Source: Candidatus Poribacteria bacterium (GTDB lineage: Bacteria; Poribacteria; WGA-4E; WGA-3G). From it: DNA of 64,000 nucleotides. The stretch spans positions 3,104,001-3,168,000 of the forward strand of contig OZ242029.1 of assembly GCA_965205015.1 (NCBI GenBank). The letters are read 5' to 3'. This document shows, in pieces, positions 1 to 64,000 of the stretch (positions within the stretch are counted from its first letter, which is position 1; each line of letters opens with the position of its first letter). The notes under the pieces were generated by a model. It saw only the letters and a program-made list of their open reading frames with translations, did not search any database and was not told the origin of the DNA. The position numbers were made by a program, and so were the translations under genes.

Positions 1-44
1 AGCAAAAAACTGGACAATAAAACGAGATAAAGGTATACTTAAAA

Positions 45-1718
45 ATGGACGACAGACCCGTGAACGAAAAACTGAAGTACCCGTTTTTTCACGCACCTCA
101 CGCAAAACACGGAGGGGAATCCATGAGGACTTTCGGCACACAGGGCCCCGTTCATCCTCACGATAACTATACTGTTGTACGTGCTAAGGAGACCCTTGAT
201 TTCATAGAGCGCATCAAAAATGGAAAATATATCGTTATCTTCGCGCCCCGACAGACTGGAAAAACAACTTTCTTCCGAGCTGCGCTTGCCACACTTACAA
301 TTGAGGACCCCTCTTATTTCCCGATTCAACTGGATTTCCAAATCCAACGCAATGCTGCGCCCGCTGCGTTTTACACGCAGTTCGCTTATATGATTCGCAG
401 GCAAATCGAATTCGTTTTCCAAAAACGAGGGGACGCACTTCCTGAGACGCTCGCGCAATTCTTGGAAAGCGTCCGCCTCACAGATGCCTTTTCGATGACA
501 GCGTTCTTTGAACAATTAAGCGGTTTATTAGGACACTATCGAGTTGTCCTCTTCATTGACGAGTTTGACGGCATTCCTCAGGGAATTGTGAGTGATTTCC
601 TATACGCACTCCGTTATATCTACCTCTCTGAAACATGTCACTGCCCGCATAGTGTTGGTATCGTAGGTGTAAAAAATATCAGACAACTTAACTATGATGA
701 CTCTATTTCGCCCTTCAATATCCAAGATGAGTTTGTTGTCCCGAACTTTACCCTCAAACAGATCCAGGAACTCTTTGATCAGTATACGGAGGCGGTTGGA
801 CAACACTTCACATCAGAGGTGCTTGAGACATTACACAGACAGACAGCTGGGCAGCCATTTCTGGTCAACCGCGCTGCGCAGATTCTGACGGCCGAACTCA
901 ACATTCCCAAAACCGAGACGATTACGCTGGAACACTTCTCAAAAGCACACACACAACTCCTTGAGGAAGGGAACCCCCACATAAGTCATCTACTGACAAA
1001 TATCCGTAGAGACCGCAGATTTGAGAGCGTCCTGATGCGGATCGCATCGTACGAGAGAGGACTCCCTTTCAATCCGGATGACGAAATCATAGACGCGCTT
1101 GCGATGTATGGTGTAATTTCAAAGGGTGCTGACGGGATGTGTGAAATCGCGAACCCGATCTATCAACATCGCATTCTACGCGTATTTAAACCCCTGTTTA
1201 ATGGACTGGAAACTGAATACTTCTCTGAAGATAACGGGGATGATTTCATCGATTACCTGCCTCCCGACGGCGTGATTGAAATACGGGCACTCCTTGACAA
1301 TTTCCAAGATTTCATTGCACGAGCGGGTTTCCGTATTTTGCAAGTACCGGATACCCCGCAAGAGTACGTCGGTCAGCATCTACTTTACGCCTATCTGGAT
1401 ACCTTTATCCGGATCATAGGCGGCGATATGTTTCTTGAAGTCCAAACCGGGCGCGGCAGAATGGATCTCCTCCTCCTACACAATCGGCGAAAATATATCG
1501 TTGAAACAAAAATATGGGAAGGCGATAGGTTGTATCAGAAGGGAAAGCAGCAACTGGCGGCATATCTTAAATTAGAAGGGGAGACGCAGGGATATTACGT
1601 CGTGTTTGACCATCGTCAAAAACCTGAACCGCGTGTAGAAAGCGAAACTGTAGCAGGTGTGAACATTCGAAGTTATGTCATTCCGGTCATCCAACCTGTC
1701 CCTTCAAATACTACTTGA
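45..1718 (+). CDS. AAA-like ATPase fused to C-terminal PD-(D/E)xK nuclease-like domain
   Basis: Walker A APRQTGKT, Walker B LFIDEFD, C-terminal GRMDLLL..IVETK..QLAAYL. Alternative start at ATG 123 (GGAGGGG upstream). TGGACA-17-TATACT at 11-39. Confidence 0.8.
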   Translation: MDDRPVNEKLKYPFFHAPHAKHGGESMRTFGTQGPVHPHDNYTVVRAKETLDFIERIKNGKYIVIFAPRQTGKTTFFRAALATLTIEDPSYFPIQLDFQIQRNAAPAAFYTQFAYMIRRQIEFVFQKRGDALPETLAQFLESVRLTDAFSMTAFFEQLSGLLGHYRVVLFIDEFDGIPQGIVSDFLYALRYIYLSETCHCPHSVGIVGVKNIRQLNYDDSISPFNIQDEFVVPNFTLKQIQELFDQYTEAVGQHFTSEVLETLHRQTAGQPFLVNRAAQILTAELNIPKTETITLEHFSKAHTQLLEEGNPHISHLLTNIRRDRRFESVLMRIASYERGLPFNPDDEIIDALAMYGVISKGADGMCEIANPIYQHRILRVFKPLFNGLETEYFSEDNGDDFIDYLPPDGVIEIRALLDNFQDFIARAGFRILQVPDTPQEYVGQHLLYAYLDTFIRIIGGDMFLEVQTGRGRMDLLLLHNRRKYIVETKIWEGDRLYQKGKQQLAAYLKLEGETQGYYVVFDHRQKPEPRVESETVAGVNIRSYVIPVIQPVPSNTT

Positions 1719-1789
1719 TGCATCGCCTACACAACGGTGATACAGGTGGGAACTGAACGGGAGTTTGACAAATAAGTATAGGTCATATT

Positions 1790-2938
1790 ATGCAAAACGG
1801 ATCACGTCCTATTCTTCTGCAATCAGCGCAGATGCGACAGATTTATCAACAGGCGCAGCAGGTGGCACCGACAAACGCGACTGTGCTGATTACGGGTGAA
1901 ACGGGGGTCGGTAAAGAGATCATCGCGCAGGACATCCATGACACGAGCGCGCGACACTATAGACCTTTCAGAGTCGTCAACTGCAGTGCGTTTCCTGAGA
2001 ACGGGCTGCTCCAGAGTGAACTCTTCGGTCACGAGGAAGGGGCGTTCACGGGAGCAACGGCACAGCGGATAGGGATGTTTGAACAGGCAAACGGGGGGAC
2101 ACTCTTCCTTGATGAGATCGGTGAAATGCCTTTTGAAGTGCAGTCTATGTTCCTTCGCGTTTTAGAAATCCAAGTGTTTACGCGGCTCGGTGGCAACCAA
2201 AACATTGAAACGGATGTCCGCATTGTCGCCGCTACGAACAAAGACCTCGCAGCAGCGGTCGAAAACGGCACGTTCCGGCACGACCTCTACTACCGGCTCA
2301 GCGGATTCCATATCCATATCCCACCCTTACACGAACGGCGCGAAGACATTCCGCCGCTGGTCGCGGCGTTTATCTCGGAATTAAGCGCGGCACACGGGAA
2401 ACACGTTGCCGGGATCACGGCAGAGGCGCTTCAATATCTGACAGATGCAGCGTGGCCTGGCAATATCCGGCAACTCAAAAATACGGTGAACAGAGCGATT
2501 ATCACGACACAAACACGTGAGTTAGGCGTTGGAGATTTGCCCGCGGAGATTGTGCTCGTCCCGCAGTCAACGGGTTCGGAAACGTCATCAGCAAACGTCC
2601 GAAGCATGTTGCCTGTGGAGGTGCGTCAGATTCTGGAGCGGCTCTCTGTGGTAGAGTTCATCTCGATTTTCGGGGGCATACCGATGGTTGTCTGGCAGCG
2701 GCTTCCCGCAAAGATACAGGATCGGGTTACCCGTGAAGCCGCCTTCACGTTAGCGGAACTTTTGGGGGGGCTGCAAGATACGATTCATATAGCAGGCAAG
2801 GATCGTCACCAAATTCTGACAGCGGTCGGTCGCCAGCGGGTCGAGGAATATGGGAACTACTCACAGGCGGCAAAGACATTAGGGATAGACCGGCGGACGT
2901 TGAAGACCTATCTGGGAGACGATGATGTGAGCGGATAG
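1790..2938 (+). CDS. Sigma-54 enhancer-binding activator (AAA+ and HTH, no N-terminal sensor domain)
   Basis: [38 protein letters not shown]-terminal [15 protein letters not shown]. Confidence 0.92.
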
Positions 2939-2964
2939 GGGCACCTCCGTTGGAGGTGCCCCTA
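2936..2964. terminator. Hairpin between convergent genes
   Basis: Perfect 13-bp stem TAGGGGCACCTCC-gtt-GGAGGTGCCCCTA followed by an A run. Confidence 0.7.
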
Positions 2965-2978
2965 AAAACTGTGTGTCT

Positions 2979-3404
2979 CTAAACACGGAAACTCTTCTCG
3001 ATATTTGATCGGAGACGGGCGATGATGTCTCCGGCTAATTCCTCAGAGGGTTCAGCATTTTCTGCGTCTGTGAGCGCAGCGATGACGCTCTCGAGGTCTT
3101 TCCGTTCTTCTGACTGGAAAGACTTTTGCGTCCCCATAATGTCGCTAATTTGGGGTAGGACGTAAGCCCTGAAGCACGGGGTTGCCCATTTGAGTTCGTC
3201 AGCGATTCCGTTGAGTTCCTCGACGCGCGTCTCTAATTCGGTCTCCAACTCTTTCAGGCCATTCTGGTGAGCAGTGTGGGCATTGGCAGCTTCCCGCGCT
3301 TCCAGGAGCTGACTCTCAAGGGCGACCAATTTTCTCACCTTATCCACAATGGCATCTGCTCGTTTTTGTGCTTCCAACATTTCGCGTTCAGTCATCTCAG
3401 TCAT
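2979..3404 (-). CDS. Hypothetical coiled-coil protein
   Basis: 141-aa ORF with AAGGAG RBS; E/A/L-rich helical composition. Confidence 0.7.
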   Translation of the reverse strand: MTEMTEREMLEAQKRADAIVDKVRKLVALESQLLEAREAANAHTAHQNGLKELETELETRVEELNGIADELKWATPCFRAYVLPQISDIMGTQKSFQSEERKDLESVIAALTDAENAEPSEELAGDIIARLRSNIEKSFRV

Positions 3405-3781
3405 ACATTCTCTCCTTTTTAGATGTTGACATTAACGTGTGGGTCTAACCTCAGAAGGATCATGGATGCATTTTCGGGTTAACACCCACCGGACAAAGTC
3501 CACTTCGCACAGCAGTTTTAGTATTCTGGGGCAGACATCAAACAGTGGCACTTCAAACATTTGAGGTTAACGTTACTGCAAACGGGTTGCAAAAACGTTG
3601 CATTTTTTTCGATTTAAGAATAATTACAGTTATAATACGCCAATTTTCATTTTACTCCCAATTAAAATTATAAAAGCCTAAATCTAACTATTAAAGTCTA
3701 CGATATTTTCAGGGAAAAAACAAATTATGTCCACAAAAATTGTTAATTTTCCGTGGAAGGTACGTTATCCTTTAGAATGCT

Positions 3782-5683
3782 TCAATCGAGACGGCGATAG
3801 ACGCGGAGTTCTGGATGTGCAAGGGCTCGCATCGGGAACGGGGCACCGCTATCGGATATGAGTTCGATACCGAAGAAGGTTGATGGGCATCGGAATGTTT
3901 TGTATAGCGCATACGGACTTCCGTCCCCTAAGACCCGCGTGTAAAACGCGAGTGTCTCCCCGAATTCAATCTCGCTGAGAGGGTACCAATCCGCATCTTG
4001 ATAACGGTGCGGAGCCTTTTGGTACTTTTGAAACACTTCAAGATCTGGCAGAACGATAAGCACCCATCTCACCTTTTCATCTGTTACTACGAAATCTAAA
4101 TCTGGGAGTAGCCAGTTGAATAGGGGCTCTGGTGCAATAGCAATAGAATCCTCTTGAGGAATGTGAGCGGCTATCCAATTGGATGCTGCAATCTTCGTGG
4201 GTTGCGATAACTGGATAGCGGCAAAGGAAAGGGTGTAAATTAGTGAGTAAAGCACTACAGCACCCCCCAAAACTATACCTAACCGTTTCCCAAATGTGTT
4301 AAACCGTTCAGTGAAACGTAGAAAATTCACAGCTTGGCGTGGGCGTCCGAACGCTAACAGTGTTGCCACAATGCTCGGAAAGCGTGTGAGCGCGGCAGCT
4401 GCGAGCACAGTGAGTGCCGGATAGAGGATCAGGAGGTGGCGGGCGAACTTAACTTTATGTATCCCGATGAATAGTAGATACGGAATGACGAAGGATAGTA
4501 AGAGGATGGATTGGAGGGTTGGAAGATTGGCAGATGTTGGATTGGAGGGTTGGAAGGTTGGAAGGTTGGGAGATTTTTGGTTGGAAGGTTGGAAGGTTGA
4601 AAGGTTGGGAGATTTTTGGTTGGAAGGTTGGGAGATTTTTGGTTGGAAGGTTGGAAGGTTGGGAGATTTTTGGTTGGAAGGTTGGAAGGTTGGAAGGTTG
4701 GGGTCCGTATCCTTCCCTTTTTCCGTTCTTCCGGTCCCTTGCTGATTGCTGCCTGCTTTAGGCGGCACAAACGCGCACAAAATCCCTAAACCGACAAGGA
4801 GGGCAAGCGGTAAACCCATGCCCCATTTCAGGAGCGTCCATAGGTAGGTGAACCGATGTAGCAATCCAGCGTCTGCCGTGGCGATGAGACCGAAGTGCCC
4901 GCGGTGATAATGTGTGGCTTCGTACCAGAAATCCTGAAAGAAAAGATTCCACTCCGGTGAAACCACGTCGATGAGCCAATAAGGGCAGAGGACCGTAAAG
5001 GTTAATACGGAAATACCGATAAGGGTTGCTAATTTTTTATAAAAGTTTTCACGCCTAATGAAGACCAGGAGAGAAAAGCTTACAAAGACGGTTGTAAATT
5101 TAACCGCGAAACCGACCCCTGCGATGATACCGAGCCATACCACCGTTTGAAATGTCGGCGCGACTGAAGAAGATCGCACCCGTATCACGAGCCAAAGGAA
5201 TACAGTCACACAGAAAGTCGCCGGGATGTCAACAAGTGCAAAACGCGATTCATTCGTGACATGTAACATCGCAACGGCGAGCAATCCTGCGGCAATCTGA
5301 CCGATACGTTTGCTGTAACACTGAACGCCGAGGCGATAGGTGAACCACAGTGTCGCTGTAGATAACAGAACGTTAAGGCAGCGTGCCAGTAGGATGACAC
5401 GGGCTTCCGTTAGCTGCAAACCCGCAAGCGATAGTAATTTGCCTATCCCAGCAATAACGTAAAACCATGCTGTTCCGGGCCAATTGTAGATTTCAGGGGG
5501 TGCCGTGAAGTGGATGAGATTCAGCACATCTCGTGCGATGAGCATTTCACGGGGGTCGGGAGCATCAGGTAAGCCGATGTTTATGCCGATGAGTCGGAAA
5601 CTGAAGCCGCTGATGAGAATTGCAGATATAACAAAACGACTCGGCAAACGGAAATAGTTTCTCACGGCGAGCGGTACTCTCAT
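3782..5683 (-). CDS. GT-C membrane glycosyltransferase (family 39/ArnT/PMT-like)
   Basis: Many TM segments, PDPRE loop, GFAVKF and RHLLILYP motifs. Start uncertain (5683 or 5734). Contains an in-frame repeat tract. Confidence 0.75.
   Translation of the reverse strand: MRVPLAVRNYFRLPSRFVISAILISGFSFRLIGINIGLPDAPDPREMLIARDVLNLIHFTAPPEIYNWPGTAWFYVIAGIGKLLSLAGLQLTEARVILLARCLNVLLSTATLWFTYRLGVQCYSKRIGQIAAGLLAVAMLHVTNESRFALVDIPATFCVTVFLWLVIRVRSSSVAPTFQTVVWLGIIAGVGFAVKFTTVFVSFSLLVFIRRENFYKKLATLIGISVLTFTVLCPYWLIDVVSPEWNLFFQDFWYEATHYHRGHFGLIATADAGLLHRFTYLWTLLKWGMGLPLALLVGLGILCAFVPPKAGSNQQGTGRTEKGKDTDPNLPTFQPSNQKSPNLPTFQPKISQPSNQKSPNLSTFQPSNQKSPNLPTFQPSNPTSANLPTLQSILLLSFVIPYLLFIGIHKVKFARHLLILYPALTVLAAAALTRFPSIVATLLAFGRPRQAVNFLRFTERFNTFGKRLGIVLGGAVVLYSLIYTLSFAAIQLSQPTKIAASNWIAAHIPQEDSIAIAPEPLFNWLLPDLDFVVTDEKVRWVLIVLPDLEVFQKYQKAPHRYQDADWYPLSEIEFGETLAFYTRVLGDGSPYALYKTFRCPSTFFGIELISDSGAPFPMRALAHPELRVYRRLD
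4508..4702. repeat. GGAAGGTT octamer tandem array with interspersed GGGAGATTTTT units
   Basis: Directly visible; encodes (NLPTFQPSNQKSP)n on the minus strand. Confidence 0.95.
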
Positions 5684-5699
5684 TTTTAGAAAAGGAAAA

Positions 5700-5833
5700 A
5701 TTAAAAATAGTCCAAAACCTGTAGCCCGTAACATTGTCCCGTAAGCCTATAGAGGCTTGCGCAAGGAGGGCGGATTTAAGAACACGGATGCTAAAGTTCA
5801 AACCCACGTCATTTAACCGCAAGGAATCATTAA
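5700..5833 (+). repeat. Copy of the ~100-bp AACCGCAAGG-ended element
   Basis: GTAGCCCGTAAC...GCGGAT...AACCGCAAGGAATCATTAAA; overlaps the GNAT stop codon. Confidence 0.6.
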
Positions 5834-6357
5834 AGAATGTCCAGTTTTTCGAAGATACATCGCCAACGGTGCAGATGGTTTTCACCCGCGTAAACAGGAA
5901 CAAATCCCAGGTTGAGATAATTTTTGATGGCGGGAAGTCGAAAATCGTCTGTGTCTAACATGACGGACGCCACACGTCGCGCTTTGAAGTAGTGCAGGAG
6001 AAACACCGTTAGCCATTTGCCGAGTTTATGTCCGGTGTGTTCGGGAAGCACGGCGAGCATGTCAATGTAACCAATCGGTTTGCCATGAAGGGATTCCTTC
6101 CACGCACACGCTGTACCGATAGGACTATCTTTGTAAATGACGAAACAGAAGCCATCTGAATCGAAATTCGGTTGGCTAATAACGTTGGCGTGGGTGTCTT
6201 GAGCGGTTCTTCCTTGGTCCACGAAGGCTTTGTCCATTATTCGCGCCCAATGTATTTCGTCGCCTTGTCGATAGGTGCGGATATGATATCCGTCAGGACA
6301 CTGGAGCGTCGGTAGATTTTCCAAGCTGTGGCGAGCCATTTTGAGTTGATCTTCCAT
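5830..6357 (-). CDS. GNAT acetyltransferase
   Basis: AVLPEHTGHKLG acetyl-CoA motif, AIKNYLNLGF. Confidence 0.9.
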   Translation of the reverse strand: MEDQLKMARHSLENLPTLQCPDGYHIRTYRQGDEIHWARIMDKAFVDQGRTAQDTHANVISQPNFDSDGFCFVIYKDSPIGTACAWKESLHGKPIGYIDMLAVLPEHTGHKLGKWLTVFLLHYFKARRVASVMLDTDDFRLPAIKNYLNLGFVPVYAGENHLHRWRCIFEKLDIL

Positions 6358-6364
6358 GCCATTT

Positions 6365-6961
6365 CTAACGTGAAACTTTCACCCACAGTTCCTCAGGAAG
6401 TGTTTCTCTGACGTTCTCGATTTGCGCTGACATAGCGGGCAGTCCCAATTTCTCAAAAAGCTGCTGCCAGCGTTCTCTCTGCCCCTCTTCGACGTAAACA
6501 GGGATGAATCCTAAATTTAGGTAGGTTTTGACGGCAGGGATACGGAAATCGTCGGTATCCAGCATTGCGCATTTGAATCCGTTGTCGCGGAAGTAGGTGA
6601 GAACGGCGAGCGAGACCCATTTTCCGAGTTTGTGTCCGGTGTGTTCAGCGACAACGCCTACCATGTGGACATATCCGACCTCTTTCTCATCTACGGAGTC
6701 CCGCCATGCGCAGGCAGTGCCAACGGGGTTATCCCGATGTGTTGCGAAATAGAAGCCTTCAGGAATGAATACATCTCTGCCGGTAATTTCATTCCGCGTA
6801 TCTTGGGGGGTGCGTTTCCTACCTCCGAACGAATCGCTAATGATATGTGCCCAATGCACCTCGTCTCCCTCGCGATAGGTTCGCATGCCGTAGCCTGATG
6901 GGAGTTGCAGTGCAGGTAAATCTTCTAAATTGGGGCGCACCATTCTGAGCTGTCGTGCCAT
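6365..6961 (-). CDS. GNAT acetyltransferase (paralog of neighbour)
   Basis: GVVAEHTGHKLG, AVKTYLNLGF. Confidence 0.9.
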   Translation of the reverse strand: MARQLRMVRPNLEDLPALQLPSGYGMRTYREGDEVHWAHIISDSFGGRKRTPQDTRNEITGRDVFIPEGFYFATHRDNPVGTACAWRDSVDEKEVGYVHMVGVVAEHTGHKLGKWVSLAVLTYFRDNGFKCAMLDTDDFRIPAVKTYLNLGFIPVYVEEGQRERWQQLFEKLGLPAMSAQIENVRETLPEELWVKVSR

Positions 6962-7050
6962 CTTTTAATTATACCTTGCGGTTCGTTCAGGTGAATTAGT
7001 TAAATAACGGTGTCTGATGTATATCCGCGCCGTTGTTGCGGGCTACGGTT
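6962..7050 (-). repeat. Copy of the AACCGCAAGG-ended element abutting the GNAT start codon
   Basis: Minus strand reads GTAGCCCGCAAC..GCGGATATAC...AACCGCAAGGTATAATTAAAAG-ATG. Confidence 0.7.
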
Positions 7051-7106
7051 TTTGTATGATATCATTTCCGCAATTATACCATACCTCAAAAATTGGTGCA
7101 AAACCT

Positions 7107-7134
7107 TTGCAATATTTTTCAAAAATGTTATAAT
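7107..7134 (+). promoter_or_regulatory. Sigma-70-type promoter for aroKB
   Basis: TTGCAA-16-TATAAT with extended -10 TG. Confidence 0.55.
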
Positions 7135-7662
7135 GGTTATCAGTTATCAATTGTCGGTTGTCGGTTAACTTCTTTACCTGACGACTGATGACCGATAACT
7201 TTAACCATCAACTCGACTCGGTTATAAATGTTAAAGCACGAGTTGATGATTAAAACTATTATAGTAAAACCCGTAATTACTTATACACCAACATAAGGGC
7301 GAGGATACAATCCTCGCCAGCGGTGGTGGGGTGTTTGTTCCCCGACGAACTGTAAACATATTTTTGGATTTTACTATAAAAGGTGGAAATCCGGTGAATG
7401 GTTATCGGTTATCAATTGTCGGTTGTCGGTTAACTTCTTTACCTGACGACTGATGACCGATAACTTTAACCATCAACTCGACTCGGTTATAAATGTTAAA
7501 GCACGAGTTGATGATTAAAACTATTATAGTAAAACCCGTAATTACTTATACACCAACATAAGGGCGAGGATACAATCCTCGCCGGCGGTGGTGGGGTGTT
7601 TGTTCCCTGACGAACTGTAAACATATTTTTGGATTTTACTATTAAAAGGTGGAAATCCGGTG
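7132..7662. repeat. Tandem duplication, 265-bp unit x2 (7132-7396, 7397-7662)
   Basis: Near-identical copies; each holds a TTAACCATCAACTCG palindrome, a TATAG-ended MITE, and the aroK RBS plus GTG. Confidence 0.95.
7260..7378. mobile_element. 119-bp MITE with TATAGTAAAA(C/T)CC terminal inverted repeats (copies at ~7525-7642 and 27401-27519)
   Basis: TATAGTAAAACCC...GGATTTTACTATA with internal hairpin GGCGAGGATACAATCCTCGCC. Confidence 0.8.
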
Positions 7663-8220
7663 AAACGACCTGTTAAAAGAAGACCCAACATTGTGCTTGT
7701 CGGTTTTATGGGCACAGGAAAAACTTCTATCGGAAGACGGATCTCCTCACAACTTCGGATGCGCTACGTGGATACGGATGACATTGTTGAACGCGACAGC
7801 GGACGGCGCATCAGCGACATCTTCGCGGAGGATGGGGAACCTGCTTTTCGAGAGCTGGAGAGTGAAGCCGTTCGTAAGGTGTCGAGACTGCACAACGCCG
7901 TTATTTCCACCGGTGGCGGTGTCGTTTTGAAAGAAATCAATATGACAGAGTTAAAACGAAACGGCATTGTCTTCTGCCTCACGGCAACGGCGGAGGAGAT
8001 CTACAAACGGGTTGGACACCAGACACACCGACCCCTACTCCAGGCGCCTGACCCGCTGGCGACGATTCAGTCGATGTTGGCGGAGCGCCGTCCTTACTAT
8101 GCAGAAGCCGATCACATGATCAGTACAACGGGACGCTCATTCGGTGACATTACCACACACATCAAACGGATGTTTAGGAAGAAGAATGACGAACACCTTA
8201 CACGTGGAACTCGGGGATAA
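7660..8220 (+). CDS. aroK: Shikimate kinase
   Basis: GFMGTGKT, DTD, GEPAFRELE, STGGG, RPLL. Confidence 0.97.
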   Translation: MKRPVKRRPNIVLVGFMGTGKTSIGRRISSQLRMRYVDTDDIVERDSGRRISDIFAEDGEPAFRELESEAVRKVSRLHNAVISTGGGVVLKEINMTELKRNGIVFCLTATAEEIYKRVGHQTHRPLLQAPDPLATIQSMLAERRPYYAEADHMISTTGRSFGDITTHIKRMFRKKNDEHLTRGTRG

Positions 8221-9274
8221 CAGGTATCCACTCGTTGTTGGGACAGGACTCCTCAACAGCGTTGGAGAGTTCCTCACATCTCATACAAAATCGAATAAGG
8301 TGCTCATCGTTTCGGATACTTATGTCAAAACGTGCTATCTGCCCGTTGTTCTGAAGAGCCTCAAGGATGTCGGGCTCGATGCCTGCACGATTGAAGTGCC
8401 TGGTGGCGAAGAGAGTAAATCGTTGGCGCAGTTCTCCCGGATACAGGATAGTTTGGTGGAGCATCAACTCGATCGGGGTTCCCTGATCATTGCTCTCGGT
8501 GGGGGTGTCATCGGCGATTTGGCGGGATTCGCTGCAGCGGTATACATGCGGGGTATTCCTTACGTGCAGATTCCAACGACGCTACAAGCGCAAGTCGATG
8601 CGAGTGTCGGCGGCAAGACGGCGATTAATCACCCAAAAGGGAAAAACCTCATCGGTGCGTTTCATCAACCGAAGTTGGTCGTCATTGATGTAGATACGCT
8701 CAAGACTTTACCGCAGCGCGACATCCGAGCAGGACTTATTGAAGTTATCAAGATGGGTGTTATCCGCGATGCGCCGCTGTTTGAAAGGGTTGAAGAAGAT
8801 CTGGAGGCACTCTTAAACTTAGACGACACAACACTTATTGAAATAATCTCACAAGCGTGTGTCAACAAGGCGGAAATTGTCGCCAAAGATGAGAAAGAAA
8901 GTCGGCTGCGGATGGTGCTAAACTATGGGCATACCTTTGGACACGCCCTGGAGGCAGTGACGCATTACAATAGGTATCGGCACGGCGAAGCGGTTTCTAT
9001 CGGTATGAATTGCGCGGCGCAGTTGGCTGTCAATTTAGGGATGTTCTCTGAGACCGATTTTCAGCGGCAACGTGCACTCCTCAAGCGGGCACAATTGCCG
9101 ATTGCTTTACCCGCCGACCTCACCCCTGAAGCCCTATGTGATGCCATGTATTTAGACAAAAAGACGTTAGGGGGTAAACTCCGACTCATCTTGCCGACGT
9201 GTATCGGAGAAGTCGTTATCCGCGATGATATAGACGATCGGCGTGTTCTACAAGCTATAGGGCAATGTTTTTAA
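8186..9274 (+). CDS. aroB: 3-dehydroquinate synthase
   Basis: ALGGGVIGDLAGF, PTTLQAQVDASVGGKT, LNYGHTFGHALE. Confidence 0.97.
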   Translation: MTNTLHVELGDNRYPLVVGTGLLNSVGEFLTSHTKSNKVLIVSDTYVKTCYLPVVLKSLKDVGLDACTIEVPGGEESKSLAQFSRIQDSLVEHQLDRGSLIIALGGGVIGDLAGFAAAVYMRGIPYVQIPTTLQAQVDASVGGKTAINHPKGKNLIGAFHQPKLVVIDVDTLKTLPQRDIRAGLIEVIKMGVIRDAPLFERVEEDLEALLNLDDTTLIEIISQACVNKAEIVAKDEKESRLRMVLNYGHTFGHALEAVTHYNRYRHGEAVSIGMNCAAQLAVNLGMFSETDFQRQRALLKRAQLPIALPADLTPEALCDAMYLDKKTLGGKLRLILPTCIGEVVIRDDIDDRRVLQAIGQCF

Positions 9275-9311
9275 TATTTCGGAATTTATAAACAGATAGT
9301 TTGTTTCTGAT

Positions 9312-9629
9312 ATGGCACTCCTTGCTGAAATCCGCACAAAAATCAGAAATGGGCAGTTTGAGTTATCAGAACATGCGACTGAACAAAGCGGTATTCGTCA
9401 TATTAGTTTGCAAGAAGTTCGTCATAGTACCCCATGCTAAAGCATGGGGCTTGTTAGCGTGTTAGCTCCAACAAGCCTACCGGTCTACCGGTAAGTTTCT
9501 CGTTTCATAGAGGGTGGTAACCCAACGCTCTCCACGATGGGCGCGAGCTGCCCGTAAAAGTATGTTTATCGCTATGAACCTGATCCGTTACGATGGATTA
9601 ATTTCAAAACGAGGAAAAGACATGTCTGA
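9312..9629 (+). pseudogene. Interrupted DUF4258-like (putative toxin) gene
   Basis: N-terminal part MALLAEIRTKIRNGQFELSEHATEQSGIRHISLQEVR (from 9312) and C-terminal part YEPDPLRWINFKTRKRHV* (9573-9629), with the middle replaced; lies upstream of a YgiT-type gene. Confidence 0.7.
9421..9572. mobile_element. IS200/IS605-like non-autonomous end element
   Basis: GTCATAGTACCCCATGCTAAAGCATGGGGCTTG hairpin followed by GGCTTGTT..AACAAGCC stem; right boundary approximate. Confidence 0.55.
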
Positions 9630-9879
9630 CAACACGGTCTGGAATGAAACTTTAATAGAGAAAAATGTGACGTACACCATTGAGATAAACGGGCAATTCG
9701 TTCTGATTGAGAATGTGCCAGCCCGAGTTAACATTGATACAGGCGAAAAATACTTCTCGCCTGAAACTGTTGAGCGTTTACATCAAGCGGTGTGGGGCAA
9801 ATGCCACCCCGTTCGGACTATCATAACACCTGTGTACGAGTACACCGAATTGGTCCCAGAAAAAAACGCTACTCATTAA
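9622..9879 (+). CDS. YgiT-type (MqsA-like) small protein, putative antitoxin, lacking the zinc cysteines
   Basis: VTYTIEINGQFVLIENVPARVNIDTGEKYFSPETVERL pattern. Confidence 0.75.
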   Translation: MSDNTVWNETLIEKNVTYTIEINGQFVLIENVPARVNIDTGEKYFSPETVERLHQAVWGKCHPVRTIITPVYEYTELVPEKNATH

Positions 9880-9893
9880 GGAATATAACACTT

Positions 9894-11039
9894 ATGTCAA
9901 AAACAATTCAATGTGTAGTTGTCTGCTTGGTTTTATGCATGAGCGTTGGCATTGCATTCAGCCAAGGGCTTTCGCCACCCGCAAATGTCACGGCGGTAGA
10001 TACACCCAACGACGATGGCAGCAGCGTCACGATTCGCTGGGATGCTGCACCAGAAGGTAGCGGTATCAGCGGGTATCAAATCCTACGCCGGATTGCCGGG
10101 GGTGGTCTTGAAGAAATTGGCGAGATGTTATCTGCTGGAACAACCTCCTATGTTGATGCCTCTATCGAAAAAGGGAACGCTTACGCCTATATCGTGCGTG
10201 CCGTGAGCGACACAGAGGCAACGGTGGATTCTGGGGAGACCGCACCCGTTAGAGGGACGGGTGAATGGTTTCATACGGGTAGGATCCCGCTATTTGTCGC
10301 CATGTTTCTTTTTGGTGCCGCAGTTGTTTGGAACATCTATGATGCGAGAAGTGGTAAAGATATATTTGTCCGGCGCATTCCTGGGCTTGAGGCGGTCGAT
10401 GAAGCCATCGGTAGAGCCACAGAGATGGGACGCTCGATCCTCTACGTACTCGGATTAGGAGGCGTGAGCGGTACTGCCACTATTGCGAGTATGACGATTC
10501 TCGGGCAGGTAGCACGGAGAACAGCGGATTATGAAACGCCCCTGCGTGTACCGTGCCGAGACCCGATTGTGATGAGTGTGGTGCGTGAGATGGTGAAAGC
10601 CTCCTATCTTGATGAGGGACGTCCGGATGCCTACAATGAAGAAAATATTTTCTACCTCACTTCTGGTCAGTTCGCTTACGCGGCAGGCGTAGACGGAATG
10701 ATGATACGTGAGAAGCCGGCGGCAGTATTTCTACAAGGCACGTTTTACGCAGAATCGCTCATCCTTGCCGAGACCGGTAATTCTATCGGCGCGATTCAGA
10801 TTGCGGGGACGGATTCTGAGCATCAACTTCCCTTCCTAATCACAGCGTGTGATTATACCTTGATCGGCGAAGAACTTTATGCTGCAAGTACTTATTTGTC
10901 GAGGGAACCGATGCTACTCGGAAGCCTGAGGGGCCAAGACTGGGGAAAAGTCCTTATTTTCGCTATGATTGTGCTGGGCGTGGTTCTTGAACTATCTGGT
11001 GTCAGTTGGATCACAACACTCTTACAGCGGGTGGGTTAG
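9894..11039 (+). CDS. Signal peptide + fibronectin type III + TM + DUF6754-like domain protein
   Basis: PPANVTAVDTPNDDGSSVTIRW...YAYIVRAV (FN3); RRIPGLEAVDEAIGRATEMGR; IGEELYAASTYLS. Confidence 0.8.
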   Translation: MSKTIQCVVVCLVLCMSVGIAFSQGLSPPANVTAVDTPNDDGSSVTIRWDAAPEGSGISGYQILRRIAGGGLEEIGEMLSAGTTSYVDASIEKGNAYAYIVRAVSDTEATVDSGETAPVRGTGEWFHTGRIPLFVAMFLFGAAVVWNIYDARSGKDIFVRRIPGLEAVDEAIGRATEMGRSILYVLGLGGVSGTATIASMTILGQVARRTADYETPLRVPCRDPIVMSVVREMVKASYLDEGRPDAYNEENIFYLTSGQFAYAAGVDGMMIREKPAAVFLQGTFYAESLILAETGNSIGAIQIAGTDSEHQLPFLITACDYTLIGEELYAASTYLSREPMLLGSLRGQDWGKVLIFAMIVLGVVLELSGVSWITTLLQRVG

Positions 11040-11047
11040 GAGGTATT

Positions 11048-11698
11048 ATGCGACGACAAGTTCCCTTAATTCTCTGCTTTGTTTTTGGGGTCGTGATGAT
11101 GCTGACGCAGTTTAGTCCGCATTCCTTCTCGCAAGGTGTCTACGAAGAAGTGCTCAGTTGGACCCTGATTATTTTACCGTTTATGCTGGTATTAGGCACC
11201 GTGACACTCATCCAAACCCATGTGGCGCGTATTCGCCGCCGGGCTGAACATTGGCAGTACAGTTTTCTTATATTTGCGGGGATCCTCCTGATGGTAGTCA
11301 TCGGGATTCCGTTTGGACCCCAACACCCGATCTTCATGTGGTTATTCAATAACGTCCAGGTCCCTATGGATGCGACGATGTTTTCCCTCCTGGCTTTCTT
11401 CATTGCCTCAGCGGCGTACCGTGCCTTCCGCGCCCGAACGTTTGAAGCGAGTCTACTTCTTGTTACAGCCCTGATTGTGATGATGGGAAATGTGCCGATC
11501 GGAGATCTCTTTTGGAATACGGTTCTATCCGGGTTACCTTGGGACAACGGTCTCTCAGGTACGAAACAGTGGATTTTAGATAACCCGAATCTATCTGCGA
11601 GACGGGGGATCATCCTCGGCGTCAGTTTGGGCGCGATATCGCAATCTATACGAATTCTTTTGGGAATTGAGCGGTCCTATCTGGGGGGAGGAGATTAG
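11048..11698 (+). CDS. Uncharacterised multi-pass membrane protein
   Basis: GGAGG RBS; about 6 hydrophobic segments; ATMFSLLAFFIASAAYRAFRAR; ILLGIERSYLG. Confidence 0.85.
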   Translation: MRRQVPLILCFVFGVVMMLTQFSPHSFSQGVYEEVLSWTLIILPFMLVLGTVTLIQTHVARIRRRAEHWQYSFLIFAGILLMVVIGIPFGPQHPIFMWLFNNVQVPMDATMFSLLAFFIASAAYRAFRARTFEASLLLVTALIVMMGNVPIGDLFWNTVLSGLPWDNGLSGTKQWILDNPNLSARRGIILGVSLGAISQSIRILLGIERSYLGGGD

Positions 11699-11700
11699 AA

Positions 11701-12516
11701 ATGCTTGAAAAATTTATGAACATTGACCGGCGAATTATCTTCGTTTTGGTCGCATTGGCGGTCATTATTCCGACGTTGTTACCCATCAATTTGCCCGTCT
11801 CGGTATCTGCCCCGACGCGACAACTCCACGATTATGTCGATGCCCTCCCCGCAGGATCGAGGATCATGCTCGCATTTGACTATGGTCCTGCCTCTTTAGC
11901 GGAGCTCAATCCGATGGCAAAGGCGCTCCTGAAACAGTGTTTTGATAAAGATATCGGCGTCATCGGGATCACGCTCTCACCAGAAGGCACGGCGATGGGA
12001 AGCACACTAATACAGGAGATAGCGGATGAAACCGGGGCGATAGATGGTGAAGATTATGTGTTTCTGGGTTACCGTCCCGGTGACGAACTGGTTATCCTCG
12101 GCATGGGAACCGAAATCGCCAGTGTGTTTGAGACAGATTACAATGGGAAACCCTTGGCAGATATTCCGGTGATGGCGAACGTTACCAACTACGACCAAAT
12201 CAGTCTCCTTATTGACTTGGCTTCTGGAAGTACAACGGAAGTATGGATTACTTATGCGAACGTGCGTTACAATCTCCAAATTGCTGCTGGTGTCACCGGT
12301 GTCATTATCTCACAGATGTATCCGTACCTGCAAACCGGGCAATTGATCGGTCTGATTTCTGGGATCGCAGGTGCGGCTGAATATGAAAGCCTGCTGGATG
12401 CCCCAGCGAAAGGGATGCTGTGGATCAATATTGAATCCTTTGTGCATCTGTTGATTGCCGGTTTGGTGGTACTTGGGAATATTGCTTTCTTTGTCCAACG
12501 GCGAAAAGAGGAGTAA
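11701..12516 (+). CDS. Uncharacterised membrane protein (TM, soluble alpha/beta domain, TM)
   Basis: Starts 2 nt after the previous stop; DYVFLGY, PYLQTGQLIGLISGIAGAAEYE. Confidence 0.85.
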   Translation: MLEKFMNIDRRIIFVLVALAVIIPTLLPINLPVSVSAPTRQLHDYVDALPAGSRIMLAFDYGPASLAELNPMAKALLKQCFDKDIGVIGITLSPEGTAMGSTLIQEIADETGAIDGEDYVFLGYRPGDELVILGMGTEIASVFETDYNGKPLADIPVMANVTNYDQISLLIDLASGSTTEVWITYANVRYNLQIAAGVTGVIISQMYPYLQTGQLIGLISGIAGAAEYESLLDAPAKGMLWINIESFVHLLIAGLVVLGNIAFFVQRRKEE

Positions 12517-12520
12517 ATTG

Positions 12521-13171
12521 ATGGAAGTTTTTGGCATTTGGGTTGCAGCGTTTTTGACGCTTTGTATCTATAGTTTTCTTTATCGTGATAACCCATTTTA
12601 TCGGTTTGCGGAGTACCTCTTCGTAGGTGTATCGGTTGGGTACATATTCGTACTCACGACGCATCAAGGTTTTATTCCGTTGGCATGGAAACCCTTTTGG
12701 GCAGCTGTAACCGGGGAATCGCTCGTCGGGTTAATCAAACTGATTCCGATCTGCATCGGGTTACTCTTCTTTACGCGCTTTTCTCCACAACATGAGTGGT
12801 TGGTTCGTTATCCTATCGCTATTCTCATCGGTGCCAGTTCAGGACTTGCAATTCCGAATGTGTTACGCGCACATATTTTTGAGCAAACACGCGGAACAAT
12901 CGAACCCTTCGCGGCGATTCATGCAGGAACACTCTCTGCTGGTGAAATTTTTGGTGCGATCCTCATGGTGATTGGTGTTATCTGTACGCTCACTTACTTC
13001 TTCTTTTCTGTGGAGCATCGCGGCGTCGTCGGTGGACTCTCAAAGGTCGGTATCGCCTTTCTCATGATAGGGTTCGGTTCCGCATTCGGGAACACCGTTA
13101 TGGGACGTGTCGCGCTTTTGATTCAACGCGTCGATTTCCTCCTCAACGATTGGCTCGGCACAATTTTTTGA
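12521..13171 (+). CDS. Uncharacterised multi-pass membrane protein
   Basis: YSFLYRDNPFYRFAEYLFVGVSVG, LTYFFFS, FGSAFGNTVMGR. Confidence 0.85.
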   Translation: MEVFGIWVAAFLTLCIYSFLYRDNPFYRFAEYLFVGVSVGYIFVLTTHQGFIPLAWKPFWAAVTGESLVGLIKLIPICIGLLFFTRFSPQHEWLVRYPIAILIGASSGLAIPNVLRAHIFEQTRGTIEPFAAIHAGTLSAGEIFGAILMVIGVICTLTYFFFSVEHRGVVGGLSKVGIAFLMIGFGSAFGNTVMGRVALLIQRVDFLLNDWLGTIF

Positions 13172-13392
13172 CGTTTCTAACTATTAAGTTTCGGTTTTCT
13201 TGTGCTCTAAGTGTAAAGCAAAGACAAATTATGCCATTTTGAGTGAGATGGTTAGGATACCACAATCTGGGTTTAGAGAGTGGCCCGAATTTCCGATGGC
13301 AGTACAACCTGTTCTCTATGTTTTTAATCAGGGTGAATTAAGGTAATTTGTAAACCTTTATACTATTTGTTGCGTCACAATTGATAAAATGC

Positions 13393-13420
13393 TTGACAAA
13401 AAGTCTGAATAAACTAAAAT
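13393..13420 (+). promoter_or_regulatory. Sigma-70-type promoter
   Basis: TTGACA-16-TAAAAT. Confidence 0.55.
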
Positions 13421-13452
13421 TACACTCGAATTAACCAAATTGGAGATTTATC

Positions 13453-13680
13453 ATGGCACAAAGGAGAATGTCCATAGAGGAAATGATGCTGAAATATCCC
13501 GATCAGTGGTTGTTTATTACTGATTGTGAAGTCAGCGAAAATACTGAGCTAATATCGGGTGTCGTATTAGTGAACAGCCCATCCAGAGATGAGGTCTGTA
13601 AAGCCCTTACAAATCATAAGGGCGGATCCGCAATACGGTATACTGGGACGCTTCCAGAAGGGATGGCTTACTTACTCTAA
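13453..13680 (+). CDS. Small protein (DUF5678-like) paired with a retropepsin-like gene
   Basis: GGAG RBS; KYPDQWL..GVVLVNSPSRDEV..YTG pattern. Confidence 0.7.
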   Translation: MAQRRMSIEEMMLKYPDQWLFITDCEVSENTELISGVVLVNSPSRDEVCKALTNHKGGSAIRYTGTLPEGMAYLL

Positions 13681-13865
13681 TGGGACATACTCGTTTTGAT
13701 GGAAATGGTTCATCCATAAAACTAAACTTGGTAGTAAGCAGTATGGATTTAACTTCCTATACTAATGTTTTAGTGGCGTTAGATACTGGAGCTTGTGTTA
13801 CATCTATACCGACGTATATCGCTGAGGCTTTAGGTTATGACCTTTCCGATGATTGTAGCGAATAA
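13680..13865 (+). pseudogene. Truncated retropepsin-like aspartic protease
   Basis: ALDTGACVTSIP..AEALGY motif; only 61 aa, lacks the C-terminal xLGxD motif. Confidence 0.65.
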
Positions 13866-13875
13866 AAAAGAAAGA

Positions 13876-13915
13876 AAAAATTTGGCTGCCTTAGCAATAA
13901 GGTAGCCAAATTTTT
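13876..13915. terminator. Bidirectional intrinsic terminator
   Basis: AAAAATTTGGCTGCCTTA-gcaa-TAAGGTAGCCAAATTTTT. Confidence 0.8.
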
Positions 13916-13975
13916 ATCCGGACCCGCTTGCCTTATACATTACCCATGACGTTTAACCGCAAGGAAAATTAAAAA

Positions 13976-14818
13976 ATGAAAATTGGATATAGCACATGGG
14001 GCATGCCCACCGTCCCGATAGACACAGCACTTTCCCATCTCGCGAGCCTCGGATACGATGGTGTTGAACTCACCATCATTCCACGCTTTACCACCGAACT
14101 CAGCACGCTTGACGCTGCAGAACGAAAACGAATTGCATCCCTGTTCCAAGGGCATAACTTGGCACTCCCCGCCATTGCGGCACATTCCAGTCTGTTGGAG
14201 ATGGATCCAGAGACCCATTCGAAAAATATGTGGCGACTGAAAGGCGGTGTTGATTTGGCAGTTGAACTCGCACAGGGGGACGAACTGCCCGCTGTCAATA
14301 CGACGCCGGGGGGAAAGCCAGAAGAATGGGAGTTTAAGAAGGATTTCCTCGCAGAACGCGTGGGGGAACTCGTCGATTACGGGGCATCGCGCGGGGTTAC
14401 CATCGCGATGGAACCGCATGTCGGTGCGATCATTGATACACCTGCGAAGGTGCTTGAACTCTTAGAAATCGTCAATTCGCCGTATCTCAAAGTTAACTTC
14501 GACATCAGTCATTTCGATATTATCGGTATGTCGACAGAGGAAACGGTGTCGGCGTTAGCACCGGTATCGGCACATACACACGTCAAGGACCAGCGCGGCA
14601 CTGCCCCCGACCACGAGTTCCTCATCCCCGGCGAAGGTCCTTTCGATTACGTTGACTACCTCAAGCGGATGCAGGCACACGGTTATGACGGATTCATCAC
14701 TGCCGAAGTGAGTTTCATGGTGCAGGCACGTGAGGACTACGATCCGCTCGCCGCCGCGACACTCTCTTACGAAACATTAGCGAACGCTTTTGAAGAAGCC
14801 GGAATTGAACGAGGATAA
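13976..14818 (+). CDS. Sugar phosphate isomerase/epimerase (xylose isomerase-like TIM barrel)
   Basis: GYDGVEL, MEPH, NFDISH, HTHVKD, GYDGFITAE. Confidence 0.9.
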   Translation: MKIGYSTWGMPTVPIDTALSHLASLGYDGVELTIIPRFTTELSTLDAAERKRIASLFQGHNLALPAIAAHSSLLEMDPETHSKNMWRLKGGVDLAVELAQGDELPAVNTTPGGKPEEWEFKKDFLAERVGELVDYGASRGVTIAMEPHVGAIIDTPAKVLELLEIVNSPYLKVNFDISHFDIIGMSTEETVSALAPVSAHTHVKDQRGTAPDHEFLIPGEGPFDYVDYLKRMQAHGYDGFITAEVSFMVQAREDYDPLAAATLSYETLANAFEEAGIERG

Positions 14819-14820
14819 CG

Positions 14821-16221
14821 ATGGAAACCACCCCGAACATCCTTTTTCTGATGACAGACCAACAGCGATGGGACGCTATGGGATGTAGTGGCGATTGGGT
14901 GCAAACCCCACATCTGGATCGGATTGCAAGTGAAGGTATCCGATTCACGAACTGCGTCACCACATCGCCCGTCTGTATCCCGACGCGACTCAGTCTGGCG
15001 ACAGGTTTATATCCGCATAACACCCATGTCTGGAACAACATGAATCACCAGATGCCTGCCGAGACGCCGACATGGATGCAAGCCGTGCGTGATGCTGGGT
15101 ATCGGACGAGTCTTTTCGGTAAAACACACCTGCATCCACACAACGGTGACTTGCGCGAACGCGAAGACTTAATGAACGCCTACGGGTTAGACGACGTGAA
15201 CGAAATCGGTGGACCGCGGGCGAGCGCGAATGTCTTATCTCACATGACGGCGATGTGGGAAGAAAAAGGGGTGTGGGAGGCGTATCGCGCCGATTACCGT
15301 GAACGGTTCAGCACGAAACCGCATCTCGTCCGTCCATCAACCTTAGGACTTGAGGATTACGCCGATGTCTATGTCGGACAACAGACAAAGCAATACCTCC
15401 AGAACTATGAACGGGCGGAACCTTGGTGCTGTTGGGTGAGTTTCGGGGGACCGCATGAACCGTGGGACACACCTGAACCTTACGCCAGCATGTATAACCC
15501 TGAAGACATGCCGCCAGCAATTCCGCGTCCATTTATGGAAAGGCGTCCGACAGGACATTTGGATAGGCTCATGCAACGGGTAAACCCGACGTTTGAGCCC
15601 GGTGAAGTCGGGAGACTCCGAGCGAATTACGCTGGCAACGTGACGCTCATCGATGATCAGATCGGTGAGATCCTCAACACAGTCGAGGCACGCGGTGAAC
15701 TTGAAAACACAATCATCGTTCACACCTCCGACCATGGAGAAATGAACGGCGACTATGGGATCATCTATAAGAGTAACTTCCTCAACGGCGCGGTTCGGAT
15801 TCCGCTACTCGTGCGAACGCCTGATACATCGGGGTTACAAACCCCTCCCACGGGAACAATTTGTGAAAGTCCAGTGGAATGGATCGACATCGGGCCAACG
15901 CTCGTTGAATTGGCGGGAGGCGAATTGGAGCATCGTCAATTCGGGAAATCGTTGTGTCCCGTGCTAACGCAACCCGAAGCGATGCACCGTGATTTCGCAA
16001 TTTCGGAGATAGAGGGCGAGATTATGCTCCTCAATCGCGAGTGGAAGATCGCGCTCAACGCCAACGGTGAGGCTTACCTCTTATTTGATGTGCAAAACGA
16101 TCCGAATGAGATACAGAACCTCGCCGGTAGACCTGAAGTTGCGGATATTGAAACGGCGTTGCGCCTGCAAATTTTGGAGTGGCTTGTGCAAACGCAACTG
16201 GATGCACCGTTTCGTGAATAA
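14821..16221 (+). CDS. Sulfatase
   Basis: PNILFLMTDQQR, CIPTR (CxPxR), GKTH, TSDHGEM. Confidence 0.95.
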   Translation: METTPNILFLMTDQQRWDAMGCSGDWVQTPHLDRIASEGIRFTNCVTTSPVCIPTRLSLATGLYPHNTHVWNNMNHQMPAETPTWMQAVRDAGYRTSLFGKTHLHPHNGDLREREDLMNAYGLDDVNEIGGPRASANVLSHMTAMWEEKGVWEAYRADYRERFSTKPHLVRPSTLGLEDYADVYVGQQTKQYLQNYERAEPWCCWVSFGGPHEPWDTPEPYASMYNPEDMPPAIPRPFMERRPTGHLDRLMQRVNPTFEPGEVGRLRANYAGNVTLIDDQIGEILNTVEARGELENTIIVHTSDHGEMNGDYGIIYKSNFLNGAVRIPLLVRTPDTSGLQTPPTGTICESPVEWIDIGPTLVELAGGELEHRQFGKSLCPVLTQPEAMHRDFAISEIEGEIMLLNREWKIALNANGEAYLLFDVQNDPNEIQNLAGRPEVADIETALRLQILEWLVQTQLDAPFRE

Positions 16222-16293
16222 AAAGCGTCCTCAAATTTGCCGCTGAGGGCCCAATACGGAAGAGCGACGACCGAAACCGCCCTTTCAAACAGA

Positions 16294-18057
16294 CTATCCT
16301 TCCGGTTGTTCCTTAAAGCGGTGTGCTTCACTTACAAGGTTGAGCAACTCTTCGTTCCTCACACTGTGTTCCCGAGTTTTCGCATCAAGGTCCGGTAAGA
16401 CCCCTTCAAGCGTTTCACGGACAATTTCTAAGCTTCCCTCTTGTGCCCAGAAACTGCCTCGTAGGATTTCGGCGAACTCGGCAACAGAAGCAGCCAATTG
16501 GAACGTAGGTGTTGTCTCTTCAAATGAACCCTTCAGCGCATCTGTAGAGATCGACGTGTTAACCTCTGTTACGTTCCCTGTGTCCGGATCTTCGTGCCGG
16601 ATAGAAACTGTAGCGAGTTTACCGACTGCATTTTTGTGGAGTTTAATCTCATAAAGTGCAGTGACGCTATGCCCTGCCCCAACTTCGCCAGCATCTACGG
16701 TGTCATCACGGAAGTCTTCATGCGCGAGTCGCCGGTTTTCATACCCCAGCAGCCGAAACCGACTGACAGTTTCTGGGTTAAACTCGACCTGAATTTTGGC
16801 ATCTTTCGCAATGACTTGCAGTGTGCCAGTCAGATTCTCTACAAAGACCCGCTTCGCCTCGTTCAGCGTATCGACATAAGCATAACTCCCATTTCCGTTG
16901 TTTGCGAGTTGCTCCATAAGGATATCGTTGTAATTCCCCATCCCAAAACCGACCGTCGTCAGCGTTACGCCTTCCTGAACGTAGGTACGAATTTCTTTGA
17001 GGATCGCATCGGAACTGGTTTGTCCGACGTTAGCAACACCATCAGAACACAAAATCACGCGATTGATGCAATTGGGTTCTGAATTCTGGAGAGCAAGTTT
17101 ATATCCCATCTGCAGCCCTGCCTCTGCATTCGTTGCGCCTTCTGGTGTGAGGGCACGGATTGTGGTTAAGATGTGTTCCTGATTCACTATGCCGGTATGC
17201 GGCAGAACGACTCGAGCATTGGAACCGTAAACGACGATACCTACCTTGTCTTCGGGACGGAGTTGCCCGACCAAGAGGGTTAACGCTCGTTTTACCAACT
17301 CCAACCGATTTTCCTTATGCATTGAGCCGGAGACATCAATGACAAAGGTAAGTATCGCATCCTTTCGATCGGTATCAGGAATAACGCGACCTTGGATGCC
17401 GATTCGCAGCAATTGCAGTCGCTTCCCTTCGCCAAATTTTGAAGGCGCGCCTTCCAGATGAACAGCGAATGCCTCGTTTGCTGGCGGCGTATAATTGTAA
17501 TCAAATGCGTTAACAAATTCTTCAACGCGTATCGCTTCCGATGGTGGCAAAAGCCCCTCTTGGAGGAAACGTCGAGCGACGGTATATGAAGCGGTATCTA
17601 CATCCATACCAAATGTTGAAAACGGATCGTCCTCTGTATCAATGAAGGGATTGGTGCCAGCATTTTTAAAGAAGACATCGGGATAGGCAGCACCGTTTGG
17701 TGGGTTTAATATCCACGGTGTATGTAATGCCTCTGTTTGTTGTGAGCGCGGGGTGCTACTCGCTACACTGGGAATCTTCGGATGGGGCGCGTGCAATCCG
17801 GCCATCGGACGGGGTTGTACCGCAACCTGTTCTACGACAACAGAATCCGCTATAGGGACAGTCGGTTTTATGACAGGTTTGACAACCTGCTTGCGTACCT
17901 TCGGTTTCGGTGGCTCTTTAGCCAGAAGTACTTCTGCTCCGATAAGGTCTTTGAATTGCTGATCTTGTGCTATGAAATGGAAACCGGCAATAATAGCAAT
18001 AACGACGTGGCACACGACTGAGATCACAAATGCGCTTGAGAGTTTTTTGAGACGCAT
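16294..18057 (-). CDS. YfbK-like von Willebrand factor A domain protein with N-terminal TM anchor
   Basis: STFGMDVDTASY, DVSGSM MIDAS motif, RLLGYENR, DAGEVGAGHSVTALYE; GGAGG RBS. Confidence 0.9.
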   Translation of the reverse strand: MRLKKLSSAFVISVVCHVVIAIIAGFHFIAQDQQFKDLIGAEVLLAKEPPKPKVRKQVVKPVIKPTVPIADSVVVEQVAVQPRPMAGLHAPHPKIPSVASSTPRSQQTEALHTPWILNPPNGAAYPDVFFKNAGTNPFIDTEDDPFSTFGMDVDTASYTVARRFLQEGLLPPSEAIRVEEFVNAFDYNYTPPANEAFAVHLEGAPSKFGEGKRLQLLRIGIQGRVIPDTDRKDAILTFVIDVSGSMHKENRLELVKRALTLLVGQLRPEDKVGIVVYGSNARVVLPHTGIVNQEHILTTIRALTPEGATNAEAGLQMGYKLALQNSEPNCINRVILCSDGVANVGQTSSDAILKEIRTYVQEGVTLTTVGFGMGNYNDILMEQLANNGNGSYAYVDTLNEAKRVFVENLTGTLQVIAKDAKIQVEFNPETVSRFRLLGYENRRLAHEDFRDDTVDAGEVGAGHSVTALYEIKLHKNAVGKLATVSIRHEDPDTGNVTEVNTSISTDALKGSFEETTPTFQLAASVAEFAEILRGSFWAQEGSLEIVRETLEGVLPDLDAKTREHSVRNEELLNLVSEAHRFKEQPEG

Positions 18058-18128
18058 CGTCCTATACCTCCAAAAGTTTTTATTCTCGTTTGAATGTTCA
18101 CTACATTCTACAAACTTTATAAGGTATG

Positions 18129-18144
18129 AGCAATTTACGTGCCA
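18129..18144 (-). promoter_or_regulatory. Sigma-54 -24/-12 promoter for the vWA gene
   Basis: Minus strand TGGCACGTAAATTGCT matches TGGCAC-N5-TTGC. Confidence 0.85.
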
Positions 18145-18257
18145 TGCCCAGAAATGCCCGATACAGGTAATTTCCGAGTGGCACAACCGTGAATTGCCCG
18201 AAATTGTGCAAACGGATGCGTGCATTGCACAAAATAGGACAGGCAGGAATCAATGGA

Positions 18258-18971
18258 TTAGGCTCTCCCATAAACCGGGATCGCGGCACCGTTGATGACG
18301 GCTGCGTCATCGGAAGTCAGGAAACATATCACCTTGGCGACATCGGCAGGTGCTACCCACCGGTCGTGTTCCTCGTCCGGCATAGATTCCCGATTCGCGG
18401 GGGTATCCATCACGCTTGGCATAATGGCGTTGACGTTTACTCCCGAATCCATCACCTCAGCAGCCAACGACTCGGTCAAGGTGCGGACGCCGCCTTTAGA
18501 GACACAATAAGCACTCAATCCCGCCTCACCTTTTAATCCAGCGCGTGCAGAGACGTTGATAATCTTGCCAGAGCCGCGTTCTGTCATGTGCGGTATGACT
18601 GTTTTGCAACACAGAAACACCGATTTGAGGTTAAGGTTCATCATGAAGTCCCATCGGCTCTCTTCAAGTTCTGCGGTGGGGATTCCACCGACAAACCCGC
18701 CAACGATGTTCACCAAGATGTCAAGATGACCGAATTTGGATAAGAATTCCTCAACGGTCTTCTGGACCTCGGCTTCCTCGGTGACGTTCGCAAAGAGGAA
18801 GGTAACGTCTTCAAAGATATCCGGATTGAACTCTTTGAAACGTTCCACTTCGTCTTCAAACAGGTACGTGACAGCGACGGTGTCGCCTTGGGCGAGATAG
18901 GCTTTGGTGACGGCACTCCCTAATATGCCTGTGCCGCCGGTAATGAGGACATTTCGGTTCTGTTTTGTCAT
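18258..18971 (-). CDS. SDR family oxidoreductase
   Basis: ITGGTGILG, YCVSK, NAIMPS. Confidence 0.93.
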   Translation of the reverse strand: MTKQNRNVLITGGTGILGSAVTKAYLAQGDTVAVTYLFEDEVERFKEFNPDIFEDVTFLFANVTEEAEVQKTVEEFLSKFGHLDILVNIVGGFVGGIPTAELEESRWDFMMNLNLKSVFLCCKTVIPHMTERGSGKIINVSARAGLKGEAGLSAYCVSKGGVRTLTESLAAEVMDSGVNVNAIMPSVMDTPANRESMPDEEHDRWVAPADVAKVICFLTSDDAAVINGAAIPVYGRA

Positions 18972-19027
18972 TTTTAAATTCTCCGTTTGTTTTAGTAGTT
19001 GTGTGTATAACTGTGAGTGAGAATGTT

Positions 19028-20023
19028 TCACATAACCCCGATGCCGGGTCGGTTTGGTAGTATCAATTGACCCTTATCAAGGGTAACACCGGTGTGGGGA
19101 TCGTTCGCAATGAGCAGATGGCCATCCAGATCGGCATAGTCTACGAGAGGCGTCAGGTGTGCGGCGGCGGTGATACCGAGCGAACTCTCTATCATGCAAC
19201 CGATCATGACGAGTAAGCCGTGTGCGCGTGCAACGTTTATCATGCGATGCGCCTCAAGCAACCCACCACACTTGACGAGTTTGATATTGATGCCATCAAC
19301 ACACGCAGCAAGAACCGGAATATCACTTGCGCGTTTGACGCTTTCATCGGCAATAATCGGCAGTTCCGAGTGTTCTCGGACGAACTTGAGTCCGGTGAGA
19401 TCATTGGGTTGTGTGGGTTGCTCGACTAATTCTACACCATACTTGGCAAGTTCGCGAATCTTGCGGACGGCCTCCTTTGGTGTCCACGCCGTATTGGCAT
19501 CTACATAGATAGGTTTATCCGTGACCTCGCGGAGTTTCTGAATTATCTCAATATCTTGCGGTGTCCCGAGTTTGACTTTCAGGATCGGATACGCTTCGGT
19601 ATGTCGTGTCTTCTCTGCCATTATCTCAGGCGCATCCAGTCCAATGGTAAACGATGTACAAGGGGTCTGATGCGGATTGAGCCCCCAGAGTTGATAGAGC
19701 GGAACGCCAAGTTTTTTACCGAGTCGATCGTGGAGTGCCATATCAATAGCGGACTTCGCTGCGTAATTGCCGCCGAGCGTCGCTTCAACGATCCCCATCA
19801 CATCGTGGATTGCATCCAGGTCCTTGGGAAGTGCCGGTGCGACAATCTCCAGCGCAGCGCTAACTGTTTGGACGGTTTCGCCGTAAAACCGAGCGGGTGC
19901 CGTTTCACCGATGCCACCATCAATCTCTACAGAAATCACCTGTCGGGACGCATCTATCGCACGCCGCGCAATCTTGAACGGGTGCTGGAGCTGTAAATTT
20001 GTGATGTTAGAGACAATGTTCAT
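19028..20023 (-). CDS. Dipeptide epimerase (L-Ala-D/L-Glu epimerase family)
   Basis: KVKLG, VDAN, EQP, ADES, NIKLVKCGG, DLDG. Confidence 0.92.
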   Translation of the reverse strand: MNIVSNITNLQLQHPFKIARRAIDASRQVISVEIDGGIGETAPARFYGETVQTVSAALEIVAPALPKDLDAIHDVMGIVEATLGGNYAAKSAIDMALHDRLGKKLGVPLYQLWGLNPHQTPCTSFTIGLDAPEIMAEKTRHTEAYPILKVKLGTPQDIEIIQKLREVTDKPIYVDANTAWTPKEAVRKIRELAKYGVELVEQPTQPNDLTGLKFVREHSELPIIADESVKRASDIPVLAACVDGINIKLVKCGGLLEAHRMINVARAHGLLVMIGCMIESSLGITAAAHLTPLVDYADLDGHLLIANDPHTGVTLDKGQLILPNRPGIGVM

Positions 20024-20100
20024 TTTAGAGTCATCGGTTATCGGTTGTCAGTTATCGGTTACTATCGTCAACGGTTATCTATTTGCGTTGACAACGCCTT

Positions 20101-22344
20101 CTACCTTTGCTGCATTTCTTTTGCGTATGCCATAAACCGCTGTTGTTTTTCTGCGGCAATTTCTCCATCGTTCTTTAGGAAAGTCCACGCCCCGAAGAAG
20201 ATCGCATGTGCTTCCGACGCGATGGAAGCGTTCGGATGATTCAAAGATCGGATTTCAAGTATCATCGCCATTTTGTTTGTCTGCTGGATTTCAGGGGTCG
20301 TTCTGTCTTGAACGGTAACAATCGGGGTTTCATAGAGGGTCCTATTGAACCGTTCCAATATCCGTTTTAGAAACATCTCTGTGCCTTGGTTACCCCGATA
20401 ATGTGCCGCAGCCACAGTGGGTTGCTCTTTATCCCATTCGGCGTGATTAATTTGCAAATAGTACCCGCTACCCTTGATAGCGTTAACCGTCTCTATCCGT
20501 TTTTCAACAGACATTTTTGATCCGAAAGTATAAATATTATAAACCTTTGCCCCGGCGAGTTTCAACATCTTTTCCAATCTTGTGATGAGCTTCTGTGTCT
20601 CAGGTGTATCCGTTTGTGAATCGAGCACAATGACGGTCGAGGCAAACGCCCCATCTGCAATCGGGTGAAGTCCGACATCAACGACTGTCGCTTGATTTTG
20701 TCGAATGTGAATCCTACGTTTATCTGGATAATAGCCTGCTTTGGAGATGTGAAGTGTTGTGTCACCGAAACCCTTACCAGTTGTGATAAAAAAGTGTCCC
20801 TCGGCATCTGTCGTCGCCGTCAATCCCGAATCGGTTTGTAATTGTGCGTCTTGGAGTGGTTTTTTAATTTTTCTTTGCGGTTCGCTGCGGTGAGTTTTGG
20901 CATCTGATGTGCCATTCCGTCCAGGCTCCCTCGATTTTATTACGGGGTGTGTATTTTGGATTTTGGGAGGAATATGGGAAACTTGACCTTGCACAATCGC
21001 GTCGTTGATCTCCGCGAAGTGAATTGTCAACGCCTGACGCGCCTGTCGATATGAGGCTTCTACTGTCGCTGTGCCCGGCGTATCAGAGGCGTATAGATAA
21101 AACTGTGCCGAGCCGTTCTTTGAAAGTTGACACGCCTCTGTGAGTGTCCCGTTCGACGTTTGTGCGTGGATCGGTTCATCGTCCGCAATTGGCATCCCCT
21201 CAATGTCTTGTGCAGTTACAGAGATACCAACGTAGCTTTTCCCATCAGCAGGGAGAGTCTCTGTCCACGCGTTGAGATCCAACGCCGCTGCAGGGGGTGC
21301 CACCTTAAACCATTGCGGTGAAGGGAGACTGTGATTTCCATAATAATTCACCAATTCGGTCTGCACAAGATGCACGCCATTGGATAACGGTTTCTCAATG
21401 GAGACAGTAATCTGATCTGTCCCGGGATCGTAGTCGTGGGGGACATTCACATTATCAACCTTAACTCGGATGGCGTCAGTGAAGACCTGTTGACGTTTGA
21501 GCATCCACGCGCCCCGCTCATGGAGCCCATCCATCACCTGAATCCGAAGGCGCGGGGTTTTCGTTTGGGTGACAGAGGCGTGTTGCGGTTCTATCAGAAC
21601 ACCTTTCGGAAATCCGCCTTCAACGTAACGGGCAATCCCCAAAAAATAACCGTATGCCTCCTTTCTCAGATAGTCGTCCGCTTTCAGTCTCGCCTCTTCC
21701 TCTGGATGTGAGAGAAAAGAGGCTTCACACAAAACCGCTGGACATTCGGTCAGTCGCAGGACTCCAAAACCGGAAGTCGTTACTAATTTATCTGAGTAAA
21801 GTCCGGATGCAGGAGAGGTCGGCAATTGGAGTGCGTCTGAGACCCCCAGCTGGACATACCGAGCGAGGTCAAGACTCTGGCGTGAGTCATCCGCGTCGCC
21901 GTGATACCAAGTAGAGGTATAGTTAACTTTCGGATTATTAATCCCATTATGGTGCAGCGAGATGAAGAAATCAGCGCTGTTTTCGTTGGCAATTTGGCTG
22001 CGCCTCGCCAGACTCACATAAGCATCATCAACGCGCGTCATAATAACGGTAGCCCCGACTTGTTGTAACATCTCGCGTAGGTGGGAAGCTACCCGTAGAT
22101 TAATCTCAGCTTCGCGAACGCCTGTTGGACCCCGCTTGTAATCCGGTATGTGCCCTTGTCCGCCATGTCCGGGATCCAGGCAAATTGTGAAACCTTTGAG
22201 ATGCCGAGCATAAGGAGGCGGTTCAAAGTGAAAAGGGAGTTGTTGTTCCACAGGTTCTTGACGTTGGGAACAACCCGCAAGTAGCAGAAAAACCAAAAGG
22301 AATTTTAATTTTTCCTTGCGGTTCGATGCGGTGGGTTTTGACAT
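20101..22344 (-). CDS. N-acetylmuramoyl-L-alanine amidase lipoprotein, multidomain
   Basis: LLAGC lipobox, LDPGHGG, ISLHHN, AVLCE; Ig-like and carboxypeptidase-regulatory-like domains; degenerate second amidase-like domain. Confidence 0.88.
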   Translation of the reverse strand: MSKPTASNRKEKLKFLLVFLLLAGCSQRQEPVEQQLPFHFEPPPYARHLKGFTICLDPGHGGQGHIPDYKRGPTGVREAEINLRVASHLREMLQQVGATVIMTRVDDAYVSLARRSQIANENSADFFISLHHNGINNPKVNYTSTWYHGDADDSRQSLDLARYVQLGVSDALQLPTSPASGLYSDKLVTTSGFGVLRLTECPAVLCEASFLSHPEEEARLKADDYLRKEAYGYFLGIARYVEGGFPKGVLIEPQHASVTQTKTPRLRIQVMDGLHERGAWMLKRQQVFTDAIRVKVDNVNVPHDYDPGTDQITVSIEKPLSNGVHLVQTELVNYYGNHSLPSPQWFKVAPPAAALDLNAWTETLPADGKSYVGISVTAQDIEGMPIADDEPIHAQTSNGTLTEACQLSKNGSAQFYLYASDTPGTATVEASYRQARQALTIHFAEINDAIVQGQVSHIPPKIQNTHPVIKSREPGRNGTSDAKTHRSEPQRKIKKPLQDAQLQTDSGLTATTDAEGHFFITTGKGFGDTTLHISKAGYYPDKRRIHIRQNQATVVDVGLHPIADGAFASTVIVLDSQTDTPETQKLITRLEKMLKLAGAKVYNIYTFGSKMSVEKRIETVNAIKGSGYYLQINHAEWDKEQPTVAAAHYRGNQGTEMFLKRILERFNRTLYETPIVTVQDRTTPEIQQTNKMAMILEIRSLNHPNASIASEAHAIFFGAWTFLKNDGEIAAEKQQRFMAYAKEMQQR
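20860..20965 (-). repeat. AACCGCAAGG-family element inserted in-frame in the amidase
   Basis: Aligns along its length with 22302-22404. Confidence 0.8.
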
Positions 22345-22418
22345 TTGACGGACCTTTCCGTATATCCGCTCTCCATTTCATTACGAGTTACGCGTTCTGG
22401 TTTTTTAATTTTTCCTTG
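22302..22418 (-). repeat. AACCGCAAGG-family element containing the amidase start codon
   Basis: Plus strand TTTTAATTTTTCCTTGCGGTTCG...TATATCCGC...TTACGAGTTAC; other copies at 22885-22980, 25664-25748 and 27302-27390. Confidence 0.8.
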
Positions 22419-22883
22419 TCACTGACGGTTGGTGGCTGACCCTTGCCTTGTTCGGCGTGCTTTCGGACGGCCAAGGATCTCGGAAAGAATGATGCCTTGG
22501 CGAAAAGTTTGCGGCGACAAGTTCAGCAGTGATGTCGCTGGGACAGATCGCGTCTTGGTTGGCGAATCTACAGGCACTGGCGGCGGTTGGGGACCCGGTG
22601 TCTCAACAACCGGATCGGGGTTCTCCGGTTCAGGAGGTATGGGTTCTTCGACGGCCGGCACATCCTCTTTTTCATCCTGCTGCTGAATCATCTGCTCTAA
22701 TTGCGTCTCAAACGGGAAATCTTCCATGAAAGGAGGGGGTGTATCCTCGCTCTCCGCCATTGCACGCTCGTCCATTCCTCTTTCAACCTTCTGTTGCTGT
22801 GCTTTCCGCCGCCGCGCGTTGCTCAAGATAGATATCAGAATCACGATAATCAGGGGTGCCAGCATCTGGATGATACTTTCCAT
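22419..22883 (-). CDS. YqfB-like single-pass membrane protein of the floA operon
   Basis: N-terminal TM, Pro/Glu linker, C-terminal RQGIILSEILGRPKA. Confidence 0.7.
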   Translation of the reverse strand: MESIIQMLAPLIIVILISILSNARRRKAQQQKVERGMDERAMAESEDTPPPFMEDFPFETQLEQMIQQQDEKEDVPAVEEPIPPEPENPDPVVETPGPQPPPVPVDSPTKTRSVPATSLLNLSPQTFRQGIILSEILGRPKARRTRQGSATNRQ

Positions 22884-23106
22884 GTTTTAATTATTCCTTG
22901 CGGTTCGGTTAGCGGGCGTAGGGTTTTAATGTTGCTTTCCGTATACCCGCTTTCCACTTCGTTTCAAGCTACGCGCTTTTTCTAAAAAGTGTGCTAAAAT
23001 CCGTAAAGGTATTGACAACTTTAGAACACTTCCTAACTTTAGAACACTTCGAAACTCTACAGAGACTTTAAAACTTCCCGACGACTGAAAACCGACACCC
23101 TTTTTC

Positions 23107-24138
23107 CTATGAAAATCCGAGCGAGTGTGCAGACCGCGTTGTGTCTATCTCTTGCGTGCCACCGGGTGAAGCGATCGACTGACGCATCTCTGTATCGGCG
23201 AGGATATTACGGAGTTCGTAATACGTCATCACACTCATCCGCTGAGAATCAAAGGTGTCCGAAATGGCAAGTGGCACCTCGGCTTCTGCCTCGATGAGTT
23301 TGACGGTCATCTCTTCAACTAACGCTTTCTTCTCTTCCTCTTCGGCTTGTGCGCGTGCGCGACGTTCCTCCGCTTTCGCGCGTGCGATCTTGAGTTCAGC
23401 CTGCGCTTGATCGGTCTGTAATTTCGCACCGACATTCTCACCAACATTTATATCGGCGATGTCAATAGACAGAATTTCGAAGGCAGTTCCCGCCGCTAAA
23501 CCCTTTGCGAGCACCGTCTCTGAGATGAGGACCGGGTTTTCTAAAACCTGCTTATGACTCCCCGATGAGCCGATTGTCGTAATAATCCCTTCACCGACCC
23601 TTGCCCGGATCGTGTCTTCAGTTGCGCCGCCGACGAGTCGATCAATATCGGCTCTCACCGTAACACGCGCCTTCACGATTAACTGGATACCATCACGCGC
23701 AACAGCGGTGATACCAGTGGTCGGGTCATCTCGACTCGGGATGTCTATAATCTCAGGTGTAACGCTGACCTGCACGGCTTGCAGGACATCTCGACCTGCG
23801 AGATCAATTGCGGCAGCCTGCGCGAAACCGAGATCAATGTTGGCTTTGTCGGCGGCAATCAGGGCAGATACGACACTCGCCACGCGCCCTCCGGCAAGGA
23901 AATGTGCCTCCAGATCGTCAAGAGATAGATTTAATCCTGCTTTCGTTGCGTTGATCTGAGGTTCTACAATCACAGCGGGTGGAACACGCCGCAAACGCAT
24001 TGCAACGAGGTCAAAAATCCCGACCCTCACACCTGCCGCGATCGCAGTAATCCATAGACCGATCGGAACGAGCCAACTAATAATGATGATGAACAGTATA
24101 AGCAGGACGGCAATAATTGCGATCATTGTTGGTGCCAT
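23107..24138 (-). CDS. floA: Flotillin-like protein FloA (paralog 2)
   Basis: [45 protein letters not shown]. Confidence 0.92.
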
Positions 24139-24140
24139 GT

Positions 24141-25046
24141 TTACGATTCCTCCGTATTAACGTTCAAGTTCCCTTCACGGAACGCGTTTGCCAAAGAACG
24201 CGGGACTTGCGCTTCCGCTTCAACGACTTTCGCACGCATCTCTTGGACGCCTGCAGTCATCTCCTGTTTCCGAGCGACTGCCATAGCCCGTCGTTCTTCT
24301 GCTTTCGCTTGTGCGACGACCAAGTCAGCCTCCGCTTGTTCGGCTTGGAGTTCCGCACCGATATTTTTGCCAACGTTGACGTCAGCAATATCAATCGAAA
24401 GGATTTCAAAAGCCGTTCCGGCATCAAGTCCGCGGTCAAGCACCGTTTTCGAGATAATGTCAGGATTTTCAAGGACATCTTCATAGGTTTCAGAGGCACC
24501 GATTGCGCTGATAATCCCTTCACCGACGCGGGCGATGATCGTTTCTTCCCCCGCGCCGCCGACGAGCCGATTGATGTTCGTACGCACCGTAATACGGACG
24601 GTGGTTATCAATTCAACGCCATCTAAGGCGAGCGCACTGATTTTCGGGGTCGTGATCACCCGTGGATTGACGCTGACCTGAACCGCCTCAAAGACATCCC
24701 GTCCAGCCAAGTCTATAGCAGCCGAACGTTGAAAATTCAATTCAATTCTCGCTTTATCTGCCGCGATGAGCGCACTGACCACATTGAGGACGTTGCCACC
24801 CGCCAGGTAATGCGCCTCTAATTCGGCGGTCACGACCTTCAATCCCGCCTTGTGTGCACTGATTAATCCCTTCACAATGATATTCGGGTTCACGCGTCTG
24901 AGGCGCATCCCGATCAAGTCAAAAATTCGGAGAGGAACTCCCGCTGCTACAGCGGCAATCCACAGTCCAACGGGGACGAACCAGAAGAACACGATGATAA
25001 AAATGAGAACAACAAGGGCAATTCCCCCCGTAAATATATCTATCAT
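24141..25046 (-). CDS. floA: Flotillin-like protein FloA (paralog 1)
   Basis: [38 protein letters not shown]. Confidence 0.93.
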
Positions 25047-25159
25047 ATCTGTCTCCTACGAATCGTTTTCAGTTTTCAGTTTTCAGTTTTCAGTTAAAAG
25101 AGAGTTGCCAGAGTTCTAATATCTCTTGTAACGGATTGCTAACGGCTGATTGCTGACGG

Positions 25160-25645
25160 CTATTGCAAACTACGGACTACGACACGACTGCCTTCTACAA
25201 AAATTACTTCGATTTCCGTTTCTGCGGGAACAAAGTCGCCTTCCGTGACAATATCAACACGGTGTCCACTGATAAGAGCAGCCCCTGCCGGACGGAGCGG
25301 TGTCAAGGTCTTACCAGACTTTCCAACTAAATTTTCCAATTCCGACGGAGGTGCGTGGAACCCCTCTGCCTTGTTTTGCGTTTTCCCCAAGATAAAGGTT
25401 TTACCGGCAGGCGTCTCACGCATGACCGATAGCCCGACAATCGCGAGTGGGATAACGCCTATCAGCGTTGCCCCTGTATATGTTAGTGCCATCTGGAATC
25501 CGAATTCCAACCAGGCGACCCCGACACCTATCACTATAAGGATCCCGCCCGGCACGCCTGCTGCCCCGAATCCGGGAAGAATGAGCAACTCAACGAATAC
25601 TAACAGAATTCCAATGCCTATCAGGAAGATGAGAAACCAGAGCAT
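25160..25645 (-). CDS. Short NfeD family protein (TM plus OB-fold)
   Basis: ELLILPGFG, GKTLTPLRPAG, DIVTEGDFV. Confidence 0.9.
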   Translation of the reverse strand: MLWFLIFLIGIGILLVFVELLILPGFGAAGVPGGILIVIGVGVAWLEFGFQMALTYTGATLIGVIPLAIVGLSVMRETPAGKTFILGKTQNKAEGFHAPPSELENLVGKSGKTLTPLRPAGAALISGHRVDIVTEGDFVPAETEIEVIFVEGSRVVVRSLQ

Positions 25646-25818
25646 AGGTGTTCCTCCAAACCGTTTTTTAAATGTTCCTTGCGGTTCGGTCAGGTGTATT
25701 ATGCGTTGGGCACTTATTTACGTATATCCGTTGTTGCAGGCTACGTGTCTGGTAGAAAGTTTTAAAGTGTTCTAAAGTTTGTAAAGTCTCAAGCGCGTCT
25801 CATTAAACTTTCGTCACA

Positions 25819-27342
25819 TTAATCATCCTCAACGGCTTCTACGAAAACCTTAGAGCCTTCCACACTGACGACTTTAACGTTGCTATCTTGTGCAATGAAA
25901 TCGCCGACGGTGACGACATCCACCCGATTATTCGCGATTCGAGCCGTTCCGGAGGGACGCAACGGTGTCAGTGCCGTTCCGGATTTTCCGAGATACGCCT
26001 GAAAGTCCTCCGAGCTCGACGAATAGTACCCGCTCTCAGTGTCCATCACGGTTGACAAAGCAAGCCTCCGGAAAAGTTGGGTCTCCGGTAGATAGAAAGC
26101 GGCGAGAATCACCAGTCCGGCGCTCAAAATTACAGAGATCGAGAGCCACATGACAGCGGTACGGAACTCATAAGCCTTGTCGAAAACGAAGAAGATACTT
26201 CCGATCATCAGCGTGATGCCAAGAATTCCAGCAACACCGAAACCGGGGATGACGAAGACCTCTAAAGCGATAAGTCCAAGTCCAAGCAGAAAGAGTAGGA
26301 ATGCCCATTCCGCTCCGATTTTCGTCAACATGTGTCCACCGAAGAAAAGCCCTACACACAGTAAACCGAGGAATCCAGGGATACCGAAACCGGGCGTGCG
26401 AATTTCTATAAAGATACCGAGGATTCCTAATGAAAGGAGCAGCGAACTGATGAGCGGATTCGTGATAAAGAAAACAATTCTATCCGCAAGTGTCGCTTCA
26501 ACCTCCGTAATACGTGCGCCTGCTAACGTTTTTAGCCGGTTGATCTCTGAAATACCAAAGTCGCGCTTTCGTTGTGCAATGCCGTCCTCTGTGAGCGGGA
26601 GTTTGGTGCCATCTACCTCAACAATTTCGTATTGTGCTAAGAGTTCTGTGAGGGTTTCGGCTTGTGCGTCTGCGAACCCGTATTCTAATGCCTGTTGCGT
26701 TGATAGCGTGAGGAGTTTCCCTTGGGCACAGAGGATTTCCATCTCTTCGCCATCTTCTTCACGCCCAGCGTATTCTTCGGGTAGGAGTTTGATAATCTGG
26801 CCATCTGCGAGTTTTACGAGGACGAGTTCTTTGTCTACCATCGCTTCGGCGATATCCGGGTTCCGATTCTCGCGTTCTGCCGTCGCACGGATCGTTCCCT
26901 GAATATAGGAGATTGCCTTTTCGCCAACCTCCTGCCCTTGAATATTCACGGGTGCCGAGTCCCCAATTGTCCCGCCCGAAGTCATAGCGATCTGATTACA
27001 AGCGATAGAAATCATCGCTCCGGCGGATATAGCCTGTCGATTGACAAAAGCGATTGTGGGAATTTGTGTATCCTGAATGGATCGGATGATGTTTACGGCG
27101 GAATCTACTCGACCGCCCGGTGTATCTACATCGAAAACAATAGCATCGGCACCCGCCTGCTCGGCTGTTTGGATGCCATCACTGATGTAGGTACCGAGTC
27201 CGCTCCCGATCTCATTCCGAATGTCAATCACGTAAACCTGTGCGGGGTCCTGAGCGGACAGATCGCCAGTCATGAAAAGACATCCGATAAACAGGAACAC
27301 ATTTTTTAATTTTACCTTGCGGAGAAATGAAATGGGTTTCAT
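25819..27342 (-). CDS. nfeD: Long NfeD (ClpP-class protease domain, TM, OB-fold; YqeZ-like)
   Basis: DTPGGRVD, AISAGAMI, PGFGIPG, LTPLRPSG. Confidence 0.9.
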   Translation of the reverse strand: MKPISFLRKVKLKNVFLFIGCLFMTGDLSAQDPAQVYVIDIRNEIGSGLGTYISDGIQTAEQAGADAIVFDVDTPGGRVDSAVNIIRSIQDTQIPTIAFVNRQAISAGAMISIACNQIAMTSGGTIGDSAPVNIQGQEVGEKAISYIQGTIRATAERENRNPDIAEAMVDKELVLVKLADGQIIKLLPEEYAGREEDGEEMEILCAQGKLLTLSTQQALEYGFADAQAETLTELLAQYEIVEVDGTKLPLTEDGIAQRKRDFGISEINRLKTLAGARITEVEATLADRIVFFITNPLISSLLLSLGILGIFIEIRTPGFGIPGFLGLLCVGLFFGGHMLTKIGAEWAFLLFLLGLGLIALEVFVIPGFGVAGILGITLMIGSIFFVFDKAYEFRTAVMWLSISVILSAGLVILAAFYLPETQLFRRLALSTVMDTESGYYSSSSEDFQAYLGKSGTALTPLRPSGTARIANNRVDVVTVGDFIAQDSNVKVVSVEGSKVFVEAVEDD

Positions 27343-27400
27343 GGTGAATTACCTTTCTTAAATCCGCCTTTCACTTCGTTACAGGCTTGGTATTGTGTGT

Positions 27401-27519
27401 TATAGTAAAACCCGTAATTACTTATACACCAACACAAGGGCGAGGATACAATCCTCGCCAGCGGTGGTGGGGTGTTTGTTCCCTGATGAACTGTAAACAT
27501 ATTTTTGGATTTTGCTATA
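27401..27519. mobile_element. 119-bp TATAG-ended MITE
   Basis: Near-identical to 7260-7378. Confidence 0.85.
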
Positions 27520-27611
27520 AAAGAAAAATGTTTCTATCGTAATTTTTAAATAATTGGTAATCAATTCAATTATACCTGAAGACCCCGGTAAACGTCAAGA
27601 CGATTTGCAAT

Positions 27612-28175
27612 TCAATCCGATGTGAACTCTTCTTGGATCCATGCGTGGAGTACATGGTTCAGGATTAAATGGACATCCTCAACGGGCCCGTAGCGATCGC
27701 TATCCACAACGACATTCACATCGCAAATCGTTGCCAAGGCACCGCCACCGAAGCCGGTCCACCCGATTGTTTGACATCCGATGTCTTTCGCGTGTCGCAG
27801 TGCCCGGAGCACGTTCTCTGAATTGCCGCTTGCACTGATACCGATAACGACATCTCCTGGGTTCACAAGATTTTTCAATTGTTCGACGAAAACGTCTTCG
27901 TAAGATACATCGTTTGACCACGCCGTCATGGTCGCGACGTTATCCGTTAAACTGATAACGCGAAAACGGGGTTTACCGGGGACACTCGTGCCTTTTCCTA
28001 AGTCACAGGCGATATGTGATGCTGTAGAAGCACTTCCGCCGTTACCGATCACAAAAATTTGCTTTTCGGCGTAATATCCCTCCATAATAACGTCTATGGA
28101 GCGTCGGACATCTGCCAATGTGAGTCGTTCCAAAACACCTTGGAGATGCGAAATATAACGTTGAATTCTCTCCAT
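27612..28175 (-). CDS. gmhA: SIS domain phosphoheptose isomerase (GmhA-like)
   Basis: GNGGSASTASH, NDVSYEDVFVEQL, ISASGNSENV, VEDVH. Confidence 0.8.
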   Translation of the reverse strand: MERIQRYISHLQGVLERLTLADVRRSIDVIMEGYYAEKQIFVIGNGGSASTASHIACDLGKGTSVPGKPRFRVISLTDNVATMTAWSNDVSYEDVFVEQLKNLVNPGDVVIGISASGNSENVLRALRHAKDIGCQTIGWTGFGGGALATICDVNVVVDSDRYGPVEDVHLILNHVLHAWIQEEFTSD

Positions 28176-28274
28176 TTTGATTTTCCTGTTTTTCCGCCTT
28201 GGATGTATGCGCCGTAGGTAATATGCGGGCAGGCACAAGACCTGGGGAAACACCCAAGCAAAAAACCCCCTACA

Positions 28275-28399
28275 ATGAAGAATAATTTTTTAATTCGGTA
28301 ATATGCGGGCAGGCACAAGACCTGGGGAAACACCCAAGCAAAAACCCCCTACAATGTCTTTTTTGGATAGGATTACCGAAATATTTATTTAAACTTCAT
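28275..28399. mobile_element. ATGAAG...CTTCAT MITE carrying a GTAG-type REP
   Basis: About 28-bp imperfect TIRs ending in TTCGGTAAT; copies at 31505-31700, 61758-61883 and partial at 39344. Confidence 0.8.
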
Positions 28400-28483
28400 A
28401 CAGCCTATGCTACGAAAGAGGCACAGGAGACCAACGGTTTCCTATGCTACAATTAATTTTTAGCAGTATGTCGTGAATGATTT

Positions 28484-29452
28484 TTAGACAACTAATGCGA
28501 CGGCAGCGAGGTCCCCCAACGCCTCCCCTAATTGGGCAGGCGCGATATGAACCGCTTCTGCGGGACGCGTCATAGCGAACTTTGAAACCGTCTCCCGAAT
28601 CGGGTTGAGCAGGAGATCACCAGCGGCAACTGCGATAGTTCCGAGTAAAACGATGTCGGGGTTCAAGATGTTGACCACATTTGCGATACCCCACCCCATG
28701 TAGTATGCTGTTTCCGCAACGAGTTCCAAAGCTAAAGCATCACCCGTGCGCGCCGCGGCGAGCACATGCTCCGACTTGACATCTTCAATACGACCGTTGA
28801 CAAGCGTTAGCAGTGTTGTTGATGCCTTTTCATCCTCAAGTTGTTTTTGTATTGCGGCTTGTGCGCGGCGTGCGATCGCAGGACCGGAGCAGAGTGCCTC
28901 AAGGCATCCCTGTTTTCCACAGCCACAACGGGGTCCATTCGGCAAAAGTATCTGATGCCCTACCTCGCCGGCACTGTCGTTCGCCCCGTGGTAAACCTGT
29001 CCGTCGATAACAATACCACCCCCAATGCCTGTACTCATCGTCATATAGAGAACGGCAGTGTAGCCGCGTCCACCACCGAACCTGAACTCTGCGAGTGCAC
29101 TGGCATTCGCGTCGTTCTCAATCGTCACCGGTACCTGAAATTCGGATTCCAGCTGTGCCTTCAGGGGTAGTGCGTCCCATCCGGGTAAGTTCGGAGGTGA
29201 ATAGACAATCCCGGTCTTTGTATCCAACGGACCGCCGCAACTCACGCCTATCGCTGAAATAGATTTCTGTTCCAAGCCGACTTGGCTGACAACCTCACGC
29301 ACCATATCAAACAGCAAGCCGATCGCATATTCGGGTCCCTTTTCTGAGAGCGTCGGTTTACGCACCTTCCCGAGGATGTGTCCGGTCTTGTCAGCGACAA
29401 CAGTCGCCAGCTTTGTTCCACCGATGTCAATGCCGACAACGTATTCCTTCAT
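28484..29452 (-). CDS. ROK family sugar kinase
   Basis: GIDIGGT, ENDANA, GIGGG, GEVGH, CGCGKQGCLE. Confidence 0.95.
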   Translation of the reverse strand: MKEYVVGIDIGGTKLATVVADKTGHILGKVRKPTLSEKGPEYAIGLLFDMVREVVSQVGLEQKSISAIGVSCGGPLDTKTGIVYSPPNLPGWDALPLKAQLESEFQVPVTIENDANASALAEFRFGGGRGYTAVLYMTMSTGIGGGIVIDGQVYHGANDSAGEVGHQILLPNGPRCGCGKQGCLEALCSGPAIARRAQAAIQKQLEDEKASTTLLTLVNGRIEDVKSEHVLAAARTGDALALELVAETAYYMGWGIANVVNILNPDIVLLGTIAVAAGDLLLNPIRETVSKFAMTRPAEAVHIAPAQLGEALGDLAAVALVV

Positions 29453-29487
29453 AGATAGGCTTCCCATGGGCGCATGTGAAAATAAGT

Positions 29488-30993
29488 CTATAACTGGTAA
29501 TTCAGGGCGCGCAGCGCAGGATATATCTGTTCGTATGCTTTCAATTTCTCATCGTAACGCTGCGTGAATTCCTCACGTGGATAATATACATCGCGTGGTG
29601 TGACCAACTGCTCAACCGCTGTTTCAATGGAAGCGTACTTGCCGATGGCTGTGCCGGAAAGGATAGCAGTGCCGAGGCAGACACCCTCCGATATATCAAG
29701 GGCGATCACCTTTTTCCCAAACATATCCGCTTTGAGTTGGAGCCATTTTTCAGATTTCGCGCCGCCACCGATAGCACGCACCTCGTTTATCACAACTCCG
29801 GCGTCTTGAAGCATCGCGAGGTTCTGTTTAATTTCGTAGCTAATGCCTTCGAGAATCCCTTTGATGAGCTCACCTTTCGTCGTCGAAAGCGTTAATCCGA
29901 CAATTGCCCCCTTCGATTCGAGATCGAGATGAGGCGTGCCTGAACCCGTGAAGTGTGGCAGCACCATGGCTGTCCCAGGCGCATCGGGGAGTGCCTCCAT
30001 CAGTAAATCGTAGACATCGCGTCCTTCTGCGTCTGCTTGCGCGACCTCTGCTTGGGCGAGGGTGTCTCTAAACCACCGAAGCACAACGCCACCACTGGAG
30101 ACAAACCCCAGTGTGACATACAACCCCTCAACAACATGGGGGTAACAGGCGAAATTCCCGTCTATCATATCTTGGTTGATGACGGGTTCCGTGAAAGCGG
30201 GTGCGATACATTCAACAGTGCCGGTTGCGTCCATCACCTCGCCGCTCCGAATAATCCCGGCACCTAAGGCACCGCACGGCTGATCATGTCCACCCGTAAC
30301 GCATACCACGCCTTGCGGTAGACCGAGTTCATCTGCGACCTTCGCGCTGACCTCACCGATCGGTGTGCCTGAGGGTGCGGCGTCTGGAAAAACTGCCGCA
30401 TCTACATTCGCCAGACCGAGCATTTTTTCCGACCAAGTTTTGTTGATAATGTCGAATGCCATCGTGCGTGCCGCGAGGGAGTAGTCTACCACAGGCGAGA
30501 CACCGAGTTTAAAATAGACGAAATCTTCAAAGCCGAGGAATTTCCATACCTGTCGATAGAGGTCGGGTTGATGCTGTTGCATCCAGATGAGTTTCGCCAA
30601 GGTATGAATATCACTCATCGGCATTCCGGTGATTTGCATCACCTCTAACGGCGTTATCTGTTCCTTCAACCTATCGCAGATGCCGGTTGTCCGAGCATCG
30701 AAAGTGGTAATGGCGTTCGCTAAAATCTGACCATCGGCGGATACCGGCGTTACGGCTTCACCTTGTGACGCGACACTGATTGCCTCAATTGGATCGGATT
30801 TCGTTTGTGATGCAACCTGTTGAATGCCAGTGGCTATGTTTTCCCAGACGACGGTCGCGTCGAGTTCCGACCAGCCGGGTTGCGGATGGATCAACGGATA
30901 CTCGCCATACGCCTGTGCGAGCGTCGTTCCATCCTCGCGGAAGGCGATAACCTTACACCCCGTTGTTCCAACATCTATACCCAAAAGACTCAT
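29488..30993 (-). CDS. FGGY carbohydrate kinase (xylulokinase-like)
   Basis: GIDVGTTGCK, GGHDQ, GGGAKS. Confidence 0.93.
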   Translation of the reverse strand: MSLLGIDVGTTGCKVIAFREDGTTLAQAYGEYPLIHPQPGWSELDATVVWENIATGIQQVASQTKSDPIEAISVASQGEAVTPVSADGQILANAITTFDARTTGICDRLKEQITPLEVMQITGMPMSDIHTLAKLIWMQQHQPDLYRQVWKFLGFEDFVYFKLGVSPVVDYSLAARTMAFDIINKTWSEKMLGLANVDAAVFPDAAPSGTPIGEVSAKVADELGLPQGVVCVTGGHDQPCGALGAGIIRSGEVMDATGTVECIAPAFTEPVINQDMIDGNFACYPHVVEGLYVTLGFVSSGGVVLRWFRDTLAQAEVAQADAEGRDVYDLLMEALPDAPGTAMVLPHFTGSGTPHLDLESKGAIVGLTLSTTKGELIKGILEGISYEIKQNLAMLQDAGVVINEVRAIGGGAKSEKWLQLKADMFGKKVIALDISEGVCLGTAILSGTAIGKYASIETAVEQLVTPRDVYYPREEFTQRYDEKLKAYEQIYPALRALNYQL

Positions 30994-31504
30994 TGATTCC
31001 TTTTCTCCTTGATACGAGATGTGACTATCATACAATAGATTGCAGATTAATGCAAGCATTTGTTGTCGGTTGGCTGTTGGAAACTATAGCGATATGAAAA
31101 TTTCACAGTAAGCGTTTGGAAAAGGGGCTTTGTAACCCTTTCAAAACATAGGTGTGGTGTGGGGTTAGAGCCGTTTGGGGCGTATTACATTTTTGGGTGT
31201 TTACTGTGAAATTTTAAAATTGGGACTCGATTCTATCGCCTGAAAACCCAGTCATAGTGTGGGTTTAGAGCCACTTTGGGAATTTCGTGATTTTTGGGTT
31301 TACTGTGAAAATATCGTTTTGTTGAAATAGATATAGCATGTTGGTAAATTATGACGTTAAAATGTTTAACATTTTTCTGAATGTTCTTGCTGGAGTGAAG
31401 CCTGACTGTGATTTTTGTGATTTTTGTGATTTACAGGATTATAGATGTATCTTGATTGGGGTTGTTCATCTATTAAATGAACATCCAAGAGTTGGCGCGG
31501 TTAG

Positions 31505-31700
31505 ATGAAGATTAAGAATTTAATTCGGTAATATGTGGGCAGGCACAAGACCTGCCCCTACAATGATATGTGGGCAGGCACAAGACCTGCCCCTACAATA
31601 ATATGTGGGCAGGCACAAGACCTGGGGAAACACCCAAGCAAAAACCCCCTACAATGTCTTTTTTGGGATAGGATTACCGAAATATTTATTTAAACTTCAT
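31505..31700. mobile_element. ATGAAG MITE with three tandem REP copies, inserted in a REP hairpin
   Basis: GGCGCGGTTAG-[ATGAAG..CTTCAT]-GAAACCTCGCC. Confidence 0.85.
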
Positions 31701-31780
31701 GAAACCTCGCCAGCGGCGGCGCGGGGTTTTGTGTTTTAGAGCGTGTTCACTTATTTCAGGGTTTTACTATAAAAAGCAAG

Positions 31781-31810
31781 TTGACAAAATACACGGTTTT
31801 AAAGTAAAAT
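31781..31810 (+). promoter_or_regulatory. Sigma-70-type promoter
   Basis: TTGACA-18-TAAAAT. Confidence 0.55.
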
Positions 31811-31873
31811 TTAGGATAACGAACAGTTTATGGCACGCACGTGAAACATCCAATAGCGATAAGGAGTTTGAAC

Positions 31874-32656
31874 ATGCTAACGCAAGAACAGGTCGAATTT
31901 TACCATGAGAACGGGTACCTTAAGGTAGACCAACTCTTCACACCCGCGGAAACGAAAGAGTTGGCATCCGAGATGGTACGGATTATCAACAATTGGGGAC
32001 AAGAGACGATCGGATGGCCCGGACCTTGGCGGACACGCTACCTCAAGGACGAGGACCAGCAGACGACGAAAGCCGTCTTTATGCACAATCCCCATTTTTA
32101 CTCCGCCGCATGGGGTCGGGTGATTTTCCACGAACGGCTGACGGGCGCGGTGCAATCGCTCATCGGTGATACCATTCAATGGCACCATACGGTGTTACAC
32201 GCGAAACCACCGGAAAAAGGGACGCCGTTCCCGATGCACCAGGATTATCCGTTCTATCCACACGATGGACTCGACTTCGTTGATTGCCTCGTCCATCTGG
32301 ATGATGCCCCGTTTGAGAGTGGGGCGCTGCGGGTTGTCCCCGGTAGTCATACGGAGGGACCCCGGGAACACATCACGGGTGAAGGAACGGCACCGCATCT
32401 GCCGACTGATAAATTCCACCCGGATTTCATTGATTCGATCCCGATTCCGGCGGTGGCTGGGGATGTTATTTTCTTCAGTTATTGCTTGATCCATTGGTCT
32501 GAAGTCAATCGGACGGATCAGTGGCGGAAAGCCGTTCGGTTCGGATACCACAAGCCTGAAATGCGACCCGTCGGCCGCGATCCGCAAGAGCCTTACAACA
32601 ACATTATGGCGGGCGGGTTCAAATTGAATCCGGCTTCGGAAGAAATAATGGCTTAG
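31874..32656 (+). CDS. Phytanoyl-CoA dioxygenase (PhyH) family
   Basis: FYHENGYL, HQD, LRVVPGSH, GDVIFF..IHWS..R; AAGGAG RBS. Confidence 0.93.
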   Translation: MLTQEQVEFYHENGYLKVDQLFTPAETKELASEMVRIINNWGQETIGWPGPWRTRYLKDEDQQTTKAVFMHNPHFYSAAWGRVIFHERLTGAVQSLIGDTIQWHHTVLHAKPPEKGTPFPMHQDYPFYPHDGLDFVDCLVHLDDAPFESGALRVVPGSHTEGPREHITGEGTAPHLPTDKFHPDFIDSIPIPAVAGDVIFFSYCLIHWSEVNRTDQWRKAVRFGYHKPEMRPVGRDPQEPYNNIMAGGFKLNPASEEIMA

Positions 32657-32668
32657 TGGGAATAGCGA

Positions 32669-32780
32669 GTGGGCAGGCACAAGGCCTGCCCCTACAGTGT
32701 TGGCAAGGAGGCAGTTGCTATCTGATGGGCGGGTACTGATGGGCAGGTACAAGACCTGCCCCTACAGTGTTGGCAAGGAA
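32669..32780 (-). repeat. Two GTAG-type REP copies
   Basis: GGGCAGGCACAAGGCCTGCCCCTAC-AGTGTTGGCAAGGA twice, with small differences. Confidence 0.8.
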
Positions 32781-32782
32781 CT

Positions 32783-34597
32783 ATGACGCGTATTTTCCCA
32801 AAACTCCTTTTATCTATTGTTACCATAGGTATATGTGTAATCTTCGCAGGGCGGACTGCTGCCCAAATGCCGTCACTCGCTGAACAGATATTTCAGAAAT
32901 ACCAAAGGGACCTGCTCAGTGAGGACGTTCAAGCCGTCCTACCCGAAGTCCTTGTCGAACTGAAAAAAACCGAGAATCAAGATATTTTAACACCTGTTCT
33001 GATTGAGGCTGTTCTCGAAAACCCTGATCTCCTCAAAAGGATCATTCCAGCGATCAGCGATGAATTCATAACGTTACTAAAACAACAGGACTCCGACATC
33101 CGAATCTTATTCAGCGATCCAGATTTTCAAACCTTACTTCAAATGCCAGAAGCGATTGATGCGTTCGCTCGTCTCATTGAACCTGCCGAACCCTCTCTCG
33201 CAACCCAGATCTTTGAAAGGTACGAACGCTTCTTTCAACGCCAAGACATGCGGGAATTGCTCCCTGATTTCCTTACAGCACTTAAGCACCCAGACAGACA
33301 GGCACTCCTACGACCCACACTGATAAAACTGGTAACTGAAGATCCGGATTTATTGAAAGTCATTGCCCCAGAAATTGATGATAGATTCATAATACTCCTC
33401 AAGGCGGACCCTGAAGTCAATATCTTCATTAAGGATCCAGATCTGCATGTATTGCTCCAGGATCCTGATGGGATCAACGAGCTCATTGTGTTGTTGGACC
33501 TCGAAACGCTGGCAATCGTACGGATCGTGCCTGCCTCAATCGAGTCGCTCAATGTTGGAGATCCGTTTTCTGTTGCTGTTGTCATCGACAATGCGCGTAA
33601 TGTCCGGGGTTATCAGTTATCGGTCCAATTCGACCCGGAGGCGCTTCGCTACGTTTCGTGGCAGCAGGGAACCTATCTCTCCGGTGATGTCTTTGCTGCG
33701 CCTGCAACTGTTGAATCGGATCGGATATTCTTCGTCGTGACAGCCCCGACAAAATCGGCGAATACACAGGGGTTGCTCCTGGCGATAACGTTTGAAGTAG
33801 TTGCTGCAAAAGCGTCAATATTGTCCCTGAGTGATGTTATACTCGTGGGCGATGGGCGGATAGCGTTGCCTGTGACGACCGAAGATAGTCAGATAGCTAA
33901 ACCGATGCTTGTGGCAACTGAAGATAGCGTTGAACCGATGCCTGAGGGACCTGAGGCGGATGAGGCAGTTGCGCCGATGCCCGTGGAAACCGAAGGGCGT
34001 GAGATAGTTGAACCGATACCAGAAGAAACCGAAGGTAAAGTCGAACCGATGCCTGACGGAACTGAGGAGGGTGAGGTCGTTGAACCTACGCCCGTGGAAA
34101 CCGAAGGTAAAATCGAACCGGTGCCTGAGGGGACTGAGGCGGGCGTTGAGCCTGTGTCTGGGGAAACTGAAGATAGTGAGGTCGTTGAACCCACATCTGA
34201 GGAAACTACAGATGGTGAAACAGTCGAACCGGTGCCTGAGGGAACTGAGGCGGGAGTTGAGCCTGTGTCTGGGGAAACTGAAGATAGTGAGGTCGTTGAA
34301 CCGATGCCCGTAGAAACTGAAGATAGTGCGGTCGTTGAATCCACATCTGAGGAAACTAAAGATGGTGAAACAGTCGAACCGGTGCCTGAGGGGACTGAGA
34401 CTGAAGTTGAACGCTCGACACCGGCGTGGGACATCAACGAAGATCGTTTCGTCAACATCTTAGATCTTGTGTTAGTGAGATTAGATTTCGGACAGGAGGG
34501 ACCTACACCTGCCGATGTTAATGGGGATAACGTAGTAAATATCTTAGACTTGACGCTGGTTGCGAGTCATCTCGGTGAATACGACGAACAACCCTGA
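32783..34597 (+). CDS. Secreted protein: duplicated helical domain, cohesin-like domain, acidic repeat linker, dockerin-like domain
   Basis: Signal peptide; SLAEQIFQKY/SLATQIFERY repeat; GYQLSVQFDPEAL; WDINEDRFVNILDLV..ADVNGDNVVNILDL. Confidence 0.8.
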   Translation: MTRIFPKLLLSIVTIGICVIFAGRTAAQMPSLAEQIFQKYQRDLLSEDVQAVLPEVLVELKKTENQDILTPVLIEAVLENPDLLKRIIPAISDEFITLLKQQDSDIRILFSDPDFQTLLQMPEAIDAFARLIEPAEPSLATQIFERYERFFQRQDMRELLPDFLTALKHPDRQALLRPTLIKLVTEDPDLLKVIAPEIDDRFIILLKADPEVNIFIKDPDLHVLLQDPDGINELIVLLDLETLAIVRIVPASIESLNVGDPFSVAVVIDNARNVRGYQLSVQFDPEALRYVSWQQGTYLSGDVFAAPATVESDRIFFVVTAPTKSANTQGLLLAITFEVVAAKASILSLSDVILVGDGRIALPVTTEDSQIAKPMLVATEDSVEPMPEGPEADEAVAPMPVETEGREIVEPIPEETEGKVEPMPDGTEEGEVVEPTPVETEGKIEPVPEGTEAGVEPVSGETEDSEVVEPTSEETTDGETVEPVPEGTEAGVEPVSGETEDSEVVEPMPVETEDSAVVESTSEETKDGETVEPVPEGTETEVERSTPAWDINEDRFVNILDLVLVRLDFGQEGPTPADVNGDNVVNILDLTLVASHLGEYDEQP

Positions 34598-34645
34598 AAA
34601 GAGAAAATTATAGGGGCGGTTAGAAAACCACCCCTTTCAAAACCG

Positions 34646-35473
34646 TCAACGCCGTTTGAGGTTGCCCCAGGTGGTTGACAGTTTACCTCCCGGTTGAACC
34701 GCCAATCCTCCGATTGTGTTCATAGCGAGATTCATCTCATCAATGCTAATCACACGATCCCATATAAAGACTTCAGCGATAACTGCATTTAACCACTGTC
34801 CATCTTCACGGTGTGCGATGAACACAGGACGATCCCCTGCTTCACACGGACCGTTGCCGTTATCCCCTGCTTGCGCGACTGGACCTTTGGCACCGTCTAC
34901 GTAAACGCGCACGCCCTCGCCCAACAAAAATGTGCCGCATTGGTGGATCCACTTGCCTTGGGGTGCAGTGCCAGCGGTGCTCGGCTCTGAAACCCCTGCG
35001 CCGGGACACGTCCAAACCGACATTCCCGCACCGAAGTTGTCATAGATGTAGAGCGCGAACTCCCACTGTCCACCCGCACCTTTCATCACGATAGGTTGGC
35101 GGGTCTGTCCATGTGCATCTGTCCCAACCTTTAGCGGTTTCACCCAGGCGCAGATCGTAATCCCTTTCTTATCATCAAAATGCGAATCGATGTCCTCGCC
35201 CTGACCTGACATGTCAATCTTGACGTAGGTTTCCTTGCCATCAAACTCCAGGGCTTTTGAGATATCGTTGTGCTTGGCATCCACCGATTTTGGTGCGGAT
35301 TTACTCAGTTCTGTATCAAAGGCATGGGGTCCGTGGTCGGTGACCACTTGACCTGTTCCTTCGTTCAGCGGTAGATACATCCAAAGCCCATCTTCAATAT
35401 CCGCAGCATTCGCAAGAAAAGTTGGCACAGAAAACAGTGCTATTAATATCATAGAAAGTATAACCTGACGCAT
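34646..35473 (-). CDS. Secreted LamG-like jellyroll protein with C-terminal AVQPGGKLSTTWGNLK tail
   Basis: Signal peptide, YLPLNEGTG, ALEFDG, TICAWVK, IAEVFIWDR. Confidence 0.85.
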   Translation of the reverse strand: MRQVILSMILIALFSVPTFLANAADIEDGLWMYLPLNEGTGQVVTDHGPHAFDTELSKSAPKSVDAKHNDISKALEFDGKETYVKIDMSGQGEDIDSHFDDKKGITICAWVKPLKVGTDAHGQTRQPIVMKGAGGQWEFALYIYDNFGAGMSVWTCPGAGVSEPSTAGTAPQGKWIHQCGTFLLGEGVRVYVDGAKGPVAQAGDNGNGPCEAGDRPVFIAHREDGQWLNAVIAEVFIWDRVISIDEMNLAMNTIGGLAVQPGGKLSTTWGNLKRR

Positions 35474-35526
35474 TTTTTCCTCCTTTGGAATTCAATTAAG
35501 TGGTTCTTTACAAAATCCTTTGTGAG

Positions 35527-36330
35527 TTACTTTTGACGCGCCACACGCGCCGTGGCAACCCGCAAGAGATTTTGTGTCTCAATGGCATTTGGATTTAGTT
35601 GTAAAGTTCTTTCAAAAGCCTGGATGGCTTCTGGATACGCTTCTGTTTTTGTATAGCAGACACCGAGTTCATGGTACGCCGTAGCGTTTGTGGGGTAGAT
35701 TTGCGTGACTGTAGTAAAGACCTCTACCGCACGGTTGAACCGTTCTGTTTCTCGATAGACGTAACCCAGCTGCATGAGTGCCTCGAGGAAGGCAGGTTGC
35801 CGAGTTATCGCCTTTTCAAGGGCACCGATGGCTTCAGGGAACATGCCTTTATGCCTATAAGCGAGACCGATCCCATAGTGTGCATAGACGAGTGTAGCAT
35901 CACGCGTAAGTGCTTTCTGGTACTCAGCGATCGCCTCATCGAGCCGTCCTGCGAGTCCGTAAGTTCTGCCCAAATCAACATAAGCCTCTGCCATGTCGGG
36001 TCGTAACTGAATAACACGCTTGTACGCGACAGTCGCCTCCGCGAGTTTCCCCTGCATCACATACACTGTACCTAAGTTATGATGCGCCTCAATTAATGTT
36101 GGTTTGATCTCAATAGCCCGTTGATAAGCCGCCACTGCCTCTTGCAGTCTGCCGGCACGTTGGTAAGCGGTTCCGCTGTTATTGTAGTCCTGCGCAGAGG
36201 GTGAAACCGATGCCTTCGCGGAGGTCGTAGCAGTCGGTTTTTTTTCAGTGGAAATCTTTTGGTTGTCTTGACATCCGATGGTTAACCCGAAGCTTAGCAG
36301 AAAGAGGCATCCGTACATCCATGTTTTCAT
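35527..36330 (-). CDS. TPR repeat lipoprotein
   Basis: LTIGC lipobox, about 6 TPR motifs. Confidence 0.9.
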   Translation of the reverse strand: MKTWMYGCLFLLSFGLTIGCQDNQKISTEKKPTATTSAKASVSPSAQDYNNSGTAYQRAGRLQEAVAAYQRAIEIKPTLIEAHHNLGTVYVMQGKLAEATVAYKRVIQLRPDMAEAYVDLGRTYGLAGRLDEAIAEYQKALTRDATLVYAHYGIGLAYRHKGMFPEAIGALEKAITRQPAFLEALMQLGYVYRETERFNRAVEVFTTVTQIYPTNATAYHELGVCYTKTEAYPEAIQAFERTLQLNPNAIETQNLLRVATARVARQK

Positions 36331-37988
36331 TTTTTCGCCCCTCCTTCGACTATTTCTATGCGTTGATTCACCTCAAGTTCTACATACTGATCGATCTCAC
36401 CAGAGGGCCATAGGATTTCAAGTTGCGTAACCCTTTCGTTTTTCCCCACTCCGAAAGTCACTGTTATTTCACTTTGGGAACAGTAACTACCGCCGGTACG
36501 GACGATTTGTTGTTGAACGCTATCCCCCAAAGTTAACCGAACACGCGTCCCGATTCCATCGCGATTACTACGGGTCCCCAAAACCCTCACCTGCAGATAA
36601 TTAGAGGGAGGTTCGCTATCGTTACGGAGGAGCCGTATGCCCCCGTAATCTTTGGTAACGCCGTTATCGCTTACGAGCAGGTCCAAATCACCGTCATTAT
36701 CGTAATCGCCGTAGGCACACCCGCGCCCAACCCCTATGTGGTCGAGTCCGGTTGTCTTGGCGATGTCTCGAAACGTTCCATCTCTCTGATTTCGGAAGAG
36801 CGAAGGGGGTTGTGCGTAAGGCGTATGCTGCTGATAGCGCAGCACCTCCGGCTCAATGTGTCCATTAGTGCAAAACAGGTCGAGTGCTCCATCCAAATCG
36901 CAATCGAAAAACAGGGTCCCAAACGTCAAAGAACGGTAGCTTGGCTTCCCAATACCTGCTCTATCGGTTCTATCGGTAAAGTAAGCCGCACCCGGTTCAG
37001 CATAGAAAAATCCTGTTTTCTCATTGCTAAAATTACCGATAACGATTGCAGTCCCGCCATTGTTATAGACATCCGCTGCGTCAATCCCCATACTGCCGCG
37101 CGCTTTCCCTGTTTCACTGAAAGCGATCCCCATCAGCACGGCTTCGTCGGTAAAGGTGCTGTCCCCGTTATTGCGATACAAAAAATTAGGCTCGGTATCG
37201 TTCGCGACGGCAAGGTCGATCCATCCGTCGTGATTGTAATCGAGAAGGGTTACACCGAGCGACTTCCCCTTTGGATTGTACAGTCCTGCTTGTGAGGTCA
37301 TATCGGTGAACGTGCCGCTGCCTTGGTTACGGTAGAAACGACAGGATTGGCCCGGGTAGACAGTAGGTGTACAATAGGTCGGGTATTGTTTCTCGCCGAC
37401 CGGATTTACTGTACACGGGACATCTGTTTCAGGTGTCCATTCAACGTAGTTGCAAACAAACAGATCCAACCAACCGTCTCTGTCAGCATCGAAGAAAACT
37501 GCGCTTGTTGACCAATCGGAGCCGCCAACCTTTGCAAATTCGGTGGCATCTGTGAAAGTGTTGTCGCCGTTATTGCGAAAGAGTCGATTTGCACCTACAT
37601 TGGTAAAGTAGATATCGAGATCGGCATCGTTATCGTAATCAGCAGCGGCTATGCCCATACCGTACATCGGCACGTCGAGTCCTGCTGCCTCAGTGACATC
37701 AACAAACTGTCCGTTCCCGGCGTTTCGGTAGAGTTTCGGGGTATCCGTTGGACCTGCAGGTGTCAAACTCGTCCCGTTTGCGAGCAGGATGTCCAAATGA
37801 CCATCTGCATCGTAGTCCAAAAACGCGCAGCCTGCGCCCATGGTCTCAGGCATATACCGTTCACCGGTTGCTCCAGTGAAATGTCGGAATTCGATACTGG
37901 CTGCCTCAGTGACATCCGTAAATTTTACATCTGCTTCCAGAGGGATACATAAACAGACAAGAACGCACGAGACAACAAAAGTCTGCAT
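36327..37988 (-). CDS. CRTAC1/ASPIC-UnbV family FG-GAP repeat protein
   Basis: Repeated DYDxDGxLD motifs; C-terminal NRDGIGTRV..GGSYCSQS..WPSG. Confidence 0.92.
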   Translation of the reverse strand: MQTFVVSCVLVCLCIPLEADVKFTDVTEAASIEFRHFTGATGERYMPETMGAGCAFLDYDADGHLDILLANGTSLTPAGPTDTPKLYRNAGNGQFVDVTEAAGLDVPMYGMGIAAADYDNDADLDIYFTNVGANRLFRNNGDNTFTDATEFAKVGGSDWSTSAVFFDADRDGWLDLFVCNYVEWTPETDVPCTVNPVGEKQYPTYCTPTVYPGQSCRFYRNQGSGTFTDMTSQAGLYNPKGKSLGVTLLDYNHDGWIDLAVANDTEPNFLYRNNGDSTFTDEAVLMGIAFSETGKARGSMGIDAADVYNNGGTAIVIGNFSNEKTGFFYAEPGAAYFTDRTDRAGIGKPSYRSLTFGTLFFDCDLDGALDLFCTNGHIEPEVLRYQQHTPYAQPPSLFRNQRDGTFRDIAKTTGLDHIGVGRGCAYGDYDNDGDLDLLVSDNGVTKDYGGIRLLRNDSEPPSNYLQVRVLGTRSNRDGIGTRVRLTLGDSVQQQIVRTGGSYCSQSEITVTFGVGKNERVTQLEILWPSGEIDQYVELEVNQRIEIVEGGAKK

Positions 37989-38013
37989 GTTGGTTGTGTT
38001 TTCTTAACAGGGA

Positions 38014-39006
38014 TTAGGCTTTGTAAAATTCAACCGTTGTCCCTGCCATATCTTCCACTTTTTCTATCAATACCTGTCGTTCGTCATCGTCCATGCCTGT
38101 AAAGGTCTTCGCGATGTCAATTTTTTCTTGCATCTGTGTGGCATCGTCTGGACCGGTAACGAGTGTACTCACAGGCAGCGCCCAGACGAACCGGATCGCT
38201 TCAGAGACACTGACACGATTTGGGACAACTTTCGGGTTCACCCCGTGTTTGCCGTGCCGCGAACCGCCGAAAAAACCACCGTTCGCTAACGCCTTCATTC
38301 CGATCACACCAATATTTCGTTCAATGAGCGTCGGCACGACTCTCTCAATGAAACTCTCGTAACTGACATCGACGAGATTCATTGCTAATTGACAGGTGTC
38401 AAAAATATCGGTTTGTTCCAAGACGCGTTCATGCGCGGTTGGACTTACATGTCCAGTGAACCCGATATAGCGAGTCTTGCCAGTCGCCTTTGCTTCCAAC
38501 ATAACGTCAAGGATGCCGTTTTCAATCCGCTCATCAACATCGGCAGGATTCTGCACAGAGTGCATCTGCCAGAGGTCAAGTTGGTCGGTATTCAAGCGTG
38601 TGAGTGAACTTTCAAGGTGTTCCCATGCTTTCGTTGCGGTTCGCGCTGTTGTCTTTGTCATAAGAAACACATCATCGCGATATTTTGGGACCAGCAGTTT
38701 TCCGAGGCGGCTCTCGCTTCCCCCCGCTTGATAGGATTCAGCACTATCAAAGAAGCGCACGCCGCCTTCCAGAGCTGTCTCAATCGTTTTTTGGGCTTCT
38801 GATTCGCTCATTTCCCCGATATGCCACCCACCTACACCGAGCATCGTTACGGCTTCTCCGGTGCGTCCAAACCTCCGGGTCGGTAAGAGGTTACCCAAGC
38901 GATCACTCGCAGTTCCTTCTTCACCACCCTCTGCACATGAAGATGACAAGAGGACGCCTGTTGTCAAACTTGCCATTGATTTTAGAAATGCACGTCGGTC
39001 AATCAT
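38014..39006 (-). CDS. Aldo/keto reductase with Tat signal
   Basis: DRRAFLK, FFDSAESY, DLWQMH, GKTRYIGFTGH. Confidence 0.92.
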   Translation of the reverse strand: MIDRRAFLKSMASLTTGVLLSSSCAEGGEEGTASDRLGNLLPTRRFGRTGEAVTMLGVGGWHIGEMSESEAQKTIETALEGGVRFFDSAESYQAGGSESRLGKLLVPKYRDDVFLMTKTTARTATKAWEHLESSLTRLNTDQLDLWQMHSVQNPADVDERIENGILDVMLEAKATGKTRYIGFTGHVSPTAHERVLEQTDIFDTCQLAMNLVDVSYESFIERVVPTLIERNIGVIGMKALANGGFFGGSRHGKHGVNPKVVPNRVSVSEAIRFVWALPVSTLVTGPDDATQMQEKIDIAKTFTGMDDDERQVLIEKVEDMAGTTVEFYKA

Positions 39007-39141
39007 GGTTCATACCTCCGTTGTTTTCTTGTAAACATTTTAAATCAGTTCTGAATTTTTGTCAACTCTTTTTCAATTAGCGGTCAGCAGTCAGCAATTA
39101 GCCATTGATCGTTGGTGGTCAGGAATTATAGTAAGTCCCAC

Positions 39142-39343
39142 AATTACGTGGACATTGGGGCGAGGTTAGAAACCTCGCCAGCGGGCTGCAGGATGGTGTA
39201 ATTACGTGGACATTGGGGCGAGGTTAGAAACCTCGCCAGCGGGCTGCAGGATGGTGTAATTACGTGGACATTGGGGCGAGGTTAGAAACCTCGCCAGCGG
39301 GCTGCAGGATGGTGTAATTACGTGGACATTGGGGCGCGGTTAG
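39142..39343. repeat. 58-bp tandem repeat x3.5 containing a REP-like hairpin
   Basis: Units start at 39142, 39200, 39258 and 39316; hairpin GGCGAGGTTAGAAACCTCGCC. Confidence 0.95.
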
Positions 39344-39440
39344 ATGAAGATTAAGGATTTAATTCGGTAATATGTGGGCAGGCACAAGACCTGCCCCTAC
39401 AATGCCAAAATTGAGGTGATATTCCCGAAGAAAGCGCATT

Positions 39441-39497
39441 TTAACCATCAACTCGGGTTTCCTTTGAATATTGTATCGGAGGCGAGTTGATGGTTAA
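39441..39497. repeat. TTAACCATCAACTCG palindromic mini-element (identical at 50168-50224; variants at 7201-7253 and 7466-7518)
   Basis: 15-bp perfect inverted repeats ending in TTAA. Confidence 0.85.
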
Positions 39498-39727
39498 CCG
39501 CAAGTCCACACGCGACTTGCGCCATTGCGCTACTACGAACCAAAGACGGCACAAAAACAGGTAAACTGCGTAAGTCCTATATAATAAGTATTGCGAGCGG
39601 GGGCTCGGTCCTACAGAAAAGGTGAATGTCAGATTTTTCCTTGATTTAAATAGTGTTGTGCGTTTATAATTAAGAGTCCAGCACAGTATGATTTTTTTAT
39701 TTTTCATACGGATACGGAATTTGCCAG

Positions 39728-40465
39728 ATGCAAAACGTTTTACGAAAGACAATCCCCGATAAACTCGTGGTGCTAACCTTTGACGACGGGTGCAAATCAC
39801 AGGCGACTTTCGCCGCGCCGATCCTCAAGGGGTATGGCTTCGGTGCAACTTTCTATATCACCGAAGGACTCAACTTCCTCACGAATAAAGAAGCCTATAT
39901 GACGTGGGAAGAAGTGAAAGGACTCCACGACGACGGTTTCGAGATTGGTAATCACACGCGCCATCACCGAAACGTCACACAACAACCCGCCGAGGAACTC
40001 AGGGCGGATTTAGCGCACATTGACGCCTGTTGCGAGACCTACGGTATCTCAAAGCCCACAACATTCTGTTATCCAGGTTATAGCCATGGGGCGGCAGCCG
40101 TCGAGGTTTTGGCTGGACACGGCTTTCATTTTGCACGACGCGGCGTTGCGCCAGAGTTCCCTTACAGTGGGGAAGGGGACCGGGGACCTGCTTACAATCC
40201 AGCGTTGCATCATCCGCTCCTGATTCCGACGACGGGTGCCGCCGGTCCGAATTGGAGTTTTGACGACTTTACATGGGCACTCGCCCAAGCGACAGATGGA
40301 AATATCACGGTCCTTACGTTCCACGGCGTGCCGGATATTGAGCATCCTTGGGTTCACATAGCGCCAGAGCAATTTGACGAATATATGGCGTATCTCTACG
40401 AAAACGATTACAAAGTCATCGCGCTCCGAGACCTCGCAGATTATGTAAACCCCCATGCACTGTGA
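39728..40465 (+). CDS. Polysaccharide deacetylase family protein
   Basis: LTFDDG, EIGNHTRHH, FCYPG, LTFHG. Confidence 0.92.
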   Translation: MQNVLRKTIPDKLVVLTFDDGCKSQATFAAPILKGYGFGATFYITEGLNFLTNKEAYMTWEEVKGLHDDGFEIGNHTRHHRNVTQQPAEELRADLAHIDACCETYGISKPTTFCYPGYSHGAAAVEVLAGHGFHFARRGVAPEFPYSGEGDRGPAYNPALHHPLLIPTTGAAGPNWSFDDFTWALAQATDGNITVLTFHGVPDIEHPWVHIAPEQFDEYMAYLYENDYKVIALRDLADYVNPHAL

Positions 40466-40566
40466 GAGTTTGCGCAATGGATCCGTAAATATACTAAAAT
40501 AATACAGATGGAGATGAAAGATACAGCGGGCTTGTGTTGTAAGCGTGCCTGCTCACCTTATAAACT

Positions 40567-41100
40567 ATGCTAAAAGAATTTACAAATAGTCTAACCCGAT
40601 GGGATATGCTACTGTTTAACCGTATCTTTGGGTGGGGCGATAGAAGAATCCTGAATTGCTCATTTCGTGTCATCTCTTGGAGTGCTAACGGGTGTCTGTA
40701 TCCATTTCTGGTGTTATACGTGCACTTGACGTTCGGCTCAGTTACGAGCAAGCCACTCCTTCTCTCAGCGATACTTGCATTTCCACTTGAAAGACTCCTA
40801 TACCACTTCCTCAAACAGTCAATGAAACGCGACCGCCCCTACGAACGGATTGTCGACGTTCAGTTTCGTGTGCGTCCACCGGATCGTTTTAGTTTTCCAT
40901 CAGGGCACACCGCTTCTGCTTTCGTGATGATGGTGCTGTTATCGAACACCCTCCCCATTTTACAGATTCCGACGCTTTGTTGGGGAACGACAGTTGGTGT
41001 TGCGCGTGTGTATCTTGGGGTTCACTATCCGACGGATGTGCTCGCCGGTGCGCTCCTTGGGATATTCGCGGGGCAGATGGGTATGTGGTTCATGACGTAG
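40567..41100 (+). CDS. PAP2 family phosphatase
   Basis: KQSMKRDRP, SFPSGH, ARVYLGVHYPTD. Confidence 0.95.
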   Translation: MLKEFTNSLTRWDMLLFNRIFGWGDRRILNCSFRVISWSANGCLYPFLVLYVHLTFGSVTSKPLLLSAILAFPLERLLYHFLKQSMKRDRPYERIVDVQFRVRPPDRFSFPSGHTASAFVMMVLLSNTLPILQIPTLCWGTTVGVARVYLGVHYPTDVLAGALLGIFAGQMGMWFMT

Positions 41101-41333
41101 ACGGAAAACATTTTGTAGACAGAGTCCCTGGTGGGACCGAGAAGATACTTGTCATTGACAGTGAACGATTAGAAGGCGAGGTTTTTCCACAGGAAACCTC
41201 GCCTATTAATTTTTATACGAGGGCACTCTGAAAAGCACAAAACACCCTCCTGCGCTGGCGAGGTTTGAAACCTCGCCTACGGGGGGGAGAATGTCTATTA
41301 ATTTTTAGGATTCACTATAAATCCATGTTCCCG

Positions 41334-42740
41334 CTAATAAGGTGTGTTGTTCGTCGTTAGGGCACACCAACGCGAAGCAAACAGATGGTTGAAAAGGGCT
41401 TCCTGTGCCTCTGGGGTCTGAATCTGCTTTAATGCCAAGGCGGCGTGGAAACGGACATATCGATTCTCATCTTCCAGCTGCGCGACAAGTGTAGGGATCG
41501 CTGGTTCAGCGAGTGTCCCCAATTTTGCTAAGGAACGGGCGGCGTTATCACGCACCCAATGATAGTCGTCCTGTAATCGGGTTGTTAACACCTGTACCAC
41601 CTCGGATAAATCCATCTCTTCTGAAACCTGTTGTCCGATGAGTCCCAACCCTTCTGTGGCGTGCCGTCGGACCCATTCGGAATTATCCTGTGCAGCGGTC
41701 GTTAGTGCAGGCATCGCCTCTTGCGCGGCTTTCCCCATATCCGCCAAGGCAAACGCCGCACTCGCCCGCACTGAATTATCTGTTGCTTGCAATGCGTCAA
41801 TGAGCGTCGGAACCGCGGAGGCACCGGTGAGGCTTAAAGCGTATCCTGCATATTCGCGAATAACATTGGATCGACTATACAACGCTTGCTTCAAGACAGG
41901 CACGACGGTCGCACCGACCCGTCCTAAGCGATACGCGGCATTTAATCTCTCTCTCTCGTTATCACTGTTCAAGGTCCCAATAAGGGGGTCCACCTCAGTC
42001 TGCGGGACACCGTTGCTCGTTCCATTCTGTTTTCCGATATACCAGTCCCACAGCGATTCCCATAATTCCGGATGCTCGGCTGCTGAACCGTTGCCGTAGG
42101 CGTACCAGTCGTCGGTATTGTTCTGCCATAGCGGTGCTTGTGGTTCATCGAGTCGGATAAAGAGGAACTTCAACATATATCGTTTCTTGTCACTCCGATT
42201 CGGCATGGCGCGGTGCCATAAATCGTAGTGGACAATTGTCACGGTACCTGCTTCGCCAGTGAGAGCGAGGTCAGGCTGTTCATGGGCACTCTCACCCGTC
42301 TCGTAATACTGCGATCCGGGTAACACGGCGGTAGGTCCCATATCTTCGGTGACCTCCTGCGGATAGTAGAATGCCATTGTCCAACGACAGCGGTGGCGTC
42401 GGATCTGTTCGTCCCCTTCGTAACTATCTTTATGGAAATTCTGACCTTCGCTGCCTTGTTGGTTGAAATGGCAGTATCGGTGCGAGTGCATCGCGTAGTT
42501 TTCACCGAGCACTCCCTGCATGGCACCGTGAACGCGGGGGTGATCAAAGACCTCTTGAATTTCAGGGATGAGGGGTAGGACATTGTTGCCCAAATTGCCC
42601 GTCCCTTCAAACATTGCGTCGAGTTGTTGATAAACGTTTTCGTGAAAGCTCGGCGGGAAATCGACTTTTACCTTGACGTAACCGTTGATAATGAAATCCC
42701 GCATCTCTTTATCGGTGAGTTGGAGTGCTTGGTTGTTCAT
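41334..42740 (-). CDS. PhyH-like dioxygenase fused to HEAT repeats
   Basis: HKD, VLPGSQ, WHRA..R; C-terminal VRxxAAxAL repeats. Confidence 0.88.
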   Translation of the reverse strand: MNNQALQLTDKEMRDFIINGYVKVKVDFPPSFHENVYQQLDAMFEGTGNLGNNVLPLIPEIQEVFDHPRVHGAMQGVLGENYAMHSHRYCHFNQQGSEGQNFHKDSYEGDEQIRRHRCRWTMAFYYPQEVTEDMGPTAVLPGSQYYETGESAHEQPDLALTGEAGTVTIVHYDLWHRAMPNRSDKKRYMLKFLFIRLDEPQAPLWQNNTDDWYAYGNGSAAEHPELWESLWDWYIGKQNGTSNGVPQTEVDPLIGTLNSDNERERLNAAYRLGRVGATVVPVLKQALYSRSNVIREYAGYALSLTGASAVPTLIDALQATDNSVRASAAFALADMGKAAQEAMPALTTAAQDNSEWVRRHATEGLGLIGQQVSEEMDLSEVVQVLTTRLQDDYHWVRDNAARSLAKLGTLAEPAIPTLVAQLEDENRYVRFHAALALKQIQTPEAQEALFNHLFASRWCALTTNNTPY

Positions 42741-42750
42741 ACTGTGTTCC

Positions 42751-43242
42751 TCAGGAGTTTACAGTCTGCTGCTGCTTCAGCGTCTCGATTTCTTGTGTAA
42801 GTACTTCAATCTGCTTTTCGAGTGTGTGATCTTTTGTGTTTCGCCTGTGTGCTAAGATACCCCATACAGTTGCCCCTATCGCGATAAGTGCCAAGGGGAT
42901 GCCGATGCAGGCAATGATGATGTTATTTTGTCTGTCAAAACTCTTTTGAATATTGTCAAAATCTTTCTGAACATTGTCAAAATCTTTCTGAACATTGTCA
43001 AAACCGTTATTCATGGTTTCTTTTAAATTTTTGATCTCTGTCTGCCGAATAGCACCCTCCGTTTTTAGCGTATCAATATCTGTTTTTAGCGTATCAATAT
43101 CAGCCTTTAGAGGCATCACCTCTTTCTGAACTTCCTCTTTGACAATCAAGCGGATCTTGTCAAGGTCGGCATCTGTTAGCGCAGACATCGCCGGCATCGC
43201 GATTGCACAGAGCAGTATTGAGAAAAGCAAAATAGTTTTCAT
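42751..43242 (-). CDS. Signal peptide, heptad coiled-coil and C-terminal TM protein
   Basis: GGAG RBS; 21-bp tandem repeats encode DIDTLKT and FDNVQKD. Confidence 0.75.
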   Translation of the reverse strand: MKTILLFSILLCAIAMPAMSALTDADLDKIRLIVKEEVQKEVMPLKADIDTLKTDIDTLKTEGAIRQTEIKNLKETMNNGFDNVQKDFDNVQKDFDNIQKSFDRQNNIIIACIGIPLALIAIGATVWGILAHRRNTKDHTLEKQIEVLTQEIETLKQQQTVNS

Positions 43243-43309
43243 GACAGGACTCCCTTTTAGAATTAGTAAATCATATATGTCTCCGGGTGTCAATGAAAAA
43301 AGTGTGAAA

Positions 43310-44527
43310 TTATTTTTTCACAGCGCCGAAAGTGACACCGCGCAGGAGGTGACTCCGCATCAGGAAGGTGAAAACGGCAACGGGTAGGAGAAAAACGAAG
43401 GTCCCGGCGGCGATTTTTCCCCAATCCATACCCGTGGAACCGGTCGCGCTCGTAATCGAGGGGGGTGCGGTCACGGCTCTACCGCCGACCTCTGTGAGGA
43501 CCAAAGCGAATGCGAACTCGTTCCACGCTGTGATGAGACAGAACACAGCCGTCGCGGCAATACCTGTGACGGACTGTGGTAAAATGACCTTTAAGAAAGT
43601 TTGGAACCGTGAATAGCCATCAACGAGTGCTGCGTCCTCATATTCCTTTGGAATTTCGTCAATGAATCCTTTCATGAGCCACACCGCAAACGAAACATTA
43701 AAGGTGGTGTAAAGCAAAATCAGTCCGAAGTGTGTATCCCGCAACCCGAGTGCGCTATACATCAGATAGATCGGAATCACAACCACGACGGGTGGGAGCA
43801 TGCGGGTGCTGAGGATAAAAAAGAGCAGATCGTCTTTGCCTGCGATGTCGAATCGGGAGAAGGCGTAAGCTGCGAGTGTCCCGAGTCCGACGGCAAGAAT
43901 CGTGCTACCACCGCCGATGATAATGCTATTGAGGAGTTGGTAGAAGTACTTGGAGCCACCGTTTGCCAATACAACGCAGATCGCTATTGTTCCGAAAACG
44001 CTTGGTAATACGAGGGTGAGTCGCTGTTTTTTGGCAGTTTGCGATGTGAGTCCGCCAGTCCTCCGCCACGGAACAATTAAGAGATAGGCGATGATTGTGC
44101 AGGTAATGAGTAGCAGAAAATTAAACCGGGCATCCGTTTGAAGACGGCTTTGCAAGGGTTGCAGCGTCAGAAAACTGTAAAGACACGTTAAAATGAAAAC
44201 AGTGTTCCAGATGAAACCGAGATTTCGGAGCGACAAGGCACGGGGTAACCTCACGTTAAACAGCGAGAAGAAACCGAACAGTAATAATCCGACGACTACT
44301 TCTCCTAAGAATAGATATGTTACATCTGCGACCCCTTCCGAAGGCATCAACTTCTGATAGTTCTCTAACGATATGTCAAAGACGAACTTCGGGAGTTTTG
44401 TGGTAATATCAGACAGTTTCTTTAGAGAGGTCGCCAAAATCCAGTAAATCGGGGTGATGTAGATAATCACAGCGATAGCGATAAACGCCAATATAAGATA
44501 GTGGACAAAGTTTTTCCGATGCCGCAT
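43310..44527 (-). CDS. Carbohydrate ABC permease (MalG-like) with a large membrane insertion
   Basis: EAA loop IPKEYEDAALVDG, WNEF. Confidence 0.9.
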   Translation of the reverse strand: MRHRKNFVHYLILAFIAIAVIIYITPIYWILATSLKKLSDITTKLPKFVFDISLENYQKLMPSEGVADVTYLFLGEVVVGLLLFGFFSLFNVRLPRALSLRNLGFIWNTVFILTCLYSFLTLQPLQSRLQTDARFNFLLLITCTIIAYLLIVPWRRTGGLTSQTAKKQRLTLVLPSVFGTIAICVVLANGGSKYFYQLLNSIIIGGGSTILAVGLGTLAAYAFSRFDIAGKDDLLFFILSTRMLPPVVVVIPIYLMYSALGLRDTHFGLILLYTTFNVSFAVWLMKGFIDEIPKEYEDAALVDGYSRFQTFLKVILPQSVTGIAATAVFCLITAWNEFAFALVLTEVGGRAVTAPPSITSATGSTGMDWGKIAAGTFVFLLPVAVFTFLMRSHLLRGVTFGAVKK

Positions 44528-45450
44528 TATGTCTCCTGCGTTTCTTCTCCCTTGACGCGATTCAGGTACTTTACGTAGATATTGCTCAGCGCCACAATAA
44601 TAATGAGCAGGATATACGCCATTGCGCACGCTTTACCGGTATTGTAGTTTCGAAAGGCGAGTTTATAGAGGTTCATGGATACAGTTTCTGTGGCAGTCCC
44701 GGGTCCACCCTCGCGCGTAAGCACATAGACGATGTCAAACATCTTGAAGGCGTCCATCGTCCTGAACAGGAGGGCAATCAGTAAAAGCGGCGAGACTAAC
44801 GGGAGGGTAATCCATCGAAACTTGAACCAAGCGGACGCTCTATCGACATCCGCGGCTTCATAGAGGAATTTCGGAACTGCGCTCAATCCTGCCAGGGCAA
44901 TCAGCATCATGAATGGGGACCACATCCATGTATCCACAATGACAACGGCTAACATCGCTACCTTCGGATGGGTCGTCCAACCGATAGGCGACTTTAAAAA
45001 GGGACTGAGAAAAAAGTTGAGCAAACCGGCGTTATCTGAAGAGAGGATGAAACGCCAGAAGAGTCCAACGACTACAGGCGACAGCATCATCGGTAGCAGG
45101 AGCAGCGTTGTGACGAAGCCTTTATATCGGAAGTCCCGATTCAGGAGCAGTGCCAGTCCGAATCCGATGAAGAATTGTGCGGCTACCGCAAGGATCACAA
45201 AATAGGCGGTGGTTTGAAAATAGCCCCAGATCTCTGGATCGGCGAGGAGGCGTGAATAATTACGGACACCGATAAATCTTGGTGCCGCGGGCATGGAGGC
45301 TTTGTAGCGATGGAAACTCAGGTACAGCGACCACAGGAGCGGAAAAATGTTCATCAAGATGAGCAAAATCATGGTGGGCATGATAAATGCCATCTTTAAC
45401 TGATAATCGCTCATCCCGCGCGCCGTTCGATGTGGGTGGTTGGTAAGCAT
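44527..45450 (-). CDS. Carbohydrate ABC permease (MalF-like)
   Basis: LYEAADVDRAS..ITLP, GGPGTATET. Confidence 0.93.
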   Translation of the reverse strand: MLTNHPHRTARGMSDYQLKMAFIMPTMILLILMNIFPLLWSLYLSFHRYKASMPAAPRFIGVRNYSRLLADPEIWGYFQTTAYFVILAVAAQFFIGFGLALLLNRDFRYKGFVTTLLLLPMMLSPVVVGLFWRFILSSDNAGLLNFFLSPFLKSPIGWTTHPKVAMLAVVIVDTWMWSPFMMLIALAGLSAVPKFLYEAADVDRASAWFKFRWITLPLVSPLLLIALLFRTMDAFKMFDIVYVLTREGGPGTATETVSMNLYKLAFRNYNTGKACAMAYILLIIIVALSNIYVKYLNRVKGEETQET

Positions 45451-45483
45451 ATTTCTAACGAAACTTATGAAAGTACTATGGAA

Positions 45484-45575
45484 TGGAAAGGTGGAAGGAT
45501 TTGGAGGGAAGCGTGGAGGGGTGGAAGGATCGGATAGCCTCCACGCTTCCACGCTTCCACGCTTCCACGCTTCCA
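45484..45575. repeat. Inverted octamer arrays (GGAAG-type versus CCACGCTT x4)
   Basis: Visible between the solute-binding protein and permease genes. Confidence 0.75.
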
Positions 45576-45579
45576 ATCT

Positions 45580-46905
45580 CTACTCGTCGTAGTAGCCTGC
45601 GTCCTCAAAGATTTCCTCGTGTTTCCGTGCGATGGCGTCCAGTGCTTCCTTTGCGGACTTGATTTTGGAGATGGCTTGACTCCAATTCGTCTGGCAGACT
45701 TCTAAGAGTTCAGCATATTCCGGCACTGCCCAGAAATCGCGTAGATACGGGAAACTTGCGGCGAAAGCTTCGTTAAAGGGGGTTGCCGTCTTAAAGATAT
45801 CCGACTGTAACACCTCTTTGTGTGGCGTGAACCCACCGAGTGCTGCCCATTTCTCTTGTACAGGTTTCTGCATAAACCATTTCATGTATTGCTTGGCAAT
45901 ATCCTTGTTTTTAGAATAGGAAGAAATAGACATGCCTTGTCCGCCGATACTGATGTAATGCCCTTTCGGACCCGCGGGTGCTACAAAGAAACCGCTCTTG
46001 TCGTGGGAAATTTTATTCGATTCCGGGTTTAAGACACCGGGGAAAAAAGCGAAGTAATTCATCGCCATTGCGACCTTACCCGAGTTATAGGCACCGAGCG
46101 TCTCTGACCAATAGTAGTTCGGGGCATCCGGCGGTGAAAACTGGAGCAGATCCGTGTAAAATTCAAGGGCTTTAACGGTGTCCTCTGTGTTAATATGCCC
46201 GGCGACTTTATGGGTTTCTGCGTCGCCATACGCACCGCCGAAGCTCCACATCACCTGTTGGAACCCCATCGTAATGCCGTCATATTCCTTGCTATACCAT
46301 GTTGCGATACCGTAGAGGTCTTGATCCGGACGTGTGAAGAATTCGGCGATATCGCGGAGTTGGTCGTAGGTTTTCGGTGGGGCGAGTGCGTAGCCATATT
46401 TCTCTTGGAATGCCTTCATTTCGTTCGGGTCTTCAAACAGGTCCTTTCGATAGACATATCCAGCGGCATCCACCTCTGCGGGTAATGCCCAGTATGTGCC
46501 GCTGCCTTTTGGATACTCGGCAAACGCTGTCATCGCGGGCCCATAGATAGCATCAACATCTATGTTCTCATTAATCCAATCCGTTAGATTGATATAGTTT
46601 TTGCCTTGGGAGTTCCGACCGAGCCATTGGCTATCGCCAATGACGATGTCGTAAAGATCGCTTTTTCCCACAAAAGCCGTGAAGACCTTATCTTGGAAAT
46701 TGGGCCACGGAATTTGGATCACATCAACAGCAATGCCTGTTTCAGCGGTAAAGTCCTTCGAGAGTTCCTGCAAGTAATTCGCGGGATCCCATTCTGCCCA
46801 GACAATGGTTAAGGATTGCGATTGATGGTTGTCAGCCTTTGAGGTACTGACGAACGCAAGTGCGAGGATCAGCACAAAAACAAAACTTATGCGAACACTT
46901 TTCAT
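45580..46905 (-). CDS. Sugar ABC solute-binding protein
   Basis: Signal peptide, YRKDLF, PPKTYDQLRDIAEFF, GKVAM. Confidence 0.93.
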   Translation of the reverse strand: MKSVRISFVFVLILALAFVSTSKADNHQSQSLTIVWAEWDPANYLQELSKDFTAETGIAVDVIQIPWPNFQDKVFTAFVGKSDLYDIVIGDSQWLGRNSQGKNYINLTDWINENIDVDAIYGPAMTAFAEYPKGSGTYWALPAEVDAAGYVYRKDLFEDPNEMKAFQEKYGYALAPPKTYDQLRDIAEFFTRPDQDLYGIATWYSKEYDGITMGFQQVMWSFGGAYGDAETHKVAGHINTEDTVKALEFYTDLLQFSPPDAPNYYWSETLGAYNSGKVAMAMNYFAFFPGVLNPESNKISHDKSGFFVAPAGPKGHYISIGGQGMSISSYSKNKDIAKQYMKWFMQKPVQEKWAALGGFTPHKEVLQSDIFKTATPFNEAFAASFPYLRDFWAVPEYAELLEVCQTNWSQAISKIKSAKEALDAIARKHEEIFEDAGYYDE

Positions 46906-47045
46906 GTTTTTTTCCTCCGTATAAAGATCATGCGAGTTGTGATCAGCACCGGTTGAAATCTGATGTCCGGTTCGGTGCTATAATCGGGTATTATAAACGG
47001 AGTCCAAAATTTTTGCAAGAAAATTTATCTGAATGGGAAGGTCAG

Positions 47046-47768
47046 TCAAAGTTCACCGATGCAGAACACGGTATTCTTTGCTTCTAAACTCTGGATTTCG
47101 GAATAGTGGTAAACTTGGGTAACTTCCACGCCATTTTCAATGATGGCGGTGGGGCGTTCGATAACGAAGTCGGCGAAGTGCGGTGCGTTGAAGGCAACGT
47201 AGGCGAGGCTGAACGTCTCAATCTGCGGATCGTATCGCTTTGACAGATCTGGGAATAGAACAATTCCCGTATCAACTTGGTAGATGCCTGCGTTTTCGTC
47301 TATGTTCATCGTTTTAACGGGACACTCGATAATTGCCCGCAGGTGTGTATGGGTATCCCATATTTCTGTGTGCGTTACGATGGGTAGACACTTTTGTGTC
47401 GCCTCAAAGATGGCTGCGTTGCTATTGAGTACCTGAACCGGTGATGCCTCTTGAAGGTCAAACAGGGCGCCTCCCCAATACTCCCGCGCCGGTCTATACT
47501 CGACGTAGTTATCGTTGCAGTAGGCGTGCCTTCTGAAGACTGCGATATGTGCTTCGCCAAAAACAGGGAGGAAGTCATAGTTTGGATGTATGAAGAGGTT
47601 TTTCTCCGCAAAGGTGTGTTCACTCTTACACGAGCCGCATTGGTAATAATCGCTGAAACTTCCATCTGTGTCATCTATGATGCGGCATCGAGATTCGATC
47701 CAAAAGCGGGGGGCATTCCCGTTGCCAACAGAGTTGATAAAAGAGAGTCCATAATCAAGGCAATTCAT
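47046..47768 (-). CDS. Hypothetical protein
   Basis: 240-aa ORF, AAGGA RBS, CGSCKSEH motif. Confidence 0.75.
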   Translation of the reverse strand: MNCLDYGLSFINSVGNGNAPRFWIESRCRIIDDTDGSFSDYYQCGSCKSEHTFAEKNLFIHPNYDFLPVFGEAHIAVFRRHAYCNDNYVEYRPAREYWGGALFDLQEASPVQVLNSNAAIFEATQKCLPIVTHTEIWDTHTHLRAIIECPVKTMNIDENAGIYQVDTGIVLFPDLSKRYDPQIETFSLAYVAFNAPHFADFVIERPTAIIENGVEVTQVYHYSEIQSLEAKNTVFCIGEL

Positions 47769-47829
47769 CGGTTTTCCTTTCGGTGTGGTATGTGATTCAG
47801 TGAACCCATTTTATCCCAGCAGTCTTCAT

Positions 47830-47878
47830 CTGTCAAGAAATCTTGACACTCACCCGTAACTACGCTGTAATAGAATTA
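47830..47878 (+). promoter_or_regulatory. Promoter cassette, directly repeated at 51497-51546
   Basis: Palindrome TGTCAAGAAATCTTGACA overlapping TTGACA-17-TGTAAT. Confidence 0.7.
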
Positions 47879-48219
47879 AGCAATAAGTGGTTTTGGGATT
47901 CAGAAATTTTTTGAAAAAACCGCTCTGAACCCTTGATTTTATTGACTGTTCGCTACTAACGCTACCCGTATCAAAGGGACGCCTCACGCCAGAGGCGTGA
48001 TATGTCTATAGAAAGTGGCTCCAAAAGTCCTCGCCCTCCAGCGGAGTGCTATGTCTAACTCCGTGAATGTTCAGGGAAAACGTATTTTTTCTTCGGTTAT
48101 CTGCAGTCCCAAAACTCGTAGAAAAATAAAGAAGACGTTGGGAAAACAGCGTCCAACCAACATAAATTGTCCAAACTTTAGTTTTTTTAAGAAAAATTAG
48201 CAATTTTTGTAAATATAAT

Positions 48220-48248
48220 TTGCTTTTTACCTGAAAATTTTGTATAAT
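48220..48248 (+). promoter_or_regulatory. Sigma-70-type promoter
   Basis: TTGCTT-17-TATAAT. Confidence 0.5.
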
Positions 48249-48770
48249 CTTTAGTTACCTATGCCATTTATATTTTATATAATGAATAAGTAAAAAGTGA
48301 CCCAAGTAACTATAGAGCATTAGAAAGAGGATACGTTTTTTTGTTGCGATTTTCGCAACCGACAAAAACCTTGATAGATTTGAACATTTTACCTGAGGAA
48401 CGCTCGTGACGAAGTGCAGTTTACCCTTTGAATTAAAAAGGTCTCTGAAAGTGCGTGCGGCGATGCGCGCCCCGATGAGAGGGAGTGGCTGCTGCGTTTC
48501 GAGGCGTTCTGTCAATCCTCAAATAGCTAAAAACCCCCCCCGAATTCTCCACAAACGATAAGTAATTTATTTCATAAGACGACCCTGACGGTCCTTCATC
48601 GGACTGTCTTCGCGCCCGCAGGTGGTTCTGTTTTGCACAGCGCCTCCCATTGCGGGCTATTTTTGTTGCATCGGGTCTCTCCCGATGTGTTGGACACTCC
48701 AATACAACCACAGGCACGACGCCTTGTCAATATGGCTGTGTAAGTCGTGTTAAAAAGGAGATTTAGAAAA

Positions 48771-50078
48771 ATGTTTTCAAGAATACTGACTTTTAGCGTC
48801 TTATCCGTTTTTTGCGTATTGACGGCTATTTCATCTGTATACGCAGACAATCCGGGTGGTATTACTACTTGGGAAAATGAGTGGCATGATCATGATGGAA
48901 GGCGGCATGTTCATAAGGATGTAAAACACCGCCATGGAGGAGTTGACGATCTTCACGAGCATAAGAACCCTGACTATAATCATGATAAGGCACATACCGA
49001 GGACGTTGATATTGTGTGGATAGATAAAGAAGAGCGCCCTGATACAGAGCATACGCATTCCCTTTATACCCACCAACATGACGACTACGTGGTTCACACA
49101 CATAGAGGGACACACACGCACGCGTATACTCCAGGAGATGATGATCACACGCACCCGGGTCTCTCATGGAGTTTCAACCACGATCGAGTAGGTAGGCGCA
49201 CAGATACTACTGTGGATGAGCAACCTGTGAACCAGCCGACAGGGAATCAGCCGACAGGGAATCAACCGACAGTGAACCAGCCGACAGTGAATCAACCGAC
49301 GGTTACCCAATCGACGGGTACTCAACCCACAACGGTAGCGACGGGTGGCACATCTGAAGGGACATCGGAAGCAGGTGAGAGCCAAACCCCTGTTGACACA
49401 AGCATAGAACAAAATTTCCTCAGAGCCCAACAAAAATACGGAACAACGCTTGAGGGTACACCAGAAACACAACCCGAGCGTCAACCTTTATTACCCATAC
49501 GCATAACAGAGTATATGGTCAGAGATTGGTCTGCTGGGAGTAGTGGATTACCACAGTGGATTGAGGTGTATAACCCCAACACCGAGGCAGTCAACCTCAA
49601 AGGTTGGACGTTCCAATATGCCACCCGACGGTCAGCCAACGCTCCCCATAAAGTCCACACACTGACGATCGCTGGAACACAGGACGGGTTCAGCATAGCG
49701 GGGGGTGGTGTCGCGATCCTATCCACCCGAAAAGTTCCGGCATGGCGATTTTCCGGGATTGGAGCCTCCCAGGTCTACAACTTGAGCATAGACAACGTCC
49801 TCAAACGCGGGTGGGTGTTGACGGATGCCGATGGCAAGGAGATTCATCGTCTCGGTAGGGCTGCCTTTAGTGCGTTAGGGGATCCGGTGGCACCGCTCCA
49901 TCAGAACCAGGCGCGTGTCTCTCATCAGGTGGTCCCGAGCGAGTCGCCCTCGGAGGTTTATTACTATGGACATCGGGAAGACATGGGGTCTCCCGGGTTC
50001 TACAAGCAACCGGCGCCGGCGGCACCGAGTGCAGTCAGACGGAAACAGATCGGCACTTGGGCAGACTTGAAAAAATGA
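48771..50078 (+). CDS. Secreted His-rich protein with lamin-tail-like domain and C-terminal TWxxLK tail
   Basis: AGGAG RBS, signal peptide, HxH repeats, (V/G)NQPT repeats, IRITEYM..QWIEVYNP..VNLKGW..GSPG. Confidence 0.8.
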   Translation: MFSRILTFSVLSVFCVLTAISSVYADNPGGITTWENEWHDHDGRRHVHKDVKHRHGGVDDLHEHKNPDYNHDKAHTEDVDIVWIDKEERPDTEHTHSLYTHQHDDYVVHTHRGTHTHAYTPGDDDHTHPGLSWSFNHDRVGRRTDTTVDEQPVNQPTGNQPTGNQPTVNQPTVNQPTVTQSTGTQPTTVATGGTSEGTSEAGESQTPVDTSIEQNFLRAQQKYGTTLEGTPETQPERQPLLPIRITEYMVRDWSAGSSGLPQWIEVYNPNTEAVNLKGWTFQYATRRSANAPHKVHTLTIAGTQDGFSIAGGGVAILSTRKVPAWRFSGIGASQVYNLSIDNVLKRGWVLTDADGKEIHRLGRAAFSALGDPVAPLHQNQARVSHQVVPSESPSEVYYYGHREDMGSPGFYKQPAPAAPSAVRRKQIGTWADLKK

Positions 50079-50369
50079 GGTTTCATTATCATCAACTTCT
50101 GGGGGTGTGGTAAGAAGTCCGACGACACCCCTCCCCCTCACAATTTAGGACTTACGCAATGTGCATTTTAACCATCAACTCGGGTTTCCTTTGAATATTG
50201 TATCGGAGGCGAGTTGATGGTTAACCGCAAGTCCACACGCGACTTGCGCTATTGCGCGACTAAATGTAATAGTCGCGATTCGGGCTGCATCTTATACTGC
50301 ATCGCCTGATTTCAGTTTTGAAAGTTCGGTCCTTCCTTTGTCTGTCAACCGCCTCTCAATCATGAATTA

Positions 50370-51185
50370 CTATTTCCTTTTGGTTTCTAATTCCTCAATG
50401 TTGCCGATATTACCGACGAGATACTCTTGAATGCTGGCATAGTTTAGGATGAGACTGTAAAACACCTTATCGCACACATCGCTGAAACGCTCCCGTACTT
50501 TGCGACTGGTATTCCCTCGATTCTTGAAGATGCCCAGAGAACGGAATGGTATCCCCCACTCCTTGAATTGATGGAGCGCAATTGTGGCATCGCGGGTTTT
50601 ATTATCACTGCTAAGTGCAAACACAAAAAGCGGCTCCTGCCTCCCGTTAATTCGACAATCTACTTTGTAGTTTCCTTGAGGATCTCGTTCTGGATCGCTC
50701 CAGTCAAAACACATCCGTGATTTTGGAACATTTTCATGCAACAAGGTGCGGAAATCCTCCATAAATGTGGATCGAACCCTTTCCCTTGACAAGTATGAAA
50801 CATCAGCTATTCTCAGAAGTGCTTGGGCAAAGTCATAAAGTGCCTCCCCGTAATCTCCATCCGATACCTCGCGTATTAATTCTCCACCGCGGTCCTCAAC
50901 GTCAAACATGGAGAGTGCTTTTGAGATGATCTGCTTGCGGGTACCGCTATGAAGGAGTTTATCATCAATATCGTAGGTCAGGTGCATATAGGTATGCCCT
51001 TCATCAGAGATTAACCATCGATCGCCTTCCTTTTTTAGTACGATGGCTAAGTGATCACCGTCATCGAATCTGAAGGGCGTAAACACGCGGAAACGATCTT
51101 TACTATCGGTTGAGAGGCGGATCTCTGCCGCGACTGTTTCAAGAAAGGCCTTTTCTGTAGTTTTGATAGACATCCTTATTGCCAT
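50370..51185 (-). CDS. DUF1828-like protein
   Basis: VFTPFRFDDGDHL..WLISDEGHT; C-terminal YKVDCRI. Confidence 0.75.
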   Translation of the reverse strand: MAIRMSIKTTEKAFLETVAAEIRLSTDSKDRFRVFTPFRFDDGDHLAIVLKKEGDRWLISDEGHTYMHLTYDIDDKLLHSGTRKQIISKALSMFDVEDRGGELIREVSDGDYGEALYDFAQALLRIADVSYLSRERVRSTFMEDFRTLLHENVPKSRMCFDWSDPERDPQGNYKVDCRINGRQEPLFVFALSSDNKTRDATIALHQFKEWGIPFRSLGIFKNRGNTSRKVRERFSDVCDKVFYSLILNYASIQEYLVGNIGNIEELETKRK

Positions 51186-51405
51186 ACCTGAATCCCTTGC
51201 TTGTGATGTTAGGAGGATTATAGCATAAATCGAGGGAGCAAGTCAATAGGTCAATAGGTTTAAGGCAAAGCCATTCAGTTTTCGTCTTCTGAGTGTATTA
51301 TCAGGAATAGGAGGGCGCGGCTATCCGCAAAAATCGGGGTTACAAACCCCTCCCACAAGAGCGATTCGTGACAATTGAATGACTCTGAGGTTTAAGGCTG
51401 GATTC

Positions 51406-51491
51406 CAGGGTCATTCAATTTTAAGATTTCTCATTTTATGAGGTTAACTGCTGAAAATACAACACTAAAAACCTACAATTGAATGACCCTG
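51406..51491. mobile_element. 86-bp MITE with CAGGGTCATTCAATT terminal inverted repeats
   Basis: 15-bp perfect TIRs; an extra degenerate end at about 51373-51387. Confidence 0.75.
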
Positions 51492-51496
51492 CCTGC

Positions 51497-51546
51497 CTGT
51501 CAAGAAATCTTGATTTTCACCCGTAACTACGCTATAATAGAATTAC
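51497..51546 (+). promoter_or_regulatory. Promoter of the Uma2 gene (second copy of the cassette)
   Basis: TTGATT-17-TATAAT, upstream of a GGAGG RBS. Confidence 0.7.
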
Positions 51547-51568
51547 GAAAAATTTCTGGAGGAAGATC

Positions 51569-52159
51569 ATGGCAACGAGAGTGGCTCAAACGGACCTCAC
51601 ACCGGAAGAGTACATCACTTTAGAACGCAAAGCAATTCCTGATGCTGACACTGTCAAAACTGAATACATCAAGGGCAAAATAATCTCAAGATCCAGTTCT
51701 AACCGGGCACACAATCTTATCAACGGTAATATCGCTGGTGAACTCCACACCCGCTTGAAAGGCACTGAATGCTTTGTTTTTGCTAACCAAATGCGCGTTA
51801 GTATTCCTGCAGCGAAATCCTATTTTTATCCCGATGTAGGTGTTGTCTGTGAGGAACCCCGTTTTGAAGACGATGTTTTTGATACGCTCCTGAATCCGAT
51901 TGTTGTCGTAGAAGTACTTTCACCGTCGACCGCAGCGTATGATCGAGGCGAAAAATTCGCTCACTATCGCCAACTTCCATCGTTGCAGGAATACCTCCTC
52001 GTCGCCCAAGACGCTGTGCTTGTCAAACATTACCGTCGTCAAGAAAGACAGTGGATTTTTACTGATTTCCAAAACCGTGATGAAATTTTGCCGCTTCCTT
52101 CCCTCCAGTGCGAATTGCCCTTGCAGGATATCTACGAGCGCGTCACATTTCCTGAGTAG
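51569..52159 (+). CDS. Uma2 family endonuclease
   Basis: YFYPDVGVVC, VEVLSPSTAAYDRGEKF..Y, SLQEYLLVAQD. Confidence 0.93.
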   Translation: MATRVAQTDLTPEEYITLERKAIPDADTVKTEYIKGKIISRSSSNRAHNLINGNIAGELHTRLKGTECFVFANQMRVSIPAAKSYFYPDVGVVCEEPRFEDDVFDTLLNPIVVVEVLSPSTAAYDRGEKFAHYRQLPSLQEYLLVAQDAVLVKHYRRQERQWIFTDFQNRDEILPLPSLQCELPLQDIYERVTFPE

Positions 52160-52257
52160 GAGTTCGGTGCCTGATAAGCTGAAAAAGAAAACGATCAGAT
52201 GTTGACAACGTCAGTCCTATATTTACATTTTTGACAACATCATAGAGGTCTGGAATT

Positions 52258-53202
52258 ATGGACTACTCCCTCAATGAACGCATTAGTGAAATCCGCGATT
52301 TAATCAATAGTTCGCGCAAGCAACATCAGTTACTGCAAGACAGTGCCTTGTGGTATATGCTCTGTAGTTGTATGGACACAATTGGGGACACAGAAGAAGC
52401 TTTAGAGAGTTTCCTTAAAAAAGATACCGATAGTTCTGATAAAGGCAGAAATTATTTACGCATCTACGGGGCTTTGCAGGCTCTTTTTGTACAGCAGGAA
52501 GCCATTAAAAATCTACATGAAGCTCTCAAAATTCCATACACCGAGGAGGCATCATTAGAAAAAATACGCCATATTCGTATTGATGCTGCTGGACACCCTA
52601 CAAAGAGAGGCAACAAAAAGGCATTTAACTTCATCACTCGCCTAACTCTTAGTGCTCAAGAATTCCATCTGATGACACTCTACCCAACAAAATCAGACAG
52701 CAAAAAACTTAATTCCAAACATGCGGATATAAATGTTCCCGATTTAATTGCAACCCAAAAGAGGATTTTTGAAGACGTTTTGAACAACGTAATTGAAACT
52801 TTAAAGGAGGAGGAAGTGAATCATAGAAAGAAATTTGCGGATAAAAAATTGGCTAATGCCTTCCAGCATACAACATATCCATTTACAAAAATATTTGAGG
52901 CTATTTTGTCCACAGATTCGCCCCATGCTCAACTTGTTGGTGGTTATATTGATGAGATATTAAAATCCGTTGAAACGTTTAGGACTGGGTTAAGAGAACG
53001 TGATGAACCTGATGACGACATAGAGGACATATACAAAAATCTTGATTATGCGTTGCAACACATCAAAGCATACTTTCATGCCCCCGAGGAGACTCACATC
53101 CATAGGGAAGATACCTATATTTTCGCTGACTTTGCAAAGCGGCAAATAAGGGAATTAAAAGAGGTTGCTCGAGAAATAGACGAAAGGTATAGTCAAATAT
53201 AA
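52258..53202 (+). CDS. Hypothetical helical protein, possible HEPN-like domain
   Basis: All-alpha composition with IRHIRIDAAGHP (Rx5H). Confidence 0.65.
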   Translation: MDYSLNERISEIRDLINSSRKQHQLLQDSALWYMLCSCMDTIGDTEEALESFLKKDTDSSDKGRNYLRIYGALQALFVQQEAIKNLHEALKIPYTEEASLEKIRHIRIDAAGHPTKRGNKKAFNFITRLTLSAQEFHLMTLYPTKSDSKKLNSKHADINVPDLIATQKRIFEDVLNNVIETLKEEEVNHRKKFADKKLANAFQHTTYPFTKIFEAILSTDSPHAQLVGGYIDEILKSVETFRTGLRERDEPDDDIEDIYKNLDYALQHIKAYFHAPEETHIHREDTYIFADFAKRQIRELKEVAREIDERYSQI

Positions 53203-53265
53203 ACTAGGGTTGGAAATCATGTGTCACTATTACTTTGACGACAACTTCTTAGGAGATGCATTTAT

Positions 53266-55929
53266 ATGAAACACCTTTTTGAAAAACTACGCGACGATAC
53301 ACTCAATTGGCGCAAAGAAGGCTACCCCTGCCCAGATTATCCACTCATCGGAGAGGTCCTACGCTACCAGTTTGAAGGGGAACCCTCAGAGCAAATTTCT
53401 CTCAAATACCTCCGTGAACCTCAATTCCAATCGCTCGAGCTTTACTGGTTCCTGAGACTGGTGCGAAAAACGCCGCATATCGTTGACCTTTACAAACACT
53501 ACTACAGCGACGATAAACGAGATTTCTTTGATGCGTTTGGTATCCCAGTGGATCCAACCGAACTCCAATGGATCCCTAATGTTGATGCAGTCATTGAGAG
53601 GGTAAAAAACGATCCAGAATTCGTCAGGCAAAAACGAATTGACCCCGTTCATGAAGCCGTAACACTTCCATATCCGAGTTATATCTTTGCCCTCGCGATG
53701 GGGACCGGCAAGACTGTCCTCATCGGCACTATTATTGCCACAGAATTCGCGATGGCACTCCGATATCCTGAAGGCGACTTCATGAAAAATGCCCTCGTCT
53801 TTGCCCCCGGCACAACAATTATTGAGAGTCTACGAGAGATTAGTGACATTCCTTTTGATCGGATTTTACCGACCAGTCTCCACCGTGACTTCCTTGCCAA
53901 TCTTAAAATCACCTATCCACAGAGTGGTGCCAAAGAAATTCAGGTTCAGACTGGCAGTACTTACAACGTCATTGTCACGAACACAGAGAAAATAGCACTT
54001 AGAGCGAACGTCAAGAAACGAACGAATCAGACAGAAATAGCGTTTAAGGAGAAGAAGGAGCAGGCAGAATTGGAGGCGAACCTCCGCTTACAAAAGATTA
54101 CAAGCCTTCCGGGTTTAGGCGTTTTCTCAGATGAAGCACACCATACCTATGGTAATCGGATGGACAAGGAACTTAAACGGGTCCGGGAAACAGTCAACTA
54201 TATCAAAGAGCAAAAGGGAGTGATTGCCGTTATCAATACCACTGGGACCCCTTACTACAAGAGACAGATGCTTCGCGAAGTCGTTGCCTGGTATAGTCTC
54301 GGCGAGGGTGTAAAAGACAACATCCTCAAAAGTCTGCACCGCGGGATTGTCCACTACCACATAGGACAGGACTCTGAGGAAGAAGTCATTGGGAACGTGA
54401 TAGACCTGTTTTTTGAAAATTACGGGGACGTAACGCTTCCCAACGGCGCGAAAGCAAAAATCGCTTTCTACTTCAAGACACAAGAACATTTGGACACATC
54501 GAGAGAGCATATTGAAAGAGCATTGGCAGAAATTGGTGAGAACCCTGCCCTGATACTCGTCAATACACAAAAATCAAGTCAAGTCGAGATTGACGAGTTC
54601 AACCAACTTAACGACCCGCGTAGTCAAAAGCGTATCCTGCTGCTTATCGGTAAAGGCGTAGAAGGATGGAACTGCCCGAGTCTATTCGCTTGTGCGTTGA
54701 TTAAGGAACAGACGACCAGTAGCAACTTTGTCTTGCAAGCCTCAACGCGGTGCCTGCGTCAGGTGGAAGGCAATACGCATCCCGCGAAGATCTTCTTGGA
54801 CACAAAGAACAGATTAATTTTGGATAAAGAATTGGAAGAAAACTTCGGTACCACCCTTGGTAGACTTAGTGGACATATCACCGAGACCGAAGATGTAGAA
54901 ATTCGCATTCGCAAAACAGAATTGCCGAAACTCGAAATTTCTCGGTTGGTCCCTCGTGTCGTTCGGAACCAGCAGGCACCTACAGAGATTAAGTTGCACG
55001 TCCCAACTGATGTGGAAAATCCGCCGCCAATCGTTCGCAATCTACTGACTCCCAATTTCGCGCGAGGGGGCAGCACCTCTCCACTTACCGGTATTGAGGA
55101 GACAGGCACAATTGAGGTGGCTAACCGGACGACTGATTGCTATACGCTGGCACGACGTATAGCAACAAACTATCATCTCCCGTTGATGCAAACATTTAAA
55201 CAGCTCAAACCGCTCTATCCAGAAGGTGAAGTCCCGAACGAACACCTCTACCCGTTGTTTCAGCAAGTAGAAAAACAGTTGCAGAACTATAAAGTGATTA
55301 AAGAGGAGGTGTCCGAAGTGCTCGCGCTTATCCATACACGCGATGACAAGGGCAATCCTGTTTTTGAAAAAGATTCTGATGGGACCTATATCCATCGGTT
55401 GCGCATACAAAAGCGCAACGCTGAACGGATGAGAACAGACCGACTCTTGTTCGAGCAAGCAGACTTGCCTGACCGATACGATGTCAGTTTTCACTATGCT
55501 CCTTACAATTTCGACACTAAGCCAGAGCGAGAGTTTTTCGAGGTCATCTTGGATACCCTAAATACATCGGTAGAGGATGTGAAGGTATTTCTGTTTACCG
55601 GCGGTTTGACGGATCCCAAGAAAACAGATTTTCACTTTGAATATAAAGGTGTTGATGACAATTATCACCGCTATTTCCCAGATTTTGTGATTGTCAAGAA
55701 GAATGGGGAATTTTACATCGTTGAGATAAAGTCTGAGAGAGACCGTATGAACCCAACCGTCGAAGCGAAAAGGAAAGCCGTTGAACGCTTAGAAGAGTTG
55801 CAATCCAATGCACGCTTCAAATATCACATCATCTATACTGATACAGAATTTATGAGAGAGAATATTGATGATATCGACGTTGTTTTGGCGTGGATCCGCA
55901 ACACTGAAACGGACGTAACACTCTCATAG
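53266..55929 (+). CDS. res: Type III restriction enzyme Res subunit
   Basis: MGTGKT, DEAH, TGT, EGWN, QASTRCLR, C-terminal FPDFV..IVEIK. Confidence 0.88.
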   Translation: MKHLFEKLRDDTLNWRKEGYPCPDYPLIGEVLRYQFEGEPSEQISLKYLREPQFQSLELYWFLRLVRKTPHIVDLYKHYYSDDKRDFFDAFGIPVDPTELQWIPNVDAVIERVKNDPEFVRQKRIDPVHEAVTLPYPSYIFALAMGTGKTVLIGTIIATEFAMALRYPEGDFMKNALVFAPGTTIIESLREISDIPFDRILPTSLHRDFLANLKITYPQSGAKEIQVQTGSTYNVIVTNTEKIALRANVKKRTNQTEIAFKEKKEQAELEANLRLQKITSLPGLGVFSDEAHHTYGNRMDKELKRVRETVNYIKEQKGVIAVINTTGTPYYKRQMLREVVAWYSLGEGVKDNILKSLHRGIVHYHIGQDSEEEVIGNVIDLFFENYGDVTLPNGAKAKIAFYFKTQEHLDTSREHIERALAEIGENPALILVNTQKSSQVEIDEFNQLNDPRSQKRILLLIGKGVEGWNCPSLFACALIKEQTTSSNFVLQASTRCLRQVEGNTHPAKIFLDTKNRLILDKELEENFGTTLGRLSGHITETEDVEIRIRKTELPKLEISRLVPRVVRNQQAPTEIKLHVPTDVENPPPIVRNLLTPNFARGGSTSPLTGIEETGTIEVANRTTDCYTLARRIATNYHLPLMQTFKQLKPLYPEGEVPNEHLYPLFQQVEKQLQNYKVIKEEVSEVLALIHTRDDKGNPVFEKDSDGTYIHRLRIQKRNAERMRTDRLLFEQADLPDRYDVSFHYAPYNFDTKPEREFFEVILDTLNTSVEDVKVFLFTGGLTDPKKTDFHFEYKGVDDNYHRYFPDFVIVKKNGEFYIVEIKSERDRMNPTVEAKRKAVERLEELQSNARFKYHIIYTDTEFMRENIDDIDVVLAWIRNTETDVTLS

Positions 55930-56032
55930 AACCAAGTTTCGCTTCGCGACTGTTACAATACAACCAACAGAAATTGAATATCCATTCAATATGCTGTTCA
56001 TTCAACATCTCATGATATATGCAATATGAGCA

Positions 56033-56100
56033 GCCTCAGAGGGCAAAATGTTTATAGAAACGTGATAAACATCCTCTTCAGCCCCAGAGGGACAATATGC
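56033..56100 (+). repeat. REP-like doublet, inverted partner of 59899-59971
   Basis: AGCCTCAGAGGGCAAAATGTTTATAGAA..AGCCCCAGAGGGACAATATGC. Confidence 0.7.
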
Positions 56101-56155
56101 TTGTGATTGTAAGAGACGTATCCGAACACCAATTTTCAAGGAGGGATAGTATCAC

Positions 56156-57127
56156 ATGCACGATTTATTTTCACAGATAAAGCGGTTATCCCAGGATATG
56201 CTGCATAGTTACCAAGATATTCGAAATCGTCATGCGAAAACAGAAAATACAACAGTTGCCGGAGATTTGGCGGTAGAAGCATGGGTGAATATGTTAAAGG
56301 GGTTACTACCTAATCATTATAAGGTATTTAAAAATGGAACGATAATTAGCAGAGATGATCATACCAGTCCCGAAATTGATATATTGGTAGTAAAAGGAGA
56401 ACACCCCAAACATCTTCTTGAGCAGAAGGTGTTTTTGGAATCTGGTGTAGCAGCTGCATTTGAATGTAAGCTTACATTAAGAGCACGAGATATAGAGAAA
56501 TCTTTAGAAGCGTGTAAAGAAGTTAAAAGTTTATGTCCTGACAGATTTGGGACACCCTATAAGGAATTGCATTCACCTATCATTTATGGTTTGTTGGCTC
56601 TTTCTCACCCTCCAAATGGGCATATTGTTAAAAAATTAAACACTTATAAATCTGCAGATAAACTGGAATGGCATCCTCGTGATTTTATAGATTTAATTGC
56701 AGTAGCAGACCTAAATACGTGGGTTGTACAGAAACTTATTGTTTTCGGGACTCTGGGGAATATAGAAGCTAACCCCTTAGTTAGTCTCAGTTACTCGGAT
56801 ATTTCGGATGATCGTGAACTTATTGAAAAACCAACATACTCAATGATTCATTTCTCCGCAAATTTAATCAACATGTTAGCCAGGGAAGACACATCTCTAC
56901 GGAACATGGCGGAGTATTATAGATCTGCTTTGTCTGAACCTCCTGGATCCAATAAATTTCCTCAGAAAAGAATTGATTTCTCAAGGACATGGGATTATAC
57001 ATCAGTATTAAGCGAGTATGTTTGCAATGTAATTTCCACACGTAACTTTGAGCAAGAAACGAGAATAATTGATAGGAGTGGTGGAAGGGCTGTTGATCCT
57101 TATGGCGAGTGGACCGGTGTTTGGTAG
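56156..57127 (+). CDS. PD-(D/E)xK nuclease-like protein (DUF6602-like), AT-rich
   Basis: GDLAVEAW..LLP..G.I..SPEIDILV..AAFECK. Confidence 0.72.
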   Translation: MHDLFSQIKRLSQDMLHSYQDIRNRHAKTENTTVAGDLAVEAWVNMLKGLLPNHYKVFKNGTIISRDDHTSPEIDILVVKGEHPKHLLEQKVFLESGVAAAFECKLTLRARDIEKSLEACKEVKSLCPDRFGTPYKELHSPIIYGLLALSHPPNGHIVKKLNTYKSADKLEWHPRDFIDLIAVADLNTWVVQKLIVFGTLGNIEANPLVSLSYSDISDDRELIEKPTYSMIHFSANLINMLAREDTSLRNMAEYYRSALSEPPGSNKFPQKRIDFSRTWDYTSVLSEYVCNVISTRNFEQETRIIDRSGGRAVDPYGEWTGVW

Positions 57128-57250
57128 ACAGAATTCTCAAAAAAGCAGACATCTGGCACCATGCACTTTTTCTTTCATGATTCCACATCTCTATACCATA
57201 GAACAGTATTCCCTAATCTGATTAAATCTATCTTATACCTCTGAAAATGG

Positions 57251-57279
57251 TTGAAAATTTGCTAATAATATCTTATACT
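57251..57279 (+). promoter_or_regulatory. Promoter for the TA-mod unit, probably leaderless
   Basis: TTGAAA-17-TATACT; ATG 7 nt downstream with no SD. Confidence 0.65.
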
Positions 57280-57286
57280 TATAGGC

Positions 57287-57634
57287 ATGCAAATTCGTCC
57301 CAGAGAAATACTTACCTATACCACGTCAGGCGGACGTAGTCCGTACCGACAATGGTACTCACGAATTAAAGATGAAAAATTGAAGGCAGCCATCTCTACC
57401 AGACTTACCCGTTTGGAAACAGGGAACTTCGGCGATTTCAAGCGATTGCATCAGGATTTATATGAATTGAGAATCCACTATGGTCCCGGGTACCGAATCT
57501 ACTTCGGCAGTTTTCAAAATACCGTTGTTATTTTGCTTTGTGGTGGGACAAAAGGCACCCAGCCAAGGGACATCACCAGAGCACGAAATTATTGGAACGA
57601 CTTTCTGCAACAAATAAAGGAGCAGGCACAATGA
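57287..57634 (+). CDS. RelE/ParE-like addiction module toxin
   Basis: RLETGNFGDFK..LYELRIHYGPGYRIYF..LLCGGTK. Confidence 0.93.
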   Translation: MQIRPREILTYTTSGGRSPYRQWYSRIKDEKLKAAISTRLTRLETGNFGDFKRLHQDLYELRIHYGPGYRIYFGSFQNTVVILLCGGTKGTQPRDITRARNYWNDFLQQIKEQAQ

Positions 57635-57993
57635 ATATAGACGCGAAACTCCAACAGTGCACCATCCCTTTTAAAGACTTTCTGCTAAAAGACCTTGCTG
57701 AACCTGAGTTTGCAAAAGATTATCTGGATGCAGCGATCCGAGATTTCGATGTAGATGGCAATATTGAAATAATGTTGCTCGTCATTAAAAATGTCGCTCA
57801 AGCACAAGGTGGGATTGAAAATCTTGCCAAGTGGACAAAACTCAGCCCGCGGGCTCTTACCAATCTGCTGCAGTCTGAGGATTCGCTGCCACTGGATAAA
57901 GTGTTGGATGTTCTCTCCAAGTTAAAAGATTCCTTGCATTCAAAGCATCCTGTTGCTAATGAAGGTTCTGCGAGTATAGAGGAGACACAATGA
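57631..57993 (+). CDS. Addiction module antitoxin (HI1420-like HTH)
   Basis: [22 protein letters not shown]; ATGA overlaps at both ends. Confidence 0.85.
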
Positions 57994-59849
57994 AAATCAC
58001 CCCTGTTAAAGGGATACCTATGCTGCACTGGGTCGGTAAACGTCCAATCGACACAGTAAGTGCTTATCCTGCCCAATTGGTAGAAACCTATAACGTCGAA
58101 AATCCAGAAAAAGAGCCGGCTTATGACAGATTTAAAGATGGTCCTAACCTCCTTTTTCACGGCGATAACAAAGAGATTCTCTCCACACTCCTCGTTCAAG
58201 GTTTTCGAGGCAAGATAGACCTCATCTACATAGATCCGCCTTTTGCGAGCGGCGCAGACTATGTGCGAAAGGTAAAACTGCGCGGAAAAAAAGAAGATTT
58301 AGAGGCTGAAGGACACTCTGTTATTGAGCAAACGCAATACACCGACATTTGGGCAAACGATAACTACCTCCAATTCATGTATGAACGACTCAGCTTGATG
58401 TGCGAGCTCTTGAGCGAAAAAGGAAGTTTATACCTGCATTGTGACTGGCGGATGAATAGTTATCTTCGTCTTGCCCTGGATGAAATTTTTGGGAAGAGTA
58501 ATTTTCTGAACCTCGTGACATGGCGGCGACAAATTGTCCGCGGAATGAAAACACATGCTGAGTTCATGCCGTTTAGTTCGGATTATATTTATCTCTATGC
58601 AAAAGACAAGGACAACGCAATTTGGAACAAAATCGAAAAAGTTAATACCATCTCATTGGAAGAGGCCGAACGAAAATATAAAAAAGATGATAAAGATTTT
58701 TTCGCAACTTCCGACCCAGGGACCTACTCTGACGAGAGCATCATTAAACTCTATGAAGAAGGACGCATTTATGTCACACGCGGTGGAAAGCTTTTGATTA
58801 AGGATGGCAAGGTGTCGGTAACGGCAGGTAAAATCAGGATCAAGTATCACCGAGAAACTGTTGGTGATAAAGTTCTTGAGAAAACAGTTGTTGATAATAT
58901 ATGGGATGATATTCCTGGGTTAGGTGTTAATCCGAACGAATATCTTAATTACCCAACTCAAAAGCCCGAAGCACTCCTTGAGCGTATCATAGAAGCATCA
59001 AGCAATAAAAATTCTATCGTCCTTGACTGTTTTGCGGGAAGTGGCACCACTGCTGCCGTAGCTGAAAAACTTGGCAGACGTTGGATCGCTGCAGACCTGA
59101 ACAAAGGTGCAATCCAGACGACAATGAAGCGGATACAGACGGACATTGACAAACCATGTGGAATTGCGCACTACCGCGTCAATAATTATGACTTCCAGAC
59201 CGAGCATGAACTCAAAGAAATTGTCGTCTCTAAATACGGTGTGGAAACTGATCGAAAAGCTGGTTTCTTTGATGGACACCTAAACGGAACACTCGTTAAA
59301 ATCGCTGATCTGACGAAACCACTCACCCGATTAGATATCCAAATCATTAAGGACGAACTCCAAAACCGTCCGGACGAGACGCGCAACATTACAGTGCTGT
59401 GCAATGGGAGCGAAGTCGGCATGCAAGAGGAGCTTGACAAAGAAAACCAACGGCGTCCGATCAACAAAATCTTTGTGCAGGATATTCAACGCGACGGTGT
59501 CACCACCTACACACCCGCCGAGGCAGACGTTAAATTTGAAAGAGAAGGGCAAGACATCACAATCACCATTGAAGACTATATGAGTCCGACCATCTTAGGA
59601 CGTTTGGAGATAGACCGCACTATTTTCGACGAGCACATTGAAGATTTCCGCGCACAGATTGATTGTGTGCTAATTGATACCGATTACACAGGAGCGCATT
59701 TCACGATCGTTGAGAGCGACGTTCCTGAGAAGAAGAGCGATTTTGTTGAGGGAGAATATACGGTATCATTACCGCGGGCTGATGCGCGCGTTGCAGTGAA
59801 GATTATTGATATGCTGGGGGAGGAAACGGTTGTCACAGAACAAATTTAA
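57990..59849 (+). CDS. mod: Type III Mod subunit, beta-class amino-methyltransferase
   Basis: [32 protein letters not shown]-terminal [11 protein letters not shown]. Confidence 0.92.
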
Positions 59850-59898
59850 TACTAAACCGCTAATATTGTACTAAGTTTTGGACAATTTCAGTGGAATA

Positions 59899-59971
59899 TG
59901 CATTTCGCCCCTCTGGGGCTTGCTTCTTAGAGGATATAGCACTTCTATAGACATTTCGCCCCTCTGGGGCT
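59899..59971 (-). repeat. REP-like doublet
   Basis: CATTTCGCCCCTCTGGGGCT twice, with CTATAG between. Confidence 0.75.
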
Positions 59972-60201
59972 GCGTTTTTTCGTGCTTTTACATCTTTTTC
60001 TCGGAGTTAAAGGGCTATAGCAAACTCACAAAAAAATAAGGAAATCTTTAAAAACTCAACTTGTACGCAATACGAATGGTTTAAACTTTAGTAATATTGT
60101 AGTTAGAGGTAGTGTTTCGGTAGGCACGGTTTGAAATTGCGCCTACAGGATGAAGGTAGGCACCCGGTCTATGGTACTGTCAATTCTACAAGGAGGGCCA
60201 G

Positions 60202-61164
60202 ATGTCCAAACAAAGTAATGAAAAAAGAAAAAAGAAAAGATCCCGAAAAAGGAATAAAGCACATGCTTCTCTAAAGTCACTATCCGCGATGAAATCTAAG
60301 AAAGGGGTTCGTCCTAGAGCTGATTGCAACGTATGTGGTCAGAATAGAATTTTGACTTTCGATCACGTACCGCCGAAAAAGACCAGGAAAATTATACAGA
60401 AACACAGCCATTGGCTTAAAGACAAAGATATTTTAGTGGAAAACCAGGATGGTGATACCGTTGTCCAAAAGCTTGGGTTTGAAACAGTGTGTAAGGAATG
60501 TAATGGTATTGGCAGTGGGTACGTTGATGAGTATAATGAGATGATTGTTCAACTCTTGAATCATATAAATCAAGGTTGGGATAATCGATTTGTCGAAATT
60601 ACAATCAATCCTCTAATTGTGTTCAAACAAATACTCTATATGTTTTTGGTTCAAAATGATGAGTTTAAATGGTATAAATACCATCCATATCTATTGTATC
60701 GTTTATTTGAAAGCAGACAGCTGACTTATTCTAATTTGGAATCGCTATTAAAAATTTATATGGGTTTCCACACAGGACCTGATTTAAGCTATCATCCGGA
60801 TCAAGTTGCTAAAGGTAATCTTGCCCCGGATGCGCCAATTACTCTATCTAAGGAATATCCGAGTTATACGGCAGAAGTGGACATCTCAGAATTGCGTATA
60901 GCCCTAAATGAGGGAGTATTTGATAATGGAATCTTGTTTCCACCATTTTTCTATAGATTAATTATCACACACGATCTAACGCAAAATATTAATGTGGGCA
61001 GGCTGACAGATATCACATCTTTCAGTGCCTGTTCAGATCAAGCTCGCAAAATTGAGTTACCCATCATTAAGAATGATATAGGTACGCCACCGAGTTCTTT
61101 TAGAAGTTCGTTGGTTAAATGGAAGGAAGTGCCTCATACACCTGTTATAGCAAATATAGATTAG
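60202..61164 (+). CDS. HNH-like zinc-binding protein, AT-rich
   Basis: CNVC..TFDHVPPK..CKECN; AAGGAGG RBS. Confidence 0.7.
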   Translation: MSKQSNEKRKKKRSRKRNKAHASLKSLSAMKSKKGVRPRADCNVCGQNRILTFDHVPPKKTRKIIQKHSHWLKDKDILVENQDGDTVVQKLGFETVCKECNGIGSGYVDEYNEMIVQLLNHINQGWDNRFVEITINPLIVFKQILYMFLVQNDEFKWYKYHPYLLYRLFESRQLTYSNLESLLKIYMGFHTGPDLSYHPDQVAKGNLAPDAPITLSKEYPSYTAEVDISELRIALNEGVFDNGILFPPFFYRLIITHDLTQNINVGRLTDITSFSACSDQARKIELPIIKNDIGTPPSSFRSSLVKWKEVPHTPVIANID

Positions 61165-61175
61165 ATTCTGTCTAA

Positions 61176-61342
61176 GTAGTGTTTACATTTTTTTAGCAGT
61201 CATAAGTATGGCTGCGAAATAAACAAATCCAAAGTATCAGACTGCGTATTTATCATAGCGAGTGGCAACCCGACGAAACTGTTTCAAGCGATGAAAAAAA
61301 CGCTCGATGACGTTGCGAAGTTTGTAGGTAGTGTTTACATTT
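61176..61342 (-). mobile_element. IS5-family transposase C-terminal remnant
   Basis: Minus 61326-61183 reads YKLRNVIERFFHRLKQFRRVATRYDKYAV*YFGFVYFAAILMTAKKM*; flanked by GTAGTGTTTACATTT twice. Confidence 0.85.
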
Positions 61343-61399
61343 ATCCAGCTTGAATTGGCGTGGGACAAGAGGATATAAAAATGCAGGCTGTATTTTAAA

Positions 61400-61651
61400 T
61401 TAGAAAACACCGAAGCCCAAGACGAGGCGGATGGCGCCCAAGAGAATGGCTACGCCACACAGAACACACCCAGCAATGGCGAGTTCTTTCTTTGATGACA
61501 CGATAAAGGCAAGGACGCTGAACAGCAATCCAAAGACGGCAAACGGAATATTGAGGTAATTGAGTGCGCCGAGGAACGGGATAATGGCAACTGCCATCCC
61601 GATCATCGCGAATATGCCCCATATTAAACTGAGAATCGACAGTAATCCCAT
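61400..61651 (-). CDS. Small membrane protein (about 3 TM)
   Basis: 83 aa, hydrophobic, GGAG RBS. Confidence 0.75.
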   Translation of the reverse strand: MGLLSILSLIWGIFAMIGMAVAIIPFLGALNYLNIPFAVFGLLFSVLAFIVSSKKELAIAGCVLCGVAILLGAIRLVLGFGVF

Positions 61652-61709
61652 GATTTATCTCCGTATTATCACAAAGCATTACAGCGGCGAAGTGTTGTCT
61701 GCAAATTTT

Positions 61710-61927
61710 TATAGTAGAACCCACAATTACTTGAATACTGACAGAAGGCGAGGTTGGATGAAGATTAAGAATTTAATTCGGTAATATGTGGGCAGGCACA
61801 AGACCTGGGGAAACACCCCAGCAAAAACCCCCTACAATGTCTTTTTTGGGATAGGATTACCGAAATATTTATTTAAACTTCATGAAACCTCGCCAGCGGG
61901 GGTGGACGTTGGTTCGGGCGTTACTAT
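61710..61927. mobile_element. Nested composite: TATAG MITE > REP > ATGAAG MITE (61758-61883) > REP
   Basis: TATAGTAGAACCC...GGCGAGGTTGG[ATGAAG..CTTCAT]GAAACCTCGCC...TTACTAT. Confidence 0.8.
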
Positions 61928-61933
61928 GAAACG

Positions 61934-63343
61934 TTACGCCTCTGTTGGTGTGTGGTCCTCTGCTTTCCTGAGTATGACGTTTCCGCCGACGGAGAAAAGT
62001 TTCAAGAGTGAACCGCCACCGTTGATGGTTCCCTGCAACTGATCGGGTTTGACAGTCCCTGTTGTTTCTACGGCTACCGGAAATTCTGTGGTTACTGAAC
62101 CTCCAAGTACCTTGGCTTCGACTGTCGCAGCGATATCCGGGACGAGTGATACATTGATGTTGCCTCCTGTTGTCTTCATATCCAGTAGCAGGTTTTGACG
62201 TGAAACTGCCTCTTGGAGTTGGCAGCGAATAGAACCGCCGCTTGTTTTCGCGAGGACGGGTCCGTCGTTCTCTACCTCTATGCTGCCACCGGCGGTTTTC
62301 ACATCTGCGCCGCCTTTACAGCCGCGTAGCGTCACATTGCCACCGGAGGTTTTCCCGTTGACGGCACCTATGACATCGATCATCTGGATGTTGCCACCCG
62401 ATGTTTTGGCTTTGACATCGCCAGTGCCTTCCTCAAGCGTGATGTTTCCACCACTCGTTCGAAGTGCGGTGTTGCCCTCAAATGCCTTGAGATCTATGTT
62501 TCCACCGGAAGTTGTTCCGTCGATGTGTCCGACGATATTTTGTAAACGGAGTCCGGCACCGGCAGTGCGAACGTGCACATCGCCACCTATATCCATCACA
62601 GAAATTTCCTCATCGGCGGTTTTCAAATCGAGCGTGTAGTTTCGGGGAACGACGATTTCAAATTGGACATCCAAGCGTTTTTTCGCCTTTTTCCACTGTT
62701 TTACGGGACCCCTGAATTTTGCCTCGATTTTGACATCTACGGCTTCGTGTGTCATCTGGACATCAAAATTCTTAAGGACTTCCCCTGCACGCCGATCTTC
62801 CTTTAACTGTGCGGCACGTCGGATGCGGACAGAAACATTATCATCCGCTGCGCTCCGCACGTCAATTGCCCCGAAATCAGCGTCGATCGTTAGCTTACCA
62901 CCGGGTGCAACGGGAAAGACTTCGACGATGTCTTCTAACGTCGTCTCGGTCAAGAAATCTGGTGCAGCTTTTCGGATGAGGTCGCCGAAGGGTTTGTCTG
63001 CCAGTTCCTCTGTCAGATTCTCCATGAACCGTTTTCCGAAAAAACTGGAGAACCATCCTTTGAAATCCGCGGTTGTGTCCACCTCTTCGTTGAGATAGGC
63101 GGCAAGTTGATGACAAGCGATTCCAATCTGGCTAAAAGAGGCATCTGTGGGGAGCACCTCAAAGAGTCCATCGGGTATTGCGTTGATGTCGTTGAGCCGT
63201 TTGAGGACGTTATTGAATTGGGAGATGCATTGCGATTCGCCGCCGCTGAACGCTCCGGTTAGCGCGGCGTCCTCTGCGATTTTTGCGGTGTGCTCCAACA
63301 TGTGAAAAAGTCCTCTGAGTTCTTGTGGTCTGTGTTGTTCCAT
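61934..63343 (-). CDS. DUF4097-like beta-strand repeat protein with N-terminal helical domain
   Basis: Repeated xTSGGNI units, C-terminal GTINGGG..LKL; no signal peptide. Confidence 0.85.
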   Translation of the reverse strand: MEQHRPQELRGLFHMLEHTAKIAEDAALTGAFSGGESQCISQFNNVLKRLNDINAIPDGLFEVLPTDASFSQIGIACHQLAAYLNEEVDTTADFKGWFSSFFGKRFMENLTEELADKPFGDLIRKAAPDFLTETTLEDIVEVFPVAPGGKLTIDADFGAIDVRSAADDNVSVRIRRAAQLKEDRRAGEVLKNFDVQMTHEAVDVKIEAKFRGPVKQWKKAKKRLDVQFEIVVPRNYTLDLKTADEEISVMDIGGDVHVRTAGAGLRLQNIVGHIDGTTSGGNIDLKAFEGNTALRTSGGNITLEEGTGDVKAKTSGGNIQMIDVIGAVNGKTSGGNVTLRGCKGGADVKTAGGSIEVENDGPVLAKTSGGSIRCQLQEAVSRQNLLLDMKTTGGNINVSLVPDIAATVEAKVLGGSVTTEFPVAVETTGTVKPDQLQGTINGGGSLLKLFSVGGNVILRKAEDHTPTEA

Positions 63344-63364
63344 TTTTTCACCTCTCTTTGATGG

Positions 63365-63973
63365 TTACATATCTGCACGGTAGCCGCGTCTTTCCAAAAT
63401 CGTTTTAAGTAGTTCCTTTGCCTTATGGAGTCGCCATTTCACGGTTGTGAGGGGTACGGAGAGGAATTCAGCCATCCGTTTTTGCGGCATCTCTGCCCAA
63501 TAATAGAGTTCAATAACCCCTCGGAAGTCATCTGGTAGTTCCTGAATCGCGTCTCTGATTGCTTGCTGTGTGAGTTCACGTTCCACAATGTGAGCGGGAT
63601 CTTCAGCCGATGTATCTGCTGCCCTATTTAAATAGGGTTCCATATCTTCCTGGGGTTGGTAACGGCCGGCACTCCTATAATAGCGCAAAGCACGGTTGCG
63701 GGTGATTGAATGAAGCCACGCACCAAACCGGTTCAGATCCGAGAGTTGTGGGAGTGCTTCAAAAGCCCTCAAAAACGCGTCTTGCACGACGTCTTCGGCA
63801 TCGGTAGGGTTTCGCACAATCTGTTGCGCGATTGTCAGCATGGCTCGTCGGTAGCGAGTGACCAAAACATCAAACGCTTGTGTATTCCCAGCAAGTGCCG
63901 CGACGACTAACTCGGCATCATTCGCATCCGTTAATTCTTGATTGATTGGCACGCACGCTTCGTCTGTAGGCAT
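63365..63973 (-). CDS. ECF RNA polymerase sigma factor
   Basis: DAEDVVQDAF, FGAWLHSITRN, VPLTTVKWRLHKAK. Confidence 0.93.
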   Translation of the reverse strand: MPTDEACVPINQELTDANDAELVVAALAGNTQAFDVLVTRYRRAMLTIAQQIVRNPTDAEDVVQDAFLRAFEALPQLSDLNRFGAWLHSITRNRALRYYRSAGRYQPQEDMEPYLNRAADTSAEDPAHIVERELTQQAIRDAIQELPDDFRGVIELYYWAEMPQKRMAEFLSVPLTTVKWRLHKAKELLKTILERRGYRADM

Positions 63974-64000
63974 GAATCCTCTCCCTCTTTGCCTATTAGA

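Follow-up and report, generated by a model that had tools for sequence, protein, structure and literature searches.

Several genes in the 64-kb stretch of Poribacteria DNA analysed here (hereafter, the window) begin exactly where a diverged repeat of about 100 bases ends, which raises the question of whether this repeat supplies their translation signals or is simply tolerated there. The initial annotation had counted at least eight diverged copies, and all eight were recovered, both with the pattern AACCGCAAGGWWNWWTTAAA (up to two mismatches; 5815+, 6964-, 13955+, 20863-, 22304-, 22886-, 25667- and 27305-) and with a covariance model built from 69 copies, which also returned two weak tail fragments. 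Shuffling the window 100 times gave an expectation of 0.03 pattern matches (maximum 1, vs. 8 observed), and the core CCGCAAGG occurred nine times vs. 1.7 expected, with 7 of these 9 occurrences inside element copies. Overall, we consider it likely (probability ~0.7) that this is an interspersed repeat of ~100 bases specific to one clade of Poribacteria, whose 3′ tail, GAACCGCAAGG-WWNWW-TTAAAA, is set against start codons and likely forms the ribosome-binding region of the downstream gene, the repeat most likely being co-transcribed with that gene as a 5′ leader or intercistronic spacer.

Structurally, the element consists of a covarying, GTAG-headed 5′ hairpin, a variable middle and this nearly invariant tail; read from its 5′ end, an optional extension (..CCAAAAC) is followed by the hairpin, GGATATACGG, ~25 variable nucleotides, AACCCACCTGACC and the tail, and the head aligns as ..CGTAG-CCYGNAAC...GNRGG-C. 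The tail appears to be the primary part, being present in 13 of 15 heads, while a head accompanied just 18 of 34 tails. Genome G001 (5.5 Mb) holds 298 exact 17-nt tails (none for the reversed control) and 41 covariance-model hits within 400 kb, a density of ~1 copy per 10 kb, and genomes reach roughly 500 model hits each. Element matches were found in 53 of 120 sampled genomes of the phylum Poribacteria, and all, or all but one, of 150 scored candidates matched in five complete genomes; exact tails numbered 0, 0, 0 and 2 in four non-matching Poribacteria genomes. Public genomes contained at least 118 element stretches, with 78 of 80 titled loci coming from Poribacteria MAGs. The element is thus confined to a sponge-associated part of this phylum.

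With gene starts set by simple ORF rules rather than a gene finder, 20 of the 41 copies in an unbiased 400-kb sample of G001 had their tail end at the start codon of an ORF of ≥70 codons; the mirrored end gave no such case (0/41), and random positions gave 3.7% (152/4100). The non-random distance to start codons anticipated in the initial annotation is therefore borne out, as is its orientation bias, since 34 of the 41 copies faced the downstream ORF (p = 1.3e-5). Among 128 copies, 62 had an ATG, GTG or TTG located 0–3 nt after TTAAAA that opened an ORF of at least 60 codons. Most sampled copies (32/41) separate two ORFs of their own sense, the stop codon of the first being often no more than 100 nt away, and the 24 plus-strand and 17 minus-strand copies are interleaved along the 400 kb, following local gene direction; 9 of 41 had no same-sense start nearby and 7 of 41 faced a convergent gene. 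Pfam models align from residues 1–5 in several docked proteins (CstA, Sulfatase, GATase_5, Pectate_lyase22). Exact docking could partly mirror an insertion-site preference rather than a function.

Within the window, the three reported cases of an ATG directly after the tail were upheld: the full copy at 6959..7055 (minus strand, 75.1 bits) ends in TTAAAAG before the ATG (6961) of a GNAT gene (6365-6961), that at 22881..22981 (minus, 92.3 bits) ends in TTAAAAC before the ATG (22883) of a 154-aa gene (22419-22883), and a partial copy at 13905..13978 (plus, 24.3 bits; tail and body with a different head) precedes the ATG (13976) of a xylose-isomerase-like TIM-barrel gene. One of the weak tail fragments (..AAAGGTATACTTAAAA; 3..48, plus, 14.8 bits, E 0.79), clipped by the window start, likewise ends at the ATG of ORF 45-1718. 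Genes of the window lacking the element carry GGAGG-type sites 5–10 nt from their ATG.

Comparing the window with five related genomes (G001 to G005) indicated that these two kinds of site alternate, as expected for the portable ribosome-binding site initially proposed: at orthologous genes, one and the same ATG is immediately preceded in some genomes by the element and in others by a canonical GGAG-type site. The 154-aa gene is preceded by AAAGGAGAAAACG-ATG in G003 and G005 and by the tail in the window, G001, G002 and G004 (a short tail only in G004), and in G002, where the GNAT gene has no element, AGGAGAAGGCAG-ATG stands downstream of the promoter shared by all six genomes. At the small NfeD gene (25160-25645), the copy at 25664 (25662..25753, minus, 62 bits, shortened hairpin) is undocked, 26 nt upstream, and is followed by a GGAGG site that the gene has retained ahead of its ATG. 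In G002 only the GGAGG site is present, and in G001, G003, G004 and G005 the tail runs right up to the ATG. Canonical GGAGG-type sites are therefore replaced by the element at orthologous genes. Mechanistically, AAGGA in the tail would pair with the 3′ end of the 16S rRNA (..CCUCCUUUCU; GGATCACCTCCTTTCT in G001), although it resembles a Shine-Dalgarno sequence less well than the GGAGG found at other genes and its spacing, about 11–13 nt, is longer than the 5–10 nt seen elsewhere in the window. Because AAGGA is already 11–12 nt from the tail end, it could serve only starts 0–3 nt past the tail, which would account for the sharp docking. Copies further upstream of a gene would keep a separate GGAG-type site, and undocked copies in G001 have their own (..AAAAAGGAGATATACTATG and ..AAGGAGATTTTGAATG). 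The invariance of CCGC and TTAAAA exceeds Shine-Dalgarno needs, which suggests another constraint, e.g., a protein, a cleavage site or a target site.

Two loci are informative about transcription. Upstream of the copy at the GNAT gene, a promoter-like TTTGCA-18-TATAAT (7102-7073, equivalent to TTGCAC-N17-TATAAT) is conserved in 6 of 6 genomes, and NfeD1b has TTGACG-18-TATAAT (27598-27569) upstream, with or without the element. With conserved promoters upstream of it, the element most likely forms part of the transcript, as a leader or as a spacer between cistrons. It is very unlikely, by comparison, that the 3′ part is itself a promoter, with (T/C)(T/C)CACC as its -35, WANAAT in the tail as its -10 and leaderless mRNAs whose first base is that of the docked ATG. 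The tail does hold a -10-like hexamer whose second base is always A and whose sixth is always T, the fixed 1-nt offset of the tail to the ATG suits a leaderless start, and a consensus scan flagged TTCACC-16-TATAAT inside copy 6959-7055, with the -10 ending 7 nt before the ATG. However, the scan of 20000-27700 flagged none of six copies, CCCACC, the most frequent sequence at the -35 position, has 2 of 6 matches, and no TG extension is present. Start codons internal to the element, 38–61 nt upstream of the tail end, require a transcript from further upstream, and the promoter would leave the invariant spacer GAACCGCAAGG unexplained; the two conserved canonical promoters and the frequent position just past an upstream stop also argue against it.

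The structured RNA leader envisaged in the initial annotation is supported for its 5′ hairpin and not beyond it. Double changes occur in 7 of the 8 hairpin pairs, and 80% of cells pair vs. 23–35% in slid controls. The CC-GCAA-GG tetraloop never varies and hence gives no covariation signal either way. A proposed CGTA/TACG helix had double changes in 0 of 4 pairs, the RNAalifold consensus reached only -2.1 kcal/mol, and 12 copies folded no better than shuffles (z -1.8 to +1.5, mean -0.47). The suggested Rfam search gave no gathering-score match over the whole window, and none at E up to 5 over 20800-27500. These results make it quite unlikely that the element is a cis-regulatory RNA leader (riboswitch-like, an attenuator, or a platform for a global RNA-binding protein or sRNA) placing hundreds of genes under one post-transcriptional signal. 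Such a leader would fit a sense-oriented element found in 5′ leaders and in spacers between cistrons, the one covarying hairpin, the overlap of the invariant core CCGCAAGG (its two C-G pairs kept in 69/69 and 68/69 copies) with the SD-like AAGG, and a CACCU anti-SD-like box 18 nt upstream. Yet 23 of 25 downstream proteins have Pfam families of unrelated pathways, the 5′ two-thirds of the element are dispensable in 16 of 34 tails, and in some genes the element would be partly translated.

Such translation would concern three copies of the window. The apparent start codons initially placed inside the element were upheld for the amidase (22344) and NfeD1b (27342) ORFs, and the proposed role as a signal-peptide n-region is supported at these two genes. 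In the full copy at 22299..22400 (minus, 91.3 bits), MSKPTASNRKEKLK would be encoded and form the charged N-terminal end of a lipoprotein signal peptide. Element-bearing genomes have this N-terminus where element-free ones have MARLFHKISVI, and the hydrophobic lipobox segment that follows is shared. Just upstream (~22404-22425), the tail of an older tandem copy is still visible as a remnant. Similarly, the full copy at 27300..27398 (minus, 69.5 bits, TCTCCGCAAGG subtype) would encode MKPISFLRKVKLK of NfeD1b, kept in 5 of 6 genomes and replaced in the sixth by MGRKTHLPIY behind its own AGGGAG site. The third copy, at 20858..20959 (minus, 73.1 bits), can be placed more precisely than in the initial annotation: rather than preceding a gene, it lies in frame within the 747-aa amidase ORF (20101-22344), between Big_1 and CarboxypepD_reg domains, where it reads ..EPQRKIKK... 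The window shares this in-frame copy with G002, G003 and G004; in G001 it has degenerated, and in G005 just 18 nt of it are left. A single contig from run X4 skips 20862-20977. Translated in either of its open frames, the tail is rich in lysine (NRKEKLK, EPQGKIKK), so that a start codon arising inside the element would give a usable charged n-region, and the same property would let the element persist in frame inside a linker.

The remaining copy (5733..5839, plus, 44.2 bits) has an extra insert in its hairpin and is antisense to both neighbour genes, with a solo tail, GAAAAGGAAAAATTAAAAA (5680..5710, plus, 17.6 bits, E 0.17), just upstream. This site, at 5700, lies before position 6962, where the initial annotation had begun its stretch. 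The complement of its tail, TTAAAG, provides the TAA stop of a GNAT gene (5830-6357, minus), and an inverted element could more generally end a convergent gene with TAA through the complement of TTAAAA. Across genomes, the site carries a ~129-nt insertion (~5708-5836) in the window, G002 and G003 that is absent from G001, G004 and G005, with the solo tail standing alone in G001 and G005. The inserted copy directly follows a TTAAAAA that was already there and directly precedes an ATG that opens no gene. The element is thus gained, lost and shortened at orthologous genes across the six related genomes. The mobility initially suggested has these presence/absence differences and the copy number as its basis; no transposase was linked to the element.

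Spread would most likely proceed by insertion next to existing TTAAAA tails and by duplication in local tandems, after which copies would shed their 5′ part and keep the tail. Head-to-tail tandems are common (seven copies at locus L072, and two or three at many loci), and an upstream tail-like stretch in 10 of 61 full copies corresponds to remnants of tandem copies. No regular target duplication was found in the flanks of these 61 copies. A MITE was rejected: the consensus ends, 5′ ..CCAAAACCGTAGCC and 3′ ..CCGCAAGGAAAAATTAAAA, are not complementary, and there are no terminal inverted repeats. The GTAG hairpin resembles the REP substrates of Y1 (RAYT) transposases, and Y1_Tnp yielded 32 matches in five genomes, 5–8 in each.

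These features bear on a reading of the element as purely selfish single-stranded DNA, moved by a Y1 transposase (HUH-type, IS200/IS605- or RAYT-like), for which docking would reflect target choice (3′ of YAAAA/TTAAAA) plus tolerance, with no role in translation. A hairpin whose covariation keeps structure over sequence, like the REPs flanking RAYT-like genes in the same genomes, would suit this, as would the Y1 complement, the exact insertion after TTAAAAA, the tandems, the lack of terminal inverted repeats or a clear target duplication, and the docking of inverted tails to stop codons. We nonetheless judge it unlikely. A motif scan found no Y1 gene flanked by the element hairpin (0 of 14 loci), and covariance-model hits near about 21–22 of the 32 Y1 loci occurred at background rate (2 in 40 kb, 3 in 47 kb) and never as flanking pairs; the examined loci were flanked by other GTAG REPs. 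In addition, on both strands orientation appears to follow the local gene rather than a replication arm, tails outlive heads, as expected under selection on the tail, and genes whose canonical Shine-Dalgarno site was replaced show no other SD-like sequence, yet are intact and conserved. It is tempting to speculate, tentatively, that the element is a self-targeting cassette that inserts behind TTAAAA tails (hence arrays and homing to gene boundaries) and standardises initiation for several hundred genes of this clade, overwriting native Shine-Dalgarno sites and donating starts, n-regions, linkers and stops, with a hairpin that perhaps acts as a decay barrier for the upstream cistron, and with spread through an undescribed single-strand (Y1/HUH-type) or RNA-mediated mechanism.

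Several known repeats share parts of this behavior. As in REP/BIME repeats, the Poribacteria element has a GTAG head and an imperfect palindrome in which compensatory changes maintain pairing, is assembled as a mosaic with optional modules, forms tandem clusters and occupies intercistronic spacers. REPs, however, are 20–40 nt palindromes without a polar ribosome-binding tail and are not known to be docked to start codons; classic GTAG REPs flank Y1 genes in the same genomes, whereas no RAYT flanked by the element hairpin was found among the examined Y1 loci, and the element is not strictly extragenic (copy 20858-20959 lies in an ORF and two copies hold start codons). That amidase copy recalls Rickettsia palindromic elements, short repeats translated in frame within protein-coding genes, which are palindromic overall and not known as start-codon-docked carriers of a ribosome-binding site. 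Neisseria Correia elements are abundant small MITEs, co-transcribed with genes and altering expression signals, that have terminal inverted repeats, a TA target duplication and insertions in either orientation; the Poribacteria element, in contrast, is polar and lacks terminal inverted repeats.

The closest descriptions concern repeats at gene starts. The Borrelia IR-A/IR-B repeats are described as ~180 bp, few, restricted to plasmids and directly upstream of genes, with a promoter, ribosome-binding site, ATG and two stem-loops near the 5′ end (Delihas, 2011, PMC3184786); by description, they share with our element the position immediately upstream of genes. Neisseria REP2 is described as 120–150 bp, with ~26 copies per genome, said to contain its own promoter and to serve one contact-induced regulon, and is regarded as a duplicated 5′ UTR, parts of which can be translated (Delihas, 2011, PMC3184786). 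Judged from this description, both elements lack terminal inverted repeats, have 5′ stem-loop(s), lie upstream of unrelated genes and bring a ribosome-binding site and start codon; a repeat that ends at the gene start with a ribosome-binding site is what the docked copies and the replaced Shine-Dalgarno sites display. Compared with REP2 as described there, the Poribacteria element differs in its ~300 exact tails per genome, mostly between co-directional genes of unrelated function, and in its 5′-truncated solo tails, in-frame internal copies and supply of stop codons. As to a promoter within the repeat, the Poribacteria element gave one promoter-like match, in copy 6959-7055, and none in the six copies between 20000 and 27700. 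Comparable start-site repeats are thus known, but in a few dozen copies, and the Poribacteria element is far more abundant.

Practically, gene finders will misplace starts at element loci (e.g., the 747-aa amidase and NfeD1b), and short-read assemblies break at element copies; the tail, in turn, is a ready marker for this Poribacteria clade, and its several hundred natural variants of one translation-initiation region could be used to study spacing and context effects. If the tail is a working ribosome-binding site, ~1 gene in 10–20 across a clade of uncultivated sponge symbionts has had its translation signals rewritten by a mobile repeat, which would also have edited protein N-termini, linkers and stop codons. 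This would represent mobile DNA shaping translation initiation far beyond the few dozen REP2 copies of Neisseria.

Within the window, the 3′ motif of the element (AACCGCAAGGWWNWWTTAAA, allowing up to two mismatches) matched eight times against 0.03 expected from shuffles, and these matches fell exactly on the eight copies proposed in the initial annotation. Aligning the eight yielded a ~100-nt consensus (CGTAGCCCGTAAC..GAGAGCGGATATACGG..AAAACCCACC..CGAACCGCAAGGAAnAATTAAAA), and a covariance model built from 69 copies recovered all of them (24–92 bits) along with two weak tail fragments (5680–5710 and 3–48). Rfam gave no match at gathering scores across the whole window, and none even at E-values up to 5 between 20800 and 27500. 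Contigs from four DNA runs cross-mapped between copies and broke at them, and read-depth spikes in the copy-holding bins reflect copy number only.

Taxonomically, the 22-nt tail GAACCGCAAGGWWNWWTTAAAA was found in at least 118 stretches when one genome per prokaryote species was scanned, and among the matches listed, 78 of 80 titled loci were from Poribacteria (the other two from “uncultured bacterium”). Five complete related Poribacteria genomes (G001–G005) contained 150, 150, 150, 150 and 149 model matches, respectively, among 150 scored candidates each. In G001, an uninterrupted 400-kb segment taken without selection held 41 model matches at E-values up to 0.1 (37 below 0.001), or ~1 element per 10 kb, and the exact 17-nt tail GCAAGGWWNWWTTAAAA occurred 298 times in this genome (151 forward, 147 reverse; 0 for the reversed-pattern control). 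Of 120 genomes sampled across the phylum, 53 had matches and 67 had none, with all 33 scored candidates matching the model in 34 of these 53. Since four phylum genomes lacking model matches held only 0, 0, 0 and 2 exact tails, the whole element, tail included, is confined to one clade: the tail is a property of that clade, and not a general type of ribosome-binding site (RBS) used phylum-wide.

Copies are closely tied to genes. Among 128 tail-retrieved copies, 62 were docked, i.e., had an ATG, GTG or TTG 0–3 nt past TTAAAA as the start of an ORF with 60 codons or more, and the offset was 1 in 44 of these. In the unbiased G001 sample, an ORF-opening start codon stood at the last three to four positions of the model in 20 of 41 copies, compared to 0/41 at the mirrored end and 152/4100 at random positions, while 34 of the 41 faced a downstream ORF (binomial p = 1.3e-5), which bears out the sense-oriented, start-proximal placement originally noted for the window copies. 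Most (32/41) were intercistronic, with an ORF of the same sense on either side, and the 24 plus- and 17 minus-strand copies interleave over the 400 kb, tracking local gene direction. The proteins encoded downstream were unrelated (e.g., inositol monophosphatase, CstA, sulfatase, PurQ-like amidotransferase, NuoE, NuoH, NuoN, TruD, ABC transporter parts, peptidase M16) and belonged to a Pfam family in 23 of 25 cases; several Pfam models aligned from residues 1–5, as fits a docked ATG being the true start. Seven copies in the sample faced convergent genes, and three of these supply a TAA stop through the complement of TTAAAA, as does the window copy at 5733–5839 for the GNAT gene at 5830–6357.

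To compare orthologous sites, we relied on the 3.7–16.3 kb and 20–28 kb parts of the window, which are syntenic with G001–G005 (77–92% identity in matched segments). A 154-aa gene is preceded by a full element in the window, G001 and G002, by a 35-nt tail only in G004, and by AAAGGAGAAAACG-ATG instead of any element in G003 and G005. Similarly, the GNAT gene starting at 6961 has a promoter common to all six genomes (TTGCAC-N17-TATAAT), followed by the element in five and by a 43-nt leader with AGGAGAAGGCAG-ATG in G002. That orthologues of both genes carry either the tail or a GGAG-type site before the same ATG favors the initial proposal of a portable RBS, as far as sequence comparison can indicate. 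For the small NfeD gene, GGAGG stands alone in G002 and behind an element in the window, and a short tail (G001), an 18-nt mini-tail (G003 and G005) or a full copy (G004) abuts the ATG in the other four. Two NfeD genes are followed by two adjacent FloA (flotillin-like) genes (23107–25046), an arrangement syntenic in all five relatives.

Other starts appear to lie within the element. At NfeD1b, ATGAAACCCATTTCATTTCTCCGCAAGG.. is kept open in five genomes, including G004, which offers no other start beyond the tail. G001 has no element there and uses AGGGAG-N8-ATG with a different N-terminus, and a TTGACG-N18-TATAAT promoter lies upstream with or without the element. The amidase start is inside the element in four genomes (MSKPTASNRKEKLK or MPKP..), and element-free G002 and G005 have the N-terminus MARLFHKISVI; a LLVFLL..AGC lipobox segment follows both start types. 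These alternative N-termini are consistent with the suggestion that the element was domesticated as a signal-peptide n-region. Inside the amidase gene, four genomes keep a further copy as an open, in-frame stretch; in G001 this copy has decayed, and in G005 just 18 nt of it are left. One contig from a DNA read run of a relative (X4, organism B) joins 20861 to 20978, and therefore lacks this in-frame copy (20862–20977 in the window), which fits the copy-free state in G005. The 5700 site holds nothing but a solo tail (i.e., without head) in G001 and G005, and ~129 nt are inserted exactly after the tail's TTAAAAA in the window, G002 and G003. Overall, the presence/absence pattern differs from gene to gene among the six genomes, which requires several independent gains or losses since they diverged.

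How might the tail serve translation? Window genes without the element have GGAGG-type sites 5–10 nt from the ATG, and the 16S rRNA 3′ end of G001 is canonical (..GGAUCACCUCCUUUCU), so that the AAGGA of the tail can pair with UCCUU. Positioned 11–12 nt before the tail end, AAGGA would be in range only of a start codon within ~3 nt of that end. Such a Shine-Dalgarno (SD) spacing model would predict two stable states, namely a docked tail without another SD, or an upstream element plus a separate GGAG-type site, and both are seen, the latter in the window copy at 25664 and in G001 copies with AAAAAGGAGATATACTATG or AAGGAGATTTTGAATG behind them. Because upstream promoters are conserved with or without the element, it would be placed inside the transcript, and we infer that it is transcribed with the gene. 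One promoter-scan match points to the alternative that the element itself contains the promoter and yields leaderless mRNAs, but this is contradicted by the poor −35 region, the intercistronic positions of the copies, the in-element start codons and these conserved outside promoters. The tail can be read without stops in two of its three frames, both rich in lysine (NRKEKLK, EPQGKIKK), which would make workable signal-peptide n-regions from in-element starts and allow the internal copy to persist in a linker; a hydrophobic segment follows three of the six in-element starts in the G001 sample. Some genes have the tail as their sole SD-like sequence and yet are intact and conserved, which is difficult to reconcile with a purely selfish element that plays no part in translation. 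We regard the tail as the likely ribosome-binding region of the docked gene (probability of roughly 0.7), with the element transcribed as a leader or spacer.

Structurally, the 69 diverse copies share a single covarying helix, a hairpin directly after the GTAG head. Two main forms occur (GCCTGC-AACAACGGC-GCAGGC and GCCCGTAACGAAGTGGAGGGC), and seven of eight pairs show changes on both sides (e.g., C-G 33/U-A 30 at one pair, C-G 52/U-A 13 at the loop-closing pair). Hairpin cells were paired in 80% of cases vs. 23–35% with the partner slid by 1–3 columns, and the covariation score was reached by 0/500 shuffles. Elsewhere, the CC-GCAA-GG “tetraloop” mini-hairpin was invariant, a proposed outer CGTA/TACG helix was rejected, with double changes in 0/4 pairs (17–21 of 69 sequences unpaired), and two pairings proposed by eye (GGCGG-CCACC, and ACCU-AGGU as an anti-SD mimic) were absent from the top mutual-information pairs. 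The RNAalifold consensus comprised five pairs only (−2.1 kcal/mol), and 12 single copies folded no better than their own shuffles (z −1.8 to +1.5, mean −0.47). With one covarying helix and weak folding, the element combines a hairpin with conserved linear sequence rather than forming a compact structured RNA; of the structured-RNA leader envisaged initially, the 5′ hairpin stands, and neither further structure nor an Rfam match supports the remainder. A regulatory RNA leader is accordingly unlikely, given the one hairpin, the dispensable head and the unrelated downstream genes. The build is mosaic, with optional 5′ modules (..GACGYTTCTTTTCTC.. and ..CCAAAAC), alternative GTAG hairpins in some copies, and other small repeats inserted between hairpin and GGATATACGG. 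A tail lies within 120 nt of 13 of 15 heads (the remaining two have decayed tails). A head accompanies just 18 of 34 tails, and this solo-tail excess could reflect selection on the tail or 5′-truncated insertion.

As for its spread, the element resembles REP/BIME elements, the closest relatives for its hairpin, in its GTAG head, structure-preserving hairpin, lack of terminal inverted repeats and of regular target duplication, head-to-tail tandems, and insertion right behind an existing TTAAAAA. No regular target duplication was found in the flanks of 61 full copies, 10 of which have an upstream tail-like stretch representing tandem remnants, and tandems are frequent (many pairs and triplets, and seven copies at a 142-nt period in locus L072). 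Each of G001–G005 has 5–8 Y1_Tnp matches, some flanked by their own GTAG REPs: in G001 and G003, Y1 (RAYT-like) genes of 160–220 aa (loci L147, L143, L148, L151 and L154) lie between inverted arrays of such REPs (CCGTAGGGGTGC.., GTAGGTGCGGTTTGCAACCGCACC and GTAGGTCGGGTAGAGCGTAGCGAAACCCGAC). The element's own hairpin flanked 0 of the 21 Y1 loci examined.

The window also holds a classic GTAG-headed REP family, often paired (28217–28349, 31527–31649, 32670–32779, 39366–39418 and 61780–61832; GTAGGGGCAGGTCTTGTGCCTGCCC when read on the other strand). A 22–25-nt insert (GGGGTTTTTGCTTGGGTGTTTCCCC or its complement) is nested at a fixed point both in REPs and in the element between hairpin and GGATATACGG (28240–28269 and 61803–61832; loci L047, L056, L079 and L164, the last an NfeD1b leader), and has the appearance of a separate, very small insertion unit. 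Another type of intergenic element consists of runs of 7-nt repeats (AACTGAA/CAGCAAT/GTTATCA-like) flanking a short hairpin, often ending right at an ATG or before a GGAG site (25050–25160, 7136–7167, 7401–7432 and 20030–20061; amidase start in L162 and L165, FloA starts in L162–L165). This type is reminiscent of the TAACTGA direct repeats reported for Beggiatoaceae (PMC4679880). A 250-nt repeat with hairpin GGCGAGGATACAATCCTCGCC and promoter-like hexamers occurs as two tandem copies 98% identical (7132–7381 and 7397–7646) and a third at 61% (27273–27522), one copy lying between the NfeD1b promoter and its leader element. Finally, 15 overlapping 62-nt copies of GGTTGGAA-type 8-nt units form a tandem array (4501–4710) inside a long minus-strand ORF with a PMT_2 domain (3782–5734), and a 58-nt unit, present as three identical or nearly identical tandem copies that each contain hairpin GGCGAGGTTAGAAACCTCGCC, spans 39142–39344.

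Our full-text search, with most subscription journals outside its reach, found no description of such an element in Poribacteria. The closest described systems are the Neisseria REP2 repeats and Borrelia IR sequences (Delihas, 2011, PMC3184786), of which REP2 (120–150 bp, ~26 copies) lies immediately 5′ of genes and provides them with a promoter, RBS and ATG. Relative to known repeats of this kind, the Poribacteria element appears much more abundant and more versatile.
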